Source: a virus (lineage: Duplodnaviria; Heunggongvirae; Uroviricota; Caudoviricetes). From it: a stretch of 64,000 nt of DNA. The stretch is taken from the IMG/VR virus record IMGVR_UViG_3300021440_000016, one strand, 5' to 3'. A model generated the notes under the pieces. The model did not search any database and was not told the DNA's origin. It saw nothing but the letters and a program-made list of their open reading frames with translations. Below, piece after piece: positions 1-64,000 of this stretch. Positions within the stretch are counted from its first letter, which is position 1. Each line of letters opens with the position of its first letter. The position numbers were made by a program, and so were the translations under genes.

Positions 1-49
1 TTTCGAACTGCTTAAGCAGAGCGAGTTTCTTAGCTACTACGCCAAAGGC

Positions 50-421
50 TTGAATAAGTACGTTGAGTTGGAGATTGAATTTACAAGCTCACCGGCAGAG
101 GAGTTCTTTATTGATTACGTGCACGATAAGAATGCGTGGGTTCAGATTAATTCCGGTGCTCTGCCTTCTCGTATCTATAAGAGGATTAAGAACTACCTCG
201 CGCTGATCAATACGGACGGTACTTTCGACTGCGTACTTTCCCTTAACGGTAAGGAAGAGACTATTGAGACCCAGCTTGAATTTGATAACGAAGAAGAAAA
301 ACTTAATTACATAAGAGAGCTACTGGATAGTCGCCAGCTCTCAACTCTTGTAGTGGAGGTCGATAACTGGGGAACAGTCTCTAAGCTTGACGCAGTCCAT
401 CAAACGGAGTACGCTAGCTAA
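50..421 (+). CDS. hypothetical protein (123 aa)
   Basis: Intact ORF, no recognisable motif. A hairpin plus T-run follows at about 455-480. Confidence 0.4.
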   Translation: MNKYVELEIEFTSSPAEEFFIDYVHDKNAWVQINSGALPSRIYKRIKNYLALINTDGTFDCVLSLNGKEETIETQLEFDNEEEKLNYIRELLDSRQLSTLVVEVDNWGTVSKLDAVHQTEYAS

Positions 422-941
422 TATGTTGTAAAAATTAGTCCCAAGCTTTTCTTGCGCAAAAGTTAGGGCGGGTTTTTTTGAAAGAGTAATAAAGTAAATT
501 TAAGGAGAGTGTGTATGAAAAAAGAAAAAATGGTTGATTCTTGTGTAGATCTTGGATTCACTTCCTTTTACGCTTCTAATGCTATCAATAACGAGGACGT
601 AAAAAAAGCCTATGTCAACAACTCTAGGCTCCGTTTTATGACCGGAGTGGAGTTGTGATTCCCGGAATTTTTCAAAGCCTTACTTCGAAAGTCTAAAAAA
701 GGAGAATCTTTTGTTCGTATCGTAAAAAATAAGGATTGTTGGGCTTTATTCCCAGCAACAAAAGGGGAATACGAAATTAGTGTAAAAAATAGGGCATCAC
801 AGGAGGTGTTTAAAGTATCGAGAACTGCGTCACAACCCTTTGTGTCACCCTCGTCCTTATTGAAAATCTACTTTAAAAATAAGGAAATTAAAGGTTATTA
901 CAGCGTGAGTCAGTTGAGTTTTACAAAAGAAGGAGTCGCTC

Positions 942-1256
942 TTGTCATCAATTTCACAAAGAAAGTCTAATCCTGTTTTTATAAATAATCTGTCAAGTTT
1001 GACAGATTCACAAGGTATATACTTTCTATATAAGAACAGAGAACTTGTCTATATCGGACAGGCTTTAAATATTAGAAGAAGGATATTTCAACATGTAAAA
1101 GCTGGAGAAAAAATGTTTAACTGTGTAAGGATTAAGGTAACTAACTTGTCAAAAAATTCTCTAGATATGCTAGAGCAGATGGAACTGAACTTATTCCTTA
1201 AAGAAAAGGGTAAGTTGCCGATTTATAATAAAATAATGATAATAAAAGGAGCTTAA
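942..1256 (+). CDS. GIY-YIG nuclease domain protein (TTG start, start uncertain)
   Basis: GIYFLYKNRELVYIGQA matches GIY-x9-YIG; Arg-rich segment follows. 104 aa. Confidence 0.55.
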   Translation: MSSISQRKSNPVFINNLSSLTDSQGIYFLYKNRELVYIGQALNIRRRIFQHVKAGEKMFNCVRIKVTNLSKNSLDMLEQMELNLFLKEKGKLPIYNKIMIIKGA

Positions 1257-1261
1257 TTAAT

Positions 1262-1681
1262 ATGACCGAAGCAACCGTGATGGCTCTAATCGTCCTGTAT
1301 TCTCAGATGTTTGGATTTGATAGCCGAGTAGCCCTTGCTGTTGCTAAAGTTGAAAGTGGATATAAAGTCAACGCCGTATCTAAGGATACTAAAGACGTTG
1401 GAGTATTTCAACTCCGAACGACTTCCTACCCCGGATACACTCGCAAGGCTCTTATGAACCCTCGCATCAACATCATGCTCGGGATACTTCATCTTAAGCG
1501 TGTTAAGGATACGTGTGTACATAAGAAAAACTTAGACTATCTCACTTGTTTTAATATGGGAGAAGCTAAGGCTAAGCGAGTTAAGTACCCGCATTTATGG
1601 AAGTATGTCAAGAAAGTGAATGACGAGATGCAACGTAATAATTACCTTGCAATCGCCAGTATTAACGGCTATACTAATTAA
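1262..1681 (+). CDS. SLT-domain lytic transglycosylase (endolysin candidate)
   Basis: VESGYKVNAVSKDTKDVGVFQL matches the family-1 LT motif ES-x5-AxS...G-x-x-Q. Confidence 0.6.
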   Translation: MTEATVMALIVLYSQMFGFDSRVALAVAKVESGYKVNAVSKDTKDVGVFQLRTTSYPGYTRKALMNPRINIMLGILHLKRVKDTCVHKKNLDYLTCFNMGEAKAKRVKYPHLWKYVKKVNDEMQRNNYLAIASINGYTN

Positions 1682-1694
1682 TAAGAGGTAATAA

Positions 1695-1874
1695 ATGGCT
1701 AAGGATAAGATGTTTAATCTGGTTACTTATCAGTCGGAACTCAAGAGCAAGCTTACCAGCGCTGTGTCCGAAAAGCACAAGAATAACCCAGAAACCTATA
1801 AGGCGTTTCTGAACAACGAACTTCGTATCGTGAATAATAAGATTGAAGCTCTGAAACTGGCAGGTGGTAAGTGA
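1695..1874 (+). CDS. hypothetical small protein (59 aa)
   Basis: ATG after an AGGT RBS-like; below the ORF-track cutoff; read manually. Confidence 0.3.
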   Translation: MAKDKMFNLVTYQSELKSKLTSAVSEKHKNNPETYKAFLNNELRIVNNKIEALKLAGGK

Positions 1875-2014
1875 GTATCAAGTTCGGACTACTTGACCTT
1901 GTTTTTGTTCCTGCTTTTTACGTTCTTGGCGGTATCGCCTCAGTAGGAACTTATCTTTTTGTTAGAATTACTGTGGACGCTTGTATTCAATTAATCACCA
2001 ATAAGGAATAATAA

Positions 2015-2821
2015 ATGAAAGCTCTAATTTCTATTCTTTCTGTTTTTGTATTGTCTAGCTGCTCTGTGGTCGGACCGGGTGAGCGCGGCATTCGCTTTCA
2101 CTTTGGTAAAGCCTCAGACGAGGTTCAGTCTCCCGGTGCTTATGTGTATTTTCCGTTCTTTGCCGGAATGACTAAAGTCAACGTGCAGGTTCAGAAGTCA
2201 GAGGTTGAGGCTAGCGCTGCATCTAAGGATATGCAGGAGATTGTTACGCACGTTGCCGTTAACTGGTCTATTAGCCCTGATAAGGTTGTTACTATCTTTA
2301 AGAATGTGGGTAATGAGGACGATATCCTTAAACGCATCATCATTCCGGCTGTCAACGAAACCACGAAGCAAGCAGCCGCTCAACGGACGGCGGAAGACGC
2401 CCTCATTCATCGTCTTGATATGAAAAAGGATATTGACCTCGGACTTAAGGATCGACTTGCTGGTTACGGCATTACGTTGCATGATGTCTCTATTGTAAAC
2501 TTTAAGTTTTCCGATGAGTTTACTAAGGCGATTGAGCGTAAGCAGATCGCAGAACAGCGGGCCAAGGAGTCGGAGTATGAAGCTCAGCAGGCTATACAAA
2601 AGGCAAAAGCCGCTGCTAATTTAGCTAAAGGCGAAGCAGAAGCTACGCTGACTCGTGCCAAAGCCGAAGCGGAAGCGCAGAAGCTTCTTAAGATGAACCT
2701 TACAAAGGAAGTTCTTAACCTTGAATATCTCAAGAAATGGAACGGCGCACTTTCTACGGTGTTGACTGGTTCAGGTTCTGGTGTTATGCTTAACATGTCT
2801 GCCGCAAATAAAAAGGAGTAA
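2015..2821 (+). CDS. SPFH/band-7 (stomatin/prohibitin-like) lipoprotein
   Basis: N-terminal signal with lipobox LSSC; GERGIRFHFGKA SPFH core; C-terminal Ala/Glu-rich coiled coil. Confidence 0.65.
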   Translation: MKALISILSVFVLSSCSVVGPGERGIRFHFGKASDEVQSPGAYVYFPFFAGMTKVNVQVQKSEVEASAASKDMQEIVTHVAVNWSISPDKVVTIFKNVGNEDDILKRIIIPAVNETTKQAAAQRTAEDALIHRLDMKKDIDLGLKDRLAGYGITLHDVSIVNFKFSDEFTKAIERKQIAEQRAKESEYEAQQAIQKAKAAANLAKGEAEATLTRAKAEAEAQKLLKMNLTKEVLNLEYLKKWNGALSTVLTGSGSGVMLNMSAANKKE

Positions 2822-2823
2822 TT

Positions 2824-3081
2824 ATGACCCGCATTCGTTACGTTATTCAGGATACTAAGCTCGTTAGCAAGCCTATGCTTGCCGGTACTATGGTTATCAC
2901 TGCAGAAATTGATTCTGTGGCCAACAAGTACTCTATTGTAGATTCTTCTGGTAAGACTCTTGCCGCTGGTTCAGCGGTTGATCTTGCTGTAGCCAAGAAG
3001 ATGGTTAAAACCCTCGCCCAATCCCTTGGGGTGGTTTTTCAGGATGAGGTTCGCCGACGCAATGCCCAAACCTCAGTTTGA
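2824..3081 (+). CDS. hypothetical protein
   Basis: ORF immediately after the SPFH gene. Confidence 0.35.
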   Translation: MTRIRYVIQDTKLVSKPMLAGTMVITAEIDSVANKYSIVDSSGKTLAAGSAVDLAVAKKMVKTLAQSLGVVFQDEVRRRNAQTSV

Positions 3082-3234
3082 TCTACTAGACGAAGTTCCT
3101 ACGCCGGGTTCTATTGAAGCTATTGAACAAGGATGTTCATGTCCGGTTAGAAAGAATAATCATGGTAAAGGGATTAATAATAATCCAAACGCTTTTGAAG
3201 TAGGGCACGATTGCCCCCCTTCACGGCGAACTAG

Positions 3235-3555
3235 ATGAGTAAAACGTATTACAACCTCACCAAGGAGCTTGTTATCTGTATGGCTAAAAAGAAAAAGGCA
3301 GTTTATCCCGGAGTTGACATCTTCAGTACGTCTGCTTACGTTACTCTAGGTAAGGGCCTTGTAGGTACTATGGTCACTGCAGATAACAAGCTCTACCTCA
3401 TGTCTCTCATCAAACCTGTTAGAGTCGGAAGCTCTTGGAAAGATGAAAATCTCGGAGAAGAGACCGTCGTAATTGAATTTGACAATCTGAAGGGTTTGGA
3501 TATACTTATAGAGTCTCTTAAAGAAATTAAGAAGAGCATGGGTAAGAAGAGATGA
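3235..3555 (+). CDS. hypothetical protein
   Basis: MSK start; overlaps the next start (ATGA). Confidence 0.4.
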   Translation: MSKTYYNLTKELVICMAKKKKAVYPGVDIFSTSAYVTLGKGLVGTMVTADNKLYLMSLIKPVRVGSSWKDENLGEETVVIEFDNLKGLDILIESLKEIKKSMGKKR

Positions 3556-3818
3556 CCAAGCCTAATAAAAAGCAAGAAAAAATAAGCCCCACTAAAACTC
3601 TCTTTGAAACCGTCAGTACTGTGATCGCTACAATTGGGTTCACGTGCGGAGGAATGCTCGTAATTACCGCACTAGTCAACGGATATTACGCCCCAGAGCG
3701 CATTTTGAACATTAAGACCGCGATTGAGACTGATATCAAGCGCTTGGACGCTCAACACGAAGAGGACTTCCGATTGCTTAGAGATAAGATAGATTATCTT
3801 GAAAGGAAATGTCCATGA
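3552..3818 (+). CDS. small membrane protein
   Basis: One hydrophobic helix TVSTVIATIGFTCGGMLVITALV. Confidence 0.4.
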   Translation: MTKPNKKQEKISPTKTLFETVSTVIATIGFTCGGMLVITALVNGYYAPERILNIKTAIETDIKRLDAQHEEDFRLLRDKIDYLERKCP

Positions 3819-4024
3819 GTAAGTTCAAAGGAAAAACAGCTCTTCAAGCGGAGATTGCAAGCCTCGTTGGCTTTCTCGGATTTGCCGCCCTGTTCGCCGG
3901 GCTCGTGGTGGCCATTTCAGGCGCAATGGGTACAGCAATGCAGTTGGCTGTGTTGTTTGGCGTGCCCGTATTGGCTCTCGCCTTCGATTTGTGCCACTCC
4001 CCTTGTGGAGGTTCGGATGAGTAA
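3809..4024 (+). CDS. small two-helix membrane protein (GC-rich island)
   Basis: Two hydrophobic segments. Ends CGGSDE, overlapping the GGAGGTTCGGATGAGT junction. Confidence 0.4.
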   Translation: MSMSKFKGKTALQAEIASLVGFLGFAALFAGLVVAISGAMGTAMQLAVLFGVPVLALAFDLCHSPCGGSDE

Positions 4025-4175
4025 GTCCAAAGAGGCCGACGAAGAGCTGGCGTCCGTCCGCGAAGAGGCCCGCCTGCTTGCCGCCCCATACGACGACGCC
4101 TACAAGAAGGGAGTCGTCTCGTTCCATACGATGCAGCTCGCGATGCAGGCCTTGGAGCTCGTTCGTGGTCGCTAA
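4017..4175 (+). CDS. small acidic protein (52 aa)
   Basis: MSK start translationally coupled to the upstream gene; I chose the internal start of track ORF 3855..4175. Confidence 0.35.
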   Translation: MSKSKEADEELASVREEARLLAAPYDDAYKKGVVSFHTMQLAMQALELVRGR

Positions 4176-4301
4176 AGTTCTACAAGCTTTGATCAACTTG
4201 TGTTGTCGTCCTCGATTAATCGTTGATCGAGATGAGGCCTTGCGAGCGAACTGGGATGAGATCATGAAGATGAAGAGGCCGGCCACGGTAGGAAAAAAAG
4301 G

Positions 4302-4448
4302 ATGAGTAAGCGGGACGTGGTGCTTTTGGCGTTTAGTGCATTCGAGTTTGTCGGTTGCGGCGGGGCGCTTGAACGCGGCGAATTGAGTGCCTCAATTGTG
4401 ATGGGCCTTGCTGGTATATCTTTTATGGCTTTGGCGGTGCTGAAATGA
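4302..4448 (+). CDS. small membrane protein (48 aa)
   Basis: GGATGAGTAAG start; the stop overlaps the next ATG (AAATGA). Confidence 0.3.
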   Translation: MSKRDVVLLAFSAFEFVGCGGALERGELSASIVMGLAGISFMALAVLK

Positions 4449-4648
4449 CCAAGCTGACTGAGGCGGCGGAGAAGTTCGTAAGGGAAATGCCGGACGAGAT
4501 TGCGGTTACGGACATTTATAAGGCTGGCTACCGCGCGGCGCTGGAGTCGGTCGCTACAATGATGGAGTCGGAACGCTATCTGGGACACGAGCTGTGGGCG
4601 ATTGAAATGGCAATGCGTATCCGCGCCCTTGGAGGTTCCGATGAGTGA
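4445..4648 (+). CDS. small protein, paralog of 9723..9968
   Basis: Begins MTKLTEAAEKFV and ends IRALGGSDE, exactly as the paralog does. Confidence 0.45.
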   Translation: MTKLTEAAEKFVREMPDEIAVTDIYKAGYRAALESVATMMESERYLGHELWAIEMAMRIRALGGSDE

Positions 4649-4817
4649 CCGTATCGAAGAAATCCGAGAGCGCGTTGAGGTAGCTCGCTTTGTCGAATAC
4701 GTCGTCCCCGGCGGGTTCCAAGAACCAAACCGCATGAAGTGCGTCGCTAGGGTAAGGTCATGTCTTGAGGACGCCAACACCGCCGAAAAGGTGGATGCTT
4801 GCTTAAAATTTGAGTAA
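4641..4817 (+). CDS. small protein
   Basis: Starts at the conserved junction GGAGGTTCCGATGAGT. Confidence 0.35.
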   Translation: MSDRIEEIRERVEVARFVEYVVPGGFQEPNRMKCVARVRSCLEDANTAEKVDACLKFE

Positions 4818-4853
4818 CACTCGGCCCTTTAAATTAAAAGTCAAAGGATTAAT

Positions 4854-5447
4854 ATGGAATTAGCGGCATTTCTTATTCTACTACTGTTATCTTTGTCTTT
4901 TCAATTAGCAGTAGAGAGGTTGATAAGATCAAAGAAGAGCGATATGTTTAAAACAGTACTAGCCGTTGTGGGTTCCATACTTTTTATTTCATTAATTCTT
5001 ACCACTATGTTTACTTTATCCGCAAAAGCGGACGATATAGCTATCCGATATTCTGTAAACGCTATCGGGTCTCCTTCTGATGTCAAGTATGTATCTATAG
5101 GACATACGTTTGATCATTATTTTCTAGAAGGAAAGCTGGAAGCAGGGCTATTGTTAGATCAACGGGTTAAAAAAAGCTCCACTGGAGTAGGCATAGCGAG
5201 CCTAGGTGTGGCACCTAAAGCCGGTAACTTCTTTATGTCCTTCCACCAAGGCATAGCCCTACTAAGTAACCCAGATGATATCTATCTAAGCGGTAATCTG
5301 CAGTTCACCGAGGATTTAGGTGTAGGATTTAGGGGTAGCAACGGCACCGCTATTGTGTTAGGCTATAGGCACATGTCAAATGCAGGGATAGTAAATCCCA
5401 ACCTAGGAAAAGACATGTTTTATTTAGAAACGAGACTTCCTCAATGA
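4854..5447 (+). CDS. PagL-like outer-membrane lipid A deacylase (start possibly at Met31)
   Basis: Signal-like N-terminus; C-terminal RHMSNAGI...YLETR resembles the PagL His-x-Ser...Glu triad. Confidence 0.45.
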   Translation: MELAAFLILLLLSLSFQLAVERLIRSKKSDMFKTVLAVVGSILFISLILTTMFTLSAKADDIAIRYSVNAIGSPSDVKYVSIGHTFDHYFLEGKLEAGLLLDQRVKKSSTGVGIASLGVAPKAGNFFMSFHQGIALLSNPDDIYLSGNLQFTEDLGVGFRGSNGTAIVLGYRHMSNAGIVNPNLGKDMFYLETRLPQ

Positions 5448-5704
5448 CGCCAGAAAAAGTTCAAGGGATTGTTTATTATCTTATTAGCCATCAAGGTAGA
5501 ATTAAAGAAAAGCTGCGTCCTTTTACTGAGCAAAGGAATAAGCTTCTTATAAACAATAGTTTGTTTAGTGAAGAAATTGTAGAGCAATATAAAGACTTGG
5601 TAACTAAGACGATTACAGACGAGCTTACAAAAGACCTAGGCGTTACTACAGAGGAAGCACGGATTGTATTAGAAGATCTTAATATGGAAGAGTATTTAGC
5701 TTGA
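5444..5704 (+). CDS. hypothetical protein
   Basis: ORF coupled to the upstream gene (ATGA overlap). Confidence 0.35.
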   Translation: MTPEKVQGIVYYLISHQGRIKEKLRPFTEQRNKLLINNSLFSEEIVEQYKDLVTKTITDELTKDLGVTTEEARIVLEDLNMEEYLA

Positions 5705-5719
5705 TAATACCGTAGCTCT

Positions 5720-6571
5720 GTGGTAGGTTATACTGTACGGAGGCTGACCAGAGCTATGGGAACGGTAATCTATTTTTCTTTTTTTTGTCTTTTAATTTCA
5801 GTGTACGTTGCAGTGCGCAAGCTTTTAGCTAGTGCTGATACTTTTTTGGGTTATGCTGCTGGCCTAATAGGAGCTGTGTGCCTTATTTATCTGGCGCTAG
5901 TTCTATTTTTTAACTCTTTCGCTAGAGCGGCCGATGATCGTTCCCACATTGCAGTAGTGGATACCGGAGCAAATATCCCAGCTGGATATGCTCGGTATAT
6001 CTGCAACGACAACTCTCATCTAGACCTTACAAATCAAGGTCTTAACGACGTTAACGGGCACGGCACCAACATCGCCGGGATTTTAGCCAAAAGTATGAAT
6101 CCCACTAGACAATGTCTTCAAATAATTAAATGGTATCATAATCAGGAACACTACGAGAAGATGAGGAAACTCTATCTTCTCGAATACCTGTCATCTAGGT
6201 CGCTTAAACACGCACTGAAGTATAAGGCCAAATTTGTAAATCTCAGTTACGGAGGCCCGGAACCCTACCCCGAAGAGTACAGAGAACTCATGAATTTGTT
6301 AAACACGGGGGCAATTGTAGCAATTGCTGCTGGAAATGAAGCAGTAAATCTAGACAATGCTTGTAATTACTATCCAGCGTGCTATGCTATTGCAAAGAAG
6401 AACTTCCATGTTGTAGGTAATAAGGGCTCAGGATCAACTAACTACGGTAACCGTGTTACGGACTGGGCAAACGGTAATAATGTAGAAGGATTTGGAGTGG
6501 TTCTAACCGGAACTAGTCAAGCAACTGCTGTGTGGCTATCCGAGGAGATTAAACGTGCATATCGTAGGTAA
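5720..6571 (+). CDS. membrane-anchored subtilisin-like serine protease (S8)
   Basis: Two N-terminal TM helices. Catalytic motifs VVDTGAN (Asp), NGHGTNIAGI (His) and GTSQATA (Ser) in canonical order. Confidence 0.55.
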   Translation: MVGYTVRRLTRAMGTVIYFSFFCLLISVYVAVRKLLASADTFLGYAAGLIGAVCLIYLALVLFFNSFARAADDRSHIAVVDTGANIPAGYARYICNDNSHLDLTNQGLNDVNGHGTNIAGILAKSMNPTRQCLQIIKWYHNQEHYEKMRKLYLLEYLSSRSLKHALKYKAKFVNLSYGGPEPYPEEYRELMNLLNTGAIVAIAAGNEAVNLDNACNYYPACYAIAKKNFHVVGNKGSGSTNYGNRVTDWANGNNVEGFGVVLTGTSQATAVWLSEEIKRAYRR

Positions 6572-6824
6572 AACGGAAGACAATAAAGAAATTGTAGCTG
6601 GAGTGTTCAAGTTTTACGACACTTACGGCGTGCCTCTATCTTTTCTCTTTGACGCCCTGCAAGAGAATAATAAAGTGATTGATATCGTAGATTTCTATCA
6701 GTTCGCTAGACAAGCCGGGTGGAAGAAACAACGAGTACTGTCACTGCTTTCGGAACACCTAGCCGATAGCTATGGAAAAGATTACAGAAACGCAGTACTG
6801 ATCAAGCTAGAGGCACTAGAATGA
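6555..6824 (+). CDS. hypothetical protein
   Basis: ORF overlapping the 3' end of the subtilase gene. Confidence 0.35.
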   Translation: MHIVGKTEDNKEIVAGVFKFYDTYGVPLSFLFDALQENNKVIDIVDFYQFARQAGWKKQRVLSLLSEHLADSYGKDYRNAVLIKLEALE

Positions 6825-6996
6825 GTATGTATTCGGGGTCAATTATTGATATACTTTCTCCAGTGGACGAGTTAGCCGGTTGCACGTGCGGGGCTTACTC
6901 CGTCAATCCCAAGCTAGAAAAAAGTAGACACGCATACCACTGCGAGTTGCTCAAATCGGAAAAGAAAAAAGACGAAGACTACGATACATATGGGTT

Positions 6997-7284
6997 TTGA
7001 GTATGAAGCTACGTAATTTTTTAAGCTGGGTTTGGGACAATGGAGGCTTTGCCATACTGGGGCTAATTCTAGCGTATGGGACTGTTAAGCTAGTTAAAGC
7101 AGACGGCTACGGAAGATCCCCCTACTACTACAGCTATCAAACAGGCTGCTACAACGCCTACTATAATGAGTGTAGCTTTCATGAAAACGAAAGACAAAAA
7201 GAAGCTTGCTTTAACAGAGGTTTAGACTCGTGCGAAGCGCAGGCAAAGCAGTTTGCGGACTGGATAGTTAATGCAAGTGAATAA
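6997..7284 (+). CDS. small Cys-rich membrane/secreted protein
   Basis: N-terminal hydrophobic helix and six Cys. Confidence 0.35.
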   Translation: MSMKLRNFLSWVWDNGGFAILGLILAYGTVKLVKADGYGRSPYYYSYQTGCYNAYYNECSFHENERQKEACFNRGLDSCEAQAKQFADWIVNASE

Positions 7285-7483
7285 GCGGTATAAGCATAAT
7301 AACGCTCTAGATACAGCTTTTCATACCAGTCATTTAGTAGATGAGACCAATTCTACATTGACATTTGAGGGTGGATGGTTTAACATCAGCTACACACCTC
7401 ACTTCTTCATAGAAGTAGATACTATTACTATTAATAAGTCAGACTTAGACAACTGGAGACAGCTAGATGAACCAATCGAATAA
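7271..7483 (+). CDS. hypothetical protein
   Basis: ORF only. Confidence 0.3.
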   Translation: MQVNKRYKHNNALDTAFHTSHLVDETNSTLTFEGGWFNISYTPHFFIEVDTITINKSDLDNWRQLDEPIE

Positions 7484-9323
7484 GCTACTATCTGATATTG
7501 TAGCTTTCCGTACTTACGCAAAGTTCCTTCCCCACGCAGGTCGTCGAGAGATTTTAGAAGAGTCTATCAATCGAGAAATGATGATGCATCTCGATAAGTT
7601 CCCTAAGTTGTCTAGGGATATTGTCAAGGCATTTCGTAAGGTTCATGATCTAGAAGTCATGCCCTCAATGCGAGGGTTGCAGTTCGCCGGGGATGCAATC
7701 CTCAAGAATAATGCCCGTCAATACAACTGCTCCTTCACTCCTATCGATCACGTAAAAACTTTCTCAGAAGTATTATTTCTCCTACTATCTGGAGTTGGAG
7801 TAGGATTTTCCGTTCAACGCAGACATATTAACAATCTCCCCAAAGTCGGTACTCCTAGGGAAGAGGGTCGATTTATTATCCACGACTCTATTTTAGGATG
7901 GGCACAAGCTGTAGATGCTCTAATGGATGCCTATTTCAATAACTCAATCAAACCAGTATTTGATTACTCAGCAATTCGTCCTAAAGGATCTTACCTTGTC
8001 ACTACTGGTGCGAAAGCTCCCGGTACTGAACCGTTGAAGTATATGTTACAAGCAGTAGAAGCTAGGCTTAAAGAGGCCCAAGGTCGCAAGCTTAGGGCTA
8101 TTGAAGTACACGATATTGTCTGTCTTATTTCAGATTGCGTCCTAGCTGGTGGAATTAGACGAGCTGCCCTTCTATCCCTATTTGATCGCGACGATACTGA
8201 AATGCTTACGGCTAAGTCTGGTGAGTGGTGGGTAAAGCACCCCTACCGTGCAAGGGCAAATAACAGCGCTGTACTCCCACGAGCAGAAGTAACCAAAGAT
8301 GAATTCATGGAAATCTTTCGAACCTGCAAAGACAGCGGCGCGGGGGAACCGGGCTTTAGCTGGACGAATAATCCAGACTGGGGATTTAACCCCTGCCATG
8401 AGATCGCTCTTAACCCCAATCAGTTTTGTAACCTCTCTACTATCAACCAAACTGGCATTCGTAACGAGAAGGACTTCCTAGATCGAGTATACTCAGCTAC
8501 CCTCCTAGGCACCCTACAAGCAGCGTACACGGACTTCCCATTCCTACGGTCTAAGTGGAAAGAAACCACCGAAAGAGAAGCGTTAATCGGTGCGTCAATG
8601 ACCGGCATTGCGGACGCTGCCGGAATCGTTACCCCCGCTATGCTAGAGAAGGGCGCCAAGCTAGCGCTGGAAGTTAATGAGAAGTACGCAAAGAAGATAG
8701 GCATTAACCCTGCCGCTCGTCTTACCGCTATTAAGCCAGAAGGTACTAGTAGTACTGTACTAGGCTCATCTAGCGGCATCCACGCTCGTCATGCAGAGTA
8801 CTACTTACGACGCATTCGTATGAATAAGAATGACGCCCTAGCTACCTACCTTTCTTCAGTAGTACCAGAACTAGTTGAAGATGACGTTACCGCTTCTAAT
8901 GGCATCGTAGTTACTATCCCACAGGAGTCACCGGCTGGAGCTATTATCCGTGACGCTGAAACAGCTATGTCATTGTTCAATCGCTCAATGATGTATAATA
9001 AACACTGGGTTGAACCCGGACATCGTAGCGGGGATAATAAACACAATGTATCCTGTACTATTTCAGTAAAGGATAACGAGTGGGAAGAACTAGCCGAGGC
9101 CATGTGGAACGCTAGGCATGAATACTCAGGGATGTCTCTACTACCCTTCGACGGCGGTAGCTACCGTCAGGCCCCCTTTGAAGCTTGTACAAAAGAGAAA
9201 TATGAAGAACTATCTAAGCTTGTGAAGGAAATCGATCTAAAGCAAGTTAAGGAAGAAGAAGACAATACTAATCGAATGGAAAGTATTGCTTGCTCTGGCG
9301 GACTTTGTGAGTTACCATTATAA
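7467..9323 (+). CDS. ribonucleotide reductase, class II (B12-dependent)-like
   Basis: Active-site-like NPCHEIALNPNQFCNLS (N-x-C-x-E) and C-terminal CSGGLC redox pair. Confidence 0.55.
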   Translation: MNQSNKLLSDIVAFRTYAKFLPHAGRREILEESINREMMMHLDKFPKLSRDIVKAFRKVHDLEVMPSMRGLQFAGDAILKNNARQYNCSFTPIDHVKTFSEVLFLLLSGVGVGFSVQRRHINNLPKVGTPREEGRFIIHDSILGWAQAVDALMDAYFNNSIKPVFDYSAIRPKGSYLVTTGAKAPGTEPLKYMLQAVEARLKEAQGRKLRAIEVHDIVCLISDCVLAGGIRRAALLSLFDRDDTEMLTAKSGEWWVKHPYRARANNSAVLPRAEVTKDEFMEIFRTCKDSGAGEPGFSWTNNPDWGFNPCHEIALNPNQFCNLSTINQTGIRNEKDFLDRVYSATLLGTLQAAYTDFPFLRSKWKETTEREALIGASMTGIADAAGIVTPAMLEKGAKLALEVNEKYAKKIGINPAARLTAIKPEGTSSTVLGSSSGIHARHAEYYLRRIRMNKNDALATYLSSVVPELVEDDVTASNGIVVTIPQESPAGAIIRDAETAMSLFNRSMMYNKHWVEPGHRSGDNKHNVSCTISVKDNEWEELAEAMWNARHEYSGMSLLPFDGGSYRQAPFEACTKEKYEELSKLVKEIDLKQVKEEEDNTNRMESIACSGGLCELPL

Positions 9324-9534
9324 TAATATGAGGAATGCTTTGAGAAATCTAATTCTAATTGTTGGTTTACTGGCTCTCAGTGGATGTGGTAAGCGCGTGT
9401 GTGTCACTGAAACAATTTTCTCCGTTGGTGGTTGTAATAAAGATGGTCGCTGTGGAGTTTTAACCGAGAGTGGGGCTAGAACAGCTCACCTACCAGTTCC
9501 AGGAACAAAATATGAGTTCTGTCATTACGAATAA
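9286..9534 (+). CDS. small lipoprotein
   Basis: Signal LILIVGLLALSGC with lipobox; Cys-rich mature part. Confidence 0.45.
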   Translation: MLALADFVSYHYNNMRNALRNLILIVGLLALSGCGKRVCVTETIFSVGGCNKDGRCGVLTESGARTAHLPVPGTKYEFCHYE

Positions 9535-9722
9535 TCTATGTTCAAAATCATCTTCACCCTCATCGTAGCTACCTCAAACACCCACGTCACCTTAGAAGTG
9601 AAAGGTACTGGTGGACTTCCTGAATGTAATAAGGCAGCGAAGTACATACAGCAGAAGTTTGAGAAATTGGACTATGCAGTTACGTATGAGTGTGTTAAGA
9701 TAGATTGAGATGGAGCATAGCA

Positions 9723-9968
9723 ATGAGTAAGCTGACTGAGGCGGCGGAGAAGTACGTTCTGACCGAAATTGACCCAAGTGATTACGTCAATTCAGCACCG
9801 GATGAGCTGGCTAAGAGACTGTTTGAAGCCGGAGCCCGCTGGATGCTGGAGGAGGCGGCTAATTTAGCGCACGCTCGGTCAAGGAGAAGCATTGCCACAG
9901 AAGGAGCTATTGTTTGCGCGGAGGAGCTTGAAGCGGAAATCCGCGCCCTTGGAGGTTCCGATGAGTAA
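9723..9968 (+). CDS. small protein, paralog of 4445..4648
   Basis: MSKLTEAAEKYV...EIRALGGSDE; the 3' 25 nt are identical to the paralog. Confidence 0.45.
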   Translation: MSKLTEAAEKYVLTEIDPSDYVNSAPDELAKRLFEAGARWMLEEAANLAHARSRRSIATEGAIVCAEELEAEIRALGGSDE

Positions 9969-10221
9969 AGAGGTATTTGATTACATGATTGAACACTCTG
10001 GCGGCAGTTCCATTGATTTCAATGCGATGATTGCAGACATTAATCGAAGGGAAGCTGAACTCGCCAAGCTGCGTGCCCAGAATGAGGTGATGCGGGAGGC
10101 GCTGAAGGATTGGCTTGAATGGTATCCAGTCCACGACGGTAAAAGCTGCAACAACGACTGTCGTGTGTGCCGTGCTAAGAACGCCCTCACCCGCGTGAAG
10201 CAGATGGAGGATGGGAAATGA
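9961..10221 (+). CDS. hypothetical protein with CxxC pair
   Basis: Starts at the conserved junction; C-terminal CNNDCRVC. Confidence 0.4.
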   Translation: MSKEVFDYMIEHSGGSSIDFNAMIADINRREAELAKLRAQNEVMREALKDWLEWYPVHDGKSCNNDCRVCRAKNALTRVKQMEDGK

Positions 10222-10817
10222 GTAAGTGCAATTGCCTCGGCGTCGGTGTCCAAATCGACAACCTCGCCCCAAACACATCGAACATCCAACTGTGTACTTG
10301 TATCAAATCCGAAATGGCAGACCTCCGCGCCGAATTGCAGCGGGTAGAGCTGAAGCTGAAAGAAGTGGGGTCCAATAGGGATTACTTCAAGGGTGAGTTT
10401 CACTTTTATCATGCCGCTTGCTCCAATCAGGACAAAGAGATTGACCGCCTCCGAGAAGTGAACGAGAAGCTGAAGAGCAGTCTCTCTGAGAGACAAGGCC
10501 GCGTGCATGAGTTGAACGAAAAGTGCGACCGCCTCCAAGCCCGCTGCAATTCTCTGGAGCTATCCGCATCGGAGTGGAAGCAAGACGCCGACCGCCTCCG
10601 TGAGCAGCTTAGGTGCGTGATTCAAGCCGTGCAGGACCACGCGGAGTCCGGATGCATTGAGAACTCCCACGCGCTGTCTGAGAAGATTGAGGAAATCGAT
10701 CAACTCTGCGGGGACGGAGAGAATCCGTCGGTCCATATATGCCACGAAGCGCCGGAGCCAGAGACTCGCATTGAGCGCATGGCGGTGTGTCCGTTTTGCG
10801 GCGAGAAACTGAAGTAA
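10218..10817 (+). CDS. coiled-coil protein with C-terminal zinc ribbon
   Basis: Long heptad-like region ELKLKEVG...LREQL; CxxC...CPFCGEKLK. Confidence 0.45.
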   Translation: MSKCNCLGVGVQIDNLAPNTSNIQLCTCIKSEMADLRAELQRVELKLKEVGSNRDYFKGEFHFYHAACSNQDKEIDRLREVNEKLKSSLSERQGRVHELNEKCDRLQARCNSLELSASEWKQDADRLREQLRCVIQAVQDHAESGCIENSHALSEKIEEIDQLCGDGENPSVHICHEAPEPETRIERMAVCPFCGEKLK

Positions 10818-11151
10818 CGCCCACGGGCGGGGATGGGGCCTAGGCCGCACGCTTCCAGCTAACGCGCTTACGGTTCTTGTAGATAAAGGCAGGTGCTTAG
10901 ACTTTTGCTGGAGTTGGGTAAATGGGTGCTAAACAAAGCTAGAAATAGCCTCTACGGAAATAAACCCAGCCTGCTTTCCTTTATATTCTAGTAGTGTGGG
11001 GCATAGGCGGTAAAGACCGCCAGTTAATAAGGTTGTCTCGTCGGCGTGGAAGGACACGCCACGTGCTCGCTGTATTTCGAGGCGGGGTGCATCGCGCGGG
11101 TCATCGGATGAATTAGCCCAAGCCGGTATCAAGCCCGGCACGAGACAAAGG

Positions 11152-11226
11152 GCGGCGGGTGCTCAGTAGGAGTCTGAGTATAACAAGGGTTTTCGACCCG
11201 GTCCGCCGCTTTTTCTCTTTCTCTCC
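11152..11226 (+). terminator. extended hairpin followed by T/C-rich run
   Basis: GCGGCGG at 11152-11158 pairs with CCGCCGC at 11203-11209. Nested GCTCAG/CTGAGT stem. TTTTTCTCTTTCTCTCC follows. Confidence 0.35.
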
Positions 11227-11252
11227 TTTGTAATACGTGTTAAGCTGTACGT

Positions 11253-11705
11253 ATGAGACTTTGGACATTACACCCCTCTCTTCTCGACTCTAAAGGCCTT
11301 GTTGCTTTATGGCGAGAAGGGTTAGGCGCACAGGCTGCTCTTCATGAATTAACAAATGGCTATAGCAAGCACCCTCAGCTAAACCGCTGGCGAGGATATC
11401 TTGGCTCATTTTCTGTGTATATGAAATATGTGTATCGTGACTCTGCAGCTAGAGGGTACAATTTCCAGCAGTCTAAGCTTATTGACACTAAAGGGATGGG
11501 AGCCATTCCACTAATTGTGACAATAGGGCAGGTAAAATATGAACTGAAGCACTTGCTGACCAAATTGGAGCACAGAGATCCTAAACAATTTCATCTAATT
11601 ATAGAAATTCTGGCCAACTCTAAAGGCTCATATGATCTTCTAGTAAATCCCATTTTTGTAATTGACTATAACTGGGATAAAGTAGAGTCATGGGAAAAGG
11701 TATGA
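11253..11705 (+). CDS. denV: pyrimidine dimer DNA glycosylase (T4 endonuclease V / DenV family)
   Basis: N-terminus MRLWTLHPSLLDSKGLVALWRE aligns with T4 endoV [23 protein letters not shown], including the catalytic R-E. Confidence 0.65.
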   Translation: MRLWTLHPSLLDSKGLVALWREGLGAQAALHELTNGYSKHPQLNRWRGYLGSFSVYMKYVYRDSAARGYNFQQSKLIDTKGMGAIPLIVTIGQVKYELKHLLTKLEHRDPKQFHLIIEILANSKGSYDLLVNPIFVIDYNWDKVESWEKV

Positions 11706-11980
11706 AAAAGTATAAAGTAGAGTATTCACATAACAACTCTGGCGGGAGAGACTGGCTAACTAAAGATCATTGGGATAAACTTTTATCTTTAGGCTGGACT
11801 ATCTCCAGCGGATACGAATCATATATTTACAGTATTGAAAAGACATTCGAAGCTAAATCTGCAAGTAAAGCTGAAGATAAGGCTAGAGAAGAATGGAGCG
11901 AAATTACTGGACAATATGGTGATGAAGAAGGATGTAAATGCTGTGGACCTCCACATAGTTTTTACACAAGTGATGTATGA
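11690..11980 (+). CDS. hypothetical protein
   Basis: ORF; C-terminal CKCC. Confidence 0.35.
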   Translation: MGKGMKKYKVEYSHNNSGGRDWLTKDHWDKLLSLGWTISSGYESYIYSIEKTFEAKSASKAEDKAREEWSEITGQYGDEEGCKCCGPPHSFYTSDV

Positions 11981-12094
11981 AGTCATCGTTTAATATCTTT
12001 TTATCCCCCGAAGATGTTCGGTATAAACCCAGACTGATCCTGAAAGCCACAAAGAAACATAAGGATAAGAAAAAGTATTCAAGGAAAATAAAAC

Positions 12095-12295
12095 ATGAAG
12101 CGAAGCGTAATTATTGATATTATTATAAAGAATCTCCTAGCTAGAAACAACGGCCACTATAGCTATGACGAAAAAGAACATGCTGAACTAGTGCTGAACG
12201 CTATCGAAGACGCAGGAAGGCTTCCTCCAGTTGTTCCGTATCTTAATACTAAAACTAACCAGAGTGGCTACCTACACCAATGGGAGAATGAATAA
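12095..12295 (+). CDS. hypothetical protein
   Basis: ORF only. Confidence 0.3.
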   Translation: MKRSVIIDIIIKNLLARNNGHYSYDEKEHAELVLNAIEDAGRLPPVVPYLNTKTNQSGYLHQWENE

Positions 12296-12519
12296 TGTTC
12301 ATCACACTAACCGACATTATAAAGAATACTCAAATTCGAATTAACACTGCGCACATCATAGGCTATCAGCGTAACATGTCCGTTCATGATGGACAGGAGT
12401 ATACAGCAGTGTTTCTTACTGACAGAGAAGTTGGAGTAATTTTCGTAAACCAATCTCCTGAACAGATCGACAAGTTACTTGGAGAGTGCTTTATTACAGT
12501 AAAGCCCGAAATGACATGA
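12295..12519 (+). CDS. hypothetical small protein
   Basis: ORF only. Confidence 0.3.
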   Translation: MFITLTDIIKNTQIRINTAHIIGYQRNMSVHDGQEYTAVFLTDREVGVIFVNQSPEQIDKLLGECFITVKPEMT

Positions 12520-12713
12520 ATCAAGACGATTTTCAAAGCTTTATAAAGAGCAGAATCATCCCTGCTAAATGGCATATGTATGCAGCCATAGGGCAAACTC
12601 TATTTAATTTAAATATTATAGATGATAATAATTACCATATAGGCAGCGACACGAACAGTACCGCATATGTCGTAAAATGTATGATAAGAGACTATTGTGA
12701 AACTTATTGCTAG
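12486..12713 (+). CDS. small protein, FxDLxII-motif family
   Basis: Contains TLFNLNIIDDNNYHIG. Confidence 0.35.
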   Translation: MLYYSKARNDMNQDDFQSFIKSRIIPAKWHMYAAIGQTLFNLNIIDDNNYHIGSDTNSTAYVVKCMIRDYCETYC

Positions 12714-12936
12714 TTCGTATTATCCCCAATTACCAACGATAGAAGCCTTACTAAAGGCTCCACACAATGTAGGAAGACAACTTTCCGAGCTTGCGGCTGT
12801 TATTTCTGTTGCAACTGGCATTCCACTTGTGGCAATATGTATCATAGTGGAGAAGATTCAAGGTCAAAGCGAGGAGCTTACTCAGCAGAAACAGAGACTG
12901 ATTGAGTTTTACGGATATACCGAGATTATTGAATGA
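12697..12936 (+). CDS. hypothetical protein
   Basis: ORF only. Confidence 0.3.
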   Translation: MKLIASSYYPQLPTIEALLKAPHNVGRQLSELAAVISVATGIPLVAICIIVEKIQGQSEELTQQKQRLIEFYGYTEIIE

Positions 12937-13202
12937 GTACTTTTTATTATACAGAAGAGGAAGCAAAACAAGTATTTGTTATCCTCAGACAGTTAAAGGT
13001 GCATAATAAACGTATTCATAGTTTTGTGGAATTAAACTATTTAGAACCTATTTATGATTCTTTGTCTGATCTTTTCAAAGCCACATACGGCGAGGGTATC
13101 CTAGACACATTAAAATACGGAACCGCCTTCACCGCAACATACAAAGGCACTTGGAATTCAATTTCAACTCCTATTGCTTTGTGTCCCGATAACGAGGAAT
13201 AA
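12933..13202 (+). CDS. hypothetical protein
   Basis: ORF only. Confidence 0.3.
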   Translation: MSTFYYTEEEAKQVFVILRQLKVHNKRIHSFVELNYLEPIYDSLSDLFKATYGEGILDTLKYGTAFTATYKGTWNSISTPIALCPDNEE

Positions 13203-14312
13203 ATGAGTAAGTCACTTAAGCTAAGTCACTCAGCTACTAGAATGTATTCTCAATGTAGCCGTAAGTATCAGCTACATTATCAAAAGCGGTTTCGCTCAAA
13301 GCTCACATCAGGCGCCCTGCTATTCGGTAGCTCCATGGACCATGCCCTTAATGATCTCTTAGAGCATCGTAATCTAGACCAAGCGCTAAAGCTATTTGAC
13401 AAGAGCTTTCGCTTTAACTTCATTAACAAAGTAGGTACTTATCTCCCTGAAACTACTCTTGTAACCTACGCTAAATCAGATTTTGACACAGACTTACTGA
13501 CTGAAGAGGACATTAAAAAATTTAATGAAAAACAATATGAATGGAATGTTTACCTTTCTAAGTCGATTGGAGAAGTCGTTTCTGTTCTACAGGCTAAGAA
13601 AGCTGAATCGGGCTTTAATTCTCTTTCTGAAGAAGAGAAAAAGGCCCTGAACCTTGCAAACTGGCTATGCCTTAACCGCAAAGGCCAGATCATGATCAAA
13701 AGCTACTACGAAAAGGCTCTACCTAAGATCAAAAACGTACTAGCTATTCAAAAACAAGTAGAAGTGGGCAATCAAGAAGGCGACAAGCTCATTGGTTATA
13801 TCGATCTTATTGTAGAAACTCAGGACGGCAAGCGATACGTGATGGATAATAAGACTTCTTCTATTGAGTATGAAGCTAATTCCGCACAACGAAGTCAGCA
13901 GCTTATTCTGTACTATCACATTACTAAACAAGAGTATAAGCTAGACGGCGCCGGTTTTATTGTGATGATGAAGCACATACTTAAGAACAAGGTTAAAACC
14001 TGCTCCAAGTGCCAGTACGATGGATCTGGTGGAAGACATAAGACCTGCGCCAATGAGATTGACGGTAAACGTTGCGGAGGGGAATGGATTGAAGTCATTA
14101 ACCCTGAAGCTCGTATTGAGTGGATTACTAATGAGGTGCCAGAAGCGGCAGAAAATCTAGTAATGGAAACTTTCGATGAAGCTAACTGGGGCATTAAGAA
14201 TAACATCTTTGGTCCAAACCTCGGAGCCTGCTTCAATGGCCCTATTGTGTGTGAGTTTGCTAAATACTGCTGGGAAGGTTCCAAGGAAGATCTAGTAGAG
14301 TTGCATGATTAA
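13203..14312 (+). CDS. PD-(D/E)XK nuclease with Fe-S cluster (Cas4/RecB-like phage exonuclease)
   Basis: GYIDLIVETQDGKRYVMDNKTSS is a D...ExK motif. One N-terminal Cys plus C-terminal CSKC...C...C cysteines. Confidence 0.6.
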   Translation: MSKSLKLSHSATRMYSQCSRKYQLHYQKRFRSKLTSGALLFGSSMDHALNDLLEHRNLDQALKLFDKSFRFNFINKVGTYLPETTLVTYAKSDFDTDLLTEEDIKKFNEKQYEWNVYLSKSIGEVVSVLQAKKAESGFNSLSEEEKKALNLANWLCLNRKGQIMIKSYYEKALPKIKNVLAIQKQVEVGNQEGDKLIGYIDLIVETQDGKRYVMDNKTSSIEYEANSAQRSQQLILYYHITKQEYKLDGAGFIVMMKHILKNKVKTCSKCQYDGSGGRHKTCANEIDGKRCGGEWIEVINPEARIEWITNEVPEAAENLVMETFDEANWGIKNNIFGPNLGACFNGPIVCEFAKYCWEGSKEDLVELHD

Positions 14313-14517
14313 CACTTTAAAGAATTTTTTTGCTCGTTGGCTAAAAAAAGACAATGATATGTCTGTTAAAGTAATTCTTGCGCTAGAAGCTTACCACAGA
14401 ACCCAACTACCCCTTGAGGCTCGACTGTGGATAGAGTGCAGCACACTTGGTATGTCGTATGGGATTATTACCGGATTTGACTACATCCGGACGGCTGAAA
14501 ATTTAGATATTCTATAA
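14305..14517 (+). CDS. small protein, possible motif-family member
   Basis: Contains LGMSYGIITGFDYI. Confidence 0.3.
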   Translation: MINTLKNFFARWLKKDNDMSVKVILALEAYHRTQLPLEARLWIECSTLGMSYGIITGFDYIRTAENLDIL

Positions 14518-14586
14518 ACTACGCTAAAACCCAAATATGGGAGATTTGTGCTTGTTTTTATTGTTAAGGTATTATAGACTATACAC

Positions 14587-14859
14587 ATGAAAGTGAAAAT
14601 GAAAACCGTAGAAGTTAGCTGTAACGAATACCGCGAGAGATTTAAAAAAAATTGGGAGTTCTACGCCCTTGCTGGCGATTCTTATCTCAATGGATTTAAA
14701 GACGCGGTGGATATGCTCACCGAAATGTTAGCTCACGATAATAATGCTCTTACCGCGCTCTATCATGTGGGTCAACAGGTTGTAGAAATTGAATTCAATA
14801 ATGGAAGTCACCAGATTGGAGCTAAAATGAGCGACAAGGTGCAGGAGACTACCGCTTGA
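14587..14859 (+). CDS. hypothetical protein
   Basis: ORF only. Confidence 0.35.
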   Translation: MKVKMKTVEVSCNEYRERFKKNWEFYALAGDSYLNGFKDAVDMLTEMLAHDNNALTALYHVGQQVVEIEFNNGSHQIGAKMSDKVQETTA

Positions 14860-15542
14860 GTCAGATCCAAGTTGAATTACAGGAATCGATGGGTAGCGAC
14901 CGCCGAATTGCCGAATCTGCTTGGACCTCCAGCAGTACGCATGACACCAAACTTACTAAGACCGACCAACAGGTGGCTGACTTAGTAAACCGACTAGCTA
15001 ACGAAGGCCATGCTACACCGTTTGAAGCAGTAGTACTGCGCTTCTGGATTAAAATGCCTATTGCAACAGATCGTCAGCACATGACACATCGAATTGCTTC
15101 CCATAACGGAATGTCTGGACGTTATAGAACCATGCCTAGCGAATTTCTAGCAATGCCAGATGAAATTGTATCTATTCTTGATAAGTGTATGCACTCTGAC
15201 AAAGTAAAACAAGACTATGAAGACTTGTGCCTTAACGCTAATATGTGGTACTCTCAAGTAATGGCAATGGTTAAGGCTAACTATTCTACGGGTAACTTTA
15301 CCAATCCAGAGTACAAGCGAATTAGGGAGTTCCTAAGAGGGGTACTTCCCCAGCACAACATGACCGAGCGGGTTACCGTGATGAATCTTCGTAGCTTTGC
15401 GAACTATCAGCGTTTACGCAATTCGGAGCACGCTCAACCGGAAATTAGAGAAGTATCAAGGTTAATGCTAGAAGCAGTTAAGGCGGCTAACGTTTGTCCA
15501 ATTGCTCTAGCTGCACTAGAGCGCCTTGGTTGGCAGATCTAG
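14856..15542 (+). CDS. thyX: FAD-dependent thymidylate synthase ThyX
   Basis: THRIASHNGMSGRY matches the ThyX signature RHR-x7-S...RY. Confidence 0.65.
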   Translation: MSQIQVELQESMGSDRRIAESAWTSSSTHDTKLTKTDQQVADLVNRLANEGHATPFEAVVLRFWIKMPIATDRQHMTHRIASHNGMSGRYRTMPSEFLAMPDEIVSILDKCMHSDKVKQDYEDLCLNANMWYSQVMAMVKANYSTGNFTNPEYKRIREFLRGVLPQHNMTERVTVMNLRSFANYQRLRNSEHAQPEIREVSRLMLEAVKAANVCPIALAALERLGWQI

Positions 15543-15551
15543 GCTGGTAAT

Positions 15552-15767
15552 ATGATTAGATTTCCTGACGAGGGCTGTACTGTAGACGGCTATCCAAAAT
15601 CAGAACGAGTTTTAGAAGATGTGTTGTATTGTGAACTTGTTTTTATATTTTTCAATTTACAAATAGCAGAAAATAAATTATGCTGGATTAACAACTGTAC
15701 TGGAAAAGAAGCAAAGCTTAAAGACGCCTTATGGGGTTATAGTTATGACAAAACGAATGAAGAATGA
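15552..15767 (+). CDS. small protein, motif-family-like
   Basis: Contains FIFFNLQIAENKL. Confidence 0.3.
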   Translation: MIRFPDEGCTVDGYPKSERVLEDVLYCELVFIFFNLQIAENKLCWINNCTGKEAKLKDALWGYSYDKTNEE

Positions 15768-15984
15768 ACATGTAGGGGAATCTGTAGTTACACCAGATCT
15801 TACTCATACCGCACTAGGAGTTTACAAAGACGAAGAAACGGGTAAGTGGCAGATCGCTAAGATGAAGTTTAATCCAGAAACTGGCTCTGTAGGTGAGTTT
15901 GAGCGGATTATTAGCGATGAAGGCAGCAAAGAAGCCGTAATTTATAAATTTAAGATTCAAGCCGCGATGGACGTTCTTAAGTAA
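15745..15984 (+). CDS. hypothetical protein
   Basis: ORF only. Confidence 0.35.
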   Translation: MTKRMKNEHVGESVVTPDLTHTALGVYKDEETGKWQIAKMKFNPETGSVGEFERIISDEGSKEAVIYKFKIQAAMDVLK

Positions 15985-15996
15985 TAAGGAGAAACA

Positions 15997-16587
15997 ATGA
16001 AAACTAGCGAATCAATCAAACAGTTAGCCGCAGCTATAAATCGGGCTCAGAAGAAGATCGGGGCAGCGGTTAAAGGCAATAGCAATCCTTTCTTCAAGAG
16101 CAAGTACGCCGACCTTGGAGCGGTAATGGAGGCTTGTAAAGAACACCTTAACGCAGAAGGTATCACTGTTCTTCAACCCGTACACTCGGATGAAACTGGA
16201 GATTATGTAGAAACTGTGCTCCTTCATGACTCTGGTGAATTCATGTCATCTCGCATGCGAATGCTTCCGAGTAAGAACATGCAGGAACTGGGTAGTGCAA
16301 CTAGCTACGCTCGTCGCTACGGGCTACAGAGCATGGTATTCATTCCAGCAGAAGATGATGATGGAAATCACAGCACCTTCGGTAAAGCTGCTCCTGAAAA
16401 GACGGCTCCTAAGCCCGCAGCTAAGCAGGAAGTCAAAGCAGAGCCCGCTACGGCTGCATTGGCAGCCTTCGCAGCTGCTACCCCGGCATCTCCTTCTGCT
16501 CAAGAAGCACCTAAGCGCTCTAGCTTCAGGAAGCCAGCAGCTCCGGCGGCAGCTCAACCGGTAACGTCAGACGATGGCTGGGAATAA
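15997..16587 (+). CDS. ERF-family single-strand annealing protein
   Basis: NPFFKSKYADLGAV is the ERF core; Ala/Pro-rich linker; acidic C-terminal SDDGWE tail. Confidence 0.6.
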   Translation: MKTSESIKQLAAAINRAQKKIGAAVKGNSNPFFKSKYADLGAVMEACKEHLNAEGITVLQPVHSDETGDYVETVLLHDSGEFMSSRMRMLPSKNMQELGSATSYARRYGLQSMVFIPAEDDDGNHSTFGKAAPEKTAPKPAAKQEVKAEPATAALAAFAAATPASPSAQEAPKRSSFRKPAAPAAAQPVTSDDGWE

Positions 16588-16589
16588 GT

Positions 16590-16847
16590 ATGAATGAAAC
16601 CCTAACGGCCCTAACTGGCATATCCGATGCTACTACCAGTACTTCCAACTCCTCACTAATTGGTTCAATCAGTACCATTGGATATCCATACACCACAGCA
16701 TACGATAATTCTACTTATCAATTCCAGATTCGTAGAGTAGCCAATGGTTGGATTGTAAAGAACCATAATACTGAGTATGTATTTACTACCGTAAACCAGT
16801 TAACTGGCTTTATTGAAAAAACTCTAACAGAAGAGAAAAAGAAATGA
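16590..16847 (+). CDS. hypothetical protein
   Basis: ORF only. Confidence 0.35.
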   Translation: MNETLTALTGISDATTSTSNSSLIGSISTIGYPYTTAYDNSTYQFQIRRVANGWIVKNHNTEYVFTTVNQLTGFIEKTLTEEKKK

Positions 16848-17272
16848 CTTATACAGCAGAAGAAACTCAAGCACTAATGGAAGCTCAAAGTGCACCAGTA
16901 GCTCAAGAAGAGAAGCTGACAGCTCCAGAACCAGCTCCTGCTGGAAATGCTGCTACGCCGGAAGATATCGCGAGCAGCTTCTACACGCTATTTCATGCTA
17001 AGGTAGCACAAGGCGTTCAGCACCTCTCCAACAAGGATCTACGCCGCGTACTAATGGCACTAGTCGAAGTGCCACATCTTCGATCAGAGCATGGAATTAC
17101 GGACGAAGCTGCTAAGAATGTGTATTTATGGACCGATCAGCTACTGAAGAGTAAGATCATGATGGAACTTAGCGTTCTTTATGCTTCGGGGGTTCTAGAT
17201 CAGATTCCAGAAACTATTGACAATCCAGTAGAAGTAAGTCATACTGAAGAAAAGGAAGTAAACAATGTCTGA
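16844..17272 (+). CDS. hypothetical protein
   Basis: ORF only. Confidence 0.4.
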   Translation: MTYTAEETQALMEAQSAPVAQEEKLTAPEPAPAGNAATPEDIASSFYTLFHAKVAQGVQHLSNKDLRRVLMALVEVPHLRSEHGITDEAAKNVYLWTDQLLKSKIMMELSVLYASGVLDQIPETIDNPVEVSHTEEKEVNNV

Positions 17273-17540
17273 AAAGAAGAAAACTAAGCGTCGTGTTATT
17301 GGCTCTGTGCTAGCTAGCAAGGATAACCCAAAGGAAACTTACATTAAGATTCGAGAAGACATAACCCTATCAAAGGGAGTTACTCTCCGACTTGAAAGTA
17401 AGAGGAGCCAGCTAGAGAGCGTAGAAGCCGCTATGGCTGCTGGCAAGCTTTCAGAGGAAATGGGAGAAAAGATCAAAGAACGCATTTCAAAGATCCCGGA
17501 TTGGGTTAAGTTTGAAATTGTTCAATTTCTTAGCGAGTAA
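17265..17540 (+). CDS. hypothetical basic protein
   Basis: ORF only. Confidence 0.4.
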   Translation: MSEKKKTKRRVIGSVLASKDNPKETYIKIREDITLSKGVTLRLESKRSQLESVEAAMAAGKLSEEMGEKIKERISKIPDWVKFEIVQFLSE

Positions 17541-17588
17541 TCCCTAGAGAGCCGTCCTCCTCCGGCATTCCCCCTTTCTCTAGGTGTT

Positions 17589-17629
17589 GGGCGTAGATTG
17601 ATCCTTTCCGGTCTACGCCCTCTTATTTT
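17589..17629 (+). terminator. intrinsic terminator
   Basis: Perfect 9-bp stem GGGCGTAGA/TCTACGCCC with a 14-nt loop, followed by TCTTATTTT. Confidence 0.6.
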
Positions 17630-17637
17630 AAGGACTT

Positions 17638-17865
17638 ATGAATTTATTTAAACAGCCAGAAGATATTGTGGGCATGAGGCAGTGGTTTGAAAGTCACGGA
17701 TACCTGACGCCACATAATGCATATTATCCTTATGTCCTTGAGATTTTTTATAATTTAGCTATAGTTGAAACCGATCTTTTTACAGTTGGGGAAGGAACCA
17801 AGCAGGATAAGAGAATAAAAGAGAGCATCAGCAGTAGGCATAATAAGATTCATAAAGAACAGTAA
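17638..17865 (+). CDS. small protein, FxDLxII-motif family
   Basis: Contains IFYNLAIVETDLFTVG. Confidence 0.35.
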   Translation: MNLFKQPEDIVGMRQWFESHGYLTPHNAYYPYVLEIFYNLAIVETDLFTVGEGTKQDKRIKESISSRHNKIHKEQ

Positions 17866-17874
17866 CTAAGTCCA

Positions 17875-18087
17875 ATGATGAAGTACAAAGGCTTTCAAAA
17901 ATACGTTAGAGAGACCTTCTCATCGGATTTATGGTATTTTGCGGATACCTGTGTTATTTTATATAATTTGAGTATCCTGCAGGAAGATGCACCGCAGCTG
18001 GGTTGCCAAATCTGTGAAAAGATTAGCGAAGAACATTCTAAGTTTGTAAGACAGTATCGTCTTCTTGACTTACAAACCGTAATCTGA
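17875..18087 (+). CDS. small protein, FxDLxII-motif family
   Basis: Contains ILYNLSILQEDAPQLG. Confidence 0.35.
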   Translation: MMKYKGFQKYVRETFSSDLWYFADTCVILYNLSILQEDAPQLGCQICEKISEEHSKFVRQYRLLDLQTVI

Positions 18088-18113
18088 TAAGTTAATAGCA
18101 ACGAGGAGAACCA

Positions 18114-20057
18114 ATGCTATACCAAGCCCTTCGAGAAACAGTTAAGTCCAAAGGCCAGCTCATCCCTTATGGCGCCGATCTTCACCAGTACATGAAGTCC
18201 AATAAGGACTATTATGTTAGCTTATACCAATATACTGAAGAACAAAAAAGGCATTTTGACGAGAGTGGGTCAGTTGCTGGTATCCGCAATACCACTACTG
18301 ATAAACTCTATTTTGATTTTGATTCTAAGGAAGACCTCAATAGAGCCAAGACAGACGCCATTTCCCTTGCGTTAGAGCTGGTCAACACATATGGAATCCC
18401 TGATGAGGCTGTTCAAGCTTATTTCAGTGGCAGTAAGGGGTTTGCTTTAGAAGTTAAGCTCAATGACAGGATTACCCCGGAGCATGTCCGACACATAATT
18501 CATCTACTGTCCAAGGATAGGCCTACTCTTGATACTCAAATCGTAGACCCTAATCGCATTATCCGAGTAGTGAACACAGTTCATCCTTCTAGCGGTCTTT
18601 ATAAGATTGCACTTCAGCTTTGGGAACTAGACGAACTAACGGTCGCCCAAATTCAAGAGAAAGCAAAGGAGCCAAGGTTGGACGTAATCCCCACGCTTAC
18701 GTCTGTACCTCTTCCAAAGGCACTTAATTATGTCCCCAAATCCGAAAAGAAGCCGGCCGCTTTGTCCGGAGATTCCGACGTTCTGGACTTCTCCAAAAAG
18801 CCCAAATTCCTTACCAACTGCCGGTGGGCACTACAGAATGGCTACTTCAGTGAAGGCAGTCGCTCAACAGCCTTTCTCTGTCTCGCCTCCACGTATAAAA
18901 ACCTAGGCTTTGATCTTGAACATGTCTATAGAATGCTCAAGGGCACAGCAGAGCTACAAGCCCAACGAAATTCTGCGGATCGGTTCCCAGACGAAGAGCT
19001 TTATAATAATATCGTGACCCAAGTGTTTTCTCCAAATTGGCATGGAGGTCAGTATTCATGCCGAGAAGAAGGCAGTTGGCTCCACGGTTATTGTCAAGGG
19101 CTAGGTTCCAATGCCTGTAAGCATAAAGAGGAGATGGAAGTAAGCAGCCTAACAGCTTTCTCAAGCAAATTTAAGAATTTCGCAGCCAATATTGAACAGA
19201 ACACGATTAAGTTCGGCATCAAAGCCATCGATGATCGAGTTATGATTACCACTAGTATGCTAGTAGGCCTACTTGGAGCCCCCTCAGCCGGGAAGACCCA
19301 AACGGTCTATGAAATTCTGAATAAAACGTCGAACCAAGGACTTGACTCCATGTTCTTTAGCATGGACATGGGCTTACCTCTAGTCTATACCCGCCTGATT
19401 CAGAAACATTTTGCCTACAATCGGGACAAGGTGTATTCTATCTATAAGACAGAACCGCAGGCTGAGGCAAAGACTGACCAAACCCTACAAGATCAATATA
19501 AAAACGTCAATTTCTGTTTTAAGTCTGGCTTGACAGTCCCACAGATCAAAGATATTGTAGTGGATTATGAAAAGAATACGGGTAAAAAGCTAAAGCTTAT
19601 TGTAATCGATTACTTGGAGTGCTTAAGTTCTCAGTTTGCAGACGCTACCGCAAGTACTGCCTTGATTGCACAGCAATTGAAAGATTTAGCAAACGAAACT
19701 AACACGTGTGTTCTAGTACTTCTTCAGACGCAGAAAGCCTCCGGTGATCCATCAGAACCGCTTCTCAGTATGAGAAAGATTAAGGGTGCCTCTTCAATTG
19801 AACAGGCATGTTCTGTAATCTTTACAATCAGCCGCCCCGGATTTAGCGCTAAGAACCCTCAGGACGATAAGTTCATTACTATCAGCACCGTCAAGGACCG
19901 CATGGGCAGCCTAATGTCAGTAGATTGTGGGTTCGAAGGCCTTACAGGTAAAATCACTTATCCTCTCTCGGACGAAGATTATGAGCTTCTCAAGGAAGTT
20001 AGAGAACGAAAGAGGATGGAAAAAGAAATGGAAGGCGGCGGGGATGGCTGGGGGTAA
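18114..20057 (+). CDS. primase-polymerase (AEP-like) fused to SF4/DnaB-like helicase
   Basis: N-terminal LYFDFDSKED (DxD), SGSKGFAL and RVVNTVH resemble AEP motifs I-III. C-terminal Walker A GAPSAGKT and DnaB-like ILVLLQTQK. Confidence 0.55.
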   Translation: MLYQALRETVKSKGQLIPYGADLHQYMKSNKDYYVSLYQYTEEQKRHFDESGSVAGIRNTTTDKLYFDFDSKEDLNRAKTDAISLALELVNTYGIPDEAVQAYFSGSKGFALEVKLNDRITPEHVRHIIHLLSKDRPTLDTQIVDPNRIIRVVNTVHPSSGLYKIALQLWELDELTVAQIQEKAKEPRLDVIPTLTSVPLPKALNYVPKSEKKPAALSGDSDVLDFSKKPKFLTNCRWALQNGYFSEGSRSTAFLCLASTYKNLGFDLEHVYRMLKGTAELQAQRNSADRFPDEELYNNIVTQVFSPNWHGGQYSCREEGSWLHGYCQGLGSNACKHKEEMEVSSLTAFSSKFKNFAANIEQNTIKFGIKAIDDRVMITTSMLVGLLGAPSAGKTQTVYEILNKTSNQGLDSMFFSMDMGLPLVYTRLIQKHFAYNRDKVYSIYKTEPQAEAKTDQTLQDQYKNVNFCFKSGLTVPQIKDIVVDYEKNTGKKLKLIVIDYLECLSSQFADATASTALIAQQLKDLANETNTCVLVLLQTQKASGDPSEPLLSMRKIKGASSIEQACSVIFTISRPGFSAKNPQDDKFITISTVKDRMGSLMSVDCGFEGLTGKITYPLSDEDYELLKEVRERKRMEKEMEGGGDGWG

Positions 20058-20131
20058 GCCGGAGTTTGAAAAGTATGGTAGAGAGCTGCTGACGCCACCA
20101 TTCATACCGCTTGCTTATGTTCTTTATTTGC

Positions 20132-20160
20132 TGGACATTTACGACTATATGGGGTACAAT
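20132..20160 (+). promoter_or_regulatory. sigma70-like promoter TGGACA-17-TACAAT
   Basis: -35 TGGACA, 17-nt spacer, -10 TACAAT. The spacer contains TTACGACTATAT, a variant of the late motif. Confidence 0.4.
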
Positions 20161-20295
20161 TTACCCCCCTGAGCAAGAATTTAGCTTTATTCTCCGCGAT
20201 CCCGTCAGACAGGCAATGCATTCTCATTATTATCAAGGATATCTATGGTAAAGAAACTACTTTCTAAATAAAAGTCAAGTAAAACCGGCAATCGA

Positions 20296-20574
20296 GTGTT
20301 CGATACTTTCGCTGGAGTTCATGTACAAGTATTCACTAAATCCTCTATCAGCGAGATCCTCTCCTCCGAAGAGGGATCTGTGCAGCAGAGTCTTCCTTTA
20401 ACCCTTACCGGTTATTTGATTGACTATGACGACAAGTTCTATTACCTAGGAGATACGCCGTATGAGGCTGACTCTGTTGTATCTGTAGATCAGGTAGTAA
20501 TCATCAAGGAAATCAAACAAATTGATGAACTTGACGTGCTTATGGACATGAAGGGTCCTCCTTCTGTAAACTAA
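20296..20574 (+). CDS. hypothetical protein
   Basis: ORF only. Confidence 0.35.
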   Translation: MFDTFAGVHVQVFTKSSISEILSSEEGSVQQSLPLTLTGYLIDYDDKFYYLGDTPYEADSVVSVDQVVIIKEIKQIDELDVLMDMKGPPSVN

Positions 20575-20765
20575 TGACGTTTGAAGAGGCCAATAAGGTC
20601 ATTCTTGCTGCTAAATCCATTGATAACCCGCTTTTAAAGGATTTGAGTATAACTAAAATTTTTGCGGCCGTCGGTATTTTCGCTGCTGAGTGGTTTCCAG
20701 ACAACTCCCACGGAGATGAACCGCAAGTGAGAATGACTATTTGGTTATATTCTAAACATATTTGA
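20574..20765 (+). CDS. small protein, motif-family-like
   Basis: Contains KIFAAVGIFAAEWFPD. Confidence 0.3.
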   Translation: MTFEEANKVILAAKSIDNPLLKDLSITKIFAAVGIFAAEWFPDNSHGDEPQVRMTIWLYSKHI

Positions 20766-20989
20766 CTTTAACTGAAGCTCGTGAGCATGTGCGCGGAGAT
20801 AATTACCTAGAGATGGATTTTCTGATCACAGATGTACTTTCAAACGTCGGGATAATTGAAAACTGCTGGTTTAATGATTTAAATATTATTACCGAGGATT
20901 TGGGAGAGACAGAAATAGTGGTCAGAACAAGAATTTGGAACTTCGTCGCTCACGACCTACTTCTAACGGTACCTAGGACCTTCTATTAG
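20762..20989 (+). CDS. small protein, FxDLxII-motif family
   Basis: Contains VLSNVGIIENCWFNDLNII. Confidence 0.35.
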   Translation: MTLTEAREHVRGDNYLEMDFLITDVLSNVGIIENCWFNDLNIITEDLGETEIVVRTRIWNFVAHDLLLTVPRTFY

Positions 20990-20990
20990 T

Positions 20991-21236
20991 ATGTATAAAT
21001 TTGGAAATATCCCGGAGTGGGTTTTACAGATAGACGTAAACGGCGATACGCTAAGAGAACTATTGAGTTCTTTGGCGGTGCAGAACATTAAACACGCAGA
21101 CTATATCATTCGTAATCACGAGGATTCTGGGTTACCTTATTTCGAAACCTTTCGAGCCACGTCTGGGAAGCGTGTGATTTTTTTAATTAATACTCCCTAT
21201 GGGCAGCAGATGGTAACTACATGCAATCAGACGTAG
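20991..21236 (+). CDS. hypothetical protein
   Basis: ORF only. Confidence 0.3.
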   Translation: MYKFGNIPEWVLQIDVNGDTLRELLSSLAVQNIKHADYIIRNHEDSGLPYFETFRATSGKRVIFLINTPYGQQMVTTCNQT

Positions 21237-21481
21237 CTTCTATTGAGAGTACCCTATCGGTATACCTTAGGCCGCATTTCCTTGCTGTAAGCACAGAAGA
21301 GGATGTAATAAATATAGTGGTGTCTCACCCTAGATTTCTCTTGCAGCGAATGTCGGAAAGGGTCTCGTCAGTATTCCAGCTAATTAAAACGCATTGTCCA
21401 GAAATACTTACCCGCAGAACGGTCGTAGTACAGCCCTTCTCCGCAAGTGAAATCAACGATTTATTTGAGTATTGGATATGA
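21221..21481 (+). CDS. hypothetical protein
   Basis: ORF only. Confidence 0.3.
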   Translation: MQSDVASIESTLSVYLRPHFLAVSTEEDVINIVVSHPRFLLQRMSERVSSVFQLIKTHCPEILTRRTVVVQPFSASEINDLFEYWI

Positions 21482-21696
21482 AGCCTACTATTCATGAAAT
21501 GGCAAGAGAGTGTCTTAAAAAAAACTACCCTTTAGTTGACTACGTTGACATATTTACCCTTTTAACTTTTTATGAACTCCGTATCATAGACGAGGCTGGT
21601 TATTTCATAGGAAACTTTAAACGAGCACAAAATAAAAATATAGCTAATATAGTTTTCGACTATGCTCAGCTTTTTCTGGAACATGAGCAACCTTGA
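21472..21696 (+). CDS. small protein, FxDLxII-motif family
   Basis: Contains TFYELRIIDEAGYFIG. Confidence 0.35.
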   Translation: MDMKPTIHEMARECLKKNYPLVDYVDIFTLLTFYELRIIDEAGYFIGNFKRAQNKNIANIVFDYAQLFLEHEQP

Positions 21697-21765
21697 CACA
21701 TTAACGAAGCAATGGTAGAATAAAGAAGACTAAGAGGTTCTTAGAAAAATTGGAGACTTCACATA

Positions 21766-24015
21766 GTGCTCTCACAATCACATCAAGCTAAGATTAAGAT
21801 TATATCTTCTGTAGCCGGTCTTCGCTCTTTATTTGAGGTCACTGCTCAGCAGAGCGACGAATTTGTAACAATCGATACCGAAACTGACAGCGTAAATGAA
21901 AAGATCGCTAGACTATACGGAATCGGTTTGTGCTTTAATGAAAAAGAAGCGTTCTACATTCCCATTCGCAGGCAGGACGGTAATTTGTTCTGGTCTGAAA
22001 AAACCATTTCAAAGTTATCTCAAGAGCTTCTTAAGCTAAGCACTCACAAAAAGCTCCTAGGTCATAATATTATTTATGACGTTCTTGTTCTAAAAAATAA
22101 TCTCGGAATCGATCTTACTTCTCATATTTTTGCAGACACCATTCTTCTTAAACATTGCATCGACGAGGAGCCGCCTTTCGGACTTAAAGAAACTGCCGTT
22201 AAGTACTTAGGTCCTTGGGCAGATAAAGCCCAGCAAGCTCTCTATGATAATATCAAAAAGAATGGTGGCAAGACTACCAAAGAAAACATGGAGATGTACA
22301 AAGCCGACACCGAGGTATTAGCAGAGTATTGCGGCTATGACGTTGTACTGACTTACATGCTTTTTCAGTATTTCAGCCCTAAACTTCATGAACAGGAGCT
22401 AGACAAGCTCTTCTATGAAGACGAGATTATGCCTCTCTATAGGGAGTGCGTTATTCCGATGAAAGATAACGGATTTCCTATCGACATTGAGTATTTTCAC
22501 CAACTGAAGAAAGACATTCAAGAAGATATTCTTAAGCTAGAAGGTGAGATTCATCAAGATATTAAAGAACATACAGATGAGTTTGCCTCTAAAGAGCTTA
22601 ATGAGGAGTTCCCAGTGAAGCGCACCGGTAACTTCCCCAAAGAACTAGCTTTACTCATGGGAGTTACTTCTCCTGTCACAAAAGCTGCGATTAAAAAGTT
22701 TGAACCTTTTTCTCATGAAGCGTTTCAGTTTAAAGATTGGTTTCTAGAATCTACAGAAGAAATCAATCCCGTTCTTATCGCGCAGGCTCAGAGAAATCTC
22801 TGGCATAAGCGCTACCCAGAAGATCGTTATATCTTTAATCTCAATAGCAATAAGCATTTGTCGTGGCTATTTTTTGAACAACTAGGAATGCAACCAAAAG
22901 ATCGCACCGACACCGGAGCGCCAAAGCTTGACGCGGCTACGTTAGAAGATATGGCCGGGGAGCACCCCTTTTGCGATAAGATCATCGAGTACAAAAAACT
23001 ACAGAAGATTGCTGGCACGTACATTGACGGTATTCTTGATCGCCAGTATCAGGGTGTTGTGTACGGCAGCTTCTTAATGTTTGGAACTACTTCTGGGCGA
23101 TTCTCTAGCCGCGACCCCAACATGCAGAATCTTCCTCGCGTAAAGGACGAAGATTCAAAGCTATCCCCTCTTGTGCTTAAGTATGTTAACGCCATTAAGC
23201 GCGGCTTTGTAGCAGGTGAGGGCTATAAGCTCGTCAACGCTGACTTCTCTGCTCTAGAGCCTTGCGCATTTGCCAGCGCCTGCGGCGACAAAAAACTACA
23301 GCAGATTTTTAAAAACAAATGGGACCTATACTCTTCTATTGCCATCGAGGCTGAAAATCTTCAGGACAAGTATAGCGCAGATAAGAAGGCTGAGAACTAT
23401 CTAGGGAAGCAGGCTAAAGAACTTAGACAGAAGTATAAAGCCGTAGCACTAGCAGTTGTATACGGAGCAGAGTCAGGTCGTATTAGTCAGGTCATTGGAT
23501 GTAGTCAAAACGAAGCTCAAGTCATTATTGACAATTATCTAGATGCTTACCCTGGGCTTGTTCAGTATATGAACGACTGCGATAAACAAGTAGCTACTCA
23601 AGGGTTTATCCGCAATAAGTTTGGACGTATTCGCCACTTGCCGGAAGCAAAGCGCCTAGCTGCAACGTACGGCAGAACCCTACTAGATCGCCACTGGGCG
23701 CGTAAAAACGGATTATCAGAAGCCCGTTACCAACTTAAGAACTATTTAAATAACGGCAAGAATTTCCCTATTCAATCTACTGCTGCTCACATCGTTAACA
23801 GAGCCATGCTAAAAGCCACTAGACTTCTAAAAGAGAACAACATCGAGGGGCAAATAATAGCTCAGGTTCACGACGAACTAACTCTCATAGTCAAAGAAGA
23901 ACAAGCGGAAGCCGCTGCAAAGCTACTTAAAGAAGCAATGGAAAATACAACTAGGATTGAAGTACCTCTAGTAGCTGACCCGGTAATTGGGAATAACTGG
24001 GCAGAAGTTAAATAA
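21766..24015 (+). CDS. DNA polymerase, family A, with 3'-5' exonuclease domain
   Basis: Exo I TIDTETDS; motif A DFSALE; motif B RQKYKAVALAVVYG; motif C VHDE. Confidence 0.8.
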   Translation: MLSQSHQAKIKIISSVAGLRSLFEVTAQQSDEFVTIDTETDSVNEKIARLYGIGLCFNEKEAFYIPIRRQDGNLFWSEKTISKLSQELLKLSTHKKLLGHNIIYDVLVLKNNLGIDLTSHIFADTILLKHCIDEEPPFGLKETAVKYLGPWADKAQQALYDNIKKNGGKTTKENMEMYKADTEVLAEYCGYDVVLTYMLFQYFSPKLHEQELDKLFYEDEIMPLYRECVIPMKDNGFPIDIEYFHQLKKDIQEDILKLEGEIHQDIKEHTDEFASKELNEEFPVKRTGNFPKELALLMGVTSPVTKAAIKKFEPFSHEAFQFKDWFLESTEEINPVLIAQAQRNLWHKRYPEDRYIFNLNSNKHLSWLFFEQLGMQPKDRTDTGAPKLDAATLEDMAGEHPFCDKIIEYKKLQKIAGTYIDGILDRQYQGVVYGSFLMFGTTSGRFSSRDPNMQNLPRVKDEDSKLSPLVLKYVNAIKRGFVAGEGYKLVNADFSALEPCAFASACGDKKLQQIFKNKWDLYSSIAIEAENLQDKYSADKKAENYLGKQAKELRQKYKAVALAVVYGAESGRISQVIGCSQNEAQVIIDNYLDAYPGLVQYMNDCDKQVATQGFIRNKFGRIRHLPEAKRLAATYGRTLLDRHWARKNGLSEARYQLKNYLNNGKNFPIQSTAAHIVNRAMLKATRLLKENNIEGQIIAQVHDELTLIVKEEQAEAAAKLLKEAMENTTRIEVPLVADPVIGNNWAEVK

Positions 24016-24184
24016 AATGAATGATTATCGCCTCTCTTCCTTTGAGCTAGATCTAATCTACAAATACTTTCAAGATCTAAGTATTATTCCAAGTACCCTA
24101 TCAATAGAAGAATGGGATAAGCTACCAACCAGAGAAATACCAGAAGGGTATAGATGCTTCGAAGATCTCTTCTGGACTTATTAA
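23987..24184 (+). CDS. small protein, FxDLxII-motif family
   Basis: Contains YFQDLSIIPSTLSIEEWD. Confidence 0.3.
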   Translation: MGITGQKLNKMNDYRLSSFELDLIYKYFQDLSIIPSTLSIEEWDKLPTREIPEGYRCFEDLFWTY

Positions 24185-24246
24185 CTTCGCTATTGCACAT
24201 AACCTCCGTTAACAACGACACAGTGTAGGTGATTCCTAATTTTAGT

Positions 24247-24262
24247 TTTAACAACTATAGTC
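24247..24262 (+). promoter_or_regulatory. TTAACAACTATAGT copy of the conserved late motif
   Basis: Exact TAACAACTATA core 12 nt upstream of the HNH start, followed by AAGGAG RBS. Confidence 0.4.
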
Positions 24263-24274
24263 AAGGAGCTATTT

Positions 24275-25123
24275 ATGTTAAATAAGAAATTTGGAAGATG
24301 GACTGTGATTGAAGAGGGTAAACACAAAGATTATAAGGTTTTATGTAGATGCGATTGTGGAAAAGAAAGGAGAGTTAGAACAGATGGTCTTAAAAATGGC
24401 TCATCTGTTTCCTGTGGATGTTTCCATAAAGAGGTAACAAAAAGACTTGCTTTTAAAAATAGATTAAAAATTGGAGATAAGTTTAATAAATTAACAGTGA
24501 TTGGTTTAATAAAGAATGAGAAGCAAAGAACCTATTATTATAATCTAATTTGTGATTGTGGGGATTCTCCAAAACCAACAAGAGCAGAGGCGCTGATAAA
24601 AGGTAAAGTTAAATCGTGTGGATGTCTAGCGAGGGAACGAACTAGAGAAATGGGAAGACGACCAAAACCAAAGAAACCGATAGACGTAAGAATTTTATAC
24701 GCTATTAGAAATCACTGTAAAAACAATGCAAAAGCTAGAGGCATATACTTCAATTTAACAATAGAAGACGTAAATAGTGTAATATATAATAACTGTATAT
24801 ACTGTAACAGAGAACCCTCTAATGTATATACCATTAAATATCGAAATGAATCTAAAAAGTATTCTGGAATAGATAGATTAGATAATAATTTAGGATACGA
24901 AATAGGTAATTGTGTACCATGTTGTCAGTCATGTAATTCATTAAAAAATGGTATTACTCCTAATATGGTGCATATACTATATAACTTATATCTTGAAACT
25001 GGCGTATTTTCCAGGTACAATATAAGTAATGAAAATGAGATTCTTTCAGATCGCAAAGAAAGCAACAACCCTTTCCACTCATCCTCAACACCGAGTAGGG
25101 GTTGTGATAACAAGGAAGAGTAG
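24275..25123 (+). CDS. HNH homing endonuclease
   Basis: Repeated GRWTV...CxCDCG / CGC zinc modules; C-terminal IDRLDNNLGYEIGNCVPCCQSCN HNH-like core. Confidence 0.55.
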   Translation: MLNKKFGRWTVIEEGKHKDYKVLCRCDCGKERRVRTDGLKNGSSVSCGCFHKEVTKRLAFKNRLKIGDKFNKLTVIGLIKNEKQRTYYYNLICDCGDSPKPTRAEALIKGKVKSCGCLARERTREMGRRPKPKKPIDVRILYAIRNHCKNNAKARGIYFNLTIEDVNSVIYNNCIYCNREPSNVYTIKYRNESKKYSGIDRLDNNLGYEIGNCVPCCQSCNSLKNGITPNMVHILYNLYLETGVFSRYNISNENEILSDRKESNNPFHSSSTPSRGCDNKEE

Positions 25124-25388
25124 AGTAATATCCACAGGGTATAACCTACTAAAGACTCATCCCCGCAGCCCTCATGGGTATAAATCACAGCACGCGGAAT
25201 TCCGTGCTATCTGGGGCTTAGATCCTCGCGATCTTAAGGGCGCAACAATCTACGTATACCGACAGAGTCGCGATGGATCTCTTGCACTTTCAAAACCCTG
25301 TCCTAGCTGTCTTAACCTCATTAAATCGGTAGGGATAAAGACTATCTACTACACAGATTATAATTCCTACACAACGGAGAACTTGTGA
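25029..25388 (+). CDS. dCMP/cytidine deaminase
   Basis: HAEFRAI...(28 aa)...PCPSC zinc-binding signature. Overlaps the HNH 3' end in another frame. Confidence 0.55.
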   Translation: MKMRFFQIAKKATTLSTHPQHRVGVVITRKSRVISTGYNLLKTHPRSPHGYKSQHAEFRAIWGLDPRDLKGATIYVYRQSRDGSLALSKPCPSCLNLIKSVGIKTIYYTDYNSYTTENL

Positions 25389-25594
25389 GTACGTCTAACT
25401 TCTATCGAAGGTACTTAGAGTTCTGTAAAATAATAGGAAATCTACATAATTATAACGATTATATCAATTATAACTTAACTATGTCTTACTTTATAGAATT
25501 AGGTATCACAAATTACGATAATCCTAACACGTTTGAAAATAAGTTATCTCAAATTGCTTATAAATATTTCGTTCCTAGAGGGTTTAATTGGTAA
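25385..25594 (+). CDS. small protein, FxDLxII-motif family
   Basis: Contains SYFIELGITNYDNP. Confidence 0.3.
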   Translation: MSTSNFYRRYLEFCKIIGNLHNYNDYINYNLTMSYFIELGITNYDNPNTFENKLSQIAYKYFVPRGFNW

Positions 25595-25785
25595 TGAAAT
25601 ACACAACATGGGGAGAATTTGCAGAGTTACATAGACTTGAGAATGACCTGTATTGGTCAGATATGAACCTCATTATGCAATACTTCGTTGACTTAAATAT
25701 AGATAGACCTCCAACAAACCCAGAAAATTTTAGTAATACGAGACTATCTATTTACGTATTTAGTAACTATGAAGAAGACACTTGA
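25588..25785 (+). CDS. small protein, FxDLxII-motif family
   Basis: Contains QYFVDLNIDRPPTNPENF. Confidence 0.3.
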   Translation: MVMKYTTWGEFAELHRLENDLYWSDMNLIMQYFVDLNIDRPPTNPENFSNTRLSIYVFSNYEEDT

Positions 25786-25817
25786 AGAGTTTGACAATGC
25801 GTTAGCCTGCTCGTCTT

Positions 25818-26039
25818 ATGAAATTTAAAGAAACAAATAGATTACACATACCCTGTAAATCAGAGCTTCTTTACTATGATATAACTCTATTATTATTTGA
25901 ACTGAACATTTTAAGGGTAGATCATTATAGTACATCGTCACATCTTCCCTATGGACTAAAGAATAATGATAAAGAGATAGAAATTAAAGTTAAGCACCAA
26001 GTAAATCTGTATACAAATAAAGCTTGCAAAGAAAACTGA
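25818..26039 (+). CDS. small protein, FxDLxII-motif family
   Basis: Contains LLFELNILRVDHYS. Confidence 0.3.
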   Translation: MKFKETNRLHIPCKSELLYYDITLLLFELNILRVDHYSTSSHLPYGLKNNDKEIEIKVKHQVNLYTNKACKEN

Positions 26040-26078
26040 CCTATAGTAATCTAGAAACATAATCGAGGAGAAAACTAA

Positions 26079-27155
26079 ATGAAACCGACCCATATTCATG
26101 AAATTCTGAATCTTACCCGTCAGGCCCGCAGTCTTGGACATAAATTCAATCCACTTTTTGTCGGACCTCCCGGCATTGGTAAGTCTGAAATTATTCAGCA
26201 GTGGTGCAATAAACATAATATTCCCTTTATCGATCTTCGGGCAGCCTATCTTGAAGCCCCAGACGTTATCGGCTTTCCTCAGATTAAGGAGGTAGATGGT
26301 CGCGCCCGCACCATTCACGCTCTCCCCGAATTCTGGCCCGCTGACCCTAATTGGGAAGGCGTCATTCTGCTTGAAGAACCCAATCGAGGCACTACCTCTG
26401 TCATGAACACGTTTATGCAGATGCTCACTGATCTGCAAGTCCACCTCTACAAGCTCCCTAAGCGGGCTATGATTGTTGGAGCAATCAATCCTGAAAACGA
26501 AGAGTACGATGTTAACACCATGGATGCGGCTCTTAAGAATCGCTTTGAGATGTTCCATGTTGACTACGACGCTGAAAGCTTCATCAAGTTTATGCGGGAC
26601 GATGAATGGGACGAACGAGTTGTTGACTTCGTCCGAGGTAATTTCTGGACTTACGTTAAGCCGGAAGATGTAGCGAATAATCCCGGAGCTAAGTATATTT
26701 CTCCTCGTTCTCTCAGTAAGCTTAACTCAGCTCTTAAAGCTGGCGTCACTGAAATGGACATGGCTGTGCAGATGATGGTTTTTGAGTCCGTACTCGGAAA
26801 GAACTACGCCATCCAATTTTTTAATTTCATCTCCAAGGAGCGTCCGGTCTTTGTACGCGATCTCCTTGAGAATAAGGATGAAGCCATCAGCCGTCTTGCG
26901 CAGTTCGCTAATCCTGACAACTACAAGAACGGTCACATCTCTATGTTTATCGAGGATCTTAAGAGTTCACATGAACAGGTAAGCAACGCCGTGCTCGCGG
27001 AAGTTCTTGTAACTCTTCCTGCCGACCAATCTATCAACCTTATTCGGGAGCTTGAGTACCTCAAGAAAGTCAAAACCGGAAGCCTTGCCAAGGAGCTTGC
27101 AAAGGATTACCCCGAAGTGAAGAAATACTTTGCAAAGCATCTCAAGAAGAGCTAA
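26079..27155 (+). CDS. AAA_5 (MoxR/CbbQ-like) ATPase
   Basis: Walker A GPPGIGKSE; Walker B ILLEEPNR; compact AAA_5-like length. Confidence 0.55.
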   Translation: MKPTHIHEILNLTRQARSLGHKFNPLFVGPPGIGKSEIIQQWCNKHNIPFIDLRAAYLEAPDVIGFPQIKEVDGRARTIHALPEFWPADPNWEGVILLEEPNRGTTSVMNTFMQMLTDLQVHLYKLPKRAMIVGAINPENEEYDVNTMDAALKNRFEMFHVDYDAESFIKFMRDDEWDERVVDFVRGNFWTYVKPEDVANNPGAKYISPRSLSKLNSALKAGVTEMDMAVQMMVFESVLGKNYAIQFFNFISKERPVFVRDLLENKDEAISRLAQFANPDNYKNGHISMFIEDLKSSHEQVSNAVLAEVLVTLPADQSINLIRELEYLKKVKTGSLAKELAKDYPEVKKYFAKHLKKS

Positions 27156-27268
27156 TATAGAACAGTAGTCTATTATGAAGGATGTCTGGACAAGTGTTGA
27201 GTTAGAAGCCGCGTGTAACGCTCTTATTTGTCTGGACATCTTTTCTAAAGAGAAAGGCAACGAATTAT

Positions 27269-28588
27269 ATGACTGGCTCTTATGTGCTAAAAGCAATCGA
27301 CACTCCCTCTTCACCCGCTTCTTCGCAAACATCACCTACGACAAGCTTATCCGCGAGTGAAAAGAAGAGTAATCTAGAGCGGGCTCTTTATGATTTCGCT
27401 ACGGCCAATGCTTTTTTTGCCGCATTTTTGCAGGAAATCAATATTTCACATGACGAGCAGCTACCAACTGCTGCCATCGGCTACGACAAAAAGCAGAATG
27501 AGTTTCGGGTCATGGTCAATCCAAACTACTTTGGTAGTCTCACTGGGGAGCAACGCGTAGCCGTTTTGTTCCACGAGGTTCTTCACTTCACGCACGGCCA
27601 TCTTATTCGTATGGGTCTTACTGACGTAGACCTCGATAAGATGACGGCTGAAGAAAAGGTTCAGTTTAAGAACGAAACCATGATTAAGAATCTAGCCGCT
27701 GACCTTGCCATCAATCAGTACATCAAGAATCTACCGGACGGATGTATTACGTTAGATACGTTTAAAGATGAACATGGAAACCGCTTCCCGGCTTACCAGA
27801 CCTATGAGGTTTACTATGACCTCATTAATAAAAATAAAGATAATCAGCATAATAAGGACAAGTTCCAAGAAGCGGAAACCCTTGTCCTAGATGACCACTT
27901 GTGGGAGCAGCTCACGGACGAAGAAAAGGCCAACATGCTTAAGAAGGCCAAGGAAGTCACCGAGCGTACTATTGAGAAGACTTCTCGCGAATATGGCAGT
28001 GGCAAGGATCACGTAAAGGATCTTATGCAGATGCTAGAAACCGAGATGAATCGTATTAATTATAAACAGCTTCTCAAGATGGCAATCCGTCGTACTGTAA
28101 CTAAGCATAACAGAGACAGCACGTGGACTAAACCAAACCGCCGCTACGATGTCTATGCTCCCGGTACCCGAGAAGGTCAAGTACCGATGCTGAACATCTA
28201 CATTGATACATCAGGTAGTATTTCTCACACCGAACTAAACCGTTTTCTTAAGTTTATTCAGGGGTGCCTTAAGGCTGGATCAAATACGTGCAATATTGGT
28301 CTTTGGTCAGACTCCCTGTATCATGTAGAAAAGTTTACTAAGAACACTAAGGCCGAGAATCTACCGATTGAGTCGGGAGGTACTTGCGTAGACACCACTC
28401 TAGAACACATTAACAAGAATAATCCAGACTTGGCTATCATTCTTACCGACGGGTATTACCCGGAATCTAAAATCCCGTTTAAGTATAAGAATATTATTTG
28501 GGTTATTTCTGACTCCTCGGGCGTAAGCTCTCATCCACACAAAAGTATAGGTAAGACTATCACTCTTAAGGGAGTTATTGGTGGCTGA
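27269..28588 (+). CDS. VWA-like domain protein with N-terminal putative HExxH metallopeptidase-like domain
   Basis: VLFHEVLHFTHGH (HExxH) and IYIDTSGSIS MIDAS-like DxSGS motif. This is the usual partner of AAA_5 ATPases. Confidence 0.5.
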   Translation: MTGSYVLKAIDTPSSPASSQTSPTTSLSASEKKSNLERALYDFATANAFFAAFLQEINISHDEQLPTAAIGYDKKQNEFRVMVNPNYFGSLTGEQRVAVLFHEVLHFTHGHLIRMGLTDVDLDKMTAEEKVQFKNETMIKNLAADLAINQYIKNLPDGCITLDTFKDEHGNRFPAYQTYEVYYDLINKNKDNQHNKDKFQEAETLVLDDHLWEQLTDEEKANMLKKAKEVTERTIEKTSREYGSGKDHVKDLMQMLETEMNRINYKQLLKMAIRRTVTKHNRDSTWTKPNRRYDVYAPGTREGQVPMLNIYIDTSGSISHTELNRFLKFIQGCLKAGSNTCNIGLWSDSLYHVEKFTKNTKAENLPIESGGTCVDTTLEHINKNNPDLAIILTDGYYPESKIPFKYKNIIWVISDSSGVSSHPHKSIGKTITLKGVIGG

Positions 28589-28802
28589 TAATATAGAAAC
28601 GTTATGGGTGGTAAGCTCGTGCGGACTATATAAGTTCTGTATTATGCAGAGCTTTATTAAAAAATACGGCGATATTGTGAGGACGGAAGATGTTTATCGA
28701 TTAATGACTCACTATAGACTAGATATGTACTTGCATAATGACAGCGGTTCTGCTATTTTATATCTAGAGCCAGGAAAAGAGAACATAAAGGCTTTTTTTT
28801 AA
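28578..28802 (+). CDS. hypothetical small protein
   Basis: ORF only. Confidence 0.3.
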   Translation: MVADNIETLWVVSSCGLYKFCIMQSFIKKYGDIVRTEDVYRLMTHYRLDMYLHNDSGSAILYLEPGKENIKAFF

Positions 28803-28900
28803 ATGGTAAACAAGTGACTGAGGAAGAAATTCCAAAGTTGAAGCATAACAAGGACTTCAAAAAAGAAACTGAAGACCTTTTCGGTATTTAAGGAGATAGT

Positions 28901-29257
28901 ATGGATATGGAAAAGAAGCTTATGGACACTGCTCTTGACAGCACGGTTACCTTTCAGGTAAAAGGTAAGCTCAGTAAGGATGAGAAGCTGTTCAATTACG
29001 AGGTAACTGTGAAGTCTGGATTTTTTCGCCAAGAAAAAAAGCCTGATTTGACTAAGAATACCATTCAAGAACTCATTACCGATTTTAATATTCTTCCGTT
29101 CCTTCATAATCCGGTAGGTCCTAGTATCACCAACACGGATACTGGCGAACGCGGGTACTTCATCAATGGTCATCCCCTTACCCCAGAAGAGGGCGCCAAG
29201 CTCCAGCATAACGTAGACTTTAAAACTGAGGCTGAGGAAGTCTTTGGCATTAAATAA
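28901..29257 (+). CDS. hypothetical protein
   Basis: ORF with GGAGA RBS. Confidence 0.4.
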   Translation: MDMEKKLMDTALDSTVTFQVKGKLSKDEKLFNYEVTVKSGFFRQEKKPDLTKNTIQELITDFNILPFLHNPVGPSITNTDTGERGYFINGHPLTPEEGAKLQHNVDFKTEAEEVFGIK

Positions 29258-29419
29258 GTTCTTGATGACCACAGATGAGGCTTACCTAGCCTTCGATATT
29301 CTCAAAAAATTGCAAGTAATTACAAACATCAGAACTGGCACAATAGAACAGCTTCATTTTCTTTGGGCTGTTTGTGACAATTCTGATTATTGGTATGGAC
29401 TTCTTAGGAAGGAATTATA

Positions 29420-30583
29420 ATGTTTTTGGAAGAATCACTAACTTATGCTGACGTACTAATCAAACCTGCTTTTTCTATGATTAGGTCCCGTAAGGAAGTT
29501 ACGCTAGACACTACCTTCTTGGGTGTTAATATTGGTCTACCTCTTATCTCGTCTAATATGGACACTGTGACTTCTCCTCAGATGGCCGCAGCAATGTCTA
29601 AGGCTGGAGGGCTTGCTGCGCTTCATAGGTTTCAAACTATCGAGCAGAATGTTGATCAATTTTACGCATCAGTAGACCTTTCCGCTAATTCTCTTCACTC
29701 ATCAAAGTACACTAAGAAACCTATTGGTAGTTTTGGAATCGGCGATATGGAGTACGAACGAGCGTTGGCCCTATATGACGCAGGGACTGAGATTCTTCTA
29801 CTGGACGTAGCGCATGGTGCAGCTATTCACGTAGTTGAGCAATATGACCGGGTACGGTCCAGAGTTGGGAATAATTGTGCTATTATCGTGGGTAATTTTG
29901 ATAACTATGATTCTGTTAATGCTTTTATTGGTCATCTGAAGTCCAGCCGTAAACCAGACGCTCTGAAAATCGGCGTAGGTAACGGAGCCGCGTGTATCAC
30001 TCGCGTAGTCACTGGTTGTGGAGGTGGCATGATTTCCGCCCTGCTGGACTGCTCTCTATCTGGAATTCCTCTGATTGCCGATGGTGGTACCAAGAATAGC
30101 GGGGATATCGCAAAGGCTCTAGCGGCTGGCGCTAGTATGGTAATGGCTGGAAGTATGCTTGCTGGAACGGAGGAATCTCCCGGTGAGCTGGTTTATTTTA
30201 ATTCTCTTAATCAGCAAGTAACAAAGGATGAGCTTTTCCGTAAAATCTATTCTGAGAAATCTGATTCTTTCGAATATGTTATTCATAGTCCAGAAGAGTC
30301 TTTTTACAGCATTAAAAAGAAATACCGTGGCTCAGCTTCTCAAGAGTCATACGAAGTGCAAGGAAAGGTAGACAACCATCGCACCCCTGAAGGTGAGGCA
30401 ATGCTTCTACCGTATAAGGGTCCGGTGGCCCCTATTCTAGAGTCTAATGCCGCTGGCCTTAAGTCTACCCTTGCATACGTAGGGGCAAAGAGCTTGACAG
30501 AATTTAGAGACAATGTTAAGCTAGTAAAAGTCAGCACCTCAACGTTAGCAGAAAATGGCGCCCACGGAAAGCATAGGACATAA
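29420..30583 (+). CDS. IMP dehydrogenase / GMP reductase family enzyme
   Basis: LISSNMDTVTSPQMAAAMSKAGGLAALHRF and catalytic-loop-like KIGVGNGAACITRVVTGCGGG. No CBS insert; GMP-reductase-like length. Confidence 0.5.
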   Translation: MFLEESLTYADVLIKPAFSMIRSRKEVTLDTTFLGVNIGLPLISSNMDTVTSPQMAAAMSKAGGLAALHRFQTIEQNVDQFYASVDLSANSLHSSKYTKKPIGSFGIGDMEYERALALYDAGTEILLLDVAHGAAIHVVEQYDRVRSRVGNNCAIIVGNFDNYDSVNAFIGHLKSSRKPDALKIGVGNGAACITRVVTGCGGGMISALLDCSLSGIPLIADGGTKNSGDIAKALAAGASMVMAGSMLAGTEESPGELVYFNSLNQQVTKDELFRKIYSEKSDSFEYVIHSPEESFYSIKKKYRGSASQESYEVQGKVDNHRTPEGEAMLLPYKGPVAPILESNAAGLKSTLAYVGAKSLTEFRDNVKLVKVSTSTLAENGAHGKHRT

Positions 30584-30586
30584 AAA

Positions 30587-31564
30587 ATGGGATTTTTTAA
30601 ACTTCGCTCTGTAATCTCCCTCAACGATATTCAAGCCGGAGCTGCTCTCGATATACAGGAGTCAGATTTTAGCCTACAGACCTCCGATGATAAGTTCCTC
30701 CAATTTGAATATGTTGAGGAAGAGCGAAAGCTTTCTCCTTACCCAGTAAAGCCCGGAGTATTCACTATAACTAAAACCATGACTGGGATGGATCTAATTC
30801 CCACTACCTTTACGCAGGATAAGATCCTAAAAGATCTTCTATCCACTAAAAACGTAACCGAGCGTATTGATAAGTTTTTTGACCGGCTACATGTTTATTA
30901 CGAAGAGGGAATCGAAATCCCCAAACGAGGAGCACTCCTCTACGGTCCAGCTGGTACGGGTAAGTCCTCTAGCATCTCCACTATTGTTGAAAAGTACGCA
31001 GGTGATAATAAGACTATTATTATTAGCTGGAGCACCGATACGTTTGAAGCGTCAGATGTTAAGCGTTTTTTTAAGTCGTTTGACTACCAAGGCGTAGAAC
31101 GCATGATCCTAATTGCGGAGGATATTGGTGGAATAGAAAATGACCAAGCTACTATTAGGTCTGACTCTTCTCTTCTTTCTTTGCTCGATAATAAGGAAAA
31201 AACTTTTAAAGTTCCTATTTACATCCTCGCCACCACTAACTTTCCTCAAAATCTAATGGGCAACTTAACTAATCGCCCAGATCGATTCGACGATAAAATT
31301 GAAGTAGGATACCCTCCAGCAATAGCGAGAGTAGAACTTCTAAAGTTTTATCTTAAAGACTCGGCTACGGAAGAAGCTATTAAGCTCATTGAATCTAAAA
31401 AGTGTGATGAATTCACTCCCGCACATATTAGAGAAATTAGAATTCGCTCTAAAATTCACGATAAAGCGGTGGAAGAAGTCATTAAGGAAATTTCACAAGA
31501 AATCGAAATGTATAAAAAAGCCTTCTCCAAACAGCGTTCGATGAGCATGGGGTTTGTGGATTGA
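30587..31564 (+). CDS. AAA+ ATPase
   Basis: Walker A GPAGTGKSS, Walker B ILIAEDIGG, sensor/Arg-finger region PDRFDDKIEVGYP. Confidence 0.55.
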   Translation: MGFFKLRSVISLNDIQAGAALDIQESDFSLQTSDDKFLQFEYVEEERKLSPYPVKPGVFTITKTMTGMDLIPTTFTQDKILKDLLSTKNVTERIDKFFDRLHVYYEEGIEIPKRGALLYGPAGTGKSSSISTIVEKYAGDNKTIIISWSTDTFEASDVKRFFKSFDYQGVERMILIAEDIGGIENDQATIRSDSSLLSLLDNKEKTFKVPIYILATTNFPQNLMGNLTNRPDRFDDKIEVGYPPAIARVELLKFYLKDSATEEAIKLIESKKCDEFTPAHIREIRIRSKIHDKAVEEVIKEISQEIEMYKKAFSKQRSMSMGFVD

Positions 31565-31860
31565 GCAAGAACTGCACCGATAAACGCAGAGTTAATCATA
31601 ATAGATATGTTGGCAGACGAACATATCGTACTGGTAGAGATAAAGATACCAACTCATGGGAGTTTATGATTAATTCGCTGGAATTTTTGGTGGACAATAA
31701 ACGCCATCTTATTCACCGCAATACTTCCGCTAAGCGAGAAGCTCGTATAGAAGAACAATTTAAGAAAATCTTGGATTCTGTAGAGATTCAAAGTTCTTCT
31801 GTAGCTGAGGCGTTTGGAGAGCTATTAGAAGAACACGATATAGATAGCTCACATGAATAA
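31561..31860 (+). CDS. hypothetical basic protein (non-ATG start)
   Basis: ORF only. Confidence 0.3.
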   Translation: MSKNCTDKRRVNHNRYVGRRTYRTGRDKDTNSWEFMINSLEFLVDNKRHLIHRNTSAKREARIEEQFKKILDSVEIQSSSVAEAFGELLEEHDIDSSHE

Positions 31861-32089
31861 TATAACCGATATTAAAAAATTTAAAGCTTCTAAGAAAGCC
31901 AAGGTCGTTTATGCCGAGCTTCAGCAGGTAATAAAGATCTTCGACCTAACCACGACAGCGCTTAGATACTTTAGTAAATATAGTATTGTTATGGAAGTTA
32001 TCAGCGTTCTTCAATCTAATCGTACTTTATTGGAAATTCATTGCAAAAAGTATGAAAAAATGATAAAGTCGGAGAAAGACCATGAGTAA
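31853..32089 (+). CDS. hypothetical protein
   Basis: ORF only. Confidence 0.3.
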   Translation: MNNITDIKKFKASKKAKVVYAELQQVIKIFDLTTTALRYFSKYSIVMEVISVLQSNRTLLEIHCKKYEKMIKSEKDHE

Positions 32090-32402
32090 AAGAATAGACT
32101 ATAAAGCGTTAGCTAAGAATATTCCACATAACGTTCAGGTCGCTAATAAGCGGGCCTACGAAGTTCTTTACTCGGACACCATCAAGTTTGATAATAACAT
32201 CATGGGCGAAACTCGCTTTGACCCCCCTCAAATCGTTCTTCAAACGGGACAGTCTAGTAGAGAAATGGTTTTAACGTACTGGCATGAATTCCTCCATGCC
32301 ATATCGGAGGAGCACGAAGTCCCTCTTACTGAATCCGAAGTGCGGAGGCTGGAGCGCTCCTTTACTTACTTCTATAAGTTTTTTGATACCCTCAAAGGAT
32401 AA
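32082..32402 (+). CDS. small protein with HExxH motif
   Basis: WHEFLHAISEEHE contains HEFLH; possible mini zinc-metallopeptidase. Confidence 0.3.
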   Translation: MSKRIDYKALAKNIPHNVQVANKRAYEVLYSDTIKFDNNIMGETRFDPPQIVLQTGQSSREMVLTYWHEFLHAISEEHEVPLTESEVRRLERSFTYFYKFFDTLKG

Positions 32403-32405
32403 TCC

Positions 32406-33191
32406 ATGAGCAAAAAGAATAGGCCAAAGGTTCTTCTACTAGACATCGAAATAAGCCCGTTACTCGCCTCAGTGTGGGCTTTGTTTGATCAAAACGTAGG
32501 CCTTAATCAAATTCAAAGAGATACTTTCATACTCTCATTCAGTGCCAAGTGGCTAGATAGCGATAAGGTCATTTATATGGACCAGAGTCGCGCAAAGGAC
32601 ATCGAGGACGACTCAACCCTACTAAAGGCTGTGTGGAAGTTACTAGACGAGGCTGACATCGTGATTGGTCAGAACTCAAAACGTTTTGATATTAAGAGAT
32701 TAAATGCTCGATTCATAATTAATGGCATGCAGCCACCTTCTAGTTTCAAGCAAGTAGACACCCTAGAATTAGCTAAACGAAATTTTGCTTTTACCTCCAA
32801 TAAACTAGAGTATCTCAGCAGTAAGCTGTGCACTAAACACAAGAAGCTTACTAAGCGGAAATACGCCGGATTTGAACTTTGGAAGGAATGTCTAAAGGGC
32901 AATAAGGCCGCTTGGAAAGAAATGCGAGAGTATAATACTTTAGACGTATTATCTCTACAAGAGCTATATGAGAAACTAGCACCATGGGGATCACCAGTTA
33001 ACTTTGAACTTTACTCTGATGAAGTTTCTACCAAGTGTAACTGTGGCTCTGAAGAGTTTACGAAGAACGGATTTAAGTATACATCTTCTGGAAAGTTCCA
33101 ACGATTCAAATGTATTAGCTGTGGAGCTGAGCACCGCGATAAGAAGAACTTATTCACGAGAGAAAAACGAGCTTCTTTAGGTGTGAAGTAA
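32406..33191 (+). CDS. DnaQ-like (DEDD) 3'-5' exonuclease with C-terminal zinc ribbon (tentative)
   Basis: LLLDIEISPL (exo I-like D-x-E), FDIKRLNARF, YNTLDVLSLQELY (exo III-like), CNCG...CISCG. Confidence 0.35.
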   Translation: MSKKNRPKVLLLDIEISPLLASVWALFDQNVGLNQIQRDTFILSFSAKWLDSDKVIYMDQSRAKDIEDDSTLLKAVWKLLDEADIVIGQNSKRFDIKRLNARFIINGMQPPSSFKQVDTLELAKRNFAFTSNKLEYLSSKLCTKHKKLTKRKYAGFELWKECLKGNKAAWKEMREYNTLDVLSLQELYEKLAPWGSPVNFELYSDEVSTKCNCGSEEFTKNGFKYTSSGKFQRFKCISCGAEHRDKKNLFTREKRASLGVK

Positions 33192-33415
33192 TGGATAAAT
33201 ATAATACACGCTTGAGTAATCTAAACCCAACAAACTACATAAACAATCATGTTCTTACGCTTGAGTATAACTATAGGAAGGCATTCTTTGATTTAAATAT
33301 TATTACAAATGAACCTTGGTTGCTCGTACTTCAATATGAAACAGATTATGCTGTATCAGGAAAGGTGATTGATTATGTTGAAAAATGCTTCAGGGATCAA
33401 ATACGACGCAGGTAA
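33191..33415 (+). CDS. small protein, FxDLxII-motif family
   Basis: Contains AFFDLNIITNEPWLLV. Confidence 0.3.
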   Translation: MDKYNTRLSNLNPTNYINNHVLTLEYNYRKAFFDLNIITNEPWLLVLQYETDYAVSGKVIDYVEKCFRDQIRRR

Positions 33416-33683
33416 GCCCAAGCTCTCATACCTTCCCTATGACGCTTTAGTGGAAGTCGCTAAGGTAATGGAATTCGGCGCTCAGAAATACGATAAGCAC
33501 AATTATAAGAAGGGTATGGAATATACCAGACTTATAGATGCGGCCTTCAGACACCTACACCAATTTAACGACGGTCAAGATTTAGACGAAGAATCCCATC
33601 TAAATCACATCTCACATTGTATCTCTAATCTTCTTATGCTATTGTGGATGGTAAAACATAAGCCCGAGATGGATAATCGATAA
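33369..33683 (+). CDS. MazG-like dATP/dGTP pyrophosphohydrolase N-terminal-domain protein (tentative)
   Basis: GKPKLSYLPYDALVEVAKVMEFGAQKYDKHNY resembles phage nucleotide-pyrophosphohydrolase domains. Confidence 0.35.
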   Translation: MIMLKNASGIKYDAGKPKLSYLPYDALVEVAKVMEFGAQKYDKHNYKKGMEYTRLIDAAFRHLHQFNDGQDLDEESHLNHISHCISNLLMLLWMVKHKPEMDNR

Positions 33684-34129
33684 TGCTAAAACTAGAAGTA
33701 TTTAAGTTAGATAAAACCGCAACAACCCCTACCCGGAATAATCCTAATGACGCTGGAGTGGATATTTACTCTAACGCTGATGTCTTTATTCCTGTAGGTA
33801 AGACTGTGAAAGTACCTACCGGCGTAGCTATGCGCGTAGCTAATGGATATGTCGGTAAGATTGAGGATCGTAGCTCTATGGGAGCTAGGGGTATTCGTAC
33901 TGGAGCTGGGATCATAGATGCCGGGTTCAGTGGAGAAGTATCAATTGTTCTGCATAATCTTAATAATACTGAATCAGAAGCTAATGGAGTTCGTGGCTAT
34001 ATGGTACGAAAGGGAGATAAAATCGCCCAGATGCTGGTGGTGCATGTGTACACTCCAGTAGTAGCCGAGGTGGACTCCTTGTGGATTTCAGAGCGAGGAA
34101 ATAATGGTTTCGGCAGCTCGGGTCGGTAA
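33683..34129 (+). CDS. dut: dUTP diphosphatase
   Basis: All five dUTPase motifs present: DAGVDIY, RSSMGARG, GIIDAGFSGEV, KIAQML, GNNGFGSSGR. Confidence 0.8.
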   Translation: MLKLEVFKLDKTATTPTRNNPNDAGVDIYSNADVFIPVGKTVKVPTGVAMRVANGYVGKIEDRSSMGARGIRTGAGIIDAGFSGEVSIVLHNLNNTESEANGVRGYMVRKGDKIAQMLVVHVYTPVVAEVDSLWISERGNNGFGSSGR

Positions 34130-34377
34130 TGGGTAGAATCAGTGATCCTAATCCGCCGCTACACGTAAGGAAACTATTACTTATTTATCCTAATTTGCTA
34201 TTAGATTATAAAATTAACCATTTACTTTTTTCTTTAACAGTGTTAGAATCGGATCAGTGGGCTTTGCTGCCTGATTTAGCTCCTCTACCGGAGGATAGGC
34301 GAGCACTAGATCACTGGGAGAATGAGATAAAGCGCGTCATTGAGGAATATGCAAAAAAACTCTCGAAAGAAACGTAA
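34129..34377 (+). CDS. hypothetical protein
   Basis: ORF only. Confidence 0.3.
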   Translation: MGRISDPNPPLHVRKLLLIYPNLLLDYKINHLLFSLTVLESDQWALLPDLAPLPEDRRALDHWENEIKRVIEEYAKKLSKET

Positions 34378-34663
34378 GCCAAGAGATTCCGATGAAGAGA
34401 CAATCGAAAGACTACAACAGGAGCTTAGAGAGCTAAAAGCATTGAACCGCAGCTTAATGAAGCGTCTGAAGAAAGTAGACAGAGAATACCATAAAGCTTT
34501 TGACGAAGAAGAAGTGTACGAAGCTAAACATAAAAAACAGAATGAGTTCGATTGCCCTCAGTGCGGTAAGGGTCATTTAAAAGACAACACCGGAATTCCG
34601 GGCAGATTATTCAGAACCTGCACATCTTGCGACTACAAAAGTAAGATCGAGAGGCTACGATAG
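34340..34663 (+). CDS. basic coiled-coil protein with zinc ribbon
   Basis: CPQCG...CTSCD; Lys/Arg-rich. Confidence 0.35.
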   Translation: MRNMQKNSRKKRKPRDSDEETIERLQQELRELKALNRSLMKRLKKVDREYHKAFDEEEVYEAKHKKQNEFDCPQCGKGHLKDNTGIPGRLFRTCTSCDYKSKIERLR

Positions 34664-34864
34664 ATGACTTATAAAGAATGTCTTGAAGAAGTTAAAATGT
34701 TAGGCTATCCTTTTTATTACATTAGAGTCAATACAATGGATGCCCTTATTGGCTCATGCCTAAGTGACCTCGGAATTATTGATGATGATGCAGACCTCGG
34801 CAAGGGTGAAAACCGTGTTAAGTTCCAGATTTGGAAACATGCTTATAACGAAGTTCACAAATAG
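34664..34864 (+). CDS. small protein, FxDLxII-motif family
   Basis: Contains CLSDLGIIDDDADLG. Confidence 0.3.
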   Translation: MTYKECLEEVKMLGYPFYYIRVNTMDALIGSCLSDLGIIDDDADLGKGENRVKFQIWKHAYNEVHK

Positions 34865-34892
34865 GCACAGTAGTAAATACTAGCAGGTGTAG

Positions 34893-35297
34893 ATGCCAAA
34901 ACAACAATCGTTTGATAAAAAACTAAAATCATTTGTTACCTCTACCTTAAGGCGAGCCTCACTACGTTGGCCCGCTAGATCTGAAGCCCTCAGAAATGCT
35001 AGAACTTCTAGGGGTTTATATCAATGTTCTATGTGTGGCGGTCAGTTCAAAGCCAAAGAAATAGATATTGACCATACGGTTCCAGTAGTGAGTACCGCCT
35101 CGGGGTTTACTAACTGGGATGATTTCATCAATCGACTATTTGTCCCAGCAGAGAAGCTTTCCGCTTTATGCAAGCCCTGCCATCTTAGCAAAACTCTCTT
35201 AGAGGATAGAACTAGGGCGAATATTAACGCCATAAAAAAAGGCGAGCAAGCGGAGATTATCAAGGCCGCTAAAAAAAGCAATAAAGATGATAAATAG
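34893..35297 (+). CDS. HNH endonuclease
   Basis: CSMCGG...IDIDHTVPV...CKPCHLSK: CxxC/H/CxxCH HNH core. Confidence 0.55.
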   Translation: MPKQQSFDKKLKSFVTSTLRRASLRWPARSEALRNARTSRGLYQCSMCGGQFKAKEIDIDHTVPVVSTASGFTNWDDFINRLFVPAEKLSALCKPCHLSKTLLEDRTRANINAIKKGEQAEIIKAAKKSNKDDK

Positions 35298-35502
35298 ATA
35301 CCCTCTGTGTTCCTATGAAGAGATCCTCCATACCTGTTACGACGAAGAATCGCGCCTAGAAGCGCACACCTGTCAAACTCTACTGAAGCTAGATATTATA
35401 GAACGAAATGAATATCTATTAGTTAATCATGAGCTTGGGATGGAGTATAGAGTAAAGAACGAAGTAGCTACTTATGCAAATGAGTCAAGTAACCGAATTT
35501 AA
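35287..35502 (+). CDS. small protein, FxDLxII-motif family
   Basis: Contains TLLKLDIIERNEYLLVNHELG. Confidence 0.3.
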   Translation: MINRYPLCSYEEILHTCYDEESRLEAHTCQTLLKLDIIERNEYLLVNHELGMEYRVKNEVATYANESSNRI

Positions 35503-35829
35503 TTGTTGACAAATCTTAAGGAGTATATTAATATGAATTTAGTAGAAAAGTTTAAAGAAGCGGCACGTTGGATGAATGAGCATGGCGTGCCCCTCCCCAT
35601 GTTGCGCGACCCGAAAACTGGGGTTTCGTCTGTATCTTTGACCATGATGTTCATTGCTTTTAATGTTGTACTAGTTGGTCTAGTAGGTAAGTGGGCTAAG
35701 CGCTTAGAAGGAATTGACGTTCAGCAAGCTATTTACTGGTTTCTTATCACAGCCTCCCTCTACTTCGGTAGAACCCTAACCTACGGTGGAAAGACCGTAT
35801 CAAACGAAGAAAGCGAAAAGAAAGAATGA
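35503..35829 (+). CDS. two-helix membrane protein
   Basis: Two hydrophobic helices. Coupled to the downstream protease (ATGA overlap). Confidence 0.4.
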   Translation: MLTNLKEYINMNLVEKFKEAARWMNEHGVPLPMLRDPKTGVSSVSLTMMFIAFNVVLVGLVGKWAKRLEGIDVQQAIYWFLITASLYFGRTLTYGGKTVSNEESEKKE

Positions 35830-36626
35830 AGCGTACCCTATTATTTTTAACTGGATTCGCCCTAGCTGGCGTTGTTGTTTATAACCTTAATCGGCCTGCT
35901 ACTCCCGTAGAGCCCATTTCTACTACAGTGGACCAAGAGGCCTCTGTAACCGCTGCTGCTGCTCCTCAGTCAGACACGCCGTTGACTGGTGCTGCGAAGC
36001 ACCGAGGAGTTACCAAAAAGATCCTAGTCATTAAGCCTAACTCAGATCGAGTGCTACGTCTTTACGGCGAAGTTAACGAGATGTCTCTTCTTGTAGCGGA
36101 TCAGATTAAGGTTCTAAGTGCTCAAAGTAAAGAACCTATCTACCTGCTCATTAATTCGCCCGGCGGTTCAGTACTAGATGGTGCTCAGATTGTTTCCGCG
36201 ATCGAAGGTTCCGTGGCCCCTGTTTACACTGTTTGTGAGCAGCTCTGTGCTTCTATGGCAGCGATTATCCACCAGTACGGCAAGGAGCGCTTAATGTATG
36301 ATCGCTCTATTCTCATGTTCCACAACGCCGCCGGTGGCGCTCAAGGCTACGTTCCTCAGATGCTTTCTCGCCTTAATGTGATCAATCGTTATGTCAATAA
36401 GATGCAAGCGCATATCGCAGCTCGCGCTGGCGTTGATCTTACCACGTGGCTAAATCGCATGGGTGATGAAATCTGGATCGACGCAGAGGATGCGACGGCT
36501 TCTAATCTTAACGATAAGATTGTTAACGTTATTCCCGAAGCTAAAGCCGGCAGTGCTCTAATCCCTTCTGGCCCTCCAGCTAACAAGGCTAAGGCAAAGA
36601 TCGATCTTAACTGGTCTGGAGAATAA
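35826..36626 (+). CDS. membrane-anchored ClpP/SppA-fold serine protease (NfeD-like)
   Basis: N-terminal TM; LINSPGGSVLDG, catalytic-Ser context EQLCASMAA, His context LMFHNAAGG. Confidence 0.55.
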   Translation: MKRTLLFLTGFALAGVVVYNLNRPATPVEPISTTVDQEASVTAAAAPQSDTPLTGAAKHRGVTKKILVIKPNSDRVLRLYGEVNEMSLLVADQIKVLSAQSKEPIYLLINSPGGSVLDGAQIVSAIEGSVAPVYTVCEQLCASMAAIIHQYGKERLMYDRSILMFHNAAGGAQGYVPQMLSRLNVINRYVNKMQAHIAARAGVDLTTWLNRMGDEIWIDAEDATASNLNDKIVNVIPEAKAGSALIPSGPPANKAKAKIDLNWSGE

Positions 36627-36627
36627 T

Positions 36628-36873
36628 ATGAATAATAAGCTATGTTACCCTGTAACTGTAGTCGGTTCGGAAGGACCTTCAGCTAGGATACCAGTTCTTA
36701 GAATTCTTTATTCTTCTAATACAAATCAAGTAGCTCTAATTCTAGCCGAAAGTGAGTCGTCGGCCGCTCCCTTCCTAACCCACAGCGAACTATCTAAGCT
36801 AGAAAAAGAGCAAGAACAACTGCTTATCCTTCCAACAGTGGAAGAACTTAGAGCACAAAAGCTAGGACAGTAA
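36628..36873 (+). CDS. hypothetical protein
   Basis: ORF only. Confidence 0.3.
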   Translation: MNNKLCYPVTVVGSEGPSARIPVLRILYSSNTNQVALILAESESSAAPFLTHSELSKLEKEQEQLLILPTVEELRAQKLGQ

Positions 36874-36874
36874 T

Positions 36875-37120
36875 ATGCAATATCTACTAGGGCTCATCGC
36901 ACTTCTCGGTCTAGGATTCCTCTTCAAATCAAAACAAGCTTCTACTGCCGAAGCTCTACTAGATAATCAGAAAGCCAAGGAAGGCTTAAATAAAGTAGAT
37001 CAAATTATTTCAAAAAACACCGACCTACTAGAAGCCGAAGACCAAAAACGTAAGGAGATTACCAATGTATCCTCGCAAGAGCTTATCGATTTTGTTAATA
37101 ATCTCAAGTCTGATAAGTAA
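36875..37120 (+). CDS. small membrane protein (N-terminal TM, charged C-terminus)
   Basis: LLGLIALLGLGFLF helix then a K/E-rich region. Confidence 0.35.
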   Translation: MQYLLGLIALLGLGFLFKSKQASTAEALLDNQKAKEGLNKVDQIISKNTDLLEAEDQKRKEITNVSSQELIDFVNNLKSDK

Positions 37121-37442
37121 TCTCTCCTTCGCGGAGGAGGCTGTTCTCCTTTCTAAAGGAGAGGCAGCCCCCTACTCAGGTGCTCTTCTCCCAGTGGACA
37201 AGCTCCAAGAACTGCGTAAAGCTTATTTAGAAAAAGATTCATTAAGCAGATCGATTGAGCTTTACAAATCTAACGAATTACTGTACACTAAAAAAGTAGA
37301 CGTATTATCTGAACAGAATGACAGGTTAGCTAAAACCGCTTACGAAGAGCGCAACATGTCTACACTGGAAAAAATTGGATATTTCGGACTCGGAGCTATA
37401 CTAACGGGGCTAGTTGCATATGGAATATACAGGACAAAGTGA
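37065..37442 (+). CDS. membrane protein with N-terminal signal and C-terminal TM; overlaps the previous gene out of frame
   Basis: Signal-like N-terminus, cleavage-like SFA-EE; C-terminal GYFGLGAILTGLVAYGIY helix. Confidence 0.35.
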   Translation: MYPRKSLSILLIISSLISNLSFAEEAVLLSKGEAAPYSGALLPVDKLQELRKAYLEKDSLSRSIELYKSNELLYTKKVDVLSEQNDRLAKTAYEERNMSTLEKIGYFGLGAILTGLVAYGIYRTK

Positions 37443-37603
37443 GCCTTACACCTACGATAATCTATTAAATAGTGGGACTGGCAAGGCCGACTGCATGGAA
37501 GCCACTATTGGAAATTGTCTTTATAAGCTAGAAATTAGCGGTAATGTAATACATCAGTACACCCCTCCTCTTATTAGAACTGTAGAATTCGCAGTCTACA
37601 TGT

Positions 37604-38311
37604 ATGCCCAAAAATACACATTCTAATAAAAGACTACCAGCTAATTTAACTGTCGAAGATCTTCTCGACTCACTCGAACAAGAAGACGACGCAGAAGCAA
37701 CGCCATCCGTCAATGACGACGTGCTGAGCTTTCTGTTAGCCTTTGACATTAAAGCTGGTACAGAACCTGTATCTCCTCGACTCCTACGCGAATTGTTTAA
37801 TAAGTGGACCCCAAACACTCTGGATGCCGCAACGTTTCACTACAGGATTACCAAGTATTTACCTAAACGCCGCATTGGTCAACAGTATTTAGTATCAGTA
37901 GATAAGGCTTCTTGGAAAATCTCAGAAGAGATACAGAAGCTAATTTTAAGCAACACCAGAGATAAAACTAAGTCCAGAGCCTATAAACGGCATTTTGACA
38001 ACTTTTTAAAGAAATACAATATCAAACCCGGAACCTTCTTCGTAGAAAGCTATATATTATACTACTTATACGATAAGTGGGTATACGGAATTAGGAAAAC
38101 TAACGGGTTGGGCGAAAAACAATTTATTAATTTCTGTAAACTCTACTTTAAAGTTAAACGAAACTCAAAAAGCAGAGTCATGTGGTTCGGGATAGATAAA
38201 GATTCTATCCTAAAGGTCATTAGTATAAATAAAATGTACTCTATTAGAAAAGCTAGGAAACGACGCTATGGCATCAAAGCCAATAAAAAGAAACAAGAGA
38301 AGCAAATCTAG
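37604..38311 (+). CDS. hypothetical basic protein
   Basis: ORF; Lys/Arg-rich C-terminus. Confidence 0.35.
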   Translation: MPKNTHSNKRLPANLTVEDLLDSLEQEDDAEATPSVNDDVLSFLLAFDIKAGTEPVSPRLLRELFNKWTPNTLDAATFHYRITKYLPKRRIGQQYLVSVDKASWKISEEIQKLILSNTRDKTKSRAYKRHFDNFLKKYNIKPGTFFVESYILYYLYDKWVYGIRKTNGLGEKQFINFCKLYFKVKRNSKSRVMWFGIDKDSILKVISINKMYSIRKARKRRYGIKANKKKQEKQI

Positions 38312-38795
38312 GTATCCTGCGGTAGATCCTCAGCTGAACCTAAAAACTAGGTATGAAGAAATTGAGGATATCGCTTCTTATTTTAAGACTTTGCCAGATA
38401 CCGCTAAGGACTTCATGCATTCCTTCGTAGAAGAGTACGTGAATGCGAAGTTCGATCACAAGGGTAAGAAGATTTATAGGAAAAAGGTAGATAAGAGGGC
38501 GATCTATAATCGCAATAACGCCAGAAACCGCGATGTACTAACCAAAGCTAAAGCCTGCGGTCAGCATGTTGACTTAGACAGTACTCAGCTAAAGAAGAGT
38601 AGTAAGGCCGAGAACTTAACTTGGGGTATGGATGCTTTGCCAGCGATTAAAGAGAAACGAACCTCAGAACTTAGGCACATTCTAAGTCTGATGGAGGACG
38701 TGGCGGGGGAAGACAAATTGACTATTAAGCTTCAGATAGAAGAGGAACTAAAGAAGCGAAAGTTTTTATTTAAGAGATCGAGAAAAGCTCGATAA
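38268..38795 (+). CDS. hypothetical basic protein
   Basis: ORF; last + strand gene before the convergent junction. Confidence 0.35.
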   Translation: MASKPIKRNKRSKSRYPAVDPQLNLKTRYEEIEDIASYFKTLPDTAKDFMHSFVEEYVNAKFDHKGKKIYRKKVDKRAIYNRNNARNRDVLTKAKACGQHVDLDSTQLKKSSKAENLTWGMDALPAIKEKRTSELRHILSLMEDVAGEDKLTIKLQIEEELKKRKFLFKRSRKAR

Positions 38796-39051
38796 GAACG
38801 CGAGCGATAGCAGCGATAGAAGCTACTATACCGATTGCCTTTACTACGCCGCTTACGGCAGCAACATGGCTTTGAATAGGTTTAAAGTCCTTGCGAAGAA
38901 TGTCTAAACTCTCTTCTAGCATATCGGACCTTTTCATATGAGCCTTGAGATTTTCTTCTTGCTTTGCAACAATTACATTTAGTTTTGAATGGCTTTCAGC
39001 TAGCCGCTCAACTTTATCGTAAATCCTCTCAAGCATATCTTTATCAGCCAT
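38770..39051 (-). CDS. hypothetical protein (last gene of late block)
   Basis: ORF; C-terminal hydrophobic stretch. Confidence 0.35.
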   Translation of the reverse strand: MADKDMLERIYDKVERLAESHSKLNVIVAKQEENLKAHMKRSDMLEESLDILRKDFKPIQSHVAAVSGVVKAIGIVASIAAIARVLIELFSIS

Positions 39052-39060
39052 AACTACCTC

Positions 39061-40821
39061 TTATTCTGCAATCAGACCTCTTTCCTTGAGCAATCTACGA
39101 GTATCGGGTTGAGATGCAAGGACGAATAGTGCTGCGTTTCTAGCTGCCATATCCTTATTGGCTAGAGCGCGTTGAAGAGCACTTCCGTAATGCTCATATC
39201 CTTTTTCTTGATTTAATGTATCCGCTACAGATGAAAGCTGATCATCGGACATTGAATATAGGTTTTTACTATCCCCAGCTGGACCTCTCGCTGGAGAATT
39301 ACTCTCCGCCTGAGGGTCTTTCTTAGAACTGAAGGGGTTGAATTCTTGAACAACTTCTTGACTTTCAGGAGAAGCTATGGTTTTTTTAGTAATGGCTGAG
39401 AGAGCTTGTGCTGGTTTTTCACCCACAGTAGAGCCTAGGGTCTTGGACATATCCCCCATCGCATTGGCTTTTGCCACAGCTAGGTCTTCTGAACCTAAGT
39501 TCTTAATTACATCCTTTACTATCGCCCACTTAGGGTTATAGACATGCTCAGCCCCGCTAGAAAGCTTGATACCTTGATCACCCTTAATAAGCTTCGCTCC
39601 TAGAGCCCTTGAAGCGGCGATTAGACCGCCGGCTTGCCGATTGTTTTGCGCAATTTGAGTACCAAGTCCGGGGTCAGCTAAATTAGCCAAGTCTTCGATA
39701 TGAGTTTTGATAGTTTCTCCGATATCGGCGGCCATTCTTTCCCAGCTTTGAATACTTCTGGGAGGAATCTGATTAGCTCTCTTATAAGCTACAATTTCTG
39801 CGTAGATATCAGACGCTTGCTGATAAGCCGCTCTTTTAATCTGGTTTAGACGTACGGGGTCATTTCCCGCTGCCTTAAGCTTTAGAATATAATCTTGTAC
39901 TTTTGGGGCAATATCTGAAGAAAACTCGTTAGTTACGTCGCTAGACATATCCGACATTTTGTCTAATGCGTCTTGAAGAAGCTTATAAACCTTATCACCG
40001 GCATCTCCGCCAACAGATTGTGCTACTTCTTCGGGGTTCATCTCTTGTAGAACGTTACCGGCTTTAGCTAGCATTGGCTGTAGATTTTTTTCTGCCTCCG
40101 CCGCTGCTTCTCGAATACGATTAAAGCCTTGTTCTGATACGCCTTCTTTCAATGAACCAGACTTTAGTAGAGCTTCGCCGATCTTTTGGCGATTTGATTC
40201 CATGCCCTTTGCCCCAGCGGCATAAGCCAGCGACTGTTCCGCTTCTTTTTTAAGAGCAGAAGGGGATAGAGCGTTGCCAATCGTCTTGGCTACTCCGTGT
40301 CCTACTGCGCCTAGGCCTGCGCCTAGAAGAGCATTGGAGGCATCTCCAGCGACACTGTCAGCTTCGGAGGTACCGAGCCCTGCAGCGGCTCCTAGGGTCA
40401 TTGCGCCCTTTACATTAGTAGGAGAGAAAAACTTAGCGAGGGCTCCTGCTTTGCTGATTGCCCCAACTTCCCCAAGTCCCGGAATGACCAAGCCACCTGC
40501 AACGTTTCCCGCAAAGTAACTCTTGGGATTGGCCTGCTCGGCCATGGCGTTTTTGGTACGCTCCATGTCCCTGTACTTCTCGTATAACTCTTTTAGCTTG
40601 CCTAGCTTATCATCAGAGGATAGGATCGCTCCGGGACTGGTAGCTGCTCCCAAAGCTCCAGCGATTTCATCTGAAGTACCTAAGGTAAGCCCCTGAACAC
40701 CACCACGAGCGGCTGACTCTAGCTCAGAAATATCTGAATTAACAGGAGAAGTCGCCTCCTCCATAGGAAGAGTTTCATTATAATCTACTGGAGAGGTATC
40801 TTCGTATTTAGGTGTGTCCAT
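39061..40821 (-). CDS. Ala/Gly-rich virion protein (internal/ejection candidate)
   Basis: Low-complexity A/G-rich 586 aa; position in the late block. Confidence 0.35.
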   Translation of the reverse strand: MDTPKYEDTSPVDYNETLPMEEATSPVNSDISELESAARGGVQGLTLGTSDEIAGALGAATSPGAILSSDDKLGKLKELYEKYRDMERTKNAMAEQANPKSYFAGNVAGGLVIPGLGEVGAISKAGALAKFFSPTNVKGAMTLGAAAGLGTSEADSVAGDASNALLGAGLGAVGHGVAKTIGNALSPSALKKEAEQSLAYAAGAKGMESNRQKIGEALLKSGSLKEGVSEQGFNRIREAAAEAEKNLQPMLAKAGNVLQEMNPEEVAQSVGGDAGDKVYKLLQDALDKMSDMSSDVTNEFSSDIAPKVQDYILKLKAAGNDPVRLNQIKRAAYQQASDIYAEIVAYKRANQIPPRSIQSWERMAADIGETIKTHIEDLANLADPGLGTQIAQNNRQAGGLIAASRALGAKLIKGDQGIKLSSGAEHVYNPKWAIVKDVIKNLGSEDLAVAKANAMGDMSKTLGSTVGEKPAQALSAITKKTIASPESQEVVQEFNPFSSKKDPQAESNSPARGPAGDSKNLYSMSDDQLSSVADTLNQEKGYEHYGSALQRALANKDMAARNAALFVLASQPDTRRLLKERGLIAE

Positions 40822-40822
40822 A

Positions 40823-42985
40823 TTACTCGTACCTTAGGAACTTTTTAGAATTACGATCAAATACTGCGATCCTGCCATCCTTGGTTTTACGACGCTCTTC
40901 GTTCGAAGCCGGAGCCGTTTTAGCAGAGGAAGTGGAAGTCTGCGCAGGTTTCTGATGTGCATCACCATACTGCTTCTTAGCATCTACGTAAACGTTTAAT
41001 GCACGCTTAACGTGGTCATTATCAGTTGACTTTAGGCGAGTTTCTGCTAGGTCTGCTTTACGTATAACCTCATCAGCCTCAAAACCCTTATTCATCTGAC
41101 TCATAATACGAGTTACGTAATCGAGAACTTCTGGGCTAGACTTACGTAGATCCTGAATCTTGCCAGTAAACTTCTGTTTATACTTATCCATCATGATTTT
41201 AGCAGTCTGGATGTCCGTATCTTTTACGAAAGACTGAGCAACAGTAGTGGTTCCGGTCATACCAGCAGCCATTTCGCGCATGATATCCTTGAAGATTTCT
41301 GGAGAAATAGGTTCGCCGCTCTGAAGCATCTGAAGACCGCGCTGTAGAGATTGCTTACGTTGAATGGTGCGCTGAACCACTGGATCTTTTTCAATAGCGT
41401 TAATGGTTCGCTCGCGTAACCCTTCACTACGAATGGCTCTATTAAGATCTTGGCTGGAGTTGCGAGTTTTAGCGTTCTCTTCCGCGATCAACTTCCGCAT
41501 AGCAGCGCTTTCACGAGCCTGAAGGAGCTTTTCAACTACTGGGAATTGTTCTTTAAGTTGCTGAGCAGAAACATTCGCTGGAATATCAATATTAAGAGTC
41601 TTCTTGATAAATTCACGAGAAGATACGGAAACGTCGCTATTGGGATCTAGGCGAGCCATCTCCATCTTTTGCTTGAATTGTTCTGGAATCTGCTGAGCTA
41701 CCGCGATATTGGTATCGAAAATCTTATCGTGAAGCTCCGTTGGTTTTACAACGCCTTGTGTTGCTGTAATGCCAGAGCCAATTAAGGACCCAGCTTTACC
41801 GAGCTGAGCATTAAGAATGCCCTCATTAGCGCCATGCTGAGCTTGGGCGAACTGTTGCATAATGCTAGCTTCTGGATTAGTAGGAGCAGTCGAGACAGCA
41901 GGGGTCCGGCCGGGCGCAGTGGCGGCTGCCTTAGATGGAAGTCCAGAACCTAGTCCAGAAGAGGGAGGAGTCTCTTCATCAACTGGCTCCACAGGGGTTT
42001 CTTGTTGAGTAGCCTGCTGATATGGGAGCATACCAGCGGCTTTTTTAGCAGCAAGACCCTGAGCAAATTTATCTATAGCAGCTTGTTCTTCTGGGCTTAG
42101 CCGTTCCCGTAAGCGCTTAGACACGGATTCTTCTGAATCTTCCCCCGGTCCTACAGAGATAGGAGTCGGATCTAGGAAGGCAGAGGTAGCTGCGACAGGA
42201 GTACTAAGAGCTAATCTGCCGGCGCTCATTCCTAGTTTTCCCAGACCGGATAGTGCAGCATCTCCGCCGGCTAAGGCTCCCTTGGAGGCGCCAGAGGCTA
42301 GCTTGGCTGTGTCCACGCCGCTTACGCCTAGGAATCTATTGGATTTTACGGCACTGCCAAGATCTTCAGCAGCTTCTGCCATCGTAGGAGCTTCGATTTT
42401 ATGGGAGAAAAGTTCTTTAATCTTTTCAACAGGAAGTCTAGAAGCTAAGTTATCAAGCCAACTTTTTGGTGTACTATCAACAGCGGCCTGCATCGCACTA
42501 GAGGCAGAGCTTGGATTTATTTCAGACATGGCCTTTTGCGCAACTGACGTTGCTTTATTCGTCGGCAACTGAGCTAGCTCTTCTGGAGAAGCCATGCGCT
42601 CAAAACCAGAAGAAGAAGGCACGTTAGTAATCAAATCATCCCCAACAGTTCCTTTTGCCGCTCGGCTCAGCTTCTCAATAGCCTCAAATCTACGAAGTGG
42701 AGGAGTATTAGAGATAACCCCTTCCCCTACAGAACCCTTAGCGGCGTTAGTAAGCTTCTCTGCGGCTGCTTCGCGCGCCTTAACAGCGGGAGCCTTTAAG
42801 TCTTCGGGACTAATGACATCCCCTAATTTCGCGATAGGCTTATTTGCTTGGGAGGCTAGCTCCGCATTGCGGTCAGCAATGTCTTTGCTAGCGGTATCCA
42901 TAGCCTCTGAAGCGCCAGTCTCGCCCTTAGCCCACTTTAGATATTCTTTTAATTGTTCGGGAGTGAAATCGCTTAGATCGGCCAT
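40823..42985 (-). CDS. virion internal protein candidate (720 aa)
   Basis: Low-complexity A/S/K-rich; coupled to neighbouring genes. Confidence 0.35.
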   Translation of the reverse strand: MADLSDFTPEQLKEYLKWAKGETGASEAMDTASKDIADRNAELASQANKPIAKLGDVISPEDLKAPAVKAREAAAEKLTNAAKGSVGEGVISNTPPLRRFEAIEKLSRAAKGTVGDDLITNVPSSSGFERMASPEELAQLPTNKATSVAQKAMSEINPSSASSAMQAAVDSTPKSWLDNLASRLPVEKIKELFSHKIEAPTMAEAAEDLGSAVKSNRFLGVSGVDTAKLASGASKGALAGGDAALSGLGKLGMSAGRLALSTPVAATSAFLDPTPISVGPGEDSEESVSKRLRERLSPEEQAAIDKFAQGLAAKKAAGMLPYQQATQQETPVEPVDEETPPSSGLGSGLPSKAAATAPGRTPAVSTAPTNPEASIMQQFAQAQHGANEGILNAQLGKAGSLIGSGITATQGVVKPTELHDKIFDTNIAVAQQIPEQFKQKMEMARLDPNSDVSVSSREFIKKTLNIDIPANVSAQQLKEQFPVVEKLLQARESAAMRKLIAEENAKTRNSSQDLNRAIRSEGLRERTINAIEKDPVVQRTIQRKQSLQRGLQMLQSGEPISPEIFKDIMREMAAGMTGTTTVAQSFVKDTDIQTAKIMMDKYKQKFTGKIQDLRKSSPEVLDYVTRIMSQMNKGFEADEVIRKADLAETRLKSTDNDHVKRALNVYVDAKKQYGDAHQKPAQTSTSSAKTAPASNEERRKTKDGRIAVFDRNSKKFLRYE

Positions 42986-42993
42986 ATATCCCC

Positions 42994-44160
42994 TTACGAA
43001 CGAGCAGAAATTGGACTACCATCAGCCTGCATAGGGCCAATTGCTACGTTTTTATTATCTGGATAAAGACGCTTCATCATTTGCTGCCAGTTAGACTGTT
43101 GTTGTTCCGCTTGGGTCTTTTTAAACTGGAAATCTCTATCTAAATTAGTCTGGGTTTGATCCGCCGCCGCCTTTTGCATTTGTGCAGTCTTTTCGGCGTT
43201 CATGTAATTGTTGATTCCACCAAGGCCAGCAGCCACACCCTGTCCGATGTTAGACCAACCTTGAGCAATCCCCTGAGCATTCTGCGTATGGGTTTGAGCC
43301 TGTTGATTAGCGGAATTAGCCTTCATACCGGCAAGAGCGGCTGCGTTTTGGAAGTTCTGTTGCTCACCTTGCCGTTGGCGATAAAGTTCAGAGTTAGCGT
43401 TAGAAACGTTTTGATTCGAGAGAGCCTGCTGATTCATAACGTCATACTGCGCTGCTTGATTAGTGGCGGCGGTATTACGTTGCTGCTGAGCAACTTGGTT
43501 CTGTACGTCAAACATCTTAAAGGCATCAGCAGCCTGAGCCTTAGCAGCCTCATTAGAAAAGTCCTGAGAGCGCACTGAGCCAGCCATTTGACCAAGTTGG
43601 CCAAGAGCAGACATGCGAGCGGCTTCCTGTTCAGAAGCAATACGGTCGGCAGCTTCAGCTTCGCTTTGGGCGCCTCCCTGAGAGGCGGAGAGGGCTGCCG
43701 CTAATTCAGTACCGCTACCAGCCTGACCACGCGCTTGCATGGACTGCATAAGCTGTTGACGCTTAGCTTCGGCGTCTTGCTGGGCTTGAGCGCGAGCTTT
43801 ATTAAACTCAGCACGACCAGTGGCAGTTAGGCCAGTGTCCGCGATACCCTGAAGAGCATTGAGCGTAGCCATCTGCTTTTGGCGAAGAGCAGGATCTTCT
43901 TGAACCTGAGACATCTTAGAAATGCCAGCATCGATGTGCTGTTCCATTTCCGGTTTCCAAACGCCCGCAGATTTAAGTTTCTGAATAATAATAGGGCGAG
44001 CTTGATCGGGAGGGAGCTGGAGGGAGTTAATCTGATCCTGAGCAGCCTGAAGAGCTTGGGAAGCCTTTGCACGCTCATCACCGGACGCAAGTAAGCCACC
44101 GATACCGCCAGCGATACCGGAGACTGCACTACCAATTGCTAAAGCTGTTCCTAATGCCAT
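42994..44160 (-). CDS. Gln/Ala-rich virion protein
   Basis: N-terminal Gly-rich hydrophobic helix then a Q/A-rich coiled region. Confidence 0.35.
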   Translation of the reverse strand: MALGTALAIGSAVSGIAGGIGGLLASGDERAKASQALQAAQDQINSLQLPPDQARPIIIQKLKSAGVWKPEMEQHIDAGISKMSQVQEDPALRQKQMATLNALQGIADTGLTATGRAEFNKARAQAQQDAEAKRQQLMQSMQARGQAGSGTELAAALSASQGGAQSEAEAADRIASEQEAARMSALGQLGQMAGSVRSQDFSNEAAKAQAADAFKMFDVQNQVAQQQRNTAATNQAAQYDVMNQQALSNQNVSNANSELYRQRQGEQQNFQNAAALAGMKANSANQQAQTHTQNAQGIAQGWSNIGQGVAAGLGGINNYMNAEKTAQMQKAAADQTQTNLDRDFQFKKTQAEQQQSNWQQMMKRLYPDNKNVAIGPMQADGSPISARS

Positions 44161-44540
44161 TAGTCGATCCTCTTAACCAAATTCGTCATGCTTGTATCAG
44201 TAACTACAAAACCATGATCTTTATATCTTTCAATAAGGCCTTTATGCGTAGCTGAGGTAAAAATAGCCTTAAATCCTAACTCTTTAGCTCTACTATATAG
44301 TTGTTCAATTAACAAATCTAGAGCTTTATTTCTTTCTAGTTTTTCTGATCTCGGATTAGAAATTATAAACTCTAACCATGCGATTTTACTATCTGTTTTG
44401 TATAGAAATCCGGCACAAATATTATTAATAATAAAACCGTGTTCTGGCAGCATATCTTGATCTGGAGCCATCCAGCCATGACCAGCCCACCACGAACAAA
44501 GTTCCCAATAATCTAACCGATTATATGGTTTAATTTCCAT
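44160..44540 (-). CDS. AT-rich inserted ORF, possible GNAT-like acetyltransferase
   Basis: About 33% GC versus about 48% in the flanks. Weak GNAT-like pattern AWLEFIIS...ALDLLIEQL...GFKAI. Confidence 0.25.
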   Translation of the reverse strand: MEIKPYNRLDYWELCSWWAGHGWMAPDQDMLPEHGFIINNICAGFLYKTDSKIAWLEFIISNPRSEKLERNKALDLLIEQLYSRAKELGFKAIFTSATHKGLIERYKDHGFVVTDTSMTNLVKRID

Positions 44541-46051
44541 TAACCACCAAATTTCTGACCAATCTTATACTTCTGCTTAAGCGCTTCAAGAGCAGCTTTT
44601 TGAGCTTCCGATTGATTATACGCGGAAACGAAAGAATCACGTAACTGGGAGTTTTGCAACGGGTTTACGTTATAAGTTTTTGCTGCTCCGTTGATTGACG
44701 AATTATTAGAGAGGGGGTTATATCCGGGGTTCTCAACCTGAAAACCAAACTCTCCAGATTCACGCATTACTTTTTGCTGTTCTGGACTTAGAGAAGCATA
44801 CCGTTCGGTTAGCTTCTGTGCAATCAATGCATTTTTAGCTGTCCAATTACTTGGATCTCCGCTATAACCTAAAGACTTAGCTAGTAAATCTCTTTCTGCT
44901 CCGCCCATGCTTTGGATGGAGTTAGTAATTGCATTCTGGGCTGCGTTTAGTTGGCTCTGGGCTCCGCCAGACTCCCGCTCATACTCAGCTTTCTGAGCAT
45001 TAACCATTGCGTTAATGCGATCCTTATCCACATTAAACTTATTCTTAGCGAAGGACCCAGCTTTAGTTTCATCACCAAAAGCCTCAGTGCCGCCTAACTT
45101 AGCTAGAGCATTGAGCTTAGCTACCTGATCCTGAGAGGCTACCCCCAAAGCAGTAGCATCTTCGCCCTTAGTAAGATCATTGCTTAAATCTGCGCCGTAA
45201 GTTTCTTGCCCAGCTAGGTCACCAAGGCCGAGAGAATCAAGCTCTTCCTTGGACACCCTACCAGAAGCTAAGTCTTGTTGATACTTAGCAAGATCTTGAT
45301 CCCGTTGCGCGTTAGCCGCTTTAGCCGCATCGGTAAGTTGTTGGGTAAGGGGGTCGCGTTGCCCTGAAATCTGGCTTTCGGTATAGTCTTTTAGGCCCTG
45401 AGCCTTAGCCTGTAGCTCCTGCGCTTGTGCTCCGGCAGCTTGACTAGCAGAATCTAATTGTCCCTGAAGACCTAAGGTAGACTGTCTCGCCTGCCGTAGT
45501 CCTTGCGTTCCAGTTTGACCTAATAGAGCCGAATCTAGTCGAGACTGGCCAGACGTATAGCCTTGGTTTGGCTTCGCTGCAAAACGTTGTAGGAGGGCTA
45601 AACGGCCTCCAGCAGATTGCGTGCTTTGTCCAAGTTGTTGTGCCTGCTGGGTTTGCGCAGCGAGCTGATCGGCATTCTGTAGCCCCTGAGGACCAGCGTA
45701 TTGCCCCGACCGATATTGAGCAAACTTTTGAACATCCGCATCAGCAGCTTTCGTAGGATCTTGTACTAATTGACCAATAGCAGCTCTATTAGCCTCTGTA
45801 TCTAAGTTTGAGGCTTGCGCTTGCTGCTGGAACTGCTGCTGTCCGGCGCCAATAGCTTGACGGGCTTGTTGACCAACCTGCTGAACACCTTGGCCAACTG
45901 TCTGACCTAGCCGATTACCTTGATTAGCTTGTGTAATCCGTCCGATATTCGTATAACCGGAGCCTTGCTGAATGGGCTGTTGGCCCTGAGCTGGCGTTTG
46001 GCCGGGCTGAACTGCTTTAGCTCTGTTATCGGGTTTAATGGTAATAGCCAT
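44540..46051 (-). CDS. Gln-rich virion protein (503 aa)
   Basis: Q/G/A-rich low complexity; preceded by a late motif copy and a GAGGAA RBS. Confidence 0.35.
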   Translation of the reverse strand: MAITIKPDNRAKAVQPGQTPAQGQQPIQQGSGYTNIGRITQANQGNRLGQTVGQGVQQVGQQARQAIGAGQQQFQQQAQASNLDTEANRAAIGQLVQDPTKAADADVQKFAQYRSGQYAGPQGLQNADQLAAQTQQAQQLGQSTQSAGGRLALLQRFAAKPNQGYTSGQSRLDSALLGQTGTQGLRQARQSTLGLQGQLDSASQAAGAQAQELQAKAQGLKDYTESQISGQRDPLTQQLTDAAKAANAQRDQDLAKYQQDLASGRVSKEELDSLGLGDLAGQETYGADLSNDLTKGEDATALGVASQDQVAKLNALAKLGGTEAFGDETKAGSFAKNKFNVDKDRINAMVNAQKAEYERESGGAQSQLNAAQNAITNSIQSMGGAERDLLAKSLGYSGDPSNWTAKNALIAQKLTERYASLSPEQQKVMRESGEFGFQVENPGYNPLSNNSSINGAAKTYNVNPLQNSQLRDSFVSAYNQSEAQKAALEALKQKYKIGQKFGG

Positions 46052-46063
46052 AGTTCCTCAATA

Positions 46064-46077
46064 TTATAGTTGTTAAA
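46064..46077 (-). promoter_or_regulatory. TTAACAACTATAAT late motif copy
   Basis: Exact core. 14 nt upstream of the ATG of 44540..46051. Confidence 0.45.
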
Positions 46078-46085
46078 TCAGTAGC

Positions 46086-46499
46086 TTAAGCTCCAAAAGC
46101 CACGATTTTAAGTCTGTAAGTCTGCTCAGACTGTAACCCAGTAATATTGTTAATTAAAATACCAGTTTGGGTTTGTGTCCATGAAATAAAAATGCCGCTA
46201 GTCGGATACATAGAGGAAGTGGTTTGATTTAGAGCGCTTATAACCACTATCCCGTCTAATCTATTAGAGATATCCATTTGAAACTGGGTAGTAGTTGAAG
46301 GGGTACCCGCCTCGTCTACTTTGACATCAATTTCTTTAACGGTGCAGGCGATATTATCTCGGAGGGTTAATTTCCGATTTAAAGCGTCATAGATGTTCTC
46401 TATTCCGACGTTAATAGATACGGAAAGCTGATCAACAAGAGCTTGAAACTCTTGCTTAAAATCCGTACGTATTAATCGTTTGAATGAGGGTAGACGCAT
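46086..46499 (-). CDS. hypothetical virion protein
   Basis: ORF only. Confidence 0.35.
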   Translation of the reverse strand: MRLPSFKRLIRTDFKQEFQALVDQLSVSINVGIENIYDALNRKLTLRDNIACTVKEIDVKVDEAGTPSTTTQFQMDISNRLDGIVVISALNQTTSSMYPTSGIFISWTQTQTGILINNITGLQSEQTYRLKIVAFGA

Positions 46500-46500
46500 A

Positions 46501-47190
46501 TTACTTAATAAATTTGCCTAGGGCTTTTAGTTTCGTAGCTTTTGAAGCAATGCCAGAAGGAGAAATAAAATCAATAGGATCTATAGCTGGTTCCTCTAGC
46601 GGTTTGTCTTCCGCTTCCAATTCCTTACCTCTCGCTAACATCGCTGGAGATAAGCCCATAGGATTAGGCTCTGCAGCTTGTGCTGGAGAAGCGGTCAAGG
46701 CTTGTTTTGCTTTTTCTGCGGCTAGAGCTTTAATTCCACCGAGTGCGTCGTCTGTAGCTCCCTCAACGAAGCCGCTCTTAGGGCCAGCGTTGATCGGAGC
46801 TTGCTTAGCAGCAGCCATAGCCTCTGCCGTTCGCTCAGCCTGACCTTCTTTACGAGAAATAATATTTGCAAGTTGTTTCATGCGATCGTCTGCATGGCTT
46901 GCACCCTGATTCGCATACTCTTGATAAAGCTGTTTTAGATTACTCACATCCATTTCATGAGTACCTAGGTCACTAATCTTTGGAGGACGAAAGGAGGCAG
47001 AGATGTCCTGACCGGGAATGGCTCTAGGAGAGCGCTTAGCCAGCATTTTTTCTACGTAATCTTCGCCTGCACCAAGAAGTTTGCCTAATGATTGAAGTTT
47101 ACTCATAATATTACCTATAAGCTCTAATAGAATATGATTCGCCAGTGATAGATACCCCTGTAACTCCATACTGTTCTCGCGCGACCGCAT
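46501..47190 (-). CDS. hypothetical protein
   Basis: ORF; its start overlaps the 3' end of the 1550-aa gene. Confidence 0.3.
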   Translation of the reverse strand: MRSRENSMELQGYLSLANHILLELIGNIMSKLQSLGKLLGAGEDYVEKMLAKRSPRAIPGQDISASFRPPKISDLGTHEMDVSNLKQLYQEYANQGASHADDRMKQLANIISRKEGQAERTAEAMAAAKQAPINAGPKSGFVEGATDDALGGIKALAAEKAKQALTASPAQAAEPNPMGLSPAMLARGKELEAEDKPLEEPAIDPIDFISPSGIASKATKLKALGKFIK

Positions 47191-50100
47191 GTTCGAACTG
47201 AATTACTAGATATCTGGCGCGTTGACAAGGACGAGGAACATACGTACGGAATGGAACGGCATGAGAAGCTCCGCCAAAAAAGCCTTCTCCGAATCCTGTA
47301 TAACCAAAAATACCATTACCATCACCATTAAAGGGTATCTCTAATAGCTGAGGTAGTAGGTCGCTGGCCACTCTTACTTTAGCAGAAGTAAAGGCCTTTG
47401 ACAAGAACATAATAGTTAGCTCTCTAAAATGCTTGAAGCTCACAGGATCGCCAAAATGATCAGGGGCGTAGGTAAACCTAGACACAATTGCCTCATAGCT
47501 TTTTAAAGCGCCTACGATGAAGGGAAGTTCAAGATTAAGAGTGACATACCGAGTGGTATAGTTCACATCTACTACTATGGCTTCGATAAGCGTCGTATTC
47601 GTGATGGGAGTGTAATTAGAAAAAGCTGGACCCGCGTCCGCATTTAGCTTACTAATAATCTCATTGTAACAGGTACGCATATCCTCAAAGTTATTATCCA
47701 CAGTCACCCAAGTTCCAGTAGTGCCTACAGAAATCACTGAAACAGGTACACTAAAGGTATCCGCATCAATAACCGTAACTGTTTTTGCTCCATCGATTGA
47801 AGGAGAGGTGTCACTAGAACTGATCTGAATAACTCTACCAGAGATAAGGCCGTGGTTTACCGAAGTAATAACGCAGGGATCGGCCGCTGAGACTCCGGTT
47901 ATAGCTCCACTCTTAGTGCCTATTGAACTAGCAAAATCACTGGCAACAACGTTCGCATCGTTATCTAGTTTAGTGGCTAATGATACTAGCTTGGTTCTCA
48001 TGCTGTCACCGGAAACGGCCTTTAGCGTGGCTTCATAATCATGGTCAGCATTACCCGGATCTAAGTCAAGTTTTTTGAGTAGACTGTTAAAGGAATAAAG
48101 AGTAACCGTTTGCTCTTGAGTAATAACATCTCCGACTGAGATATTGGATACGTCAAGAAGTTTTAAACGGGTCTGGAAATAATTATTGGCTTCTAGCGTG
48201 GCTGCGAACTCGCGATCAGCATAATCTTCGCGTGTAAAGGTCTTACGCTCTTGCTCAATATTATTTATGTCTGACGCTCCGAGATACACCTTATCATCTG
48301 ATAGATTCACTACACCGCAAGTCTTAGATTGATTGAAAGTAGTCCAAGTGTTGGTTAAGTTGCTGTATCTATAAGCGATAGTTGCAAAATTATCTGCAGG
48401 GTTCTTTACGGTGTAAACCGTGTAGGAGTTATCGGAATCATATCCTATGCCCCAAGTAGAAGTTTTGAATCCCGTATATCCTGAAGAAGAAACCTTAAGG
48501 ATTTCAGTGTCAATGGGTCTTGAAATCGTCTGTACTCCGGATTCTGTGATAGTAGAAATTCCTTGAGTAGTCCATGCATAGATGTTATTATTGGCGACAG
48601 ACACGGAATCTGGAGCAACAAGGATACAAGAGCTGTCAAAGAGGGATAGGGTAAAGGGAGCAACTTCCCCTGAGATGCGGTATAATCCGTCTTCTTTTAA
48701 TACGAAAAGAGTGTCGCGTAGAGGGAAGATGCGAAGGATTGCCTTATCCTTAGCGCCAACGTCGAAATAGTTTACAGAAGGCACAGCTTCTGGCTCTTGG
48801 AGCTTTGAGTAAAAAACCCGATTAGGTTTGTCATCATTCTCCGTAACTACAGCAGAGTTTACAGGGATCAGCGCTCCGGTGTTGCCAGAAACGGTTATAT
48901 ACTCTACCACTCGGAACTGAGTGGAGTTTACGTAAGTGATCTGATGATATCCGTCAATAGAAGCTTCGCTGTTAGTGGCAGTGATGATTACTTTATCTAG
49001 ATTACGAAGACCATGAGGGGTAGAGGTGGTTACCAGCATGGTGCTAGGATTGCCAGTACTTATGCTGCTGATGGTCAGAGTTGGAGATAGGTCAGGATTA
49101 AAGGATAGCCCCGTATTGGAGTTATTGCCAACGATATAGAACGCAGGGGTATTTAGCTGCCTCGCCTCGATGTACATCTTTCCGGGCACGTCTGAGGCTC
49201 CAGAAAGATAATAGGCGTATACTCCCTCTGTTCTGTTTTTGTTAATAATCCGGATAAAACTTCTAGAAGTCTCGTCTACGGCTTGAGCAGAAGATACTGC
49301 ATCGGAAAGAAGAACGTCAAGAGCACCCAACTGGGAAGTCGCCACAGAGAAGCCCGTTGTTCCAGCTCCAGTATTTATAGCAGGACCAAAGCCTACGTTA
49401 GTAATTATAATGGAAGAAGTATCCAATTCTACACTAAAGTCATCTAAAGCGCCGACGGCCGTACCCGTAGCAGTAGCTACGGAAGTGGCAGTGGCGTTAG
49501 TTAGAATGTCAACTCTAATCCCCGTCTTGTTAGTTAGAGCGGGATCTGATCCGACACCGCTAACGCGGTACCATACATAGTATTGAGTTTGATCAAACGC
49601 ATTACTTAGGGTAAAATAAGTGCCAGCTAGACTTCCACCCACATCAGCTACAAAATCAACAGTAGAGGTCTGCTGAGTAACCCGCTCGCCAACACCGGCC
49701 GAGGTAGTTGCAAAAGTAAAGGCGGTATCGACATCCGTGGTGGCGATGGTGTAGCCTACGGACATGTTCTCTACCGTAACTACATTACCAGAGACATCCA
49801 CCAAAAAGTCTTGCGGATACTGAGAGAGTTTGTCAGCTAGTTTAGTTGCTACAATAGACGCACCATCATTTGTAGTAAGTTGAACCTCAATTCCAGTTTT
49901 ACCAGCAACAGCGGGATCAACTCCAGCACTTGTTTTAAACCAAACATAATATTCAGTGTCATTATTTGCAGAATTAATATAAAAATATTTACCATCTAGA
50001 CTGTCTGAGACATCCCCGATAGTAGTAATATCGGTAACTTGGGCTACCCCTTTGACGAAAGAGTAAGTATTAAATGAGCCGTCAGCGTTGGTGATGGTTA

Positions 50101-51763
50101 CCTTTGGAGTAGTGCCGGCGTCGTAGTCGCTGATCATGTTAGTAACACCAAGAAGATTGATCAACTTTTTGTGTTTTGTTCTGGTGTTTGCATAAAAAGC
50201 CACATTTTTAAAGACGTTTATATCTTTAGCAAAAGGTGGAATGTCGTTAGATTGGAGTATCCCTTGACCGGACTGAGCGTTAGTGTAGAGATTAGCTCCC
50301 CGGAAAGTATCCGGAGTATTGTCTATGACAACCATTTCGAGAGCAGCAAGCTCCGCAGCCGTGGGGTAGGCCTCATATACTTGCTGCATTTCGTCACCGG
50401 GAGCAACGTCCGTAGAAAGAACCGAGGTGCCAGTGGCAGGAGCTACCGCTGTACGGTAAAGTTGTAGAAAGTAATTGCTATTGACATCTTCTGGGATAGT
50501 GAGAACTAGCTTTACAGAGGAAGAAGTAGTTACGTCTAGAACTGAAATGTACTGAGTCTGCTCAGGAGTAGGAATAATATTTGAATTTTCAGCTTGTAAT
50601 TCAGAAATAATGGAGCTAAGATATGATTGAAGAGCCACTAACTGAGCATTAGTTGCTGGAGTTGAGGGCACTCCGGGCTGGGTGATCGATTTATAACTAT
50701 CGTCATTGATCGAGGCCCCAGTAACGGTAGCTGCTCCACCCGCCGTAGTAGTGAAGGTGATAGTAGTTGAGGTTACAGAGCTTACCGTTTGAACACCGTT
50801 AAGTGAGCCGGTAGCAGAACTAAAGCCTGCCAAAGAGATTTTTTGGCCAGAAACAAAGTAATTACTAGCAGCTCCAGCAGAAAAAGTAACCGTGCAAAGT
50901 CCGGCAGAAATAGAGGCCGACCCAATAGTTAGAGGTGCTCCAGTGCCCGTATCATTGGCAAGAAGTAGATCAGTATCTATCTTTGCTGCAAGAGCCAAAA
51001 GATTTGTACGAAGTTCTACAGCAGAAGCACTTAAAGGGAGTTTAAGCGTAGAAACATAATTGCCGTCGCTGATTAAAGAACCAGAACCAGCTAAGGAGTC
51101 TAGCGCACCAAGAACGGCAATAAAATCCTGCACAAGTAAGGTTTGTAGGGAATTAAAAACTTCAGTTCTCTGGCTAGGAGTTCCTAGGATAAGATTATTA
51201 TTTTTATCCTTGGTAGCCCATACTGCGCGATAAGCCACAGCTGAGTCTTCATCCATAAAACCAGTTTGGTTACCTGCTAGGTACTGCGGAGTGGCCGTAA
51301 AGTCAATAGCTTTAATACCTCCGGCTTGCGTAACAAAACCTGCTGTCGTGGTGAAGTCAGAGGCACTCGTTGCAGAAATCTTTTTAATGCCTTCAGAGGT
51401 AGTGAAGTAGAAGTTACCATTAGCCTCTATGCTTTTAATACGTAGACCTGTTTGAGTTTCTGAAAAAGAGTCTGCGAAGTTCTTAAAGATGGCTAGATTA
51501 GCCTCTGTCGTTTCTCCGCTGTCGTAGGCTAGGGTATTTCCATAGTGAGCAAGAATACGCTGTTTATACACAGCGAGTTGCTTCGCTCTGTCGCCAGAGG
51601 AACCAATTCCAGAGTCATAAACCTTGTATCCACGACGAGATTCCACAATATCGTCACGACGAATGACAACATCGCTAGCTTCAGTCATGCTGCCAGCAGG
51701 AACCTCAATTGGATTTGGGCTAAAGTTAAGACCTAGAGCTTTTAGAGTTGGTCCAGTAGGCAT
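47111..51763 (-). CDS. large virion structural protein (1550 aa; tail/injection component candidate)
   Basis: Long Thr/Ser/Gly-rich beta-type sequence. No polymerase or ATPase motifs. Lies between the fibre genes and the ejection-like proteins. Confidence 0.4.
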   Translation of the reverse strand: MPTGPTLKALGLNFSPNPIEVPAGSMTEASDVVIRRDDIVESRRGYKVYDSGIGSSGDRAKQLAVYKQRILAHYGNTLAYDSGETTEANLAIFKNFADSFSETQTGLRIKSIEANGNFYFTTSEGIKKISATSASDFTTTAGFVTQAGGIKAIDFTATPQYLAGNQTGFMDEDSAVAYRAVWATKDKNNNLILGTPSQRTEVFNSLQTLLVQDFIAVLGALDSLAGSGSLISDGNYVSTLKLPLSASAVELRTNLLALAAKIDTDLLLANDTGTGAPLTIGSASISAGLCTVTFSAGAASNYFVSGQKISLAGFSSATGSLNGVQTVSSVTSTTITFTTTAGGAATVTGASINDDSYKSITQPGVPSTPATNAQLVALQSYLSSIISELQAENSNIIPTPEQTQYISVLDVTTSSSVKLVLTIPEDVNSNYFLQLYRTAVAPATGTSVLSTDVAPGDEMQQVYEAYPTAAELAALEMVVIDNTPDTFRGANLYTNAQSGQGILQSNDIPPFAKDINVFKNVAFYANTRTKHKKLINLLGVTNMISDYDAGTTPKVTITNADGSFNTYSFVKGVAQVTDITTIGDVSDSLDGKYFYINSANNDTEYYVWFKTSAGVDPAVAGKTGIEVQLTTNDGASIVATKLADKLSQYPQDFLVDVSGNVVTVENMSVGYTIATTDVDTAFTFATTSAGVGERVTQQTSTVDFVADVGGSLAGTYFTLSNAFDQTQYYVWYRVSGVGSDPALTNKTGIRVDILTNATATSVATATGTAVGALDDFSVELDTSSIIITNVGFGPAINTGAGTTGFSVATSQLGALDVLLSDAVSSAQAVDETSRSFIRIINKNRTEGVYAYYLSGASDVPGKMYIEARQLNTPAFYIVGNNSNTGLSFNPDLSPTLTISSISTGNPSTMLVTTSTPHGLRNLDKVIITATNSEASIDGYHQITYVNSTQFRVVEYITVSGNTGALIPVNSAVVTENDDKPNRVFYSKLQEPEAVPSVNYFDVGAKDKAILRIFPLRDTLFVLKEDGLYRISGEVAPFTLSLFDSSCILVAPDSVSVANNNIYAWTTQGISTITESGVQTISRPIDTEILKVSSSGYTGFKTSTWGIGYDSDNSYTVYTVKNPADNFATIAYRYSNLTNTWTTFNQSKTCGVVNLSDDKVYLGASDINNIEQERKTFTREDYADREFAATLEANNYFQTRLKLLDVSNISVGDVITQEQTVTLYSFNSLLKKLDLDPGNADHDYEATLKAVSGDSMRTKLVSLATKLDNDANVVASDFASSIGTKSGAITGVSAADPCVITSVNHGLISGRVIQISSSDTSPSIDGAKTVTVIDADTFSVPVSVISVGTTGTWVTVDNNFEDMRTCYNEIISKLNADAGPAFSNYTPITNTTLIEAIVVDVNYTTRYVTLNLELPFIVGALKSYEAIVSRFTYAPDHFGDPVSFKHFRELTIMFLSKAFTSAKVRVASDLLPQLLEIPFNGDGNGIFGYTGFGEGFFGGASHAVPFRTYVPRPCQRARYLVIQFEHAVAREQYGVTGVSITGESYSIRAYR

Positions 51764-52992
51764 TAGAACCTCCTGCGAGTACCGAGGCGACCCCAGCGTA
51801 GTAAAGAGTATTTAGCAGTGATCTTACGAGGTGAACCATCAACTCGGTTATCGAGTAAGGTCCCTTCACTTTTATTGATTTCTTCGATCTTGGCGCTCGA
51901 CATCTGTAGACCAGCAACATCGCCCATGGCGGCTAAAATACGCGCAGCAGCCCTTTCGGCCAACCCGTTGTGTAGTTCGGGCGGAAGCTGAGGGATAATG
52001 CATTCATTAGCAGTACAAACATAATCGCCGACAACTAGATCTTCTGGCACCTCGCTTGCCCGGAAAGAAATAGAGCTACTAGACACGCCGTTAATCGGAA
52101 TAAGCACATCGTAAGTACGAATTTTATGTCCGGGTTTGGTCTGCAAGAAGTCAACATAACTAGACGAGGTAATATTCGAAGGAATACTATTGAATACAAT
52201 CCCTTGAGTAGCTTGAATAGTTAGAGCGGCCGTATTGGAAGAAGTCAAAGTAGTGTCTAGTTCTTGATAGGATACCGTTACGACAGACGTAGAGGGGGAG
52301 CCGTTGTTAGCGGACACTTCTCCGACCGTATTAATGGCTTGAGCTAGGCTGGTAGCCGTGGCAATATCCGATGCGCCAATCTGAAATTGGAGAACAGAAG
52401 GGGAACCGGACACTGCAGTAAAGACGGAGCTACCGACAGTGACGGTATCTCCAGCAACTAGACTAGCGTTATTGACAGTAATGGTCTTTGAGAAGCCAGA
52501 AATAATGGCTGCTCTTTCGTCCTTTACGAGTTGATTCGGACGTAGAAAGAAACAGAAAACAAGGTACCCTGTAGCATCGCCCGAAACGGAAGGGGAAAGC
52601 ACTACATCGTTGTTTTCAATGTAGTATTTATGTACAGCTTGATTAGCCCCAATGCTTCGTTGAAAGAAAGCCTTATCCTCTTCAGTAATTTGAGACATAC
52701 CGAAAAGGTTACCGGAAGAGTCCTGCCAGAACAAATCACGAAGCTTCATCCCGATCGCACGATCAGGAATAGCGTATCGAGACTTATTTGAACGCAGAGG
52801 AACAGTCTTAGTATAAACTAAATACTCTTCGTGATACTGCATTACCGCAGGGATCTGCGAAATAGCCACTTCTTCGTTGACAAAGCGAAGAATGTCGTCT
52901 TCTGTCATCAACGTTTGCGCTATTGGCATCGAAATCTTACGTTTAATAGATTCGATGATGCCGGAACTAGTGAGCCAAGGAGTAGCTGCCAT
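51763..52992 (-). CDS. virion structural protein (409 aa)
   Basis: ORF coupled (ATGA) to the 1550-aa gene. Confidence 0.35.
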   Translation of the reverse strand: MAATPWLTSSGIIESIKRKISMPIAQTLMTEDDILRFVNEEVAISQIPAVMQYHEEYLVYTKTVPLRSNKSRYAIPDRAIGMKLRDLFWQDSSGNLFGMSQITEEDKAFFQRSIGANQAVHKYYIENNDVVLSPSVSGDATGYLVFCFFLRPNQLVKDERAAIISGFSKTITVNNASLVAGDTVTVGSSVFTAVSGSPSVLQFQIGASDIATATSLAQAINTVGEVSANNGSPSTSVVTVSYQELDTTLTSSNTAALTIQATQGIVFNSIPSNITSSSYVDFLQTKPGHKIRTYDVLIPINGVSSSSISFRASEVPEDLVVGDYVCTANECIIPQLPPELHNGLAERAAARILAAMGDVAGLQMSSAKIEEINKSEGTLLDNRVDGSPRKITAKYSLLRWGRLGTRRRF

Positions 52993-53019
52993 AATGATTC
53001 CCCTTTTAATGAGAACTGA

Positions 53020-53511
53020 TTATAGACGCTTCTTAGCCTGCATTCTTTCTTTTAGCTTCATAAGATGAGAAAGCTTCGCGTCTAGTTGGGATTCGTCTAG
53101 ATCTTCGCCTTCTTCCATTGGCTCAATATCGAGACCTTTTGGCTTAATGGCTTCCATTTCTAGACCGTCATGAGACTTCATGGTTTCTCCATGTTCAGCG
53201 GCTTCGTAATCAGGAGATTCCTGTGATTCATGCTCTGGACCTTCTTCATCGCCAGTAGCTTCTTCTTCCTTGCCTTCTTCACGAGCGGTCATCATGTCCT
53301 TGGCCTTCTGTAGACCATCTTCTAGACCTTCTTTGGAGTCTGAAGCGACGGTGACCTTCTTCATGCCATCCTGTAGACGGCCTTTCATCATGTCCTGAGC
53401 CATATCCTTAACATGCTGAAGGACTGACATCTTCGCATCACGCTCGGTATCACCCATTTCAGACTTCTTATCTTTCATCTTCTTAGCAAGAAGCTTGTCA
53501 AATTTTTCCAT
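53020..53511 (-). CDS. highly acidic protein (163 aa)
   Basis: About 35% Asp+Glu; chaperone-, scaffold- or mimic-like composition. Confidence 0.35.
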   Translation of the reverse strand: MEKFDKLLAKKMKDKKSEMGDTERDAKMSVLQHVKDMAQDMMKGRLQDGMKKVTVASDSKEGLEDGLQKAKDMMTAREEGKEEEATGDEEGPEHESQESPDYEAAEHGETMKSHDGLEMEAIKPKGLDIEPMEEGEDLDESQLDAKLSHLMKLKERMQAKKRL

Positions 53512-53524
53512 TGTGTTTCTCCAA

Positions 53525-54010
53525 TTATTTCATTAACATTAGTTTTATCAACATCCCAAGCAAGGCTAGCGCCTGAAATGCTTGGAAAACTGTGGACCAG
53601 CTATTCTCTTTTTCGCGCTCAACGGCTACGGGTTTATAGAGATAGACTGGCTTTTCAATTTCTTTAATTACAATCTTTTCTACTACAGTAGGAACCTCAA
53701 TCTTTTCGATCCTGACAACTTCCTGTGTAACTACAACAGGTTTTTCTATCTCAATGATCTTGGGTTCTATAACAATCTTAGGTACTTCGATTACCTTAAT
53801 TTCCGGAACAGAGGAGCTAGCCTGTTGGTAGACTGGAGCTTCGATTTTAATGTCCTTAATGGCGGTCGTTAGCGCTTCCATGTCCAACTTAGGCTCTATT
53901 ACCAAGCTATCCATACCGACAAGGGTAACACGCTGAGCGTTAGCACCCTCATCATAGGTGTAGCGCACAATCTGGTCACCATCATAATCTGATAAACGCT
54001 TGTCTGCCAT
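53525..54010 (-). CDS. tandem-repeat protein with C-terminal TM helix
   Basis: Repeats EVPKIVIEPKIIEIEKPVVV / IEKIEVPTVVEKIVIKEIEKPV; C-terminal ALALLGMLIKLML. Confidence 0.35.
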   Translation of the reverse strand: MADKRLSDYDGDQIVRYTYDEGANAQRVTLVGMDSLVIEPKLDMEALTTAIKDIKIEAPVYQQASSSVPEIKVIEVPKIVIEPKIIEIEKPVVVTQEVVRIEKIEVPTVVEKIVIKEIEKPVYLYKPVAVEREKENSWSTVFQAFQALALLGMLIKLMLMK

Positions 54011-54011
54011 A

Positions 54012-54027
54012 TAATATAGTTGTTATT
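54012..54027 (-). promoter_or_regulatory. AATAACAACTATATTAT late motif copy
   Basis: Core TAACAACTATA directly abuts the ATG of 53525..54010. Confidence 0.35.
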
Positions 54028-55995
54028 TTAAACAGTTAGCGTAGAAGCCCTGAATTTAATTGTGGCAGAAGATCCAGTAGACGAAGAAACATACTGAATT
54101 TGTCCTAAACTCGTGATACTAAAGGAGATTCCGCAAGTATCCCCAACGAAATCTTCAGAAAGCTCCCAGTTAGAAGCCTTCTGAATGCCCATTAACCTGT
54201 AAACAGCAAAAGTACTACCCCTGACAATACTGACTTGAGCCTCAAAAGAACGAACAGTGGCGTTAGCAAACGAAAATCCGGTAATATTGGCTGCAGATAC
54301 TTGGTTGTCGGCCGCAGTAAAGCTAGTCTCAGCAATATCTCCAGTAGATTTTACTGATTTTGAGTCTAATTGTGCCTGAATTCCAGAAGTTACGCCTGAA
54401 ACGTAGCCTAATTCTGTGGCGGTTACGGTAGATTCAACAATAGCTCCGCCGGTAGATACCATTACCTTACCATTGGTAAGTGCCGCAGAGCTATTAGTTC
54501 CGCCATTGGCAATAGCCACTACACCGGAAACGTTATTGGCTATCCCGTTTAGAGTTGCTGTAATCGTGCCAGCTGAGAAATTACCACTTGCATCACGCTT
54601 AACGATCGTACCAGAGGTATTCGAAGTCGTCGCAGCATTAGCCGCTAACTCTGCAGAGTGGATATTAGAGGCGCTTGAGCCACCTACGCTATTAACAGTA
54701 GAAGAAACAGCTCCCGGTCCAGAAGCCATTACATCGCCGGTTAGGCCGGTGATATAATTACCTGTGGGCTGCTTGGTGGCGAGCCCTAGGTCCACGTATT
54801 TTTTAGTGGTCACTTCTTCATCAAGGAAAGGGGTTGTAGGGTTTCCACCACGGGTAATCTTTATTTGGCCGTCAGTAAGCTCGATTAATGAGGGAGTGGC
54901 GCCATTGCTTACGCTGACATAACCGGGGGATACCTGAGCACTATCTCCGCTATTGGTGTCAGAAATAGAGATGTTTGAGCCCGGATCGATGGTGATTGTC
55001 TGAGTTCCATCACCAACATCAAGGTTAATCTCCGAACCAGTCACGAACATACCAGCAGTGGAGGTGATAAGACTGGTAAAAGTCTTTTCTCCGCCTAGAG
55101 TTTGAGCATCTGCGGTCACTAAACCGGGGTTGGTACCGTCAGCAGGCTGTAAAGTAATTTGTTGATTAGAGAGAGAAAGGCCACTAGCATTAGGGCTACT
55201 TCCTACTGAGGTAATACTAATAGGGTCATGAGAAGATTGATTAAGTGTAATACCCCCAGAACCGGGAGTAACAGTAGCAATTCCTGCGGTATTAGGGGCC
55301 TTAAGTACGAAGCTATTGCGGTCACCTGACGTTTTAACATAACCTGTAGCTGATCCTGCTTCTTCTAATTCAAAACCGGCGCCTGCGGCTGATCCCGCGC
55401 CGCCGCCATCGTTAAGAGTGATTAGAGCATCGGTAACATTAAGATTTGTAACCTGATTATTGTTTACTGAGCCTACAATATTAACAGTAGAACTTGCCGT
55501 GCCGATGTTAATAACAGAAGCATTAGTAGAACCGATAGATAAAGTACCACCCAACGTCGAAACATCTAGGCCTCCATTAGCATAGGTCGCGGCAGTGGCA
55601 GTAATATTCCCGGTAACATTGACGTTGTTAGAGAAGGTTTTGTCACCTGCGAAAGATTGAGCCCCGGTAGACACGGCACCGGGATGAGAGGCGTCGGCGG
55701 GCTGAATAGTTAACGTATTCCGCACGATAGCGCCAGAGGTATCTTTATTTAGAGTGTATCCCTGAGTGTTCGGACTAGAGCCAAAAGCTACAGAGGTCAA
55801 CCCAGTGTCTACCCACTTGCTGGTAGTGCCATCATAAACGTAGACGTGGTCGGTAGAGCGAACTACCACTAGCATTCCATCTGCACCAGAAGGTAGAGAA
55901 GACTCATCGGCTACTGGATTAGCGAAGTTGGGATTCGAGGAGCCAGAACCTACTAAATCGAACTGGCCGGTTAGGGCATTAAAAGAAAAACCCAT
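54028..55995 (-). CDS. tail fibre protein
   Basis: Thr/Ser/Gly/Asn-rich beta-repeat protein. Shares IVKRDASGNFSAGTITA...VAIANGGT module with 56492..59122. Confidence 0.55.
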   Translation of the reverse strand: MGFSFNALTGQFDLVGSGSSNPNFANPVADESSLPSGADGMLVVVRSTDHVYVYDGTTSKWVDTGLTSVAFGSSPNTQGYTLNKDTSGAIVRNTLTIQPADASHPGAVSTGAQSFAGDKTFSNNVNVTGNITATAATYANGGLDVSTLGGTLSIGSTNASVINIGTASSTVNIVGSVNNNQVTNLNVTDALITLNDGGGAGSAAGAGFELEEAGSATGYVKTSGDRNSFVLKAPNTAGIATVTPGSGGITLNQSSHDPISITSVGSSPNASGLSLSNQQITLQPADGTNPGLVTADAQTLGGEKTFTSLITSTAGMFVTGSEINLDVGDGTQTITIDPGSNISISDTNSGDSAQVSPGYVSVSNGATPSLIELTDGQIKITRGGNPTTPFLDEEVTTKKYVDLGLATKQPTGNYITGLTGDVMASGPGAVSSTVNSVGGSSASNIHSAELAANAATTSNTSGTIVKRDASGNFSAGTITATLNGIANNVSGVVAIANGGTNSSAALTNGKVMVSTGGAIVESTVTATELGYVSGVTSGIQAQLDSKSVKSTGDIAETSFTAADNQVSAANITGFSFANATVRSFEAQVSIVRGSTFAVYRLMGIQKASNWELSEDFVGDTCGISFSITSLGQIQYVSSSTGSSATIKFRASTLTV

Positions 55996-56006
55996 AAGTC
56001 ACCTTA

Positions 56007-56276
56007 TTAGGAGATGCGTTCAGCGGAAATCATTGTAGCATACGTATTATCCGTGTAGATAACTTGTATAGCGTATAGTACCGTAGCTCCGTCGAAATAC
56101 GTGAAAGTTAAAGTATCGTTGGGACTTGTAGTCGTAGACGCTGCTTGCGTAATCTTATGTCCAACTTTCCCAGTAAGAAATCCTGAGGTTTGGACAGACT
56201 TATCTACGTCGTTGAAAGCGAATCGAGTAGCTTGGTTTGCATCCCGCTCTGAGATAGGCTTACTGGATTGTGACAT
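56007..56276 (-). CDS. hypothetical small protein
   Basis: ORF between the fibre genes. Confidence 0.3.
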   Translation of the reverse strand: MSQSSKPISERDANQATRFAFNDVDKSVQTSGFLTGKVGHKITQAASTTTSPNDTLTFTYFDGATVLYAIQVIYTDNTYATMISAERIS

Positions 56277-56277
56277 A

Positions 56278-56511
56278 TTACATCCTCGATTTCTTGATTT
56301 TCATCATCTGCTGAATTCTGGGAAGCTTTGGCATAGCTGGAAGTTCCGGAGCAGAATCAGGACTTTGAGGTTCTGGTAGTTTTGGTAACTTGAGATTAGG
56401 AGCGGCCGTCATACCCTGTTTAGCGGCTGCCGCCTTACCTGCAAAAAAAGCTCTACGACTGTTAGCTGATTTAAATGCCATAAAGTATTCCTTAGTTCCC
56501 GATACGATCAA
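56278..56511 (-). CDS. hypothetical small basic protein
   Basis: ORF only. Confidence 0.3.
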   Translation of the reverse strand: MIVSGTKEYFMAFKSANSRRAFFAGKAAAAKQGMTAAPNLKLPKLPEPQSPDSAPELPAMPKLPRIQQMMKIKKSRM

Positions 56512-59122
56512 TGCTGATCCAGTTGCGCGACGGCACGGATCCGGCGTTCGTGATCGTCGCTCCGCTATTGTGGAACATATTAATGGAGATAAAATCTCCG
56601 GCCTGGAGACGCAGAGTTCCGCTGCCGTGGACGTACGAATTCATCCCCGGTGACGCCACTGAGAAATTCTCCAACATCAAAGATTCGCCACCAAATGTAT
56701 TTTTTGCGCCTACGCGGAACTGAATCGTATTTGCAGTCGGGCCTTGCAGCGCAAACATACCCTGAATCAAGTAAATCCCAGAGACCGGAGCAACGAACTT
56801 CCAGTTAGAACCGGTCGTGACGGCGCTGTGCGTGTCCCATTCACGAGCATCAAAGTCTAGAGTGGTTGTAGTGCCGTCTCCGAATGAGTAGCTATTTGAA
56901 GTGCTATATTTAACACTGACGGTTTCGCTTGCGGCAACCTGGCTGGGCCCTGAGACACGTGCGATAGTGAAGAAACTATTGTCGGTCCCCCCACCGTAGG
57001 TACCAGCTCCGTCGGAATACCCGTAAACGCGAACTTGATCGCCAGCGTTGAGGTACTCAGCAGGAGAAGACACCTTCGGGAACGCTTGGTTCTTTGTCCC
57101 GGCGGAGCGCTCGTAACCGGCAATGCGGGAAGAGCCATTCACGTAGACCGCAACGAGGGCAGTATCGTTAGCATTGAAGGATGCGCTGGTAATTGCCAGT
57201 TCAGCTGAAATCGCGTAATAGCCGCTAACCGGAACAGTATATACGCCGCCACTAAAGCCCGCGTGAGTATCGCTAATGACTGATCCCCAGCTGACAGGGT
57301 TCATGCTGCCATTAAGAGTTCCGCTAGGAGTAATGGCTTTAAATGCGACTACCCTGGTTTCGGCATCGCTGGACATCTGGGCGTTCGAAGACCAGCCAGC
57401 AACAGCGATGTCGGTAGTGTAGACAGAGAAGACTTCTCCGGGGGCCAGACTGCTGCTGCCATTAACAGCAAAGAGGTCGCCTACAGATCCGGTCTGAATC
57501 GCCAGGAACAGAGAAGACGGGTCCGCGGCCTGAGTAATAACGGCATGCTGCTCGCTGTTGCCGTAGAGACGCGCGTACGAGCCTACCTTGGTGGTTTGGC
57601 TGAATTTCAAAATATTAATGTTCATCCCAGCCGGAAGGCTGAACGAAGCGGGACCAGCCGCAGGGCTACCAGCAGTCGCCGTACCCTTAATCTGAATGCT
57701 ATCCCCCATTCGGCGGTAGAAGAATGTTACGCCGGTGACGCTGCCAAGATTGCTGAAAGTCGGGGTATACGCGGTCCAGTCGGTAACCGGAGTGCCCTGC
57801 GCGATAACCTGCGGAGAGATGCTGAAGTTATCGAGCTTTAGGCTGTAAGCTGAAGCGGAAGTTGAAGCAACGTGTAGGATTAAACGGTAAGACGTGCTGT
57901 TGGAGTTAGTCTGGAATGTAGCTTTTTGCTGCATAGAACCAGAAACAACATTCTCAATTTGATATCCAGCAGGTTGAATTACCTGTGAATTCGTGATATC
58001 GTAGAGGTATACTGCCATATCGCCAGTGGCGTACGTGCCTGAGTCCACGGCGTAGTCAAAACTTACAGTAAGAACCTTGGCCTTATCCGCTGAGTCTATG
58101 GTAAAGTCATAGCTAACGCCTTCACCTTGACGATCTGCAGCATCTTTAGAGAAGAGGAAGCTCGCAGACCCACGGAGAGGGTCGGACGTAGTCCGAGTAA
58201 AGGTAACAGTGGGAGATCCACCCGTTCCGTTTACAGGTTGAGCCCCAGCCGCATCAGCATAAGTGACATACCCTGACGTGTCAGCTTCGGCGTCAGGATT
58301 AGCGGACATGTAATTAATACCGCCGGAGAAACTTGAAAACGTAGGAGTTCCGCCTAGAACCTTTAGAACTTGTCCAGAGGAGCCAATAGGAAGACGGACA
58401 TTGTTGGTACCGTCATTATAAATCATGTCACCAGCAGTGGTAGTGGGAGAAAGAGCGTCAAAAGCAGTCTGCTTGGTAGTCTGTCCAGTACCTCCGTTTG
58501 CAATAGCGACGGTGCCGGAAACGTTAGTGGCAGTGGTAGCGGTGGTGGCATTACCGGATAAAGCAGCGGTGATGGTACCAGCTGAGAAATTACCACTTGC
58601 ATCACGCTTAACAATAGTGGATACTACATTGGAGCTAGTGGCATCTTGAGTGTCGGCTACAGACTGAGCTACTTCGGTAGAGGTTTTTCCGCCGACGGCG
58701 TCTACGGAAGTAGTTGATTGTGTACCAGAAACGTCACCAGAGAGGGAGCCCGTGAAGTCAGTGGCGGTATCTGCATTACCAGTAACGTCACCAGTGACAT
58801 TCCCGGTTAGGTTAGCGGAGATTGTTCCAGCTGAAAAGTTACCTGAGCTATCCCGAGCTACAATCGCGGAGGGAGTGTTAACCGCTGTGGCCGTAGTTGC
58901 TGAGTTAGGAATATTAGAAAGAGTATTGGTAGAGCCGGAAATTGACTTATTCGTTAGTGTAGCAGCTTTTGCTTCCTGAACGACGCTATCCGCACTCACG
59001 CCATCGTGGATGGAAAGCTTACCAAGGTCGGAACGATACTCCATTTCGCCCTGAGCCGAGATATTCTGTGAGCTATTTGGAACAAGTCCGATGGCTTTAA
59101 GGAATTTTCTGATGTTTAACAT
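56492..59122 (-). CDS. tail fibre protein (876 aa)
   Basis: Internal repeats VARDSSGNFSAGTISANLTGN / IVKRDASGNFSAGTITAALSGN. A 35-nt stretch is identical to the other fibre gene. Confidence 0.55.
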   Translation of the reverse strand: MLNIRKFLKAIGLVPNSSQNISAQGEMEYRSDLGKLSIHDGVSADSVVQEAKAATLTNKSISGSTNTLSNIPNSATTATAVNTPSAIVARDSSGNFSAGTISANLTGNVTGDVTGNADTATDFTGSLSGDVSGTQSTTSVDAVGGKTSTEVAQSVADTQDATSSNVVSTIVKRDASGNFSAGTITAALSGNATTATTATNVSGTVAIANGGTGQTTKQTAFDALSPTTTAGDMIYNDGTNNVRLPIGSSGQVLKVLGGTPTFSSFSGGINYMSANPDAEADTSGYVTYADAAGAQPVNGTGGSPTVTFTRTTSDPLRGSASFLFSKDAADRQGEGVSYDFTIDSADKAKVLTVSFDYAVDSGTYATGDMAVYLYDITNSQVIQPAGYQIENVVSGSMQQKATFQTNSNSTSYRLILHVASTSASAYSLKLDNFSISPQVIAQGTPVTDWTAYTPTFSNLGSVTGVTFFYRRMGDSIQIKGTATAGSPAAGPASFSLPAGMNINILKFSQTTKVGSYARLYGNSEQHAVITQAADPSSLFLAIQTGSVGDLFAVNGSSSLAPGEVFSVYTTDIAVAGWSSNAQMSSDAETRVVAFKAITPSGTLNGSMNPVSWGSVISDTHAGFSGGVYTVPVSGYYAISAELAITSASFNANDTALVAVYVNGSSRIAGYERSAGTKNQAFPKVSSPAEYLNAGDQVRVYGYSDGAGTYGGGTDNSFFTIARVSGPSQVAASETVSVKYSTSNSYSFGDGTTTTLDFDAREWDTHSAVTTGSNWKFVAPVSGIYLIQGMFALQGPTANTIQFRVGAKNTFGGESLMLENFSVASPGMNSYVHGSGTLRLQAGDFISINMFHNSGATITNAGSVPSRNWISIDRIGN

Positions 59123-59138
59123 TAGTAATTTCTCCTAA

Positions 59139-59618
59139 TTACTGAGATAAAGACTGTGCGACGTAAGTAATCTTACCCACGTGATTAAGCCCACTTAGAG
59201 CTGAGGTAGTTAGTAACATTTGACCAGTATCGTCGATTGACAACTCAATAGAGGCGCTGCCGGAGCGCTGCTGGATGATTTCCCATTTCGTTCCAACCGG
59301 ATTCGTAGGATTATAAACTACAATAAGATCCCCAGCTTCGGTCACTGTAGTGCTAGTAGTATTTCTGTATACAGAATAGCGAATAAAGGCCGCACGCACC
59401 GCTGAGGTAGCAAAAGAAAGGTTAGGTATGGCGATATTAGATCCGGGGTTATAGGCGTCTATAGAAAAGGATTGAGGCGCCACGTCAAAAGAACCTACTA
59501 CGGAGGATAGAGCATCCTCTACGGCTTTAGCGAATTGAATAACGGCTTCAGACCAGTTAGGGGAAGCCGCAGAATCTGGAAAATCTATTACTGTGCCAGA
59601 AATGGTAATAAGGGGCAT
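59139..59618 (-). CDS. virion protein (159 aa)
   Basis: First gene after the capsid terminator and late motif; AGAGG RBS. Confidence 0.35.
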   Translation of the reverse strand: MPLITISGTVIDFPDSAASPNWSEAVIQFAKAVEDALSSVVGSFDVAPQSFSIDAYNPGSNIAIPNLSFATSAVRAAFIRYSVYRNTTSTTVTEAGDLIVVYNPTNPVGTKWEIIQQRSGSASIELSIDDTGQMLLTTSALSGLNHVGKITYVAQSLSQ

Positions 59619-59651
59619 AGGTTAACCTCTATAAATAGCAGAATTCGCTAA

Positions 59652-59664
59652 ATATAGTTGTTAA
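59652..59664 (-). promoter_or_regulatory. TTAACAACTATAT late motif copy
   Basis: Exact core. 37 nt upstream of the ATG of 59139..59618, downstream of the capsid-gene terminator. Confidence 0.45.
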
Positions 59665-59696
59665 TCCAGCAGAATTAGCTGGATAATTTAATAAAT

Positions 59697-59737
59697 TCTG
59701 CGTATTATATAAAAAAGAAAGGGACGATGAACTTAAC
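59697..59737 (-). terminator. intrinsic terminator after capsid gene
   Basis: On the - strand: GGGACG-loop-CGTCCC stem followed by TTTCTTTTTTAT. Confidence 0.5.
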
Positions 59738-59775
59738 CACCGTCCCCATCTTAATTACTGAAACAAATCACTATC

Positions 59776-61023
59776 TTAGGCGCTATTGACAACGCTGGTG
59801 ATAATGACGTTACGAGCTGGCGCGGCGCAGAATACAGCCTGATCGCTGTATAGGCGGAGTTCGTAAGCGGCAGAGTTCTCTAGATCGCGGAAGAACTCTT
59901 CGCCCTGACCGGGGCGCTTGAAGGTCATGTCGGTTGAACCAACACGGAACCAACCTTCGATATCGAGGAGGTAGCAATAACCTTCCTTGACATAGATTGA
60001 AGGCTCGATTTCAATTTCGCCGTTCTGTGAGTGGAAAAGGATACCCTTTGAACCCACTTCGGTCTTATCCTTGCTGTAGCTGTCGTCATAACGACGGAGA
60101 GCAGCTTGGTCGTTGAGCATGTTCGCCCAGCCACGAGGATTGACTAGAGCGAGGAGCTTGCCGTCGAGACCCTTTTCAACCGCGCGAGCAGCAGCCTGAT
60201 TGATCTTGCTGAAGCTTAGCGCAGCGGAACCAGCAGAGTACTGGTTACCACGGAAGAGGTTGTACGTGCCAACGTTGATGTTGAAGAGCGTGCCGGAAGA
60301 AATCGTGAGAATCTTGTGGATTCCGGGGAATTCGTTGCCGTAAGCGCCCTTGTGCCAAATAACGTCACCAGCGCTGAGTGAGAGCGTGGAAACGTTGAGG
60401 GTGATGGTGCGAGCATCCATGTCAACAGACTGAACCGTGGCTTCGCCGCGTGACGTAGCGCCGGTTGAGTCGCGGACTTCGATTGGCATGCCTTCAGCGC
60501 CGGCCCAAATGCCGGGCGCCCACTCAGCCGTGGTGATGGTGATGACCGCGCCGCTCTGTGAAGCGACCGTGCCATAGCCCATCTGGCCGTAAAGCATTTC
60601 AATCTCAAGCTTCTTCGCCATAGAGCGAAGCATGTTGGCTACTAGGAACTTAGTAGCGTCCATGAACGCCTTAGAGCCGCCCTGAGCAGCGCGTGAAGCA
60701 GCGACATAGCCGAGGAGTGAGCGGAGGACAACGGGGTTACCCTTGACCTGAGCGTCCTTGATCTGACCGGCGACTGGAGCATTAAGATTGAAGGCATCTT
60801 CGTCGCTTGACGCGAAGGTGACGCCGTGTTCTAGACCGAGGATTACAGGCTGGTGATAGAGGTTACCGGGCTGCTTGTCCTTGGACATGAACTTGATCTT
60901 GTTTAGAAGCTTAACGCCATCAGGGATTAGCTCAGCGAGCTTGTCCGCGTAGGCTTCTTTGAAAAGGCCGTTGAGCGTGCCAACGGTACCTGCTGGATTA
61001 CCAAAAGTATTAGTAGTAGCCAT
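59776..61023 (-). CDS. major capsid protein (putative)
   Basis: 415 aa downstream of scaffold-like and small decoration-like genes. Elevated GC. Own terminator. Strong AAGGAG RBS. Confidence 0.5.
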   Translation of the reverse strand: MATTNTFGNPAGTVGTLNGLFKEAYADKLAELIPDGVKLLNKIKFMSKDKQPGNLYHQPVILGLEHGVTFASSDEDAFNLNAPVAGQIKDAQVKGNPVVLRSLLGYVAASRAAQGGSKAFMDATKFLVANMLRSMAKKLEIEMLYGQMGYGTVASQSGAVITITTAEWAPGIWAGAEGMPIEVRDSTGATSRGEATVQSVDMDARTITLNVSTLSLSAGDVIWHKGAYGNEFPGIHKILTISSGTLFNINVGTYNLFRGNQYSAGSAALSFSKINQAAARAVEKGLDGKLLALVNPRGWANMLNDQAALRRYDDSYSKDKTEVGSKGILFHSQNGEIEIEPSIYVKEGYCYLLDIEGWFRVGSTDMTFKRPGQGEEFFRDLENSAAYELRLYSDQAVFCAAPARNVIITSVVNSA

Positions 61024-61048
61024 TTGAATTTACTCCTTAAGTAATTGA

Positions 61049-61348
61049 TTAGGCTTCGTCGATAACGTATTGAAGCTCAATAGCGTCAGCGGCGGCGAGA
61101 GCGGCAGAGAGGGTTAGGGTTACAGCGGTACCAGAAATTGACTGTGAAGCAGCCGCAACTGGAGCGATAGTCCCAGCTGAGTCGTCCATAAAGAGGGCCA
61201 TGCGGACTTCTTTAATCGTTTCTTTAACGTCGATAGTAGCAGTTGAGCCACTGACGGATACCATGTGTTTATCAGCGAGTTTTACGACAACCTTCTGGAC
61301 CTTGAGTTGATTATCAAGGACGAGGCTATCTTTTGATTGGAATGCCAT
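61049..61348 (-). CDS. small head protein (decoration candidate)
   Basis: 99-aa ORF between the scaffold and capsid genes, preceded by the late motif. Confidence 0.3.
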   Translation of the reverse strand: MAFQSKDSLVLDNQLKVQKVVVKLADKHMVSVSGSTATIDVKETIKEVRMALFMDDSAGTIAPVAAASQSISGTAVTLTLSAALAAADAIELQYVIDEA

Positions 61349-61474
61349 ATTTTATCCTTTGTTTAAGACAAATAAGTTAATAGATAGTTATTGTATGTGT
61401 CGCCCTTGATTATTCGGTGTCCTTACTCGCTTTTAACGGTTATAAGGAGTCAAATAACTACAGACACTTACAGA

Positions 61475-61487
61475 TATAGTTGTTAAT
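61475..61487 (-). promoter_or_regulatory. TTAACAACTATAT late motif copy
   Basis: Exact core about 125 nt upstream of 61049..61348. A degenerate second copy CAATAACTATCT lies at about 61396-61407. Confidence 0.4.
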
Positions 61488-61504
61488 ACTCTTTAATATT
61501 CTTA

Positions 61505-62491
61505 TTAAATATTAAAGAAATCTTTAAACGTTTGTTTTTGCTTAGGTTTTTCGTCTGACTTAGAGCTTGACCCCGTGTCTACAGCCGCTTTCGCAGCCGT
61601 GGGGGGAGTCTTAGCAGCTTTAACCGCAGCGATGTTCTTTTTACGTACGCGAGTAAAGACATCCTTACCAATAATAGCTTCGATGACTTCTTCTGGCATT
61701 ACGCGGAACATATCCTTAAGTTCGGACTGAATTTCATCGCGAATAAGAGGGAGAACGTCTTCAGGAGATACGTCAATACCTTCCTGTAGCCCCATGAGCA
61801 TATAATCAGCCATCTTTTTAACTACATAAGGGCTCTTAGGGAGGTCCGATTTGTCTAGAGCCTGCGTAATAAGCATGTCATACCGCTCGAAGGACTCTTG
61901 CTGGATGCGTTCAAAGTCGCGCTTCTTAGCTTCTTCCTTTTCCCGCTCACGTTCTTCCTTGATAGCCTTAAGTTCAGACTCAAGCTTTTCTTTTTCGATC
62001 TGTTCCGGACTTTTTTGAGAGTTAGCGATCTCTTCCTCAATCAAATCAGCGGCCATTTTCTTAACGTCAATCCCGATAGAAGGGTCGGCGAGAACCTTAC
62101 GGGGGTTTTTGCGTAGCTCGTCGATAAAGCTTTTTACTTCTTTTTCGAGCTGGGAGTATTCTTGAGCGCGTTTCTGCCCCATTTTGGACATCTGAAGATT
62201 GCGCTTCATGAATTCAATAGATTCTTCGTCGTCTGGAATCTCAAACGGAAGACGTTCTTCGACTTCACGACCGTCGATCTTTAATTTTAGGCTTTTTAAC
62301 ATCTTCTTCGCAGCTTTTTGCTCAGAAGGGGTGCCCTTAGCAGCTAATTCCTGTAGATTTTCTACAGATTGACCTTCGGCAGAAGCGTCAAGCGCTGAAT
62401 TTTCTTGATTTGGGAAGGGACTTTCGTTAGAATTAGAAGAAGAAGGGGCTGATTCTTGCGCAACTGGCGCACTAGCATTAATTTCAGACAT
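61505..62491 (-). CDS. scaffolding protein (putative)
   Basis: Highly charged E/K-rich helical protein immediately upstream of the capsid operon. Confidence 0.5.
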   Translation of the reverse strand: MSEINASAPVAQESAPSSSNSNESPFPNQENSALDASAEGQSVENLQELAAKGTPSEQKAAKKMLKSLKLKIDGREVEERLPFEIPDDEESIEFMKRNLQMSKMGQKRAQEYSQLEKEVKSFIDELRKNPRKVLADPSIGIDVKKMAADLIEEEIANSQKSPEQIEKEKLESELKAIKEEREREKEEAKKRDFERIQQESFERYDMLITQALDKSDLPKSPYVVKKMADYMLMGLQEGIDVSPEDVLPLIRDEIQSELKDMFRVMPEEVIEAIIGKDVFTRVRKKNIAAVKAAKTPPTAAKAAVDTGSSSKSDEKPKQKQTFKDFFNI

Positions 62492-62553
62492 ATAATATCC
62501 TTTATTCGCCCTAAAGAGGGTAGATTAAGTTCGCTGGTCCTTATGGATACAGC

Positions 62554-62568
62554 AATTATAGTTGTTAA
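62554..62568 (-). promoter_or_regulatory. GTTAACAACTATAAT late motif copy
   Basis: Exact core about 60 nt upstream of the scaffold ATG with an AAAGGA RBS. Confidence 0.45.
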
Positions 62569-62575
62569 CGAGTGA

Positions 62576-63487
62576 TTATAACTCGTCCTTATCTGTTTTG
62601 TTTTTATTTAATAGAGCTTTTAAACCAGCTAATGTGCTCACGCCGCCTAAACCTGCTGAAATATTAGAACTGTGTGATTTACTTGGATCAAAGTTTGCAA
62701 ATCTCGATCTAATGGCTGTGGGGTCAAATACAATGGTGTGCTTTCCATCCCGGATGCCTGTAAATAAATCTCCTGCAGCGCGAACGGCCTCATCAATCGT
62801 GCCATGATTTTGCTGTAACCGCCCGATGGCTTTATTATAATGCTCCAATAAGCCTTTATCGTTATACCATTCTGGTTTATGCTTTACATCTGGCGCACTA
62901 ATTCCTAAAGCGTTTAATAGATCTATGGTGTCCTCGGTGCTATCTCTGTCGTAGTATCGGCCTTTTGCATAGACCGGCATAACTGTAGGAGTTCCGGTAT
63001 CTCCTGTATTGCTTCTGAGTGCGTATTTAGACGCCTCTTCGGCATCCTCTGTTAAATAAACGCCTTTGCCATGCATTCCTGTTTCTGAGGGATTAAATCT
63101 TTTGATATCTCCAGCGGGCGTACCGTGATATAGCGGTCTAGATAAGTCGTAGCCCTGTTCAGAAATTCGCTCTGCTTCTTGTTTTGGAAATTGAAATTCT
63201 TTTTTTCCAATAGTAAGTTGACCAGTTTCATCACCTAAAAGTCTTCCAAGATGAGGTAGAACTTTAGGTACTAGTTTTTTAGCTGCTATTATGCTTCCGG
63301 CAGTAGCTAATGTTGCTAGGTCATCTGGTTGTACAGTGGAGTTCCTAATAGAATCATCACCCGGAGGGGCAGGGTCATCTCCGATCGTTTCTTGTAAAAA
63401 AGAAGGCGAGCCCTTAGCAGCAGAAGCTAAGCCAACGCTAGCGTTAAGTTCAGATAGTTTTTTAAGAATATCTGAGTAGTCTGCCAT
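62576..63487 (-). CDS. head-module protein with possible ADP-ribosyltransferase-like segment
   Basis: Segment LYHGTPAGDIKRF...GKGVYLTEDAEEA recalls the H-Y-E ART pattern. Position resembles minor head proteins. Confidence 0.3.
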   Translation of the reverse strand: MADYSDILKKLSELNASVGLASAAKGSPSFLQETIGDDPAPPGDDSIRNSTVQPDDLATLATAGSIIAAKKLVPKVLPHLGRLLGDETGQLTIGKKEFQFPKQEAERISEQGYDLSRPLYHGTPAGDIKRFNPSETGMHGKGVYLTEDAEEASKYALRSNTGDTGTPTVMPVYAKGRYYDRDSTEDTIDLLNALGISAPDVKHKPEWYNDKGLLEHYNKAIGRLQQNHGTIDEAVRAAGDLFTGIRDGKHTIVFDPTAIRSRFANFDPSKSHSSNISAGLGGVSTLAGLKALLNKNKTDKDEL

Positions 63488-63488
63488 A

Positions 63489-64000
63489 TTATCTCTTGAT
63501 TAGCTTTTTAAGCATTGGAAGGGCTTCTTCAGGAGGAATAATTTGACTAGCCGCCATAGGTGCAGTGCTTTCAAGGGCCTCTTCACTTGCTTGTCTGCTA
63601 CCAGCACCTAACCCGAGAAGCTCTAAAGACTTTTGCATCTCGTAGTTACCGGGATAATCAGCATGGTGATTTCTTGTTATGTGTTCTAGGTAACCCATAG
63701 GGTTTTCTTTAAGTGTTTGTCGTAGAAAAGGAGCATATTCTCTATGAATAACACCTAAAACTTCTTTGCCTTGGTCACCGGGTAGATTCCTTGCAAAAGA
63801 CACAAGCTTTCGTAAAGAAGTCATATCTTTTACTTTTAGGTGTTCGGGAAGATTTAAAGAAAAATTAAGAGTATCAAAGTAACGTTGAGCTGCCTCAGGG
63901 TCTATGCGTTTAATATTGATATCTGTTAAGCTGCCTTTAAAATTGTAAGGTTTTCCGACCAGCCCGTCGTTTTTTAGCGCTTCTGCAATATGTTGATACT
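63489..64000 (-). CDS. partial CDS, 5' end beyond window (portal or head morphogenesis candidate)
   Basis: Reading frame stays open from 63824 to the window edge, so the track ORF 63489..63824 is only the C-terminal part. Confidence 0.4.
   Translation of the reverse strand, partial: YQHIAEALKNDGLVGKPYNFKGSLTDINIKRIDPEAAQRYFDTLNFSLNLPEHLKVKDMTSLRKLVSFARNLPGDQGKEVLGVIHREYAPFLRQTLKENPMGYLEHITRNHHADYPGNYEMQKSLELLGLGAGSRQASEEALESTAPMAASQIIPPEEALPMLKKLIKR

Follow-up and report, generated by a model that had tools for sequence, protein, structure and literature searches.

Two compositionally foreign islands of overlapping small genes carry a pair of mosaic paralogs in a tailed phage

Gene organization of the islands

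We analyzed a window of 64,000 nt (the whole stretch available to us) from a Caudoviricetes genome, IMG/VR record IMGVR_UViG_3300021440_000016. Two GC-rich islands of small genes, both on the plus strand, enclose genes for PagL-like, subtilase-like and lipoprotein-like products and for RNR, confirming an initial annotation in which the islands flanked a surface-gene cluster and the RNR gene.

Island 1 (3815..4817) comprises five small ORFs (starting at 3815, 4017, 4302, 4445, and 4641) with a GC content of 0.51–0.60 and GC3 of 0.56–0.79. The first, g3815 (3815..4024), encodes a hydrophobic, membrane-like protein of 69 aa that ends in CGGSDE* and returned no match in the family search; its start overlaps the stop of the native gene 3552..3818 via ATGA. 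It is followed by g4017 (4017..4175), a 52-aa ORF with an MSK start and the highest GC3 of all (0.79). The initial annotation described a tightly coupled chain over 3809–4817. The overlaps exist, but a 126-nt gap (4176..4301, GC 0.48, no significant RNA fold) interrupts them, and the next ORF, g4302 (4302..4448; hydrophobic, 48 aa, MSK start), is missing from the source gene calls, so its status as a gene is uncertain. An ATGA overlap leads from g4302 onto paralog A (4445..4648; 67 aa), a divergent copy without the 10-aa YVLTEIDPSD segment of its family, and the island closes with g4641 (4641..4817), a 58-aa ORF with an MSD start. No terminator was found for island 1, and the stretch 4815–4856 is without structure.

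Island 2 (9723..11218) opens with paralog B (9723..9968; 81 aa), the canonical representative of a rare phage family whose proteins are small and helical. It continues with g9961 (9961..10221), an 86-aa ORF with an MSK start and a C-terminal Cys cluster, and with g10218 (10218..10817), joined to g9961 by an ATGA overlap. The product of g10218 (199 aa, coiled-coil) has internal DRL(R/Q) repeats, three in all, and CPFC as a C-terminal motif. As first noted, the genes downstream of the two paralogs, g4641 and g9961, are unrelated to each other. Beyond g10218 lies a GC-rich non-coding tail (10818..11146; GC 0.54 for the whole non-coding stretch 10818–11252), which matched nothing in Rfam and did not fold significantly as a whole. 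The right end of the island is a terminator-like hairpin (11147..11218), predicted as a branched structure (11147–11214) followed by a U-rich tract (dG −33.6 kcal/mol, z = −3.8; 0/200 shuffles fold as well), with the native Pyr_excise gene (start 11253) directly after it. A consensus scan of the plus strand found no sigma-70-type promoter immediately before 3815 or 9723; the closest sigma-70-like site (3479–3506) falls within gene 3235..3555. As a post hoc and weak observation, TAAGATAGATT has just two exact copies in the window, one preceding each island on the plus strand: 3785..3795, 19 nt ahead of the first ATGAGTAAG in island 1, and 9696..9706, 16 nt ahead of the first in island 2.

Composition and codon usage

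Both islands proposed from GC content are real: in 300-nt windows, GC was 0.51–0.60 over 3750–4800 and 0.49–0.59 over 9750–11400, against a window mean of 0.438 (sd 0.055), and the top 1-kb values of 0.551 (start 3801) and 0.547 (start 10201) lie about +2.6 sd above it. The steps coincide with gene borders, and the contrast with the flanks (0.35–0.45 vs 0.51–0.60 in the islands) is moron-like and concordant with the GC3 and codon-dialect tests. GC alone nevertheless fails to single out the islands, because the region of the major head gene (59.8–61.0 kb, 0.554) and the stretch 56.5–57.6 kb (0.55) match their values.

Codon usage does set them apart. GC3 of the eight island genes was 0.54–0.79 vs 0.41 ± 0.09 (Mann–Whitney p = 2e-6), and island genes held eight of the ten highest GC3 values among 109 ORFs. 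In relative synonymous codon usage (RSCU), the two islands correlated with each other at 0.61, with the rest of the phage at −0.13, and with the head gene at 0.27. The islands prefer CTG, GAG, GTG, and GCG, a G-ending dialect found neither in the head gene nor in the rest of the phage; 35% of their Leu codons are CTG, a share that is 5% for the remaining phage genes and 0% for the head gene. The head gene (PHROG 14242) instead favors C-ending codons (CTC for 21/36 Leu, CTG for none) and GAA over GAG, and its codon log-likelihood ratio (LLR) was negative. In leave-one-out codon likelihoods, 7/8 island genes scored above all 101 other ORFs; within island 1 the LLR was positive in 4/5 genes, and g4641 was borderline. 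An MSK start is likewise shared by 6/8 island genes, vs about 5/100 elsewhere in the window (p = 6e-6).

Relatives and assembly

The island genes were found in none of 64 relatives anchored on RNR, 23 of them from IMG/VR and 41 from metagenomes (GC 0.28–0.49). The interval from RNR to the PD-(D/E)XK nuclease gene spans 0.8 kb in relatives L111–L114 vs 3.9 kb here; the RNR of relatives is 49–72% identical, and their intervals hold other ORFans. Because the closest relatives are just 72% identical in RNR, the ancestral state of the island intervals is beyond reconstruction. A donor search across phages, plasmids, and 185,579 genomes was negative. With the GC3 ranking and the shared codon dialect, the absence from relatives supports the foreign composition claimed in the initial annotation.

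A single genotype of this phage is on record, represented by four contigs that are all identical. Over 14,055 nt that take in both islands, the sequence agrees at 100% with a contig obtained from another sample with another assembler (SRR7614061), and the islands are therefore not an assembly artefact.

Paralogs A and B

The paralogy of A and B, first noticed from the sequence alone at 4445..4648 and 9723..9968, was borne out by protein alignment (41% identity, E = 4e-12). Their homology begins 1 nt before the ATG and stops at codon 2 of the next gene, and it is distributed unevenly between ends and interior. At the 5′ end, a 36-nt block (4444..4479 in A, 9722..9757 in B) is 92% identical and includes a 25-nt exact run (4451–4475 in A). 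At the 3′ end the identical stretch, initially given as 25 nt, extends to 28 nt (4619–4646 = 9939–9966), within blocks 4619..4648 and 9939..9968. Shuffles predict zero such matches. Runs of this length were rare in permutations (p = 2.5e-5), and two such runs occurred in 0/200,000. Where A and B share a residue, the codon is also the same in 18/19 cases at the ends, compared with 7/16 in the interior (Fisher p = 0.0017), where synonymous sites are near saturation.

The interior is also incongruent with the ends in its affinities. With the ends removed, B matches other members of the family at 52–69% identity (E 1e-10 to 1e-15) and the interior of A at just 38% over 29 aa (E = 0.003), placing it nearer to P0004–P0012 of other phages than to its own paralog. 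The pair is thus a mosaic of near-identical tracts within diverged sequence. Other family members have termini that differ from those of A and B. No RNA pairing between the 5′ and 3′ blocks was found to explain their conservation, and local folds differ between A and B. Some nucleotide constraint on the ends is expected even without recombination, since initiation is influenced by the opening ~10 codons, and the final ~6 encode the next ribosome-binding site. The recombination suggested in the initial annotation is partly supported by these sequence patterns: short-tract recombination may well have acted on the ends of A and B.

The family itself is very rare. About eight remote relatives were found among 1.8–5.8 billion proteins, sharing the motif YVLxE(I/L)(D/N)PSDYVxxAPDxLAxxxFxAG; profiles from Pfam, PHROGs, NCBIfam, and PADLOC gave no match, and structure searches were uninformative beyond a helical fold. 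The only remote homologs of B come from arrays of small genes on phage-like contigs whose GC is 47–57%.

The junction motif and stop–start overlaps

The 3′ blocks of A and B are two of three copies of a junction, GGAGGTTCSGATGAGT, for which 0.06 copies are expected in the window. Copy 1 (GGAGGTTCGGATGAGTAAG), initially placed at 4008–4024, is present at 4007..4025 and contains a Shine–Dalgarno (SD) sequence and, after a spacer of 5 nt, the ATG that starts g4017 and the TAA that ends g3815, giving an 8-nt overlap. Copy 2, in A, has its SD (GGAGG) at 4631, the ATG of g4641, and the TGA stop of A at 4646–4648; copy 3, in B, has its SD at 9951, the ATG of g9961, and the TAA stop of B at 9966–9968. 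The corrected downstream start codons are therefore 4017, 4641, and 9961, each an ATGAGTRA overlap that follows GGAGG at a distance of 5 nt. At 3815, 4445, and 10218 the overlap is ATGA. In these arrangements the downstream start overlaps the upstream stop, with the SD inside the upstream coding sequence.

The junction is not peculiar to this phage. Its 18-mer and a synonymous variant gave 75 and 51 matches in IMG/VR, all in frame as GGSDE*/MS, across 14 and 23 unrelated contexts (about 37 junctions) plus the Baseplate_J/Tail_P2_I (P2 J/I) junction, in phages ranging in GC from 0.31 to 0.72. In a few matches the upstream ORF is only 5–12 aa long, so that no genuine gene precedes the motif, which is then simply an SD and an ATG. 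The same SD-spacer core also occurs in this phage at a native structural-gene junction on the minus strand (51761..51773, GGAGGTTCTAATG), in a region of normal composition, where the upstream ORF ends in AGGS*. Gene starts elsewhere in the phage are stereotyped as well, ATGAGTAAGTYCAAAG and GARATGACCAAGC each occurring twice. The GGSDE*/MS junction is not used where the homologs of B lie. The 18-mer is best read, from its recurrence in unrelated contexts, as a generic coupling idiom and not as a special boundary. Because three copies in 6 kb are unusual, compared with single copies in all 126 IMG/VR stretches, the third copy may share descent with the other two instead of having converged on them.

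Comparison with known systems

The islands resemble phage morons in the HK97/HK022 sense (reviewed in PMC3594210) in probably being insertions between genes that are more closely spaced in relatives, in the terminator of island 2, and in a putative host-surface-modifying neighbor, the PagL-like gene. Unlike morons, neither has a dedicated promoter that we could find and island 1 has no terminator; their genes are tied to neighbors by stop–start overlaps and are not independent transcription units, and each is a multi-gene ORFan chain, not a single cargo gene. T4-type hyperplastic regions likewise have small ORFans grouped between core genes that are conserved. There, PeSLs, conserved ~100-bp intergenic elements made of an early promoter and a stem-loop terminator, flank ORFans, and exchange and mini-circles at PeSLs were shown between near-identical phages (PMC2839356, PMC4122927). 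The repeats described here share with PeSLs a short border sequence that is a possible recombination substrate and carries expression signals. However, the islands lack the PeSL motif itself: their repeats are 18–36 nt long, lie within coding sequence, and carry translational signals in place of a promoter and stem-loop, and exchange is only proposed.

The design of the junction (GGAGG, 5 nt, ATG, AGT, TRA, with GGSDE ending the upstream and MS starting the downstream product) is identical to that of the P2 J/I junction. Coupling of this type (ATGA; 8-nt ATGNNNTRA) differs in nothing of principle, only in the three copies in 6 kb. Rad52-like relaxed recombination (PMC3945230) offers a parallel for the mosaic genes and 25/28-nt tracts, with genes for an ERF-family single-strand annealing protein (15997..16587, plus strand) and a PD-(D/E)XK nuclease (13203..14312, plus strand), a candidate exonuclease partner of the phage recombinase, lying 2–6 kb downstream. 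In that system, the minimal pairing segment of Red-beta is 23–27 bp while RecA needs 31–34 bp, and an Erf/exo pair was as efficient as Red on diverged DNA (PMC3945230). The exact runs of A and B (25 and 28 nt) reach the minimum reported for Red-beta. The published cases, however, involve phage–prophage exchange over longer diverged homologies, whereas here the sequence points to ends-only conversion of two paralogs in one genome.

Origin of the islands and of the A/B mosaic

We favor, with modest confidence, a reading in which both islands are imported moron-like cassettes coupled by stop–start overlaps, with the ends of A and B homogenized by ends-only short-tract recombination. The source of both cassettes would be a single pool of phage genes with higher GC, and they would have entered a novel phage of ~85 kb in its early, variable region. 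Their small genes would be chained by ATGA, or by ATGAGTRA after GGAGG, such that a ribosome ending one island gene could re-initiate on the next (translational coupling). A and B would have diverged anciently or entered separately as alleles, and their first ~30 and last ~28 nt would later have been homogenized by gene conversion, plausibly performed by the ERF annealing protein, a candidate catalyst for short-homology exchange, with the PD-(D/E)XK nuclease. The third junction copy would then be a general-purpose SD-start-stop idiom instead of a dedicated recombination site. The import event, coupling in vivo, and the responsible enzyme are inferences, in contrast to the foreign composition, the paralogy, the mosaic pattern, the overlaps, and the generality of the idiom, which the sequences show directly.

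The initial annotation proposed that the junction (GGAGGTTCSGATGAGTRA, 28 nt in A/B) is a conserved boundary at which homologous recombination swaps gene modules between phages, a coding-region analogue of PeSLs. The three copies in 6 kb ahead of unrelated genes speak for it, as do the lack of a second copy in any of the 126 other contig stretches with the motif, an A/B repeat unit of exactly one gene, the ERF and nuclease genes, and the T4 PeSL precedent (PMC2839356). A cassette starting with ATGAGTAAG would moreover end the upstream ORF in two of three frames, and both overlap modes are present, ATGA (genes 3815, 4302, and 10218) and ATGAGTRA (4017, 4641, and 9961). Yet the third copy shares only 18/19 nt, under the 23–27 bp pairing minimum, some 37 unrelated junctions carry the same 18-mer, no relative, variant, or donor was seen with other cargo at the junction (one genotype being on record), and the homologs of B do without it. 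Module exchange at a dedicated boundary thus remains unproven, and we consider it rather unlikely. A related proposal, that ATGAGTAAG with the preceding GGAGGTTCSG is a frame-tolerant coupling adaptor for ORFan cassettes that doubles as an ERF/exonuclease shuffling joint, and so a coding-sequence counterpart of PeSLs, draws on the stops that ATGAGTAAG carries in both alternative frames; a cassette placed behind any gene would be expressed at once by termination-reinitiation. We regard it as quite unlikely.

Purifying selection without any recombination is an unlikely explanation for the A/B mosaic. Under it, A and B are old paralogs whose termini are frozen at the nucleotide level, by initiation at the 5′ end and by SD, start, and overlap at the 3′ end. 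The last 15 nt do hold the functionally constrained SD, spacer, and start codon, the 18-mer is conserved over many P2-like J/I junctions, and stereotyped gene starts occur elsewhere (ATGAGTAAGTYCAAAG, GARATGACCAAGC). But identity reaches 12 nt beyond the SD on its upstream side (ATCCGCGCCCTT) and, at the 5′ end, takes in eight full codons with all their synonymous sites, against a nearly saturated interior; no conserved RNA structure covers or links the blocks, and the other family members lack these termini. It is very improbable that the islands are native and owe their GC to expression-linked codon adaptation or amino-acid composition. The head gene and ORF 56492–59122 are equally GC-rich, and no donor was found; however, the C-ending dialect and negative LLR of the head gene set it apart from the islands, the non-coding tail of island 2 (GC 0.54) is beyond the reach of codon adaptation, and none of the 64 relatives carries the island genes. 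We give next to no credence to an assembly chimera of reads mis-joined from a GC-richer organism. The source is a metagenome assembly, but the independent assembly is identical, the same proteins occur on four contigs, and in-frame stop–start overlaps join island genes to native genes.

Implications

On the favored reading of imported, stop–start-coupled cassettes, this is a phage evolving in the ordinary way and no new kind of system. Where unrelated genes share an identical 18-nt boundary, convergence on a translational idiom may be the cause, which is a caution for sequence-only scans; the idiom seen here, GGSDE*/MS, recurs at the P2 J/I junction and in dozens of further contexts. The uncharacterized A/B family (motif PSDYV-APD-LA-F-AG) will be of note for cataloguers of phage early-gene families. 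If true, the account would provide a clean, small case of a phage acquiring and domesticating foreign ORFans: the cassettes would retain the codon dialect of their source, they would tap into the expression of the recipient phage via stop–start overlaps, and the duplicates would be partly homogenized by short-tract recombination, over lengths fitting phage annealing proteins, not RecA.

Composition and codon usage of the islands

The two GC-rich islands described in the initial annotation were recovered in the GC profile (300-nt windows, sd 0.055), with values of 0.51–0.60 at ~3750–4800 and 0.49–0.59 at ~9750–11400 against a window mean of 0.438. Each of the GC steps falls at a gene border: the 3552/3815 junction and the stop codon at 4817 of the gene beginning at 4641 for island 1 (3815–4817), and the start of paralog B at 9723 and a point just before the Pyr_excise gene (11253) for island 2 (9723 to ~11218). 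High GC is not specific to the islands, since the head-gene region and 56.5–57.6 kb reach equal values. Codon-level tests distinguish the islands from all other parts of the window. The eight island genes have GC3 values of 0.54–0.79 vs 0.41 ± 0.09 and account for eight of the ten highest values among 109 ORFs (Mann–Whitney p = 2e-6). Relative synonymous codon usage correlated between island 1 and island 2 (r = 0.61); it did not correlate between the islands and the remainder of the phage (r = −0.13), and the correlation with the GC-rich head gene was weak (r = 0.27). CTG, GAG, GTG, and GCG are the favoured island codons, with CTG providing 35% of leucine codons vs 5% elsewhere. In a leave-one-out likelihood comparison, seven of the eight genes outscored all 101 other ORFs for the island dialect, g4641 (the last gene of island 1) being borderline. 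Proteins starting with MSK are encoded by six of the eight island genes vs ~5 of 100 elsewhere (p = 6e-6). High GC (0.54) extends to the non-coding tail of island 2, a feature that codon adaptation cannot account for. Judged by composition, a horizontal origin of the islands, as originally proposed, is well supported; the search for a donor was negative.

The major head gene (59776–61023, minus strand, PHROG 14242) has a GC3 of 0.63 and a strong bias towards C-ending codons (CTC in 21 of 36 leucine positions, CTG in none, AAG in 22 of 23 lysine positions), probably reflecting translational selection. This dialect is unlike that of the islands and may hint at host-preferred codons.

Island 2 ends in ~330 nt of GC-rich sequence without a convincing ORF (10818–11146), followed on the plus strand by a branched terminator-like hairpin and a U-rich tract (11147–11218, dG −33.6 kcal/mol, z = −3.8), which closes the island directly before the Pyr_excise gene. 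The tail gave no Rfam or Pfam match and no significant fold; it could represent a 3′ UTR or the decayed remains of donor sequence. A structured RNA at 10818–11252 was rejected (fold z −1.1 and −0.6, with the terminal hairpin alone significant), and searches with Rfam (gathering; E ≤ 1) and ARAGORN returned nothing relevant. We found no sigma-70-like promoter directly upstream of either island and no terminator of island 1. The coiled-coil ORF preceding the tail (10218..10817) has three internal repeats at 10432–10602, 63–84 nt apart, around GACCGCCTCC (DRLR/Q), and Cys clusters at either end (CNC..C.C and CPFC).

The junction is a recurrent translational idiom

The third copy of the junction was confirmed at 4007–4025, besides those at 4619–4648 and 9939–9968; GGAGGTTCSGATGAGT occurs three times in the window vs 0.06 expected. 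Sequence reading puts the start codons of the downstream genes at 4017, 4641, and 9961, so that each junction consists of the SD GGAGG, 5 nt, ATG, AGT, and TAA or TGA, giving an 8-nt overlap. In every case, GGSDE closes the protein encoded upstream and MS opens the one encoded downstream. The genes downstream of paralogs A (4445..4648) and B (9723..9968) share no similarity, as had been noted. The tightly coupled small-gene chain claimed for island 1 is only partly borne out, being broken by a 126-nt gap (4176–4301); the 48-aa ORF at 4302 is missing from the source annotation.

The initial annotation took the junction as a conserved boundary at which modules are exchanged. An IMG/VR scan for GGAGGTTCSGATGAGTRA returned 75 matches, all of them in frame as GGSDE-stop/MS; 60 fall at the Baseplate_J/Tail_P2_I junction in P2-like phages (Pfam-confirmed) and 15 lie in 14 unrelated contexts. 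With TCW as a synonymous control, 51 matches were obtained, comprising 22 J/I junctions and 29 in 23 other contexts (GC 0.31–0.68). The core GGAGGTTCNNATG is also present natively in this phage, between two structural genes (51761–51773, minus strand), and 8-nt overlaps occur four more times in the window. In-frame recurrence in unrelated contexts, together with the native occurrence of the core, identifies the 18-mer of the junction as a recurrent translational idiom: as read from the sequence, a strong SD formed by two Gly codons, a spacer of fixed length, and overlapping stop and start codons. Alone, its occurrence between g3815 and g4017 is no evidence of recombination. A dedicated boundary sequence is unsupported, given this recurrence, and is retained as a minority hypothesis. 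All other IMG/VR contig stretches with the motif have a single copy, and a CCCTTG motif precedes all three copies in the window once a 2-nt indel is allowed, so the third copy may share descent with the others.

Several features of these junctions were recorded alongside. At the P2-like J/I junction, the 18-mer was present in 82 contigs, among IMG/VR loci L027–L101 and L148–L198, as VGGSDE-stop/MS[KDN]RLLP, its nucleotides conserved and the flanking codons variable. The native junction reads GGAGGTTCTAATG, with a 409-aa upstream ORF ending in AGGS-stop and a downstream ORF of 1550 aa; its SD-spacer core is as in the islands and the surrounding DNA is of normal composition. Gene starts are stereotyped past the start codon: ATGAGTAAGTYCAAAG is common to two adjacent unrelated genes (3815–3830 and 4017–4032), and GARATGACCAAGC to native gene 3552 and paralog A (3549–3561 and 4442–4454). 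In both islands, the first ATGAGTAAG is preceded, at a distance of 16–19 nt, by an exact 11-mer, TAAGATAGATT, that has only two copies in the 64 kb (3785–3795 and 9696–9706). Both copies fall outside the island, within the 3′ end of the native upstream gene (..DKIDYLERKCP-stop and ..CVKID-stop). This short motif, noticed post hoc, could be a common left border or insertion target.

Paralogs A and B have a mosaic structure

The paralogy of A (67 aa) and B (81 aa) was confirmed (41% identity, E = 4e-12), and they are the sole paralogous pair in an all-against-all comparison of the island proteins. A word-indexed search with A and B returned self-matches only; about eight remote relatives (P0004–P0012) emerged from exhaustive HMMER searching and a subsequent profile search, sharing the N-terminal motif YVLxE(I/L)(D/N)PSDYVxxAPDxLAxxxFxAG. 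Where contexts could be fetched, these relatives lie in arrays of small overlapping genes on phage-like contigs of 47–57% GC. The GGSDE ending and the junction are absent from all of them. Neither paralog matched Pfam, PHROG, NCBIfam, or PADLOC. The AlphaFold model of B (pLDDT 76) is chiefly one long helix, for which Foldseek found nothing at E < 0.5 in BFVD and PDB. The genomic setting suggests an early accessory protein.

The identity at the 3′ ends is real but spans 28 nt rather than the 25 first noted (4619–4646 vs 9939–9966, 100%). DNA similarity is confined to the gene ends, with a 5′ match of 36 nt at 92% (4444–4479 vs 9722–9757) and an interior nucleotide identity of 48%. Where A and B have the same residue, they use the same codon at 18 of 19 terminal positions vs 7 of 16 interior ones (Fisher p = 0.0017). 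The 28-nt identical run was improbable when alignment columns (p = 2.5e-5) or whole codons (p = 1.6e-3) were shuffled, and two runs of at least 25 nt appeared in none of 200 000 permutations. With the shared termini removed, the interior of B shares 52–69% identity with members of the family from other phages (E 1e-10 to 1e-15) vs only 38% with A over 29 aa (E = 0.003), and A is about as distant from B as from outside members. In these alignments, the ends group A with B and the interior groups B with other phages. A lacks the family's 10-aa YVLTEIDPSD segment, which in B lies between TACGT direct repeats.

Some of the identity of the ends surely stems from purifying selection acting on the initiation region and on the RBS of the downstream gene; such selection does not readily account for 12 codons beyond the SD-start core being identical at every synonymous site. 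Masking of the downstream RBS by pairing between the 5′ and 3′ blocks of A and B was rejected, with 0.23 and 0.01 inter-block pairs expected, and RNA folding did not support a common local structure. The simplest reading of the mosaic is short-tract recombination, either as gene conversion restricted to the ends or as exchange between diverged alleles, and recombination is supported at the A/B termini. The minimal efficient pairing segment is reported as 23–27 bp for Red-beta, with 31–34 bp needed by RecA, and an Erf/exo pair has been shown to recombine diverged DNA as well as Red (PMC3945230). The exact A/B tracts (25 and 28 nt) reach the Red-beta minimum, and this phage encodes both ERF and a PD-(D/E)XK nuclease; the signature is in line with what is known of Rad52-like phage recombinases.

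Relatives, donor searches, and source of the phage

The window is included in a ~85.5-kb metagenomic phage contig (ENA ERZ27252002 k141_716791) that encodes its proteins exactly, and a second contig of 30 kb, assembled from an unrelated run (Logan SRR7614061), matches the window at 100% identity over 14 055 nt across both islands; the features are thus not assembly artefacts. The plus strand half is occupied by genes of the early and replication regions (SPFH, PagL-like, subtilase, class II-like ribonucleotide reductase (RNR), Pyr_excise, PD-(D/E)XK nuclease, ThyX, ERF, DnaB, and PolA), and the minus strand half structural genes, including the major head protein. INPHARED gave no match to the phage at the DNA or protein level, and tblastn of a 719-aa structural ORF matched no phage record. 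The contig also has a short Phage_integrase-domain ORF (186 aa) and a response-regulator receiver ORF some 4 kb before the window begins (L002 1743–2919); the phage may be temperate or recombinase-bearing. Two ORFs gave weak matches below curated cut-offs: 9286–9534, with a lipoprotein-type signal, has an LptM-like hit (E = 9e-4), and 6555–6824 resembles part of alanyl-tRNA synthetase (PF01411, E = 3e-4).

Anchoring on RNR yielded 23 IMG/VR and 41 metagenome loci (RNR identity 29–72%, GC 0.28–0.49), and none of these 64 encodes any island gene. Nearly all their small genes differ from those of the window, with SPFH, nuclease, or ERF occasionally in common. The RNR-to-nuclease interval, 3.9 kb in the window vs 0.8 kb in L111–L114, is a variable region flanked by conserved core genes; the relatives are too distant for ancestral-state reconstruction. 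In several of them (L129 at 4251–6512, L133, L134, L023, L024, L142, and L144), RNR is matched by tblastn in two or three pieces 0.4–1 kb apart, suggesting inteins, introns, or homing-endonuclease inserts; the RNR of the window is uninterrupted.

Native flanking proteins, looked up for variants with other cargo, returned the same genotype and context only, and an A/B-based locus search of IMG/VR returned no relatives. Neither the region nor island 2 matched any of 50 697 phage and 72 556 plasmid records in near or distant BLAST, and tblastn of the eight concatenated island proteins against the phage records was likewise negative. An extended junction 21-mer had one match in 185 579 genomes, in an unrelated MAG. 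No donor was found in these phages, plasmids, and genomes.

Place among known systems

The tail-hairpin architecture of island 2, taken with the GC shift, fits the moron concept (PMC3594210). The islands are unlike classical morons because translational overlaps weld them to their neighbours, so they are not autonomous transcription units. The promoter/stem-loop cassettes of T4 (PeSLs) are ~100-bp intergenic motifs combining a promoter and a stem-loop (PMC2839356), and the islands lack their defining features. The islands resemble morons or the ORFan cassettes of hyperplastic regions, and no new kind of system is required.

Follow-up and report, generated by a model that had tools for sequence, protein, structure and literature searches.

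Among lipid A deacylases of the PagL family, the closest to the phage protein is the enzyme of Pseudomonas aeruginosa (PDB 2ERV), with which the phage protein described here shares an eight-stranded barrel of about 140 to 150 residues and an HxSNAG...PNxG signature on the last strands. The two are nonetheless distant, with about 19% identity, and the Pfam match covers only the C-terminal two thirds of the phage protein. The phage protein also has Asp where the P. aeruginosa enzyme has its Glu acid, a 59-aa two-helix leader instead of a plain signal peptide, and a C terminus without a terminal aromatic residue, and it is encoded by a phage. Salmonella PagL belongs to the same enzyme family, and its activity causes deacylated lipid A to accumulate in vesicles (Elhenawy et al. 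2016, PMC4958258). However, the Salmonella gene is chromosomal, PhoPQ-regulated, and devoted to the intracellular life of a pathogen, whereas ours is a phage gene whose effect we infer. There is a precedent for phages carrying lipid A deacylases in LpxR (PF09982; for its biology, see PMC6863877), an outer membrane enzyme that, according to a recent preprint, is borne by Escherichia coli prophages (bioRxiv 10.64898/2026.05.13.724894). LpxR is of an unrelated family, with a Ca2+-dependent barrel of 12 strands that cleaves off the 3'-acyloxyacyl group, and it is a conversion gene located by Q in temperate lambdoid prophages, with no protease partner noted in the passage that describes it.

The phage gene for PagL is linked to that of a minimal subtilase (S8), for which the closest described structures are the intracellular subtilisins and subtilisin BL/savinase (6F9M, 7XR8, 7Y6M, and 1ST3). 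These share with the phage protein the alpha/beta fold, the Asp-His-Ser order, the oxyanion Asn, and the SxGG substrate-binding segment, and the intracellular subtilisins likewise have no classical I9 propeptide. In contrast, the phage protein is predicted to be exported, having a leader and two Cys pairs that are conserved; its catalytic domain (213 aa) is some 55 to 60 residues shorter, and it is about 20% identical to these subtilisins. Two known phage proteins, the phiKT gp28 "disruptin" and mycobacteriophage LysB, target the outermost lipid layer for the escape of progeny. LysB resembles PagL in being a serine esterase acting on an outer membrane lipid linkage, but both proteins are unrelated to PagL in sequence and fold, and both reside in lysis cassettes, which is not evidently the case for PagL and S8.

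The window, i.e., the whole 64,000-nucleotide stretch of DNA that was analyzed, comes from an uncultivated tailed phage with a genome of about 85 kb, and the host is presumably a bacterium with an outer membrane. Its phage origin, already proposed in the sequence-only reading, is borne out by a family A DNA polymerase, a primase-helicase, a ribonucleotide reductase (RNR), and a head protein in the window, and by a terminase and portal on the same contig. A phage/bacterial chimera is unlikely because the arrangement around PagL recurs on many independent contigs. The genome encodes its own polymerase, primase-helicase, RNR, ThyX, and SAM lyases, a gene set typical of virulent phages, and the source phage is probably virulent. 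A MazZ-like dGTP_diPhyd_N gene raised the suspicion of a Z-genome (2-aminoadenine), but PurZ was not found and the idea was dropped. The PagL-S8 genes lie within a long co-directional block running from early to replication genes, downstream of two S-AdoMet lyase anti-restriction genes and upstream of the RNR and replication genes, and the module is syntenic in related phages. No promoter/terminator pair was found bracketing the module, terminators being depleted in this region, and there is no compositional break at the module, where the GC content of 0.39 to 0.43 is within the range of the phage. The label of "moron" that had been given to these genes is thus not appropriate.

The first gene (positions 4854 to 5447; on the plus strand, as are the other features of the module and the four neighboring genes given below) encodes a 197-aa precursor, is called as a gene on the source contig, and has a ribosome-binding site (AAAGGA) 5 nt upstream of its ATG. 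The protein matches Pfam PF09411 with 42.3 bits (E = 1.1e-10; gathering score, 23) over residues 106 to 191 and profile positions 41 to 131 of 136, and it matches PDB 2ERV by phmmer (E = 8e-4). The same Pfam family is present in all 7 close homologs and in 48 of 49 proteins from a profile search. The AlphaFold2 model (pLDDT, 96.6; pTM, 0.88) has exactly eight beta-strands, and in a Foldseek search the top matches were chains A and B of 2ERV (TM scores, 0.78 and 0.74), above NspA, OmpA, and OmpX. The family assignment, first suggested by motifs alone, now has a Pfam score above the curated cutoff, a predicted eight-stranded barrel, and PagL as the best structural match behind it. As modeled, then, the product is a PagL-family eight-stranded outer membrane barrel, with a mature domain of 138 aa (5031 to 5444). 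Both this open reading frame and that of S8 were found where they had been placed, and by profile comparison the Pfam matches of both score far beyond chance.

The PagL active site appears complete, though not quite as it was originally drawn. The RHMSNAGI motif is present as residues 172 to 179, and within it His173-Met-Ser175-Asn176 (HxSN; 5370 to 5381) align with His126, Ser128, and Asn129 of 2ERV. His173, Ser175, and Asn176, as well as the A and G of the motif, are invariant in 47 homologs (alignment A5) that have a mean column identity of just 24%. In Salmonella PagL, the corresponding HxS residues, His163 and Ser165, are essential (PMC4958258). The catalytic acid had been placed at a Glu 15 residues beyond the motif, but only 12 residues precede Glu192, and the residue aligned with Glu140 of 2ERV is instead Asp187 (5412 to 5414; motif NLGKD), the predicted third member of the triad. 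Asp187 is invariant in a 17-sequence alignment (A6) and the commonest residue at its position in A5, and Asp is also commonest in chromosomal PagLs that bear the same motif; position 192, unlike Asp187, is variable across the wider family. Glu140 is reportedly the triad acid of P. aeruginosa PagL (Rutten et al. 2006), and we rely on this together with the 2ERV alignment. The change from Glu to Asp is conservative, and judging from the alignments the His173-Ser175-Asp187 triad and Asn176 are intact.

The second enzyme is encoded by an open reading frame that had been started at 5720, and it is indeed open from that GTG, but the ATG at 5756, chosen by gene callers and preceded by GGAGG 12 nt upstream, is the more probable start. 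The resulting 271-aa precursor (5756 to 6571) matches Pfam PF00082 (Peptidase_S8) with 34.7 bits (E = 1.5e-8; gathering score, 21.8) and the protease family phrog_3677 (E = 2e-10). The VVDTGAN, NGHGTNIAGI, and GTSQATA motifs that first drew attention are all present, and they supply Asp69 (5960 to 5962; VVDTG), His102 (6059 to 6061; HGTNIAG), and Ser254 (6515 to 6517; GTSQA), which together with the oxyanion Asn194 (6335 to 6337; AAGNE) are invariant in 32 homologs with a mean column identity of 27%. Like the invariance of the PagL motif, this points to selection on activity. AlphaFold2 predicts a subtilisin fold with high confidence (pLDDT, 95.4), and Foldseek matched the model to subtilisin BL (1ST3; E = 6.7e-11) and returned 191 PDB matches at E ≤ 1e-3, with only subtilases among the matches listed. 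A Pfam score above the curated cutoff and the predicted fold together uphold the subtilase claim. The catalytic domain (213 aa; 5930 to 6568) begins almost immediately, its first core strand (HIAVVDT) starting 5 residues past the predicted leader cleavage, and no propeptide-sized segment was seen in any family member in the 32-sequence alignment or in the AlphaFold2 model. For want of a propeptide, the protein was not filed with the classical secreted subtilisins, the subgroup with the I9 propeptide. A type VII secretion mycosin (NCBIfam TIGR03921) was likewise rejected, the score being 33.6 bits against a cutoff of 278.75. The S8 family is small, with members of 199 to 326 aa, and in each of the six contexts that we inspected the contig was phage-like.

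Both enzymes have a predicted export leader of the same, unusual design. Two N-terminal hydrophobic helices had been described for S8, and they are there, but they are not a property of S8 alone; PagL has them as well, and in each protein an AxA site follows. In PagL (4854 to 5030), hydropathy and motif positions indicate a first hydrophobic helix, a basic loop (RLIRSKKSDMFK), a second hydrophobic helix, and a predicted signal peptidase I site, SAKA/DD, so positioned that the leader is probably cleaved after Ala59. In S8 (5756 to 5929), hydropathy and the AlphaFold2 model place the helices at residues 2 to 25 and 30 to 55, and the predicted cleavage falls after Ala58 at FARA/ADD. The PagL homologs P0002 to P0007 have the same two-helix layout and a conserved MFNW start, whereas distant PagLs have a plain signal peptide in its place. 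In the S8 family, the 32 aligned members have an AxA-type site or a lipobox at the same alignment position. S8 had been considered membrane anchored; however, its second helix ends in a signal peptidase I site and its relatives mostly have plain signal peptides or lipoboxes, and for these reasons a released periplasmic enzyme seems more likely. A periplasmic location is also indicated by two Cys pairs, Cys83/Cys120 and Cys203/Cys209, that are conserved or co-varying among the 32 sequences, the latter pair being either both present or both absent across the family. The PagL barrel ends in RLPQ, without a terminal aromatic residue, and most of its homologs end in F, L, or W. Substrates of the BAM machinery typically end in an aromatic residue, and this terminus counts against the scheme proposed below.

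Between the two genes lies a third, encoding a conserved, acidic, helical 86-aa protein without a signal peptide (5444 to 5704, directly upstream of S8). This protein had no significant match in Pfam, PHROG, NCBIfam, or PADLOC, and L001 and L008 have orthologs of it, 46 to 52% identical, at the equivalent place. The window, L001 to L004, L008, and L013, representing at least four phage lineages, all carry PagL followed by S8, with PagL and S8 identities of 65% and 58% in L001 to L004, 33% and 46% in L008, and 33% and 31% in L013. The 86-aa protein is kept in three of these lineages, and the order of PagL, 86-aa protein, and S8 is tight and conserved. The linkage of PagL and S8 is tight and ancient, and together with the 86-aa gene they make up a conserved accessory module whose enzymes are probably exported and act on the envelope. 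The association is not obligatory, many phages having PagL but no S8, and L006 and L007 having S8 but no PagL. The 140- to 146-aa genes upstream of S8 in L006 and L007 were considered as divergent PagLs and excluded based on Pfam and their sequences.

The surroundings of the module are rich in envelope-related genes, which are concentrated at 1.2 to 9.5 kb. These include a 139-aa SLT lytic transglycosylase (1262 to 1681; Pfam SLT, 41.5 bits), an SPFH/Band-7 lipoprotein with the lipobox LSSC (2015 to 2821; Pfam Band_7, 115 bits; phrog_200 lipoprotein), and several small transmembrane proteins; the SLT and the small transmembrane proteins lie 0.4 to 3.6 kb upstream of the module. The nearby Cys-rich secreted protein and lipoprotein described earlier are both present and called as genes. 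The former (7003 to 7284) is small, has an N-terminal signal or anchor, and is conserved in L001 to L004 (46% identity over 52 aa); the latter (9307 to 9534) has 75 aa and the lipobox LSGC, and its sole family match was a match of the signal region to the LptM model, below the cutoff of that model. Near PagL in L010, L013, and L015 there are also other serine proteases (Trypsin_2), and several lineages have a peptidoglycan hydrolase a few kilobases from it. These neighborhoods favor the role proposed next.

Because the phage carries the conserved PagL-S8 pair, it probably remodels the outer membrane of its host, and the module most likely serves to remodel this membrane, or to loosen it, in infected cells. 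In this scheme, PagL and S8 would be expressed together with the early and middle genes, and both would pass the inner membrane via Sec, with signal peptidase removing the two-helix leader at the AxA site. The BAM machinery of the host would then insert the PagL barrel into the outer membrane, where PagL would act on outer-leaflet lipid A and hydrolyze the ester that holds the 3-hydroxyacyl chain at its position 3, while S8, stabilized by disulfides in the periplasm, would cut envelope proteins. Together, the two activities would leave lipid A with fewer acyl chains, make the outer membrane less tightly packed, and increase vesiculation. Active PagL by itself gives about four-fold more outer membrane vesicles in Salmonella, and the H/S mutant does not, although PagL expression there caused neither envelope stress nor general destabilization (PMC4958258), which speaks against destabilization here. 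We judge that the most likely benefit would be an outer membrane primed for progeny release, with alteration of the surface against further adsorption a close alternative; the location of the module outside any recognizable holin-endolysin cassette counts against the former, as does a more conventional endolysin candidate, an M15_3 peptidase, beside the terminase. Also against the explanation, PagL in many other lineages adjoins unrelated genes, e.g., terminase, peptide deformylase, and thymidylate synthase. We give this explanation as a whole, benefit included, a probability of roughly 0.6.

The module might instead be a means of superinfection exclusion or receptor masking, as suggested in the sequence-only reading, in which a deacylase and a protease made early change the cell surface or cause it to be shed. 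The changes would include altered lipid A and lipopolysaccharide (LPS) packing, release of receptor-laden vesicles, and degradation of envelope proteins required for entry, such that both competitors and the progeny of the phage itself would adsorb to or inject into infected cells and debris poorly. The position of the module in the early-to-middle block, downstream of the S-AdoMet lyase genes, fits this proposal, as T4 (imm and sp) and T5 (llp) keep exclusion functions in such early blocks. Also in line with it are a neighborhood rich in lipoproteins and small membrane proteins, the distance of PagL from lysis genes in many phage lineages, and the vesicle shedding that PagL activity drives (PMC4958258). 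However, the 3-O-acyl chain lies hidden within the membrane and is not known as a phage receptor determinant, and vesicle decoys would trap the phage's own progeny too. Furthermore, no protein of the cluster matches a known defense or exclusion family in PADLOC-DB. PagL, the 86-aa protein, and the neighbors other than the SPFH lipoprotein had no match at all, and the weak matches that did occur were to a generic subtilase for S8 (20 bits) and to PDC-M27A for the SPFH lipoprotein (13.8 bits; E = 0.0064); identification with a known anti-phage defense or exclusion system was accordingly rejected. On balance, exclusion as the primary role is a tentative proposal that we consider rather unlikely.

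Could the module be dedicated to disrupting the outer membrane in lysis, replacing or assisting spanins? The SLT would degrade peptidoglycan, S8 would cut the links that tether the outer membrane to it, and PagL would thin the lipid A until the membrane ruptures. About 15% of phages of Gram-negative hosts are without spanins and need other means (bioRxiv 10.1101/515445), and mycobacteriophage LysB sets a precedent for a lysis esterase acting on outer membrane lipid linkages (PMC5707550). In addition, SLT or M15 hydrolases lie a few kilobases from PagL in the window and in L001 to L004, L008, L009, L011, L012, and L013, with SLT being the hydrolase in all of these but L013, and in the window small transmembrane proteins lie between SLT and PagL. 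By analogy, PagL and S8 might even be a Gram-negative counterpart of LysB, with spanins unnecessary or less important for bursting the host, and the two-helix leaders might then slow export, or a membrane-active hairpin peptide might remain from them; we regard both this analogy and the attached role of the leaders as doubtful. The canonical holin-endolysin-spanin order is absent, the module is co-directional with early and replication genes, and an M15_3 peptidase adjoining the terminase is a separate and more conventional endolysin candidate. Many PagL-bearing phages have no hydrolase nearby. The phage may not lack spanins either, since a type II membrane protein encoded at 3552 to 3818 is possibly i-spanin-like. 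Altogether, a dedicated lysis function is unlikely.

A further possibility is that the protease acts within the module, with S8 processing PagL or some other phage protein into its mature or active form, or with the 86-aa protein serving as inhibitor or chaperone; in that case the pairing would reflect processing, and not an envelope attacked in parallel by two enzymes. The tight, conserved order of the three genes is compatible with this, and because S8 is without the propeptide that classical secreted subtilases fold with, a partner in trans is conceivable. However, PagL and S8 each occur without the other, and the 86-aa protein, having no signal peptide, would not meet a periplasmic S8. Bacterial PagLs are not known to need proteolytic activation beyond removal of the signal peptide, and we consider an internal processing role distinctly improbable. 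Last, a lysogenic-conversion moron, by which a prophage PagL would lower acylation to reduce TLR4 recognition or increase tolerance of antimicrobial peptides, has in its favor the position of LpxR in prophages of E. coli, beside the gene of the antiterminator Q (bioRxiv 10.64898/2026.05.13.724894), a Phage_integrase-domain open reading frame on the contig and its relatives, and a full-length recombinase near PagL in L010, but it is highly improbable given that this open reading frame is fragment-sized at 186 aa with no full integrase seen on the contig, that the module has no promoter/terminator bracket or compositional signature, that the genome architecture is typical of virulent phages, and that 185,579 GTDB genomes gave no prophage match, only chromosomal PagLs similar in their C-terminal part; the earlier framing in terms of a lysogen and its immune visibility falls with it.

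A phage-encoded lipid A deacylase was called unusual in the sequence-only reading, and this holds for isolated phages. Neither GenBank phages nor the literature searched yielded a phage-borne lipid A deacylase of the PagL type; GenBank phages gave no megablast match to positions 4500 to 7300 and no tblastn match to S8, a structural protein, the PagL of the window, or P0048, which is another phage-type PagL. It does not hold for uncultivated phages, in which PagL is recurrent, including further lineages that carry it without S8, nor for lipid A deacylases at large, as the different enzyme LpxR is already known from E. coli prophages. In BFVD there are many phage outer membrane barrels, none annotated as PagL, and E values were weak.

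Phages are known to alter O-antigen. The recurrence of PagL in uncultivated phages, together with its linkage to S8, suggests that direct editing of lipid A is a regular and overlooked part of infecting bacteria with outer membranes. This bears on how spanin-less phages breach the outer membrane, on infection-driven vesicle production, and on the shielding of infected cells from other phages. The 213-aa propeptide-less subtilase and the compact 138-aa deacylase may also serve as small tools, e.g., in the engineering of low-endotoxin strains and vesicles.

As for bacterial genomes, a profile scan of GTDB for PagL found nothing, and a DNA search with a degenerate version of HxSNAG..PNxG[KR]D retrieved 49 chromosomal loci, mostly from Proteobacteria. 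Similarity to the phage PagL is limited to the C-terminal 40 to 70 residues in these loci, with the exception of L045, from a Bdellovibrionota metagenome-assembled genome, which is 34% identical over 142 aa. The surroundings of this gene are those of ordinary LPS and sugar metabolism and not of a prophage, and it is only a weak hint as to the host.

The two genes at the center of this analysis belong to known families. The product of 4854-5447 (+; 197 amino acids) is a PagL and that of 5756-6571 (+; 271 amino acids) is an S8 subtilase, and their sequences make the corresponding biochemical identities highly probable. The PagL open reading frame and all of the motifs quoted for it in the sequence-only reading are present as described. 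Its assignment also holds, with a PF09411 match of 42.3 bits (gathering score, 23; E = 1.1e-10; Pfam) and a predicted eight-stranded barrel. The mature-domain model (AlphaFold2; pLDDT 96.6, pTM 0.88) has exactly eight strands, and its top PDB matches are chains of 2ERV, Pseudomonas aeruginosa PagL (Foldseek; TM 0.78 and 0.74), with NspA, OmpA, and OmpX ranking below. When all PDB sequences were searched with phmmer, 2ERV was the single match (E = 8e-4). The motif of the phage protein, yrHmSNAGivnPNlGkD, aligns with aiHySNAGlkqPNdGiE of 2ERV; therefore, His173, Ser175, and Asn176 are the counterparts of His126, Ser128, and Asn129. The same alignment sets Asp187 against Glu140, which we take to be the acid of the 2ERV catalytic triad. 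The acid had previously been placed at Glu192, a variable position that follows RHMSNAGI by 12 residues, not 15. In an alignment of 47 sequences (mean column identity, 24%), the motif H, S, N, A, and G and a downstream N and G are invariant. All of the 17 closer sequences keep Asp187, and Asp is the common residue at this position across the family, chromosomal PagLs included. In Salmonella PagL, the His and Ser are essential (PMC4958258).

The second open frame, at 5720-6571 (283 amino acids), likewise exists with its quoted motifs, though translation most likely starts at the ATG at 5756, because GGAGG lies upstream and gene callers chose this start on the source contig. Its identification as a subtilase is borne out by a Peptidase_S8 match of 34.7 bits (cut-off, 21.8; Pfam), a match to phrog_3677 "protease" (E = 2e-10), and a predicted subtilisin fold (AlphaFold2; pLDDT 95.4), for which Foldseek returned 191 matches at E ≤ 1e-3, including the subtilisin 1ST3 (E = 7e-11). 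By sequence, the nearest solved relatives are intracellular subtilisins. We found 37 homologs of 199 to 326 amino acids, and Asp69, His102, Asn194, and Ser254 are invariant in the 32 that were taken into the family alignment. Cys83 and Cys120 are nearly invariant in these 32 sequences, and Cys203 and Cys209 (CNYYPAC) are either both kept or both missing in each member, the hallmark of a disulfide. Most members start with an ordinary signal peptide that ends at a small-x-small site, and lipoboxes occur in relatives (clear in P0033, LAGC; looser in P0028, LGSC), so the family appears to be extracytoplasmic. The first core beta-strand lies five residues past the predicted cleavage site, and so the enzyme lacks a propeptide. 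The catalytic domain of subtilisin is ∼55 to 60 residues longer than the 213-amino-acid domain found here.

Both precursors begin alike: two hydrophobic helices, joined by a short basic loop, lead up to a site of the signal-peptidase I type, where cleavage is predicted between SAKA and DD in PagL (leader, 4854-5030, +) and between FARA and ADD in the subtilase (leader, 5756-5929, +). That the extended PagL N terminus is translated follows from two observations: the long form of its closest relatives opens with a conserved MFNW and lacks any internal Met, and there is a good ribosome-binding site at 4854 for the window gene. Distant PagLs and subtilases carry plain signal peptides. Both enzymes would be freed from their leaders by cleavage. 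Given the signal-peptidase site after the helices and the plain signal peptides of distant homologs, the description of the subtilase as membrane-anchored is probably wrong. In each precursor, an extra hydrophobic helix precedes an otherwise normal signal peptide, and the predicted leftover of cleavage is a two-helix hairpin peptide of ∼58 amino acids that would stay in the inner membrane. The regions that encode the two first helices share a weak 33-nt similarity (73%).

The window is phage DNA. Among its genes are those for a family A DNA polymerase, a primase-helicase, a class II-like ribonucleotide reductase (RNR), and a major head protein, and a terminase and a portal lie just past it on the 85.5-kb source contig (ENA ERZ27252002 k141_716791), of which we examined the 64-kb window and ∼19 kb of flanks. 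No relatives of the window were detectable among 50,697 GenBank phage records. The PagL and subtilase genes sit in a co-directional early-to-replication block. It opens in the early region upstream of the window (flank L073) with tandem S-AdoMet lyase (anti-restriction) genes (993-1382 and 1878-2267 of L073), followed by a 186-amino-acid ORF with a tyrosine-recombinase (Phage_integrase) domain and a stand-alone response-regulator receiver domain. Next come a lytic transglycosylase (SLT), an SPFH lipoprotein, several small membrane proteins, PagL, an 86-amino-acid protein (5444-5704, +), and the subtilase, and then a Cys-rich secreted protein, the RNR, a lipoprotein, and recombination and replication genes. 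Membrane and secreted proteins are concentrated at 1.2 to 9.5 kb of the window, and no protein of the cluster belongs to a known defense system in PADLOC-DB. The pair had been called a moron, a label that finds no support: no promoter/terminator bracket was found around the two genes, and their composition does not break with that of their surroundings.

Two further features of this block were observed. Between SLT and PagL, at 3552-4024, an 88-amino-acid type II membrane protein with a coiled-coil-like C-terminal tail overlaps a 71-amino-acid protein with two transmembrane segments; neither has a family match, and they could be spanin-like and holin-like, respectively. An exact 28-nt direct repeat, ATCCGCGCCCTTGGAGGTTCCGATGAGT, occurs at 4619-4646 and 9939-9966 (also at 3995-4022). 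Two small paralogous genes (4445-4648 and 9723-9968; 41% amino acid identity; shared end, ...IRALGGSDE) have the repeat as their 3' end, and it also holds the ribosome-binding site and ATG of the following ORF. These two copies, both in GC-rich islands (0.52 to 0.565), bracket a 5-kb block with PagL, the subtilase, the RNR, and the lipoprotein, and the repeat may mark a recombination or cassette boundary.

The module is conserved in phages. In loci L001 to L004, on other contigs, the order is SLT ... PagL, 75-amino-acid protein, 84-amino-acid protein, subtilase ... RNR, with 65% (PagL) and 58% (subtilase) identity to the window. Locus L008 has SLT ... PagL (160 amino acids, plain signal peptide), an 88-amino-acid protein, and the subtilase (33% and 46%), and L013, from IMG/VR, has PagL with the subtilase ∼700 bp downstream (33% and 31%). 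The L013 pair adjoins an M15-type peptidase (called from sequence motifs, not Pfam) and small membrane proteins, with a weak Trypsin_2-like ORF (E = 7e-5) farther upstream. Directly upstream of the subtilase, the 86-amino-acid protein is 46 to 52% identical in the three closer lineages; it has no signal peptide and no recognizable family in Pfam, PHROG, NCBIfam, or PADLOC. The two enzymes are separable: L006 and L007 have the subtilase with no PagL within 7 kb, and many other phage-like contigs have PagL without the subtilase, next to a polymerase, DnaB, SLT, Trypsin_2, peptide deformylase, terminase, or thymidylate synthase. Peptide deformylase lies beside PagL in L010 (6001-8557), L015, and L017 (5370-6312); L010 and L015 also have Trypsin_2 there, and thus PagL again has a secreted serine protease as its partner, here one with another fold. 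Relatives are few: phmmer, run exhaustively against 1.84 billion representatives, gave 267 at E ≤ 1e-3 and 59 at E ≤ 1e-10. The chromosomal PagLs found in GTDB resemble the phage protein in the C-terminal motif region only, with the exception of a Bdellovibrionota MAG gene (34% over 142 amino acids) in a normal cellular context.

The sequences establish family membership, catalytic residues that are intact and conserved, predicted export signals, and the disulfide signatures of the subtilase, and we give a probability of roughly 0.6 to the overall account, that the module remodels the outer membrane during infection. Sec would export both proteins, the leaders would be cleaved, and BAM would insert the barrel in the outer membrane of the host, where it would remove the 3-O-acyl chain from outer-leaflet lipid A by hydrolysis; the subtilase would cut envelope proteins in the periplasm. 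As a net effect, the outer membrane of the infected cell is expected to loosen and to vesiculate more. Active PagL by itself raises vesicle production ∼4-fold in Salmonella, and deacylated lipid A builds up in the vesicles with no ensuing envelope-stress response (PMC4958258).

Two benefits of such remodeling are plausible. The outer membrane may be prepared for progeny release, a tentative idea to which we give rather less than even odds. Near phage PagLs, peptidoglycan hydrolases and serine proteases are found repeatedly, spanins are absent from roughly 15% of phages of Gram-negative hosts (bioRxiv 10.1101/515445), and the mycobacteriophage LysB esterase, which acts on an outer-membrane lipid linkage in lysis (PMC5707550), is a precedent. 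A Peptidase_M15_3 gene (35.2 bits versus 23.2) adjoins the terminase and portal past the right window end and is a candidate for a conventional endolysin; therefore, the SLT near PagL need not be the lysis enzyme. Alternatively, an altered or shed surface could block further adsorption. The position of the module among early genes and the frequent location of PagL among genes unconnected with lysis favor such exclusion, which we consider somewhat doubtful as the benefit. A dedicated disruptor role for the pair, in place of spanins, is improbable; this is a stronger form of the release idea and is counted within it.

For these members of known families, the novelty lies in the carrier, a phage that is probably virulent; in the ancient linkage between PagL, a propeptide-less, predicted disulfide-bonded mini-subtilase, and an 86-amino-acid partner; in the two-helix leaders on both enzymes; and in the repeated occurrence of PagL in lineages of uncultivated phages. 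PagL is absent from the GenBank phages searched, and we found no report of it from phages in the literature searched. Small outer-membrane barrels are common among phages in BFVD, none of them named PagL. LpxR, a lipid A deacylase encoded next to Q in Escherichia coli prophages (bioRxiv 10.64898/2026.05.13.724894), is a precedent for a phage-borne enzyme of this type, from a family unrelated to PagL.

Other genes of the phage deserve mention. A region of metabolic, ATPase, and protease genes (26079-28588, 29420-30583, 33369-34129, and 35826-36626) includes a MoxR-type AAA ATPase and DUF2201 VWA/metallopeptidase pair, which recurs adjoining PagL in L017 and near the subtilase in L007. The region also encodes an IMPDH/GMP-reductase-like enzyme (255 bits), a MazZ-like dGTP_diPhyd_N protein, a dUTPase, and a ClpP-family protease. 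The MazZ-like protein hinted at a 2-aminoadenine genome; PurZ was looked for and not found, so nothing points to one. Within the structural gene block, a 303-amino-acid protein (62576-63487, -) has an ART-PolyVal ADP-ribosyltransferase domain (36.1 bits versus 31.2) and could be an injected effector. The receptor-binding protein of Bordetella phage BPP-1, which is diversified by a DGR, is known to have an Mtd_N domain (N-terminal domain of the major tropism determinant). Just past the right window end (7295-8491 of flank L074), a 398-amino-acid structural-region protein carries this domain according to precomputed Pfam matches.

Follow-up and report, generated by a model that had tools for sequence, protein, structure and literature searches.

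Gene organization of the replication module

The window, by which we mean the whole 64,000-nucleotide stretch that was analysed, comes from an 85 kb uncultured freshwater phage in which 15 diverged copies of one small protein (58–82 aa) are sited between the DNA-replication genes (Table 1). They make up 15 of the 57 genes of the replication and nucleotide-metabolism module and are confined to it, no member being found in the structural region or in the early region. The latter, at the far left, carries two S-AdoMet lyase genes.

The family genes fill otherwise empty gaps. Most of them overlap or abut their neighbours (start/stop overlaps of −1 to −4 nt) with no intergenic DNA, and some are arranged in tandem, as the pairs 17638/17875 and 20574/20762 and the triplet 25385/25588/25818. 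A single strong terminator is present (17589–17620). Thirteen of the genes are also called by independent gene callers. At 35.1%, their GC content is below that of both the large genes (43.0%) and the remaining small genes (39.5%), with p = 2e-5.

All 15 ORFs listed in the original prediction exist on the + strand at the positions assigned to them. The one described as an unlisted ORF near 29270–29425 has an exact span of 29244–29420 with a possible ATG at 29265. Thirteen of the listed ORFs are supported by profiles, and two further genes, 34129–34377 and 37414–37626, complete the set of 15. The predicted interval of 12486–35502 is thus too short on its right side, as the family reaches position 37626.

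Table 1. Small ORFs of the replication module: 15 supported family members followed by two possible members. HMM, external-only HMM; LOO, leave-one-out rank among 1115 sequences.
Position	Strand	Product and setting	Core motif	Profile evidence	Counterparts in related phages
12486–12713	+	75 aa from GTG (database call: ATG 12516, 65 aa)	LFNLNIID	HMM E 1.7e-13 (best match); LOO 1	Positional orthologues L003 7446–7655, L004 7002–7193
15552–15767	+	71 aa, immediately 3′ of ThyX	FFNLQIAE	HMM E 9.5e-8; LOO 1	Matching ORF after Thy1 in L003, L004, L011
17638–17865	+	75 aa, tandem pair no. 1, after the terminator	FYNLAIVE	HMM E 1.2e-6; LOO 2	
17875–18087	+	70 aa, tandem pair no. 2, just 5′ of primase/DnaB-like helicase	LYNLSILQ	HMM E 0.036, rank 15, above every decoy; LOO 5	
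20574–20765	+	63 aa, tandem pair no. 1	Subtype MTFEEA...IT...EP-x-[VI]R	HMM E 1.5e-5; blastp vs 20762–20989 E 9e-4; not recovered in LOO (62)	Nearest relative P0020, 39%
20762–20989	+	75 aa; start overlaps stop codon of 20574–20765 by 4 nt	LSNVGIIE	HMM E 4e-5; LOO 1, E 1e-8	
21472–21696	+	74 aa (database call: 21478, 72 aa), 5′ of DNA polymerase A	FYELRIID	HMM E 3e-6	
25385–25594	+	69 aa, tandem triplet no. 1, after dCMP deaminase	FIELGITN	HMM E 0.014; blastp vs 25588–25785 E 0.005; LOO 3	
25588–25785	+	65 aa (database call: 63 aa from 25594), triplet no. 2	Two motif-like stretches, FAELHRLE and FVDLNID	HMM E 0.0052; LOO 3	
25818–26039	+	73 aa, triplet no. 3, 5′ of AAA_5 ATPase	LFELNILR	HMM E 1.4e-10; LOO 1	
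33191–33415	+	74 aa, immediately 3′ of RNase_H_2-like exonuclease	FFDLNIIT	HMM E 4.1e-7	Slot-matched L002 7816–8013, L015 7828–7980
34129–34377	+	82 aa, immediately 3′ of dUTPase; absent from earlier list	LFSLTVLE	HMM E 7.6e-11; above decoys in nearly all LOO runs	Orthologue L002 9322–9546, 59% identity
34664–34864	+	66 aa, 5′ of HNH gene	LSDLGIID	HMM E 2.3e-6; LOO 1, E 2.4e-5	
35287–35502	+	71 aa, 3′ of HNH gene	LLKLDIIE	HMM E 7.6e-8; LOO 1, E 4.6e-6	
37414–37626	+	70 aa (database call: 68 aa from 37420); absent from earlier list	LYKLEISG	HMM E 0.033, rank 14; above decoys in most LOO runs	Slot-matched L002 13269–13484
23987–24184	+	Possible divergent or N-terminally short member; likely ATG 24017, just past PolA stop codon	FQDLSII	Missed by every profile; E 5.5 in an HMM search; LOO 94	
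29244–29420	+	Possible divergent member; likely ATG 29265	LKKLQVI	Missed by every profile; LOO 281	

Sequence motifs and homology

The original definition of the family, F-x-[DEN]-L-x-I-[IL], is too narrow, since only four ORFs match it literally, even though just 0.04 matches are expected in shuffled sequences. The looser motif [FL]-x-[DENKS]-L-x-I-x occurs in 14 of the 66 small + strand proteins, whereas shuffling yields 0.52 ± 0.71 (maximum 3), and the claim that the motif is too frequent for chance therefore holds. Large proteins, 15,389 aa in all, do not contain it, and off-frame ORFs (14,250 aa) contain it twice. Its position is constant, within residues 20–39 of a protein of 58–75 aa. 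The conserved positions of the core are mostly hydrophobic or aromatic and follow [YD]-x-x-I-G-x-x-[FL]-[YF]-x-L-x-I-[LI]-x-x-[DN]-x-[YFW]. Beyond the core there is a C-terminal motif, [DE]-x-x-[IV]-[KR]-x-x-[ILV]-x-x-Y, together with a weak N-terminal one, M-T-[FWY]-x-E. Selection is on the protein and not on the DNA: the conserved leucines are encoded by TTA, TTG, CTC, CTA and CTG and the conserved isoleucines by ATT, ATA and ATC, and no repeat family is found in the DNA flanking the family genes.

Profiles were tested on 1115 sequences, both real ones and off-frame, shuffled or reversed decoys. Leave-one-out HMMs place 12 of 15 held-out members within the top 5. An HMM for which 23 sequences, all from other phage contigs, were the sole input puts exactly the 15 supported members at ranks 1–15, with E values from 1.7e-13 to 0.036, while the best decoy has an E value of 0.59. 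The weakest accepted member is 17875–18087. The similarity extends past the short pattern: when the eight-residue motif is masked, a profile of the C-terminal half still retrieves six members at ranks 1–6 and nine within the top 14. Weak pairwise and jackhmmer links additionally form a network among the members. Judged from these comparisons, the homology of the 15 genes is demonstrated, and the proposed expanded family of small paralogues, strongly supported by the leave-one-out, external-only and motif-masked HMMs, is almost certainly real.

That a short hydrophobic pattern recurs by chance in small AT-rich ORFs, not all of them genes, has next to no probability as an explanation of the whole set. 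It could draw on the small number of literal pattern matches, on the several members skipped by the original ENA gene calls and on the two ORFs that fail every profile test. It is refuted for the 15 members by the leave-one-out, external and masked profiles, and the motif excess and the homologues at syntenic positions in other phages speak against it as well. It stands for 23987–24184 and 29244–29420 only. The former combines its core motif match with a C-terminal FEDLFWTY. In related phages the slot of the latter is occupied by ORFs of 43–59 aa with both motifs (L002 3806–3937, L015 3048–3209 and L015 3176–3355), for which no significant profile support was obtained. On their motifs, both ORFs are only possible members.

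Distribution and divergence in related phages

Among 1.84 billion representative proteins, seven external clusters were found, all on contigs syntenic with the phage, and many further members could be located on these contigs. No relative outside this phage clade was detected in Pfam, PHROGs, NCBIfam, PADLOC, the PDB, BFVD, GenBank phages or the 1.8 billion representative proteins. Related uncultured phages have members in matching slots between genes, and copies have been gained and lost in tandem. Between its dGTP-diphosphohydrolase and dUTPase genes, L002 carries additional copies in tandem (8293, 8507 and 8622), and it also has a two-domain fusion (P0015). L003 carries a member 5′ of a PD-(D/E)XK nuclease gene that the phage under study lacks.

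Slot-matched members are about 15–43% identical (59% in one case), compared with a median of 65% for neighbouring genes, and flanking genes that are equally small are 55–84% identical between related phages. Those close orthologues that were available have identical DNA sequences, leaving no substitutions for a dN/dS estimate. Within the genome the paralogues are only about 20% identical and the copies are therefore old rather than recently spread. Taken together, the sequence comparisons indicate a lineage-specific family that evolves fast and whose members are gained and lost by tandem duplication and deletion.

As in known viral multigene families, there are several homologous copies that are significant against decoys, tandem arrays with copy-number differences between related genomes, and a divergence faster than that of core genes. 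The MGF110/360/505 families of ASFV and the 'genomic accordions' of poxviruses likewise evolve by duplication and loss into many diverged paralogues in tandem clusters. Those are families of large DNA viruses of eukaryotes and cluster towards the ends of the genome, whereas the copies described here are old, belong to an 85 kb tailed phage and are dispersed at conserved slots within the replication module. The family also resembles the hyperplastic regions of T4-type phages, in which small ORFs of no assigned function lie between core genes and vary between relatives. These regions mostly hold unrelated ORFans bounded by the repeated elements of mobile promoter-early stem-loop (PeSL) cassettes, whereas the ORFs of the present family share a common origin and a search for flanking promoter/stem-loop repeats found none.

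That the members are selfish or mobile genes, spreading within and between phage genomes without benefit to the phage, is very improbable. Candidates would be addiction genes of the toxin/antitoxin kind, genes carried along by homing endonucleases, or cassettes mobilised through regulatory repeats at their flanks. The variation in presence and tandem copy number and the low GC content would suit them, and 34664–34864 and 35287–35502 do flank an HNH gene (34893–35297), while L011 4645–4833 lies near an HNH_3 gene. Most members, however, are not adjacent to endonuclease genes, no nuclease or toxin signature was found in them, and the lack of flanking repeats and, for most of them, of intergenic DNA, together with the age of the copies, argues against mobility.

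Predicted fold and database searches

Most of the proteins are acidic: the median pI is 5.2, and 26 of 38 members lie below pI 6 and only two above 8. AlphaFold2 predicts three helices, of which the second and third are joined by a short hairpin-like loop. The model of 21472–21696, with three helices and the hairpin-like loop, has a pLDDT of 78.6; the alignments used were shallow and the models are of moderate confidence only. Fold searches of the PDB and BFVD gave no structural match, and no catalytic, metal-binding, membrane or DNA-binding family was matched. PHROGs yields only scattered matches of single members (E ≥ 0.004), to families lacking a functional name; one further match, to the RuBisCO small subunit, was rejected as spurious.

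The only database hit of the family profile is to the BEN domain of BANP (PDB entries 8yzt, 7yug and 7yuk; E 0.015–0.023). The alignment comprises 26 residues (profile positions 16–42), to the core helix and hairpin, and both proteins are all-alpha. This hit, together with a predicted layout (three helices, then a hairpin) that bears a superficial resemblance to a winged helix, could be taken to indicate small nucleic acid-binding regulators that tune transcription of the neighbouring genes and are distant kin of the BEN C-terminal half or of helix–turn–helix-like folds. We regard this as quite improbable. The match is marginal and partial, covering the core motif, LFYKFGITESDWY, and spanning only the hydrophobic helix. 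Even with a cut-off of E ≤ 10, none of the 38 members matches Pfam BEN (PF10523) or a helix–turn–helix model, and a separate comparison of the 15 members in the window was negative as well. Structures of BEN domains showed no similar fold, no helix–turn–helix model of NCBIfam or PHROGs is matched and there is no winged helix among the fold hits. BEN domains, moreover, are basic, bind DNA and occur in eukaryotes and the viruses that infect them; the present family is phage-borne and mostly acidic.

Possible roles of the family

Members adjoin specific enzyme genes, often with translational coupling, the same slots are filled in related phages and the family is restricted to the replication module. 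These features would agree with a role inside the phage's replication and nucleotide-metabolism apparatus, as accessory subunits or adaptors. Each paralogue would then bind the adjacent enzyme (ThyX, helicase, PolA, dCMP deaminase, RNase H-like exonuclease or dUTPase), and assembly into one complex, for instance a replication factory or one for dNTP synthesis, would run through the shared core. We consider this arrangement unlikely, if less so than the regulators and selfish genes discussed above. The members diverge far more than the enzymes that they would have to bind, copy number per slot varies (two or three extra before dUTPase in L002, one extra before the nuclease in L003), and more distant relatives have the same enzymes with no detectable members. 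Slot conservation may be due to synteny alone.

Our tentative preference, held with somewhat less than even confidence, is for a varied group of small modulators that bind other proteins and serve in host takeover or anti-defence. Such a role is compatible with the fast divergence, copy-number variation, acidity, low GC content and absence of an enzymatic or DNA-binding signature, of which fast divergence and low GC would also be expected from relaxed constraint. Counting against it, the genes are in the replication module and not in the leftmost early region, where the anti-defence genes of many phages sit. For the same reason the originally proposed likeness to the early-gene arrays of T-even and T5-like phages is loose, and those arrays are not paralogous. 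Anti-CRISPRs and other small acidic phage anti-defence proteins share with the family their small size, fast evolution, narrow distribution and lack of enzymatic motifs. They are usually single-copy, whereas this family is 15-fold paralogous and has no Aca-type HTH regulator alongside, nor does it match these or any other known anti-defence or host-takeover proteins, such as Ocr/ArdA-like proteins and inhibitors of RecBCD or RNAP, in sequence or fold (PHROGs, Pfam, PDB and BFVD).

Our working model is an analogy with phage T7, where small host-inhibitor genes such as gp1.2, gp2, gp5.5 and gp5.9 lie among the class II (DNA-metabolism) genes and encode non-enzymatic, often acidic proteins that each bind one host protein. 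There too, short ORFs on the same strand are packed among replication and nucleotide-metabolism genes. Neither among themselves nor with this family do the T7 genes share any kinship, while here about a quarter of the module's genes derive from one ancestor.

What the window contains is a previously undescribed family of small, mostly acidic and predicted helical proteins, typically of about 65–75 aa, shared by a few related phages. Its genes are taken to be co-transcribed with the replication and nucleotide-metabolism genes, to which they are often translationally coupled. On the preferred reading as protein-binding modulators, all members would share one small scaffold whose hydrophobic core is built from the conserved residues, with specificity residing in the variable and mostly acidic surface. 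Each paralogue would accordingly bind or inhibit its own target protein in stoichiometric fashion, and the targets would most likely be host factors. The family may thus constitute a host-takeover or anti-defence repertoire in the style of the T7 class II inhibitors, but descended from a single common ancestor.

Membership of the small-protein family

All 15 small ORFs of the original prediction are present on the + strand between positions 12486 and 35502, and in their products of 58-75 amino acids the core motif always lies within residues 20-39. The pattern proposed for this core, F-x-[DEN]-L-x-I-[IL], is indeed above chance (shuffled sequences are expected to contain it 0.04 times), but in its literal form it occurs in only four small + strand proteins. 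A relaxed version, [FL]-x-[DENKS]-L-x-I-x, is found in 14 of the 66 small + strand proteins, compared with 0.52 +/- 0.71 (maximum 3) in shuffles; elsewhere it has two occurrences in 14,250 amino acids of off-frame ORFs and none in 15,389 amino acids of large proteins. Because this pattern is a post hoc choice, we relied on profile tests against a set of 1115 sequences made up of the real genes, the off-frame ORFs, every small gene shuffled ten times and the reversed sequences.

Leave-one-out HMMs place 12 of the 15 held-out ORFs among the top five of 1115, and the only sequences that outrank them repeatedly are two real genes, 34129-34377 and 37414-37626. Using a profile built exclusively from 23 sequences on other contigs, the top 15 of 1115 are exactly 15 window genes (E between 1.7e-13 and 0.036), with the best decoy at E = 0.59. 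These 15 comprise 13 of the predicted ORFs together with the two outranking genes, and make up about a quarter of the module (15 of 57 genes). Subsets of the members are also joined by weak pairwise BLAST and jackhmmer links. We regard the existence of the family as nearly certain. A search for members in the window's first 12 kb, the upstream 8.7 kb of the contig (including the early region, locus L022) and the structural module found none.

Two of the predicted ORFs, 23987-24184 and 29244-29420, are recovered by neither the leave-one-out profiles, nor the external-only profile, nor a further HMM search. In the related phage contigs L002 and L015 the slot of 29244-29420 is filled by short ORFs that carry both family motifs (for example ELVKLGIN...DLIWDYL), are devoid of the N-terminal helix and have no significant HMM score; these may be truncated, 'mini' versions of family members. 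Because no profile recovers the two window ORFs, yet two-motif short ORFs fill the 29244 slot in L002 and L015, both are retained only as possible members. An 89-amino-acid ORF at 12933-13202 (+) is weakly similar to 29244-29420 (blastp E 0.027), and its orthologue in a related contig (L003:7904-8188) has the sequence pattern F-x-S-L-S-I-V-E-x-x-W and reaches E 0.07 against the family profile. The two may form a remote sister group.

Gene reality and protein-level conservation

The family genes occupy otherwise empty gaps, and the starts of many overlap the upstream stop codon by 1-4 nt. Thirteen members have been called independently as genes in public collections, and several are missing from the ENA annotation of the source contig. 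The invariant Leu and Ile positions are encoded by different synonymous codons in the various paralogues and no repeated DNA tied to the family genes was found, so that conservation acts on the protein. The same codon variation rejects a conserved DNA element beneath the motif. Flanking repeats or mobile cassettes were looked for around the family genes and not found.

Two long antisense ORFs, 28799-29272 (-) of 157 amino acids and 25956-26558 (-) of 200 amino acids, overlap + strand genes and are most likely spurious. A simple longest-ORF caller prefers the former over the real + strand gene 28901-29257.

Similarity beyond the core and predicted fold

Towards the C-terminus the alignments show another conserved block, [DE]-x-x-[IV]-[KR]-x-x-[ILV]-x-x-Y, and at the N-terminus a weak M-T-[FWY]-x-E signature. 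When the eight-residue core was masked in the target sequences and profiles derived solely from other contigs were used, the C-terminal half alone gave window members all of the first six ranks among the 1115 sequences, and nine of the first 14. Enrichment with the N-terminal part is weaker (six members in the top 27 of 1115). The possibility that nothing is shared beyond the short pattern therefore does not hold, because the masked-core profile still ranks members first.

Family members are 58-82 amino acids long and mostly acidic (median pI 5.2; pI below 6 in 26 and above 8 in two of the 38 members of the combined window and external set). Neither a Cys or His metal motif nor a long hydrophobic segment is present. 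AlphaFold2 models of moderate confidence (pLDDT 71.7 with a 15-sequence alignment and 78.6 with 25 sequences) have three main helices. In these models helix 2 ends within the core motif, which also makes up a short hairpin-like connection, and one face of helix 3 carries the C-terminal motif. Judging from this pattern, the hydrophobic core would consist of the conserved residues and the surface of the variable ones.

No consistent match emerged when all members were scanned against Pfam, PHROGs, NCBIfam and PADLOC. The sole lead is a marginal profile match (E 0.015) of 26 residues to the BANP BEN domain. We do not file the family under BEN, because the Pfam BEN model, fold comparison and charge all fail to back this match.

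Relatives and distribution

An exhaustive HMMER search of 1.84 billion representative proteins with the 15-sequence profile gave 20 matches with E <= 0.001. Of these, 13 belong to the window itself, and the seven external ones (P0014 to P0020) are all located on contigs syntenic with the window phage, namely L002 (25.8 kb), L003, L004, L011, L015 (93 kb) and L016. Running the family profile over all ORFs of these loci reveals many further members well above decoys: L002 has at least ten within about 6 kb, and L015 has five or more. With the 15- and 38-sequence alignments as queries, word-indexed protein searches gave hardly anything but proteins of the phage itself and three close relatives of P0020. 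In more distant IMG/VR relatives, with an AAA ATPase 53-54% identical, no members are detectable around the AAA ATPase gene, and a back-translated FYKLDII[DE] scan of IMG/VR yielded chance matches only.

Source phage and genomic setting

The window belongs to an 85.5-kb contig of an ENA metagenome assembly (ERZ27252002:k141_716791). Megablast of the window region against 50,697 GenBank phage records gave no nucleotide match, its PolA reaches at best 34% identity, with the PolA of a Flavobacterium myophage, and the AAA ATPase beside the family genes has no tblastn match among those records; we conclude that the phage is uncultured. A central family member likewise has no tblastn match among GenBank phages, and a PolA pattern scan of IMG/VR gave none. 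The related contigs belong to different metagenome samples, for the most part Logan assemblies of public sequencing runs.

The interval holding the predicted ORFs is a + strand replication and nucleotide-metabolism module. It encodes a PD-(D/E)XK nuclease, ThyX, ERF, a DnaB-like helicase, PolA, dCMP deaminase, an AAA_5 ATPase and DUF2201, together with an IMPDH-like protein, an AAA ATPase, an RNase H-like exonuclease, dGTP diphosphohydrolase, dUTPase, HNH and a ClpP-like protease. The PagL-like deacylase, Band_7/SPFH and SLT lytic transglycosylase genes of the early region point to a Gram-negative host, and the terminator-like hairpin and promoter listed in the table hint that this host uses sigma-70-type promoters. 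The S-AdoMet lyase encoded upstream of the window has a known anti-restriction function.

Coordinates of features in the window and, where a locus handle is given, in related contigs or the upstream part of the same contig (L022)
Feature	Coordinates	Strand	Remarks
Intrinsic-terminator-like hairpin	17589-17620	+	Strong; 12-bp stem, T-rich tail; just before tandem pair 17638/17875
Near-consensus sigma-70 promoter	21693-21721	+	TTGACA-17-TAGAAT with TG; just before PolA
PagL-like lipid A deacylase	4854-5447	+	Early region
Band_7/SPFH protein	2015-2821	+	Early region
SLT lytic transglycosylase	1262-1681	+	Early region
S-AdoMet lyase paralogues (PF23780)	L022:993-1382, L022:1878-2267		Leftmost early region, about 7-8 kb upstream of window start
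Integrase-like gene	L022:4926-5486		Near the L022 S-AdoMet lyase genes
Response-regulator gene	L022:5761-6102		Near the L022 S-AdoMet lyase genes
Candidate 'mini' ORFs	L002:3806-3937, L015:3048-3209, L015:3176-3355		43-59 aa; slot of 29244-29420
HNH, HNH_3 or Endonuclease VII genes	24275-25123, 34893-35297, L002:2815-3351, L002:10291-10875, L004:12114-12689, L011:5062-5676		
Ribonucleotide reductase, window	7467-9323	+	
Ribonucleotide reductase, L003	L003:3483-6293		936 aa; 96% identical over 309 aa; LAGLIDADG insertion
Ribonucleotide reductase, L004	L004:3382-5409		Different; only 26% identical
Other small paralogue pair	4445-4648, 9705-9968	+	blastp E 5e-10, 41% over 82 aa; orthologues in L003 and L004
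Large structural-module proteins	54028-55995, 56492-59122	-	Shared repeated similarity in several segments, E 9e-20
Protein weakly similar to this pair	47111-51763		

Evolution of the family

Members at the same slot in different phages share 15-43% identity (59% in one pair); for the flanking genes the median is 65% (range 54-84%), equally small ORFs of 74-106 amino acids included. Copy number per slot varies: in L002, extra tandem copies separate the dGTP diphosphohydrolase gene from the dUTPase gene and there is a two-domain fusion (P0015), and in L003 the nuclease gene is preceded by a member that the window lacks. Two tandem pairs and one triplet are found within the window. Mean paralogue identity is 19.7% within genomes versus 19.3% between genomes, from which it follows that the expansion is old; concerted evolution within genomes is rejected. 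The GC content is 35.1% for family genes, 39.5% for other small genes and 43.0% for large genes of the module (p = 2e-5). Close orthologues found by exact-protein look-up have identical DNA copies. With its conserved core, variable acidic surface, rapid divergence, slot-wise turnover, low GC content and narrow distribution, this is the pattern of an accessory family under diversification.

The ribonucleotide reductase gene is mosaic among the relatives, and the differing positions of HNH, HNH_3 or Endonuclease VII genes indicate active homing-endonuclease traffic in the clade. The other small paralogue pair of the window is unrelated to the family. The repeated similarity between the two large structural-module proteins suggests duplicated tail-fibre-like or repeat-containing proteins.

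Possible function

The most likely mechanism, which we put forward tentatively, is that the members would act as small stoichiometric protein binders aimed at host factors. In phage T7 small inhibitor genes are scattered among the DNA-metabolism genes, and the family members may resemble these in function. The main rival, that they are adaptors for the adjoining phage enzymes, is rather improbable, as it fits poorly with the fast divergence of the members and their variable copy number. Explanations by DNA binding, by selfish cassettes or by chance are less likely still. A more specific form of the binder reading is speculative and, in our judgement, doubtful: a single minimal three-helix scaffold in at least 15 copies, each neutralizing a different host factor or defence system, would be produced together with the replisome from fixed slots between replication genes and renewed by gene birth and death. 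If true, the family would be a counter-defence repertoire that reaches many targets with a single scaffold, a type for which tailed phages offer no described precedent.

Phages of this size rarely show paralogous expansion; here about a quarter of the replication-module genes are members of a single undescribed family, whose evolution is several times faster than that of neighbouring genes. The new profile can annotate ORFs that gene callers partly miss. Should the members instead serve as replisome adaptors, this would suggest a hitherto unknown organization of phage DNA metabolism. If they are host-directed binders, the clade would supply a natural set of related small proteins that differ in their targets. 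Such a set would help to find new host vulnerabilities or defence inhibitors and to study how a minimal scaffold diversifies.
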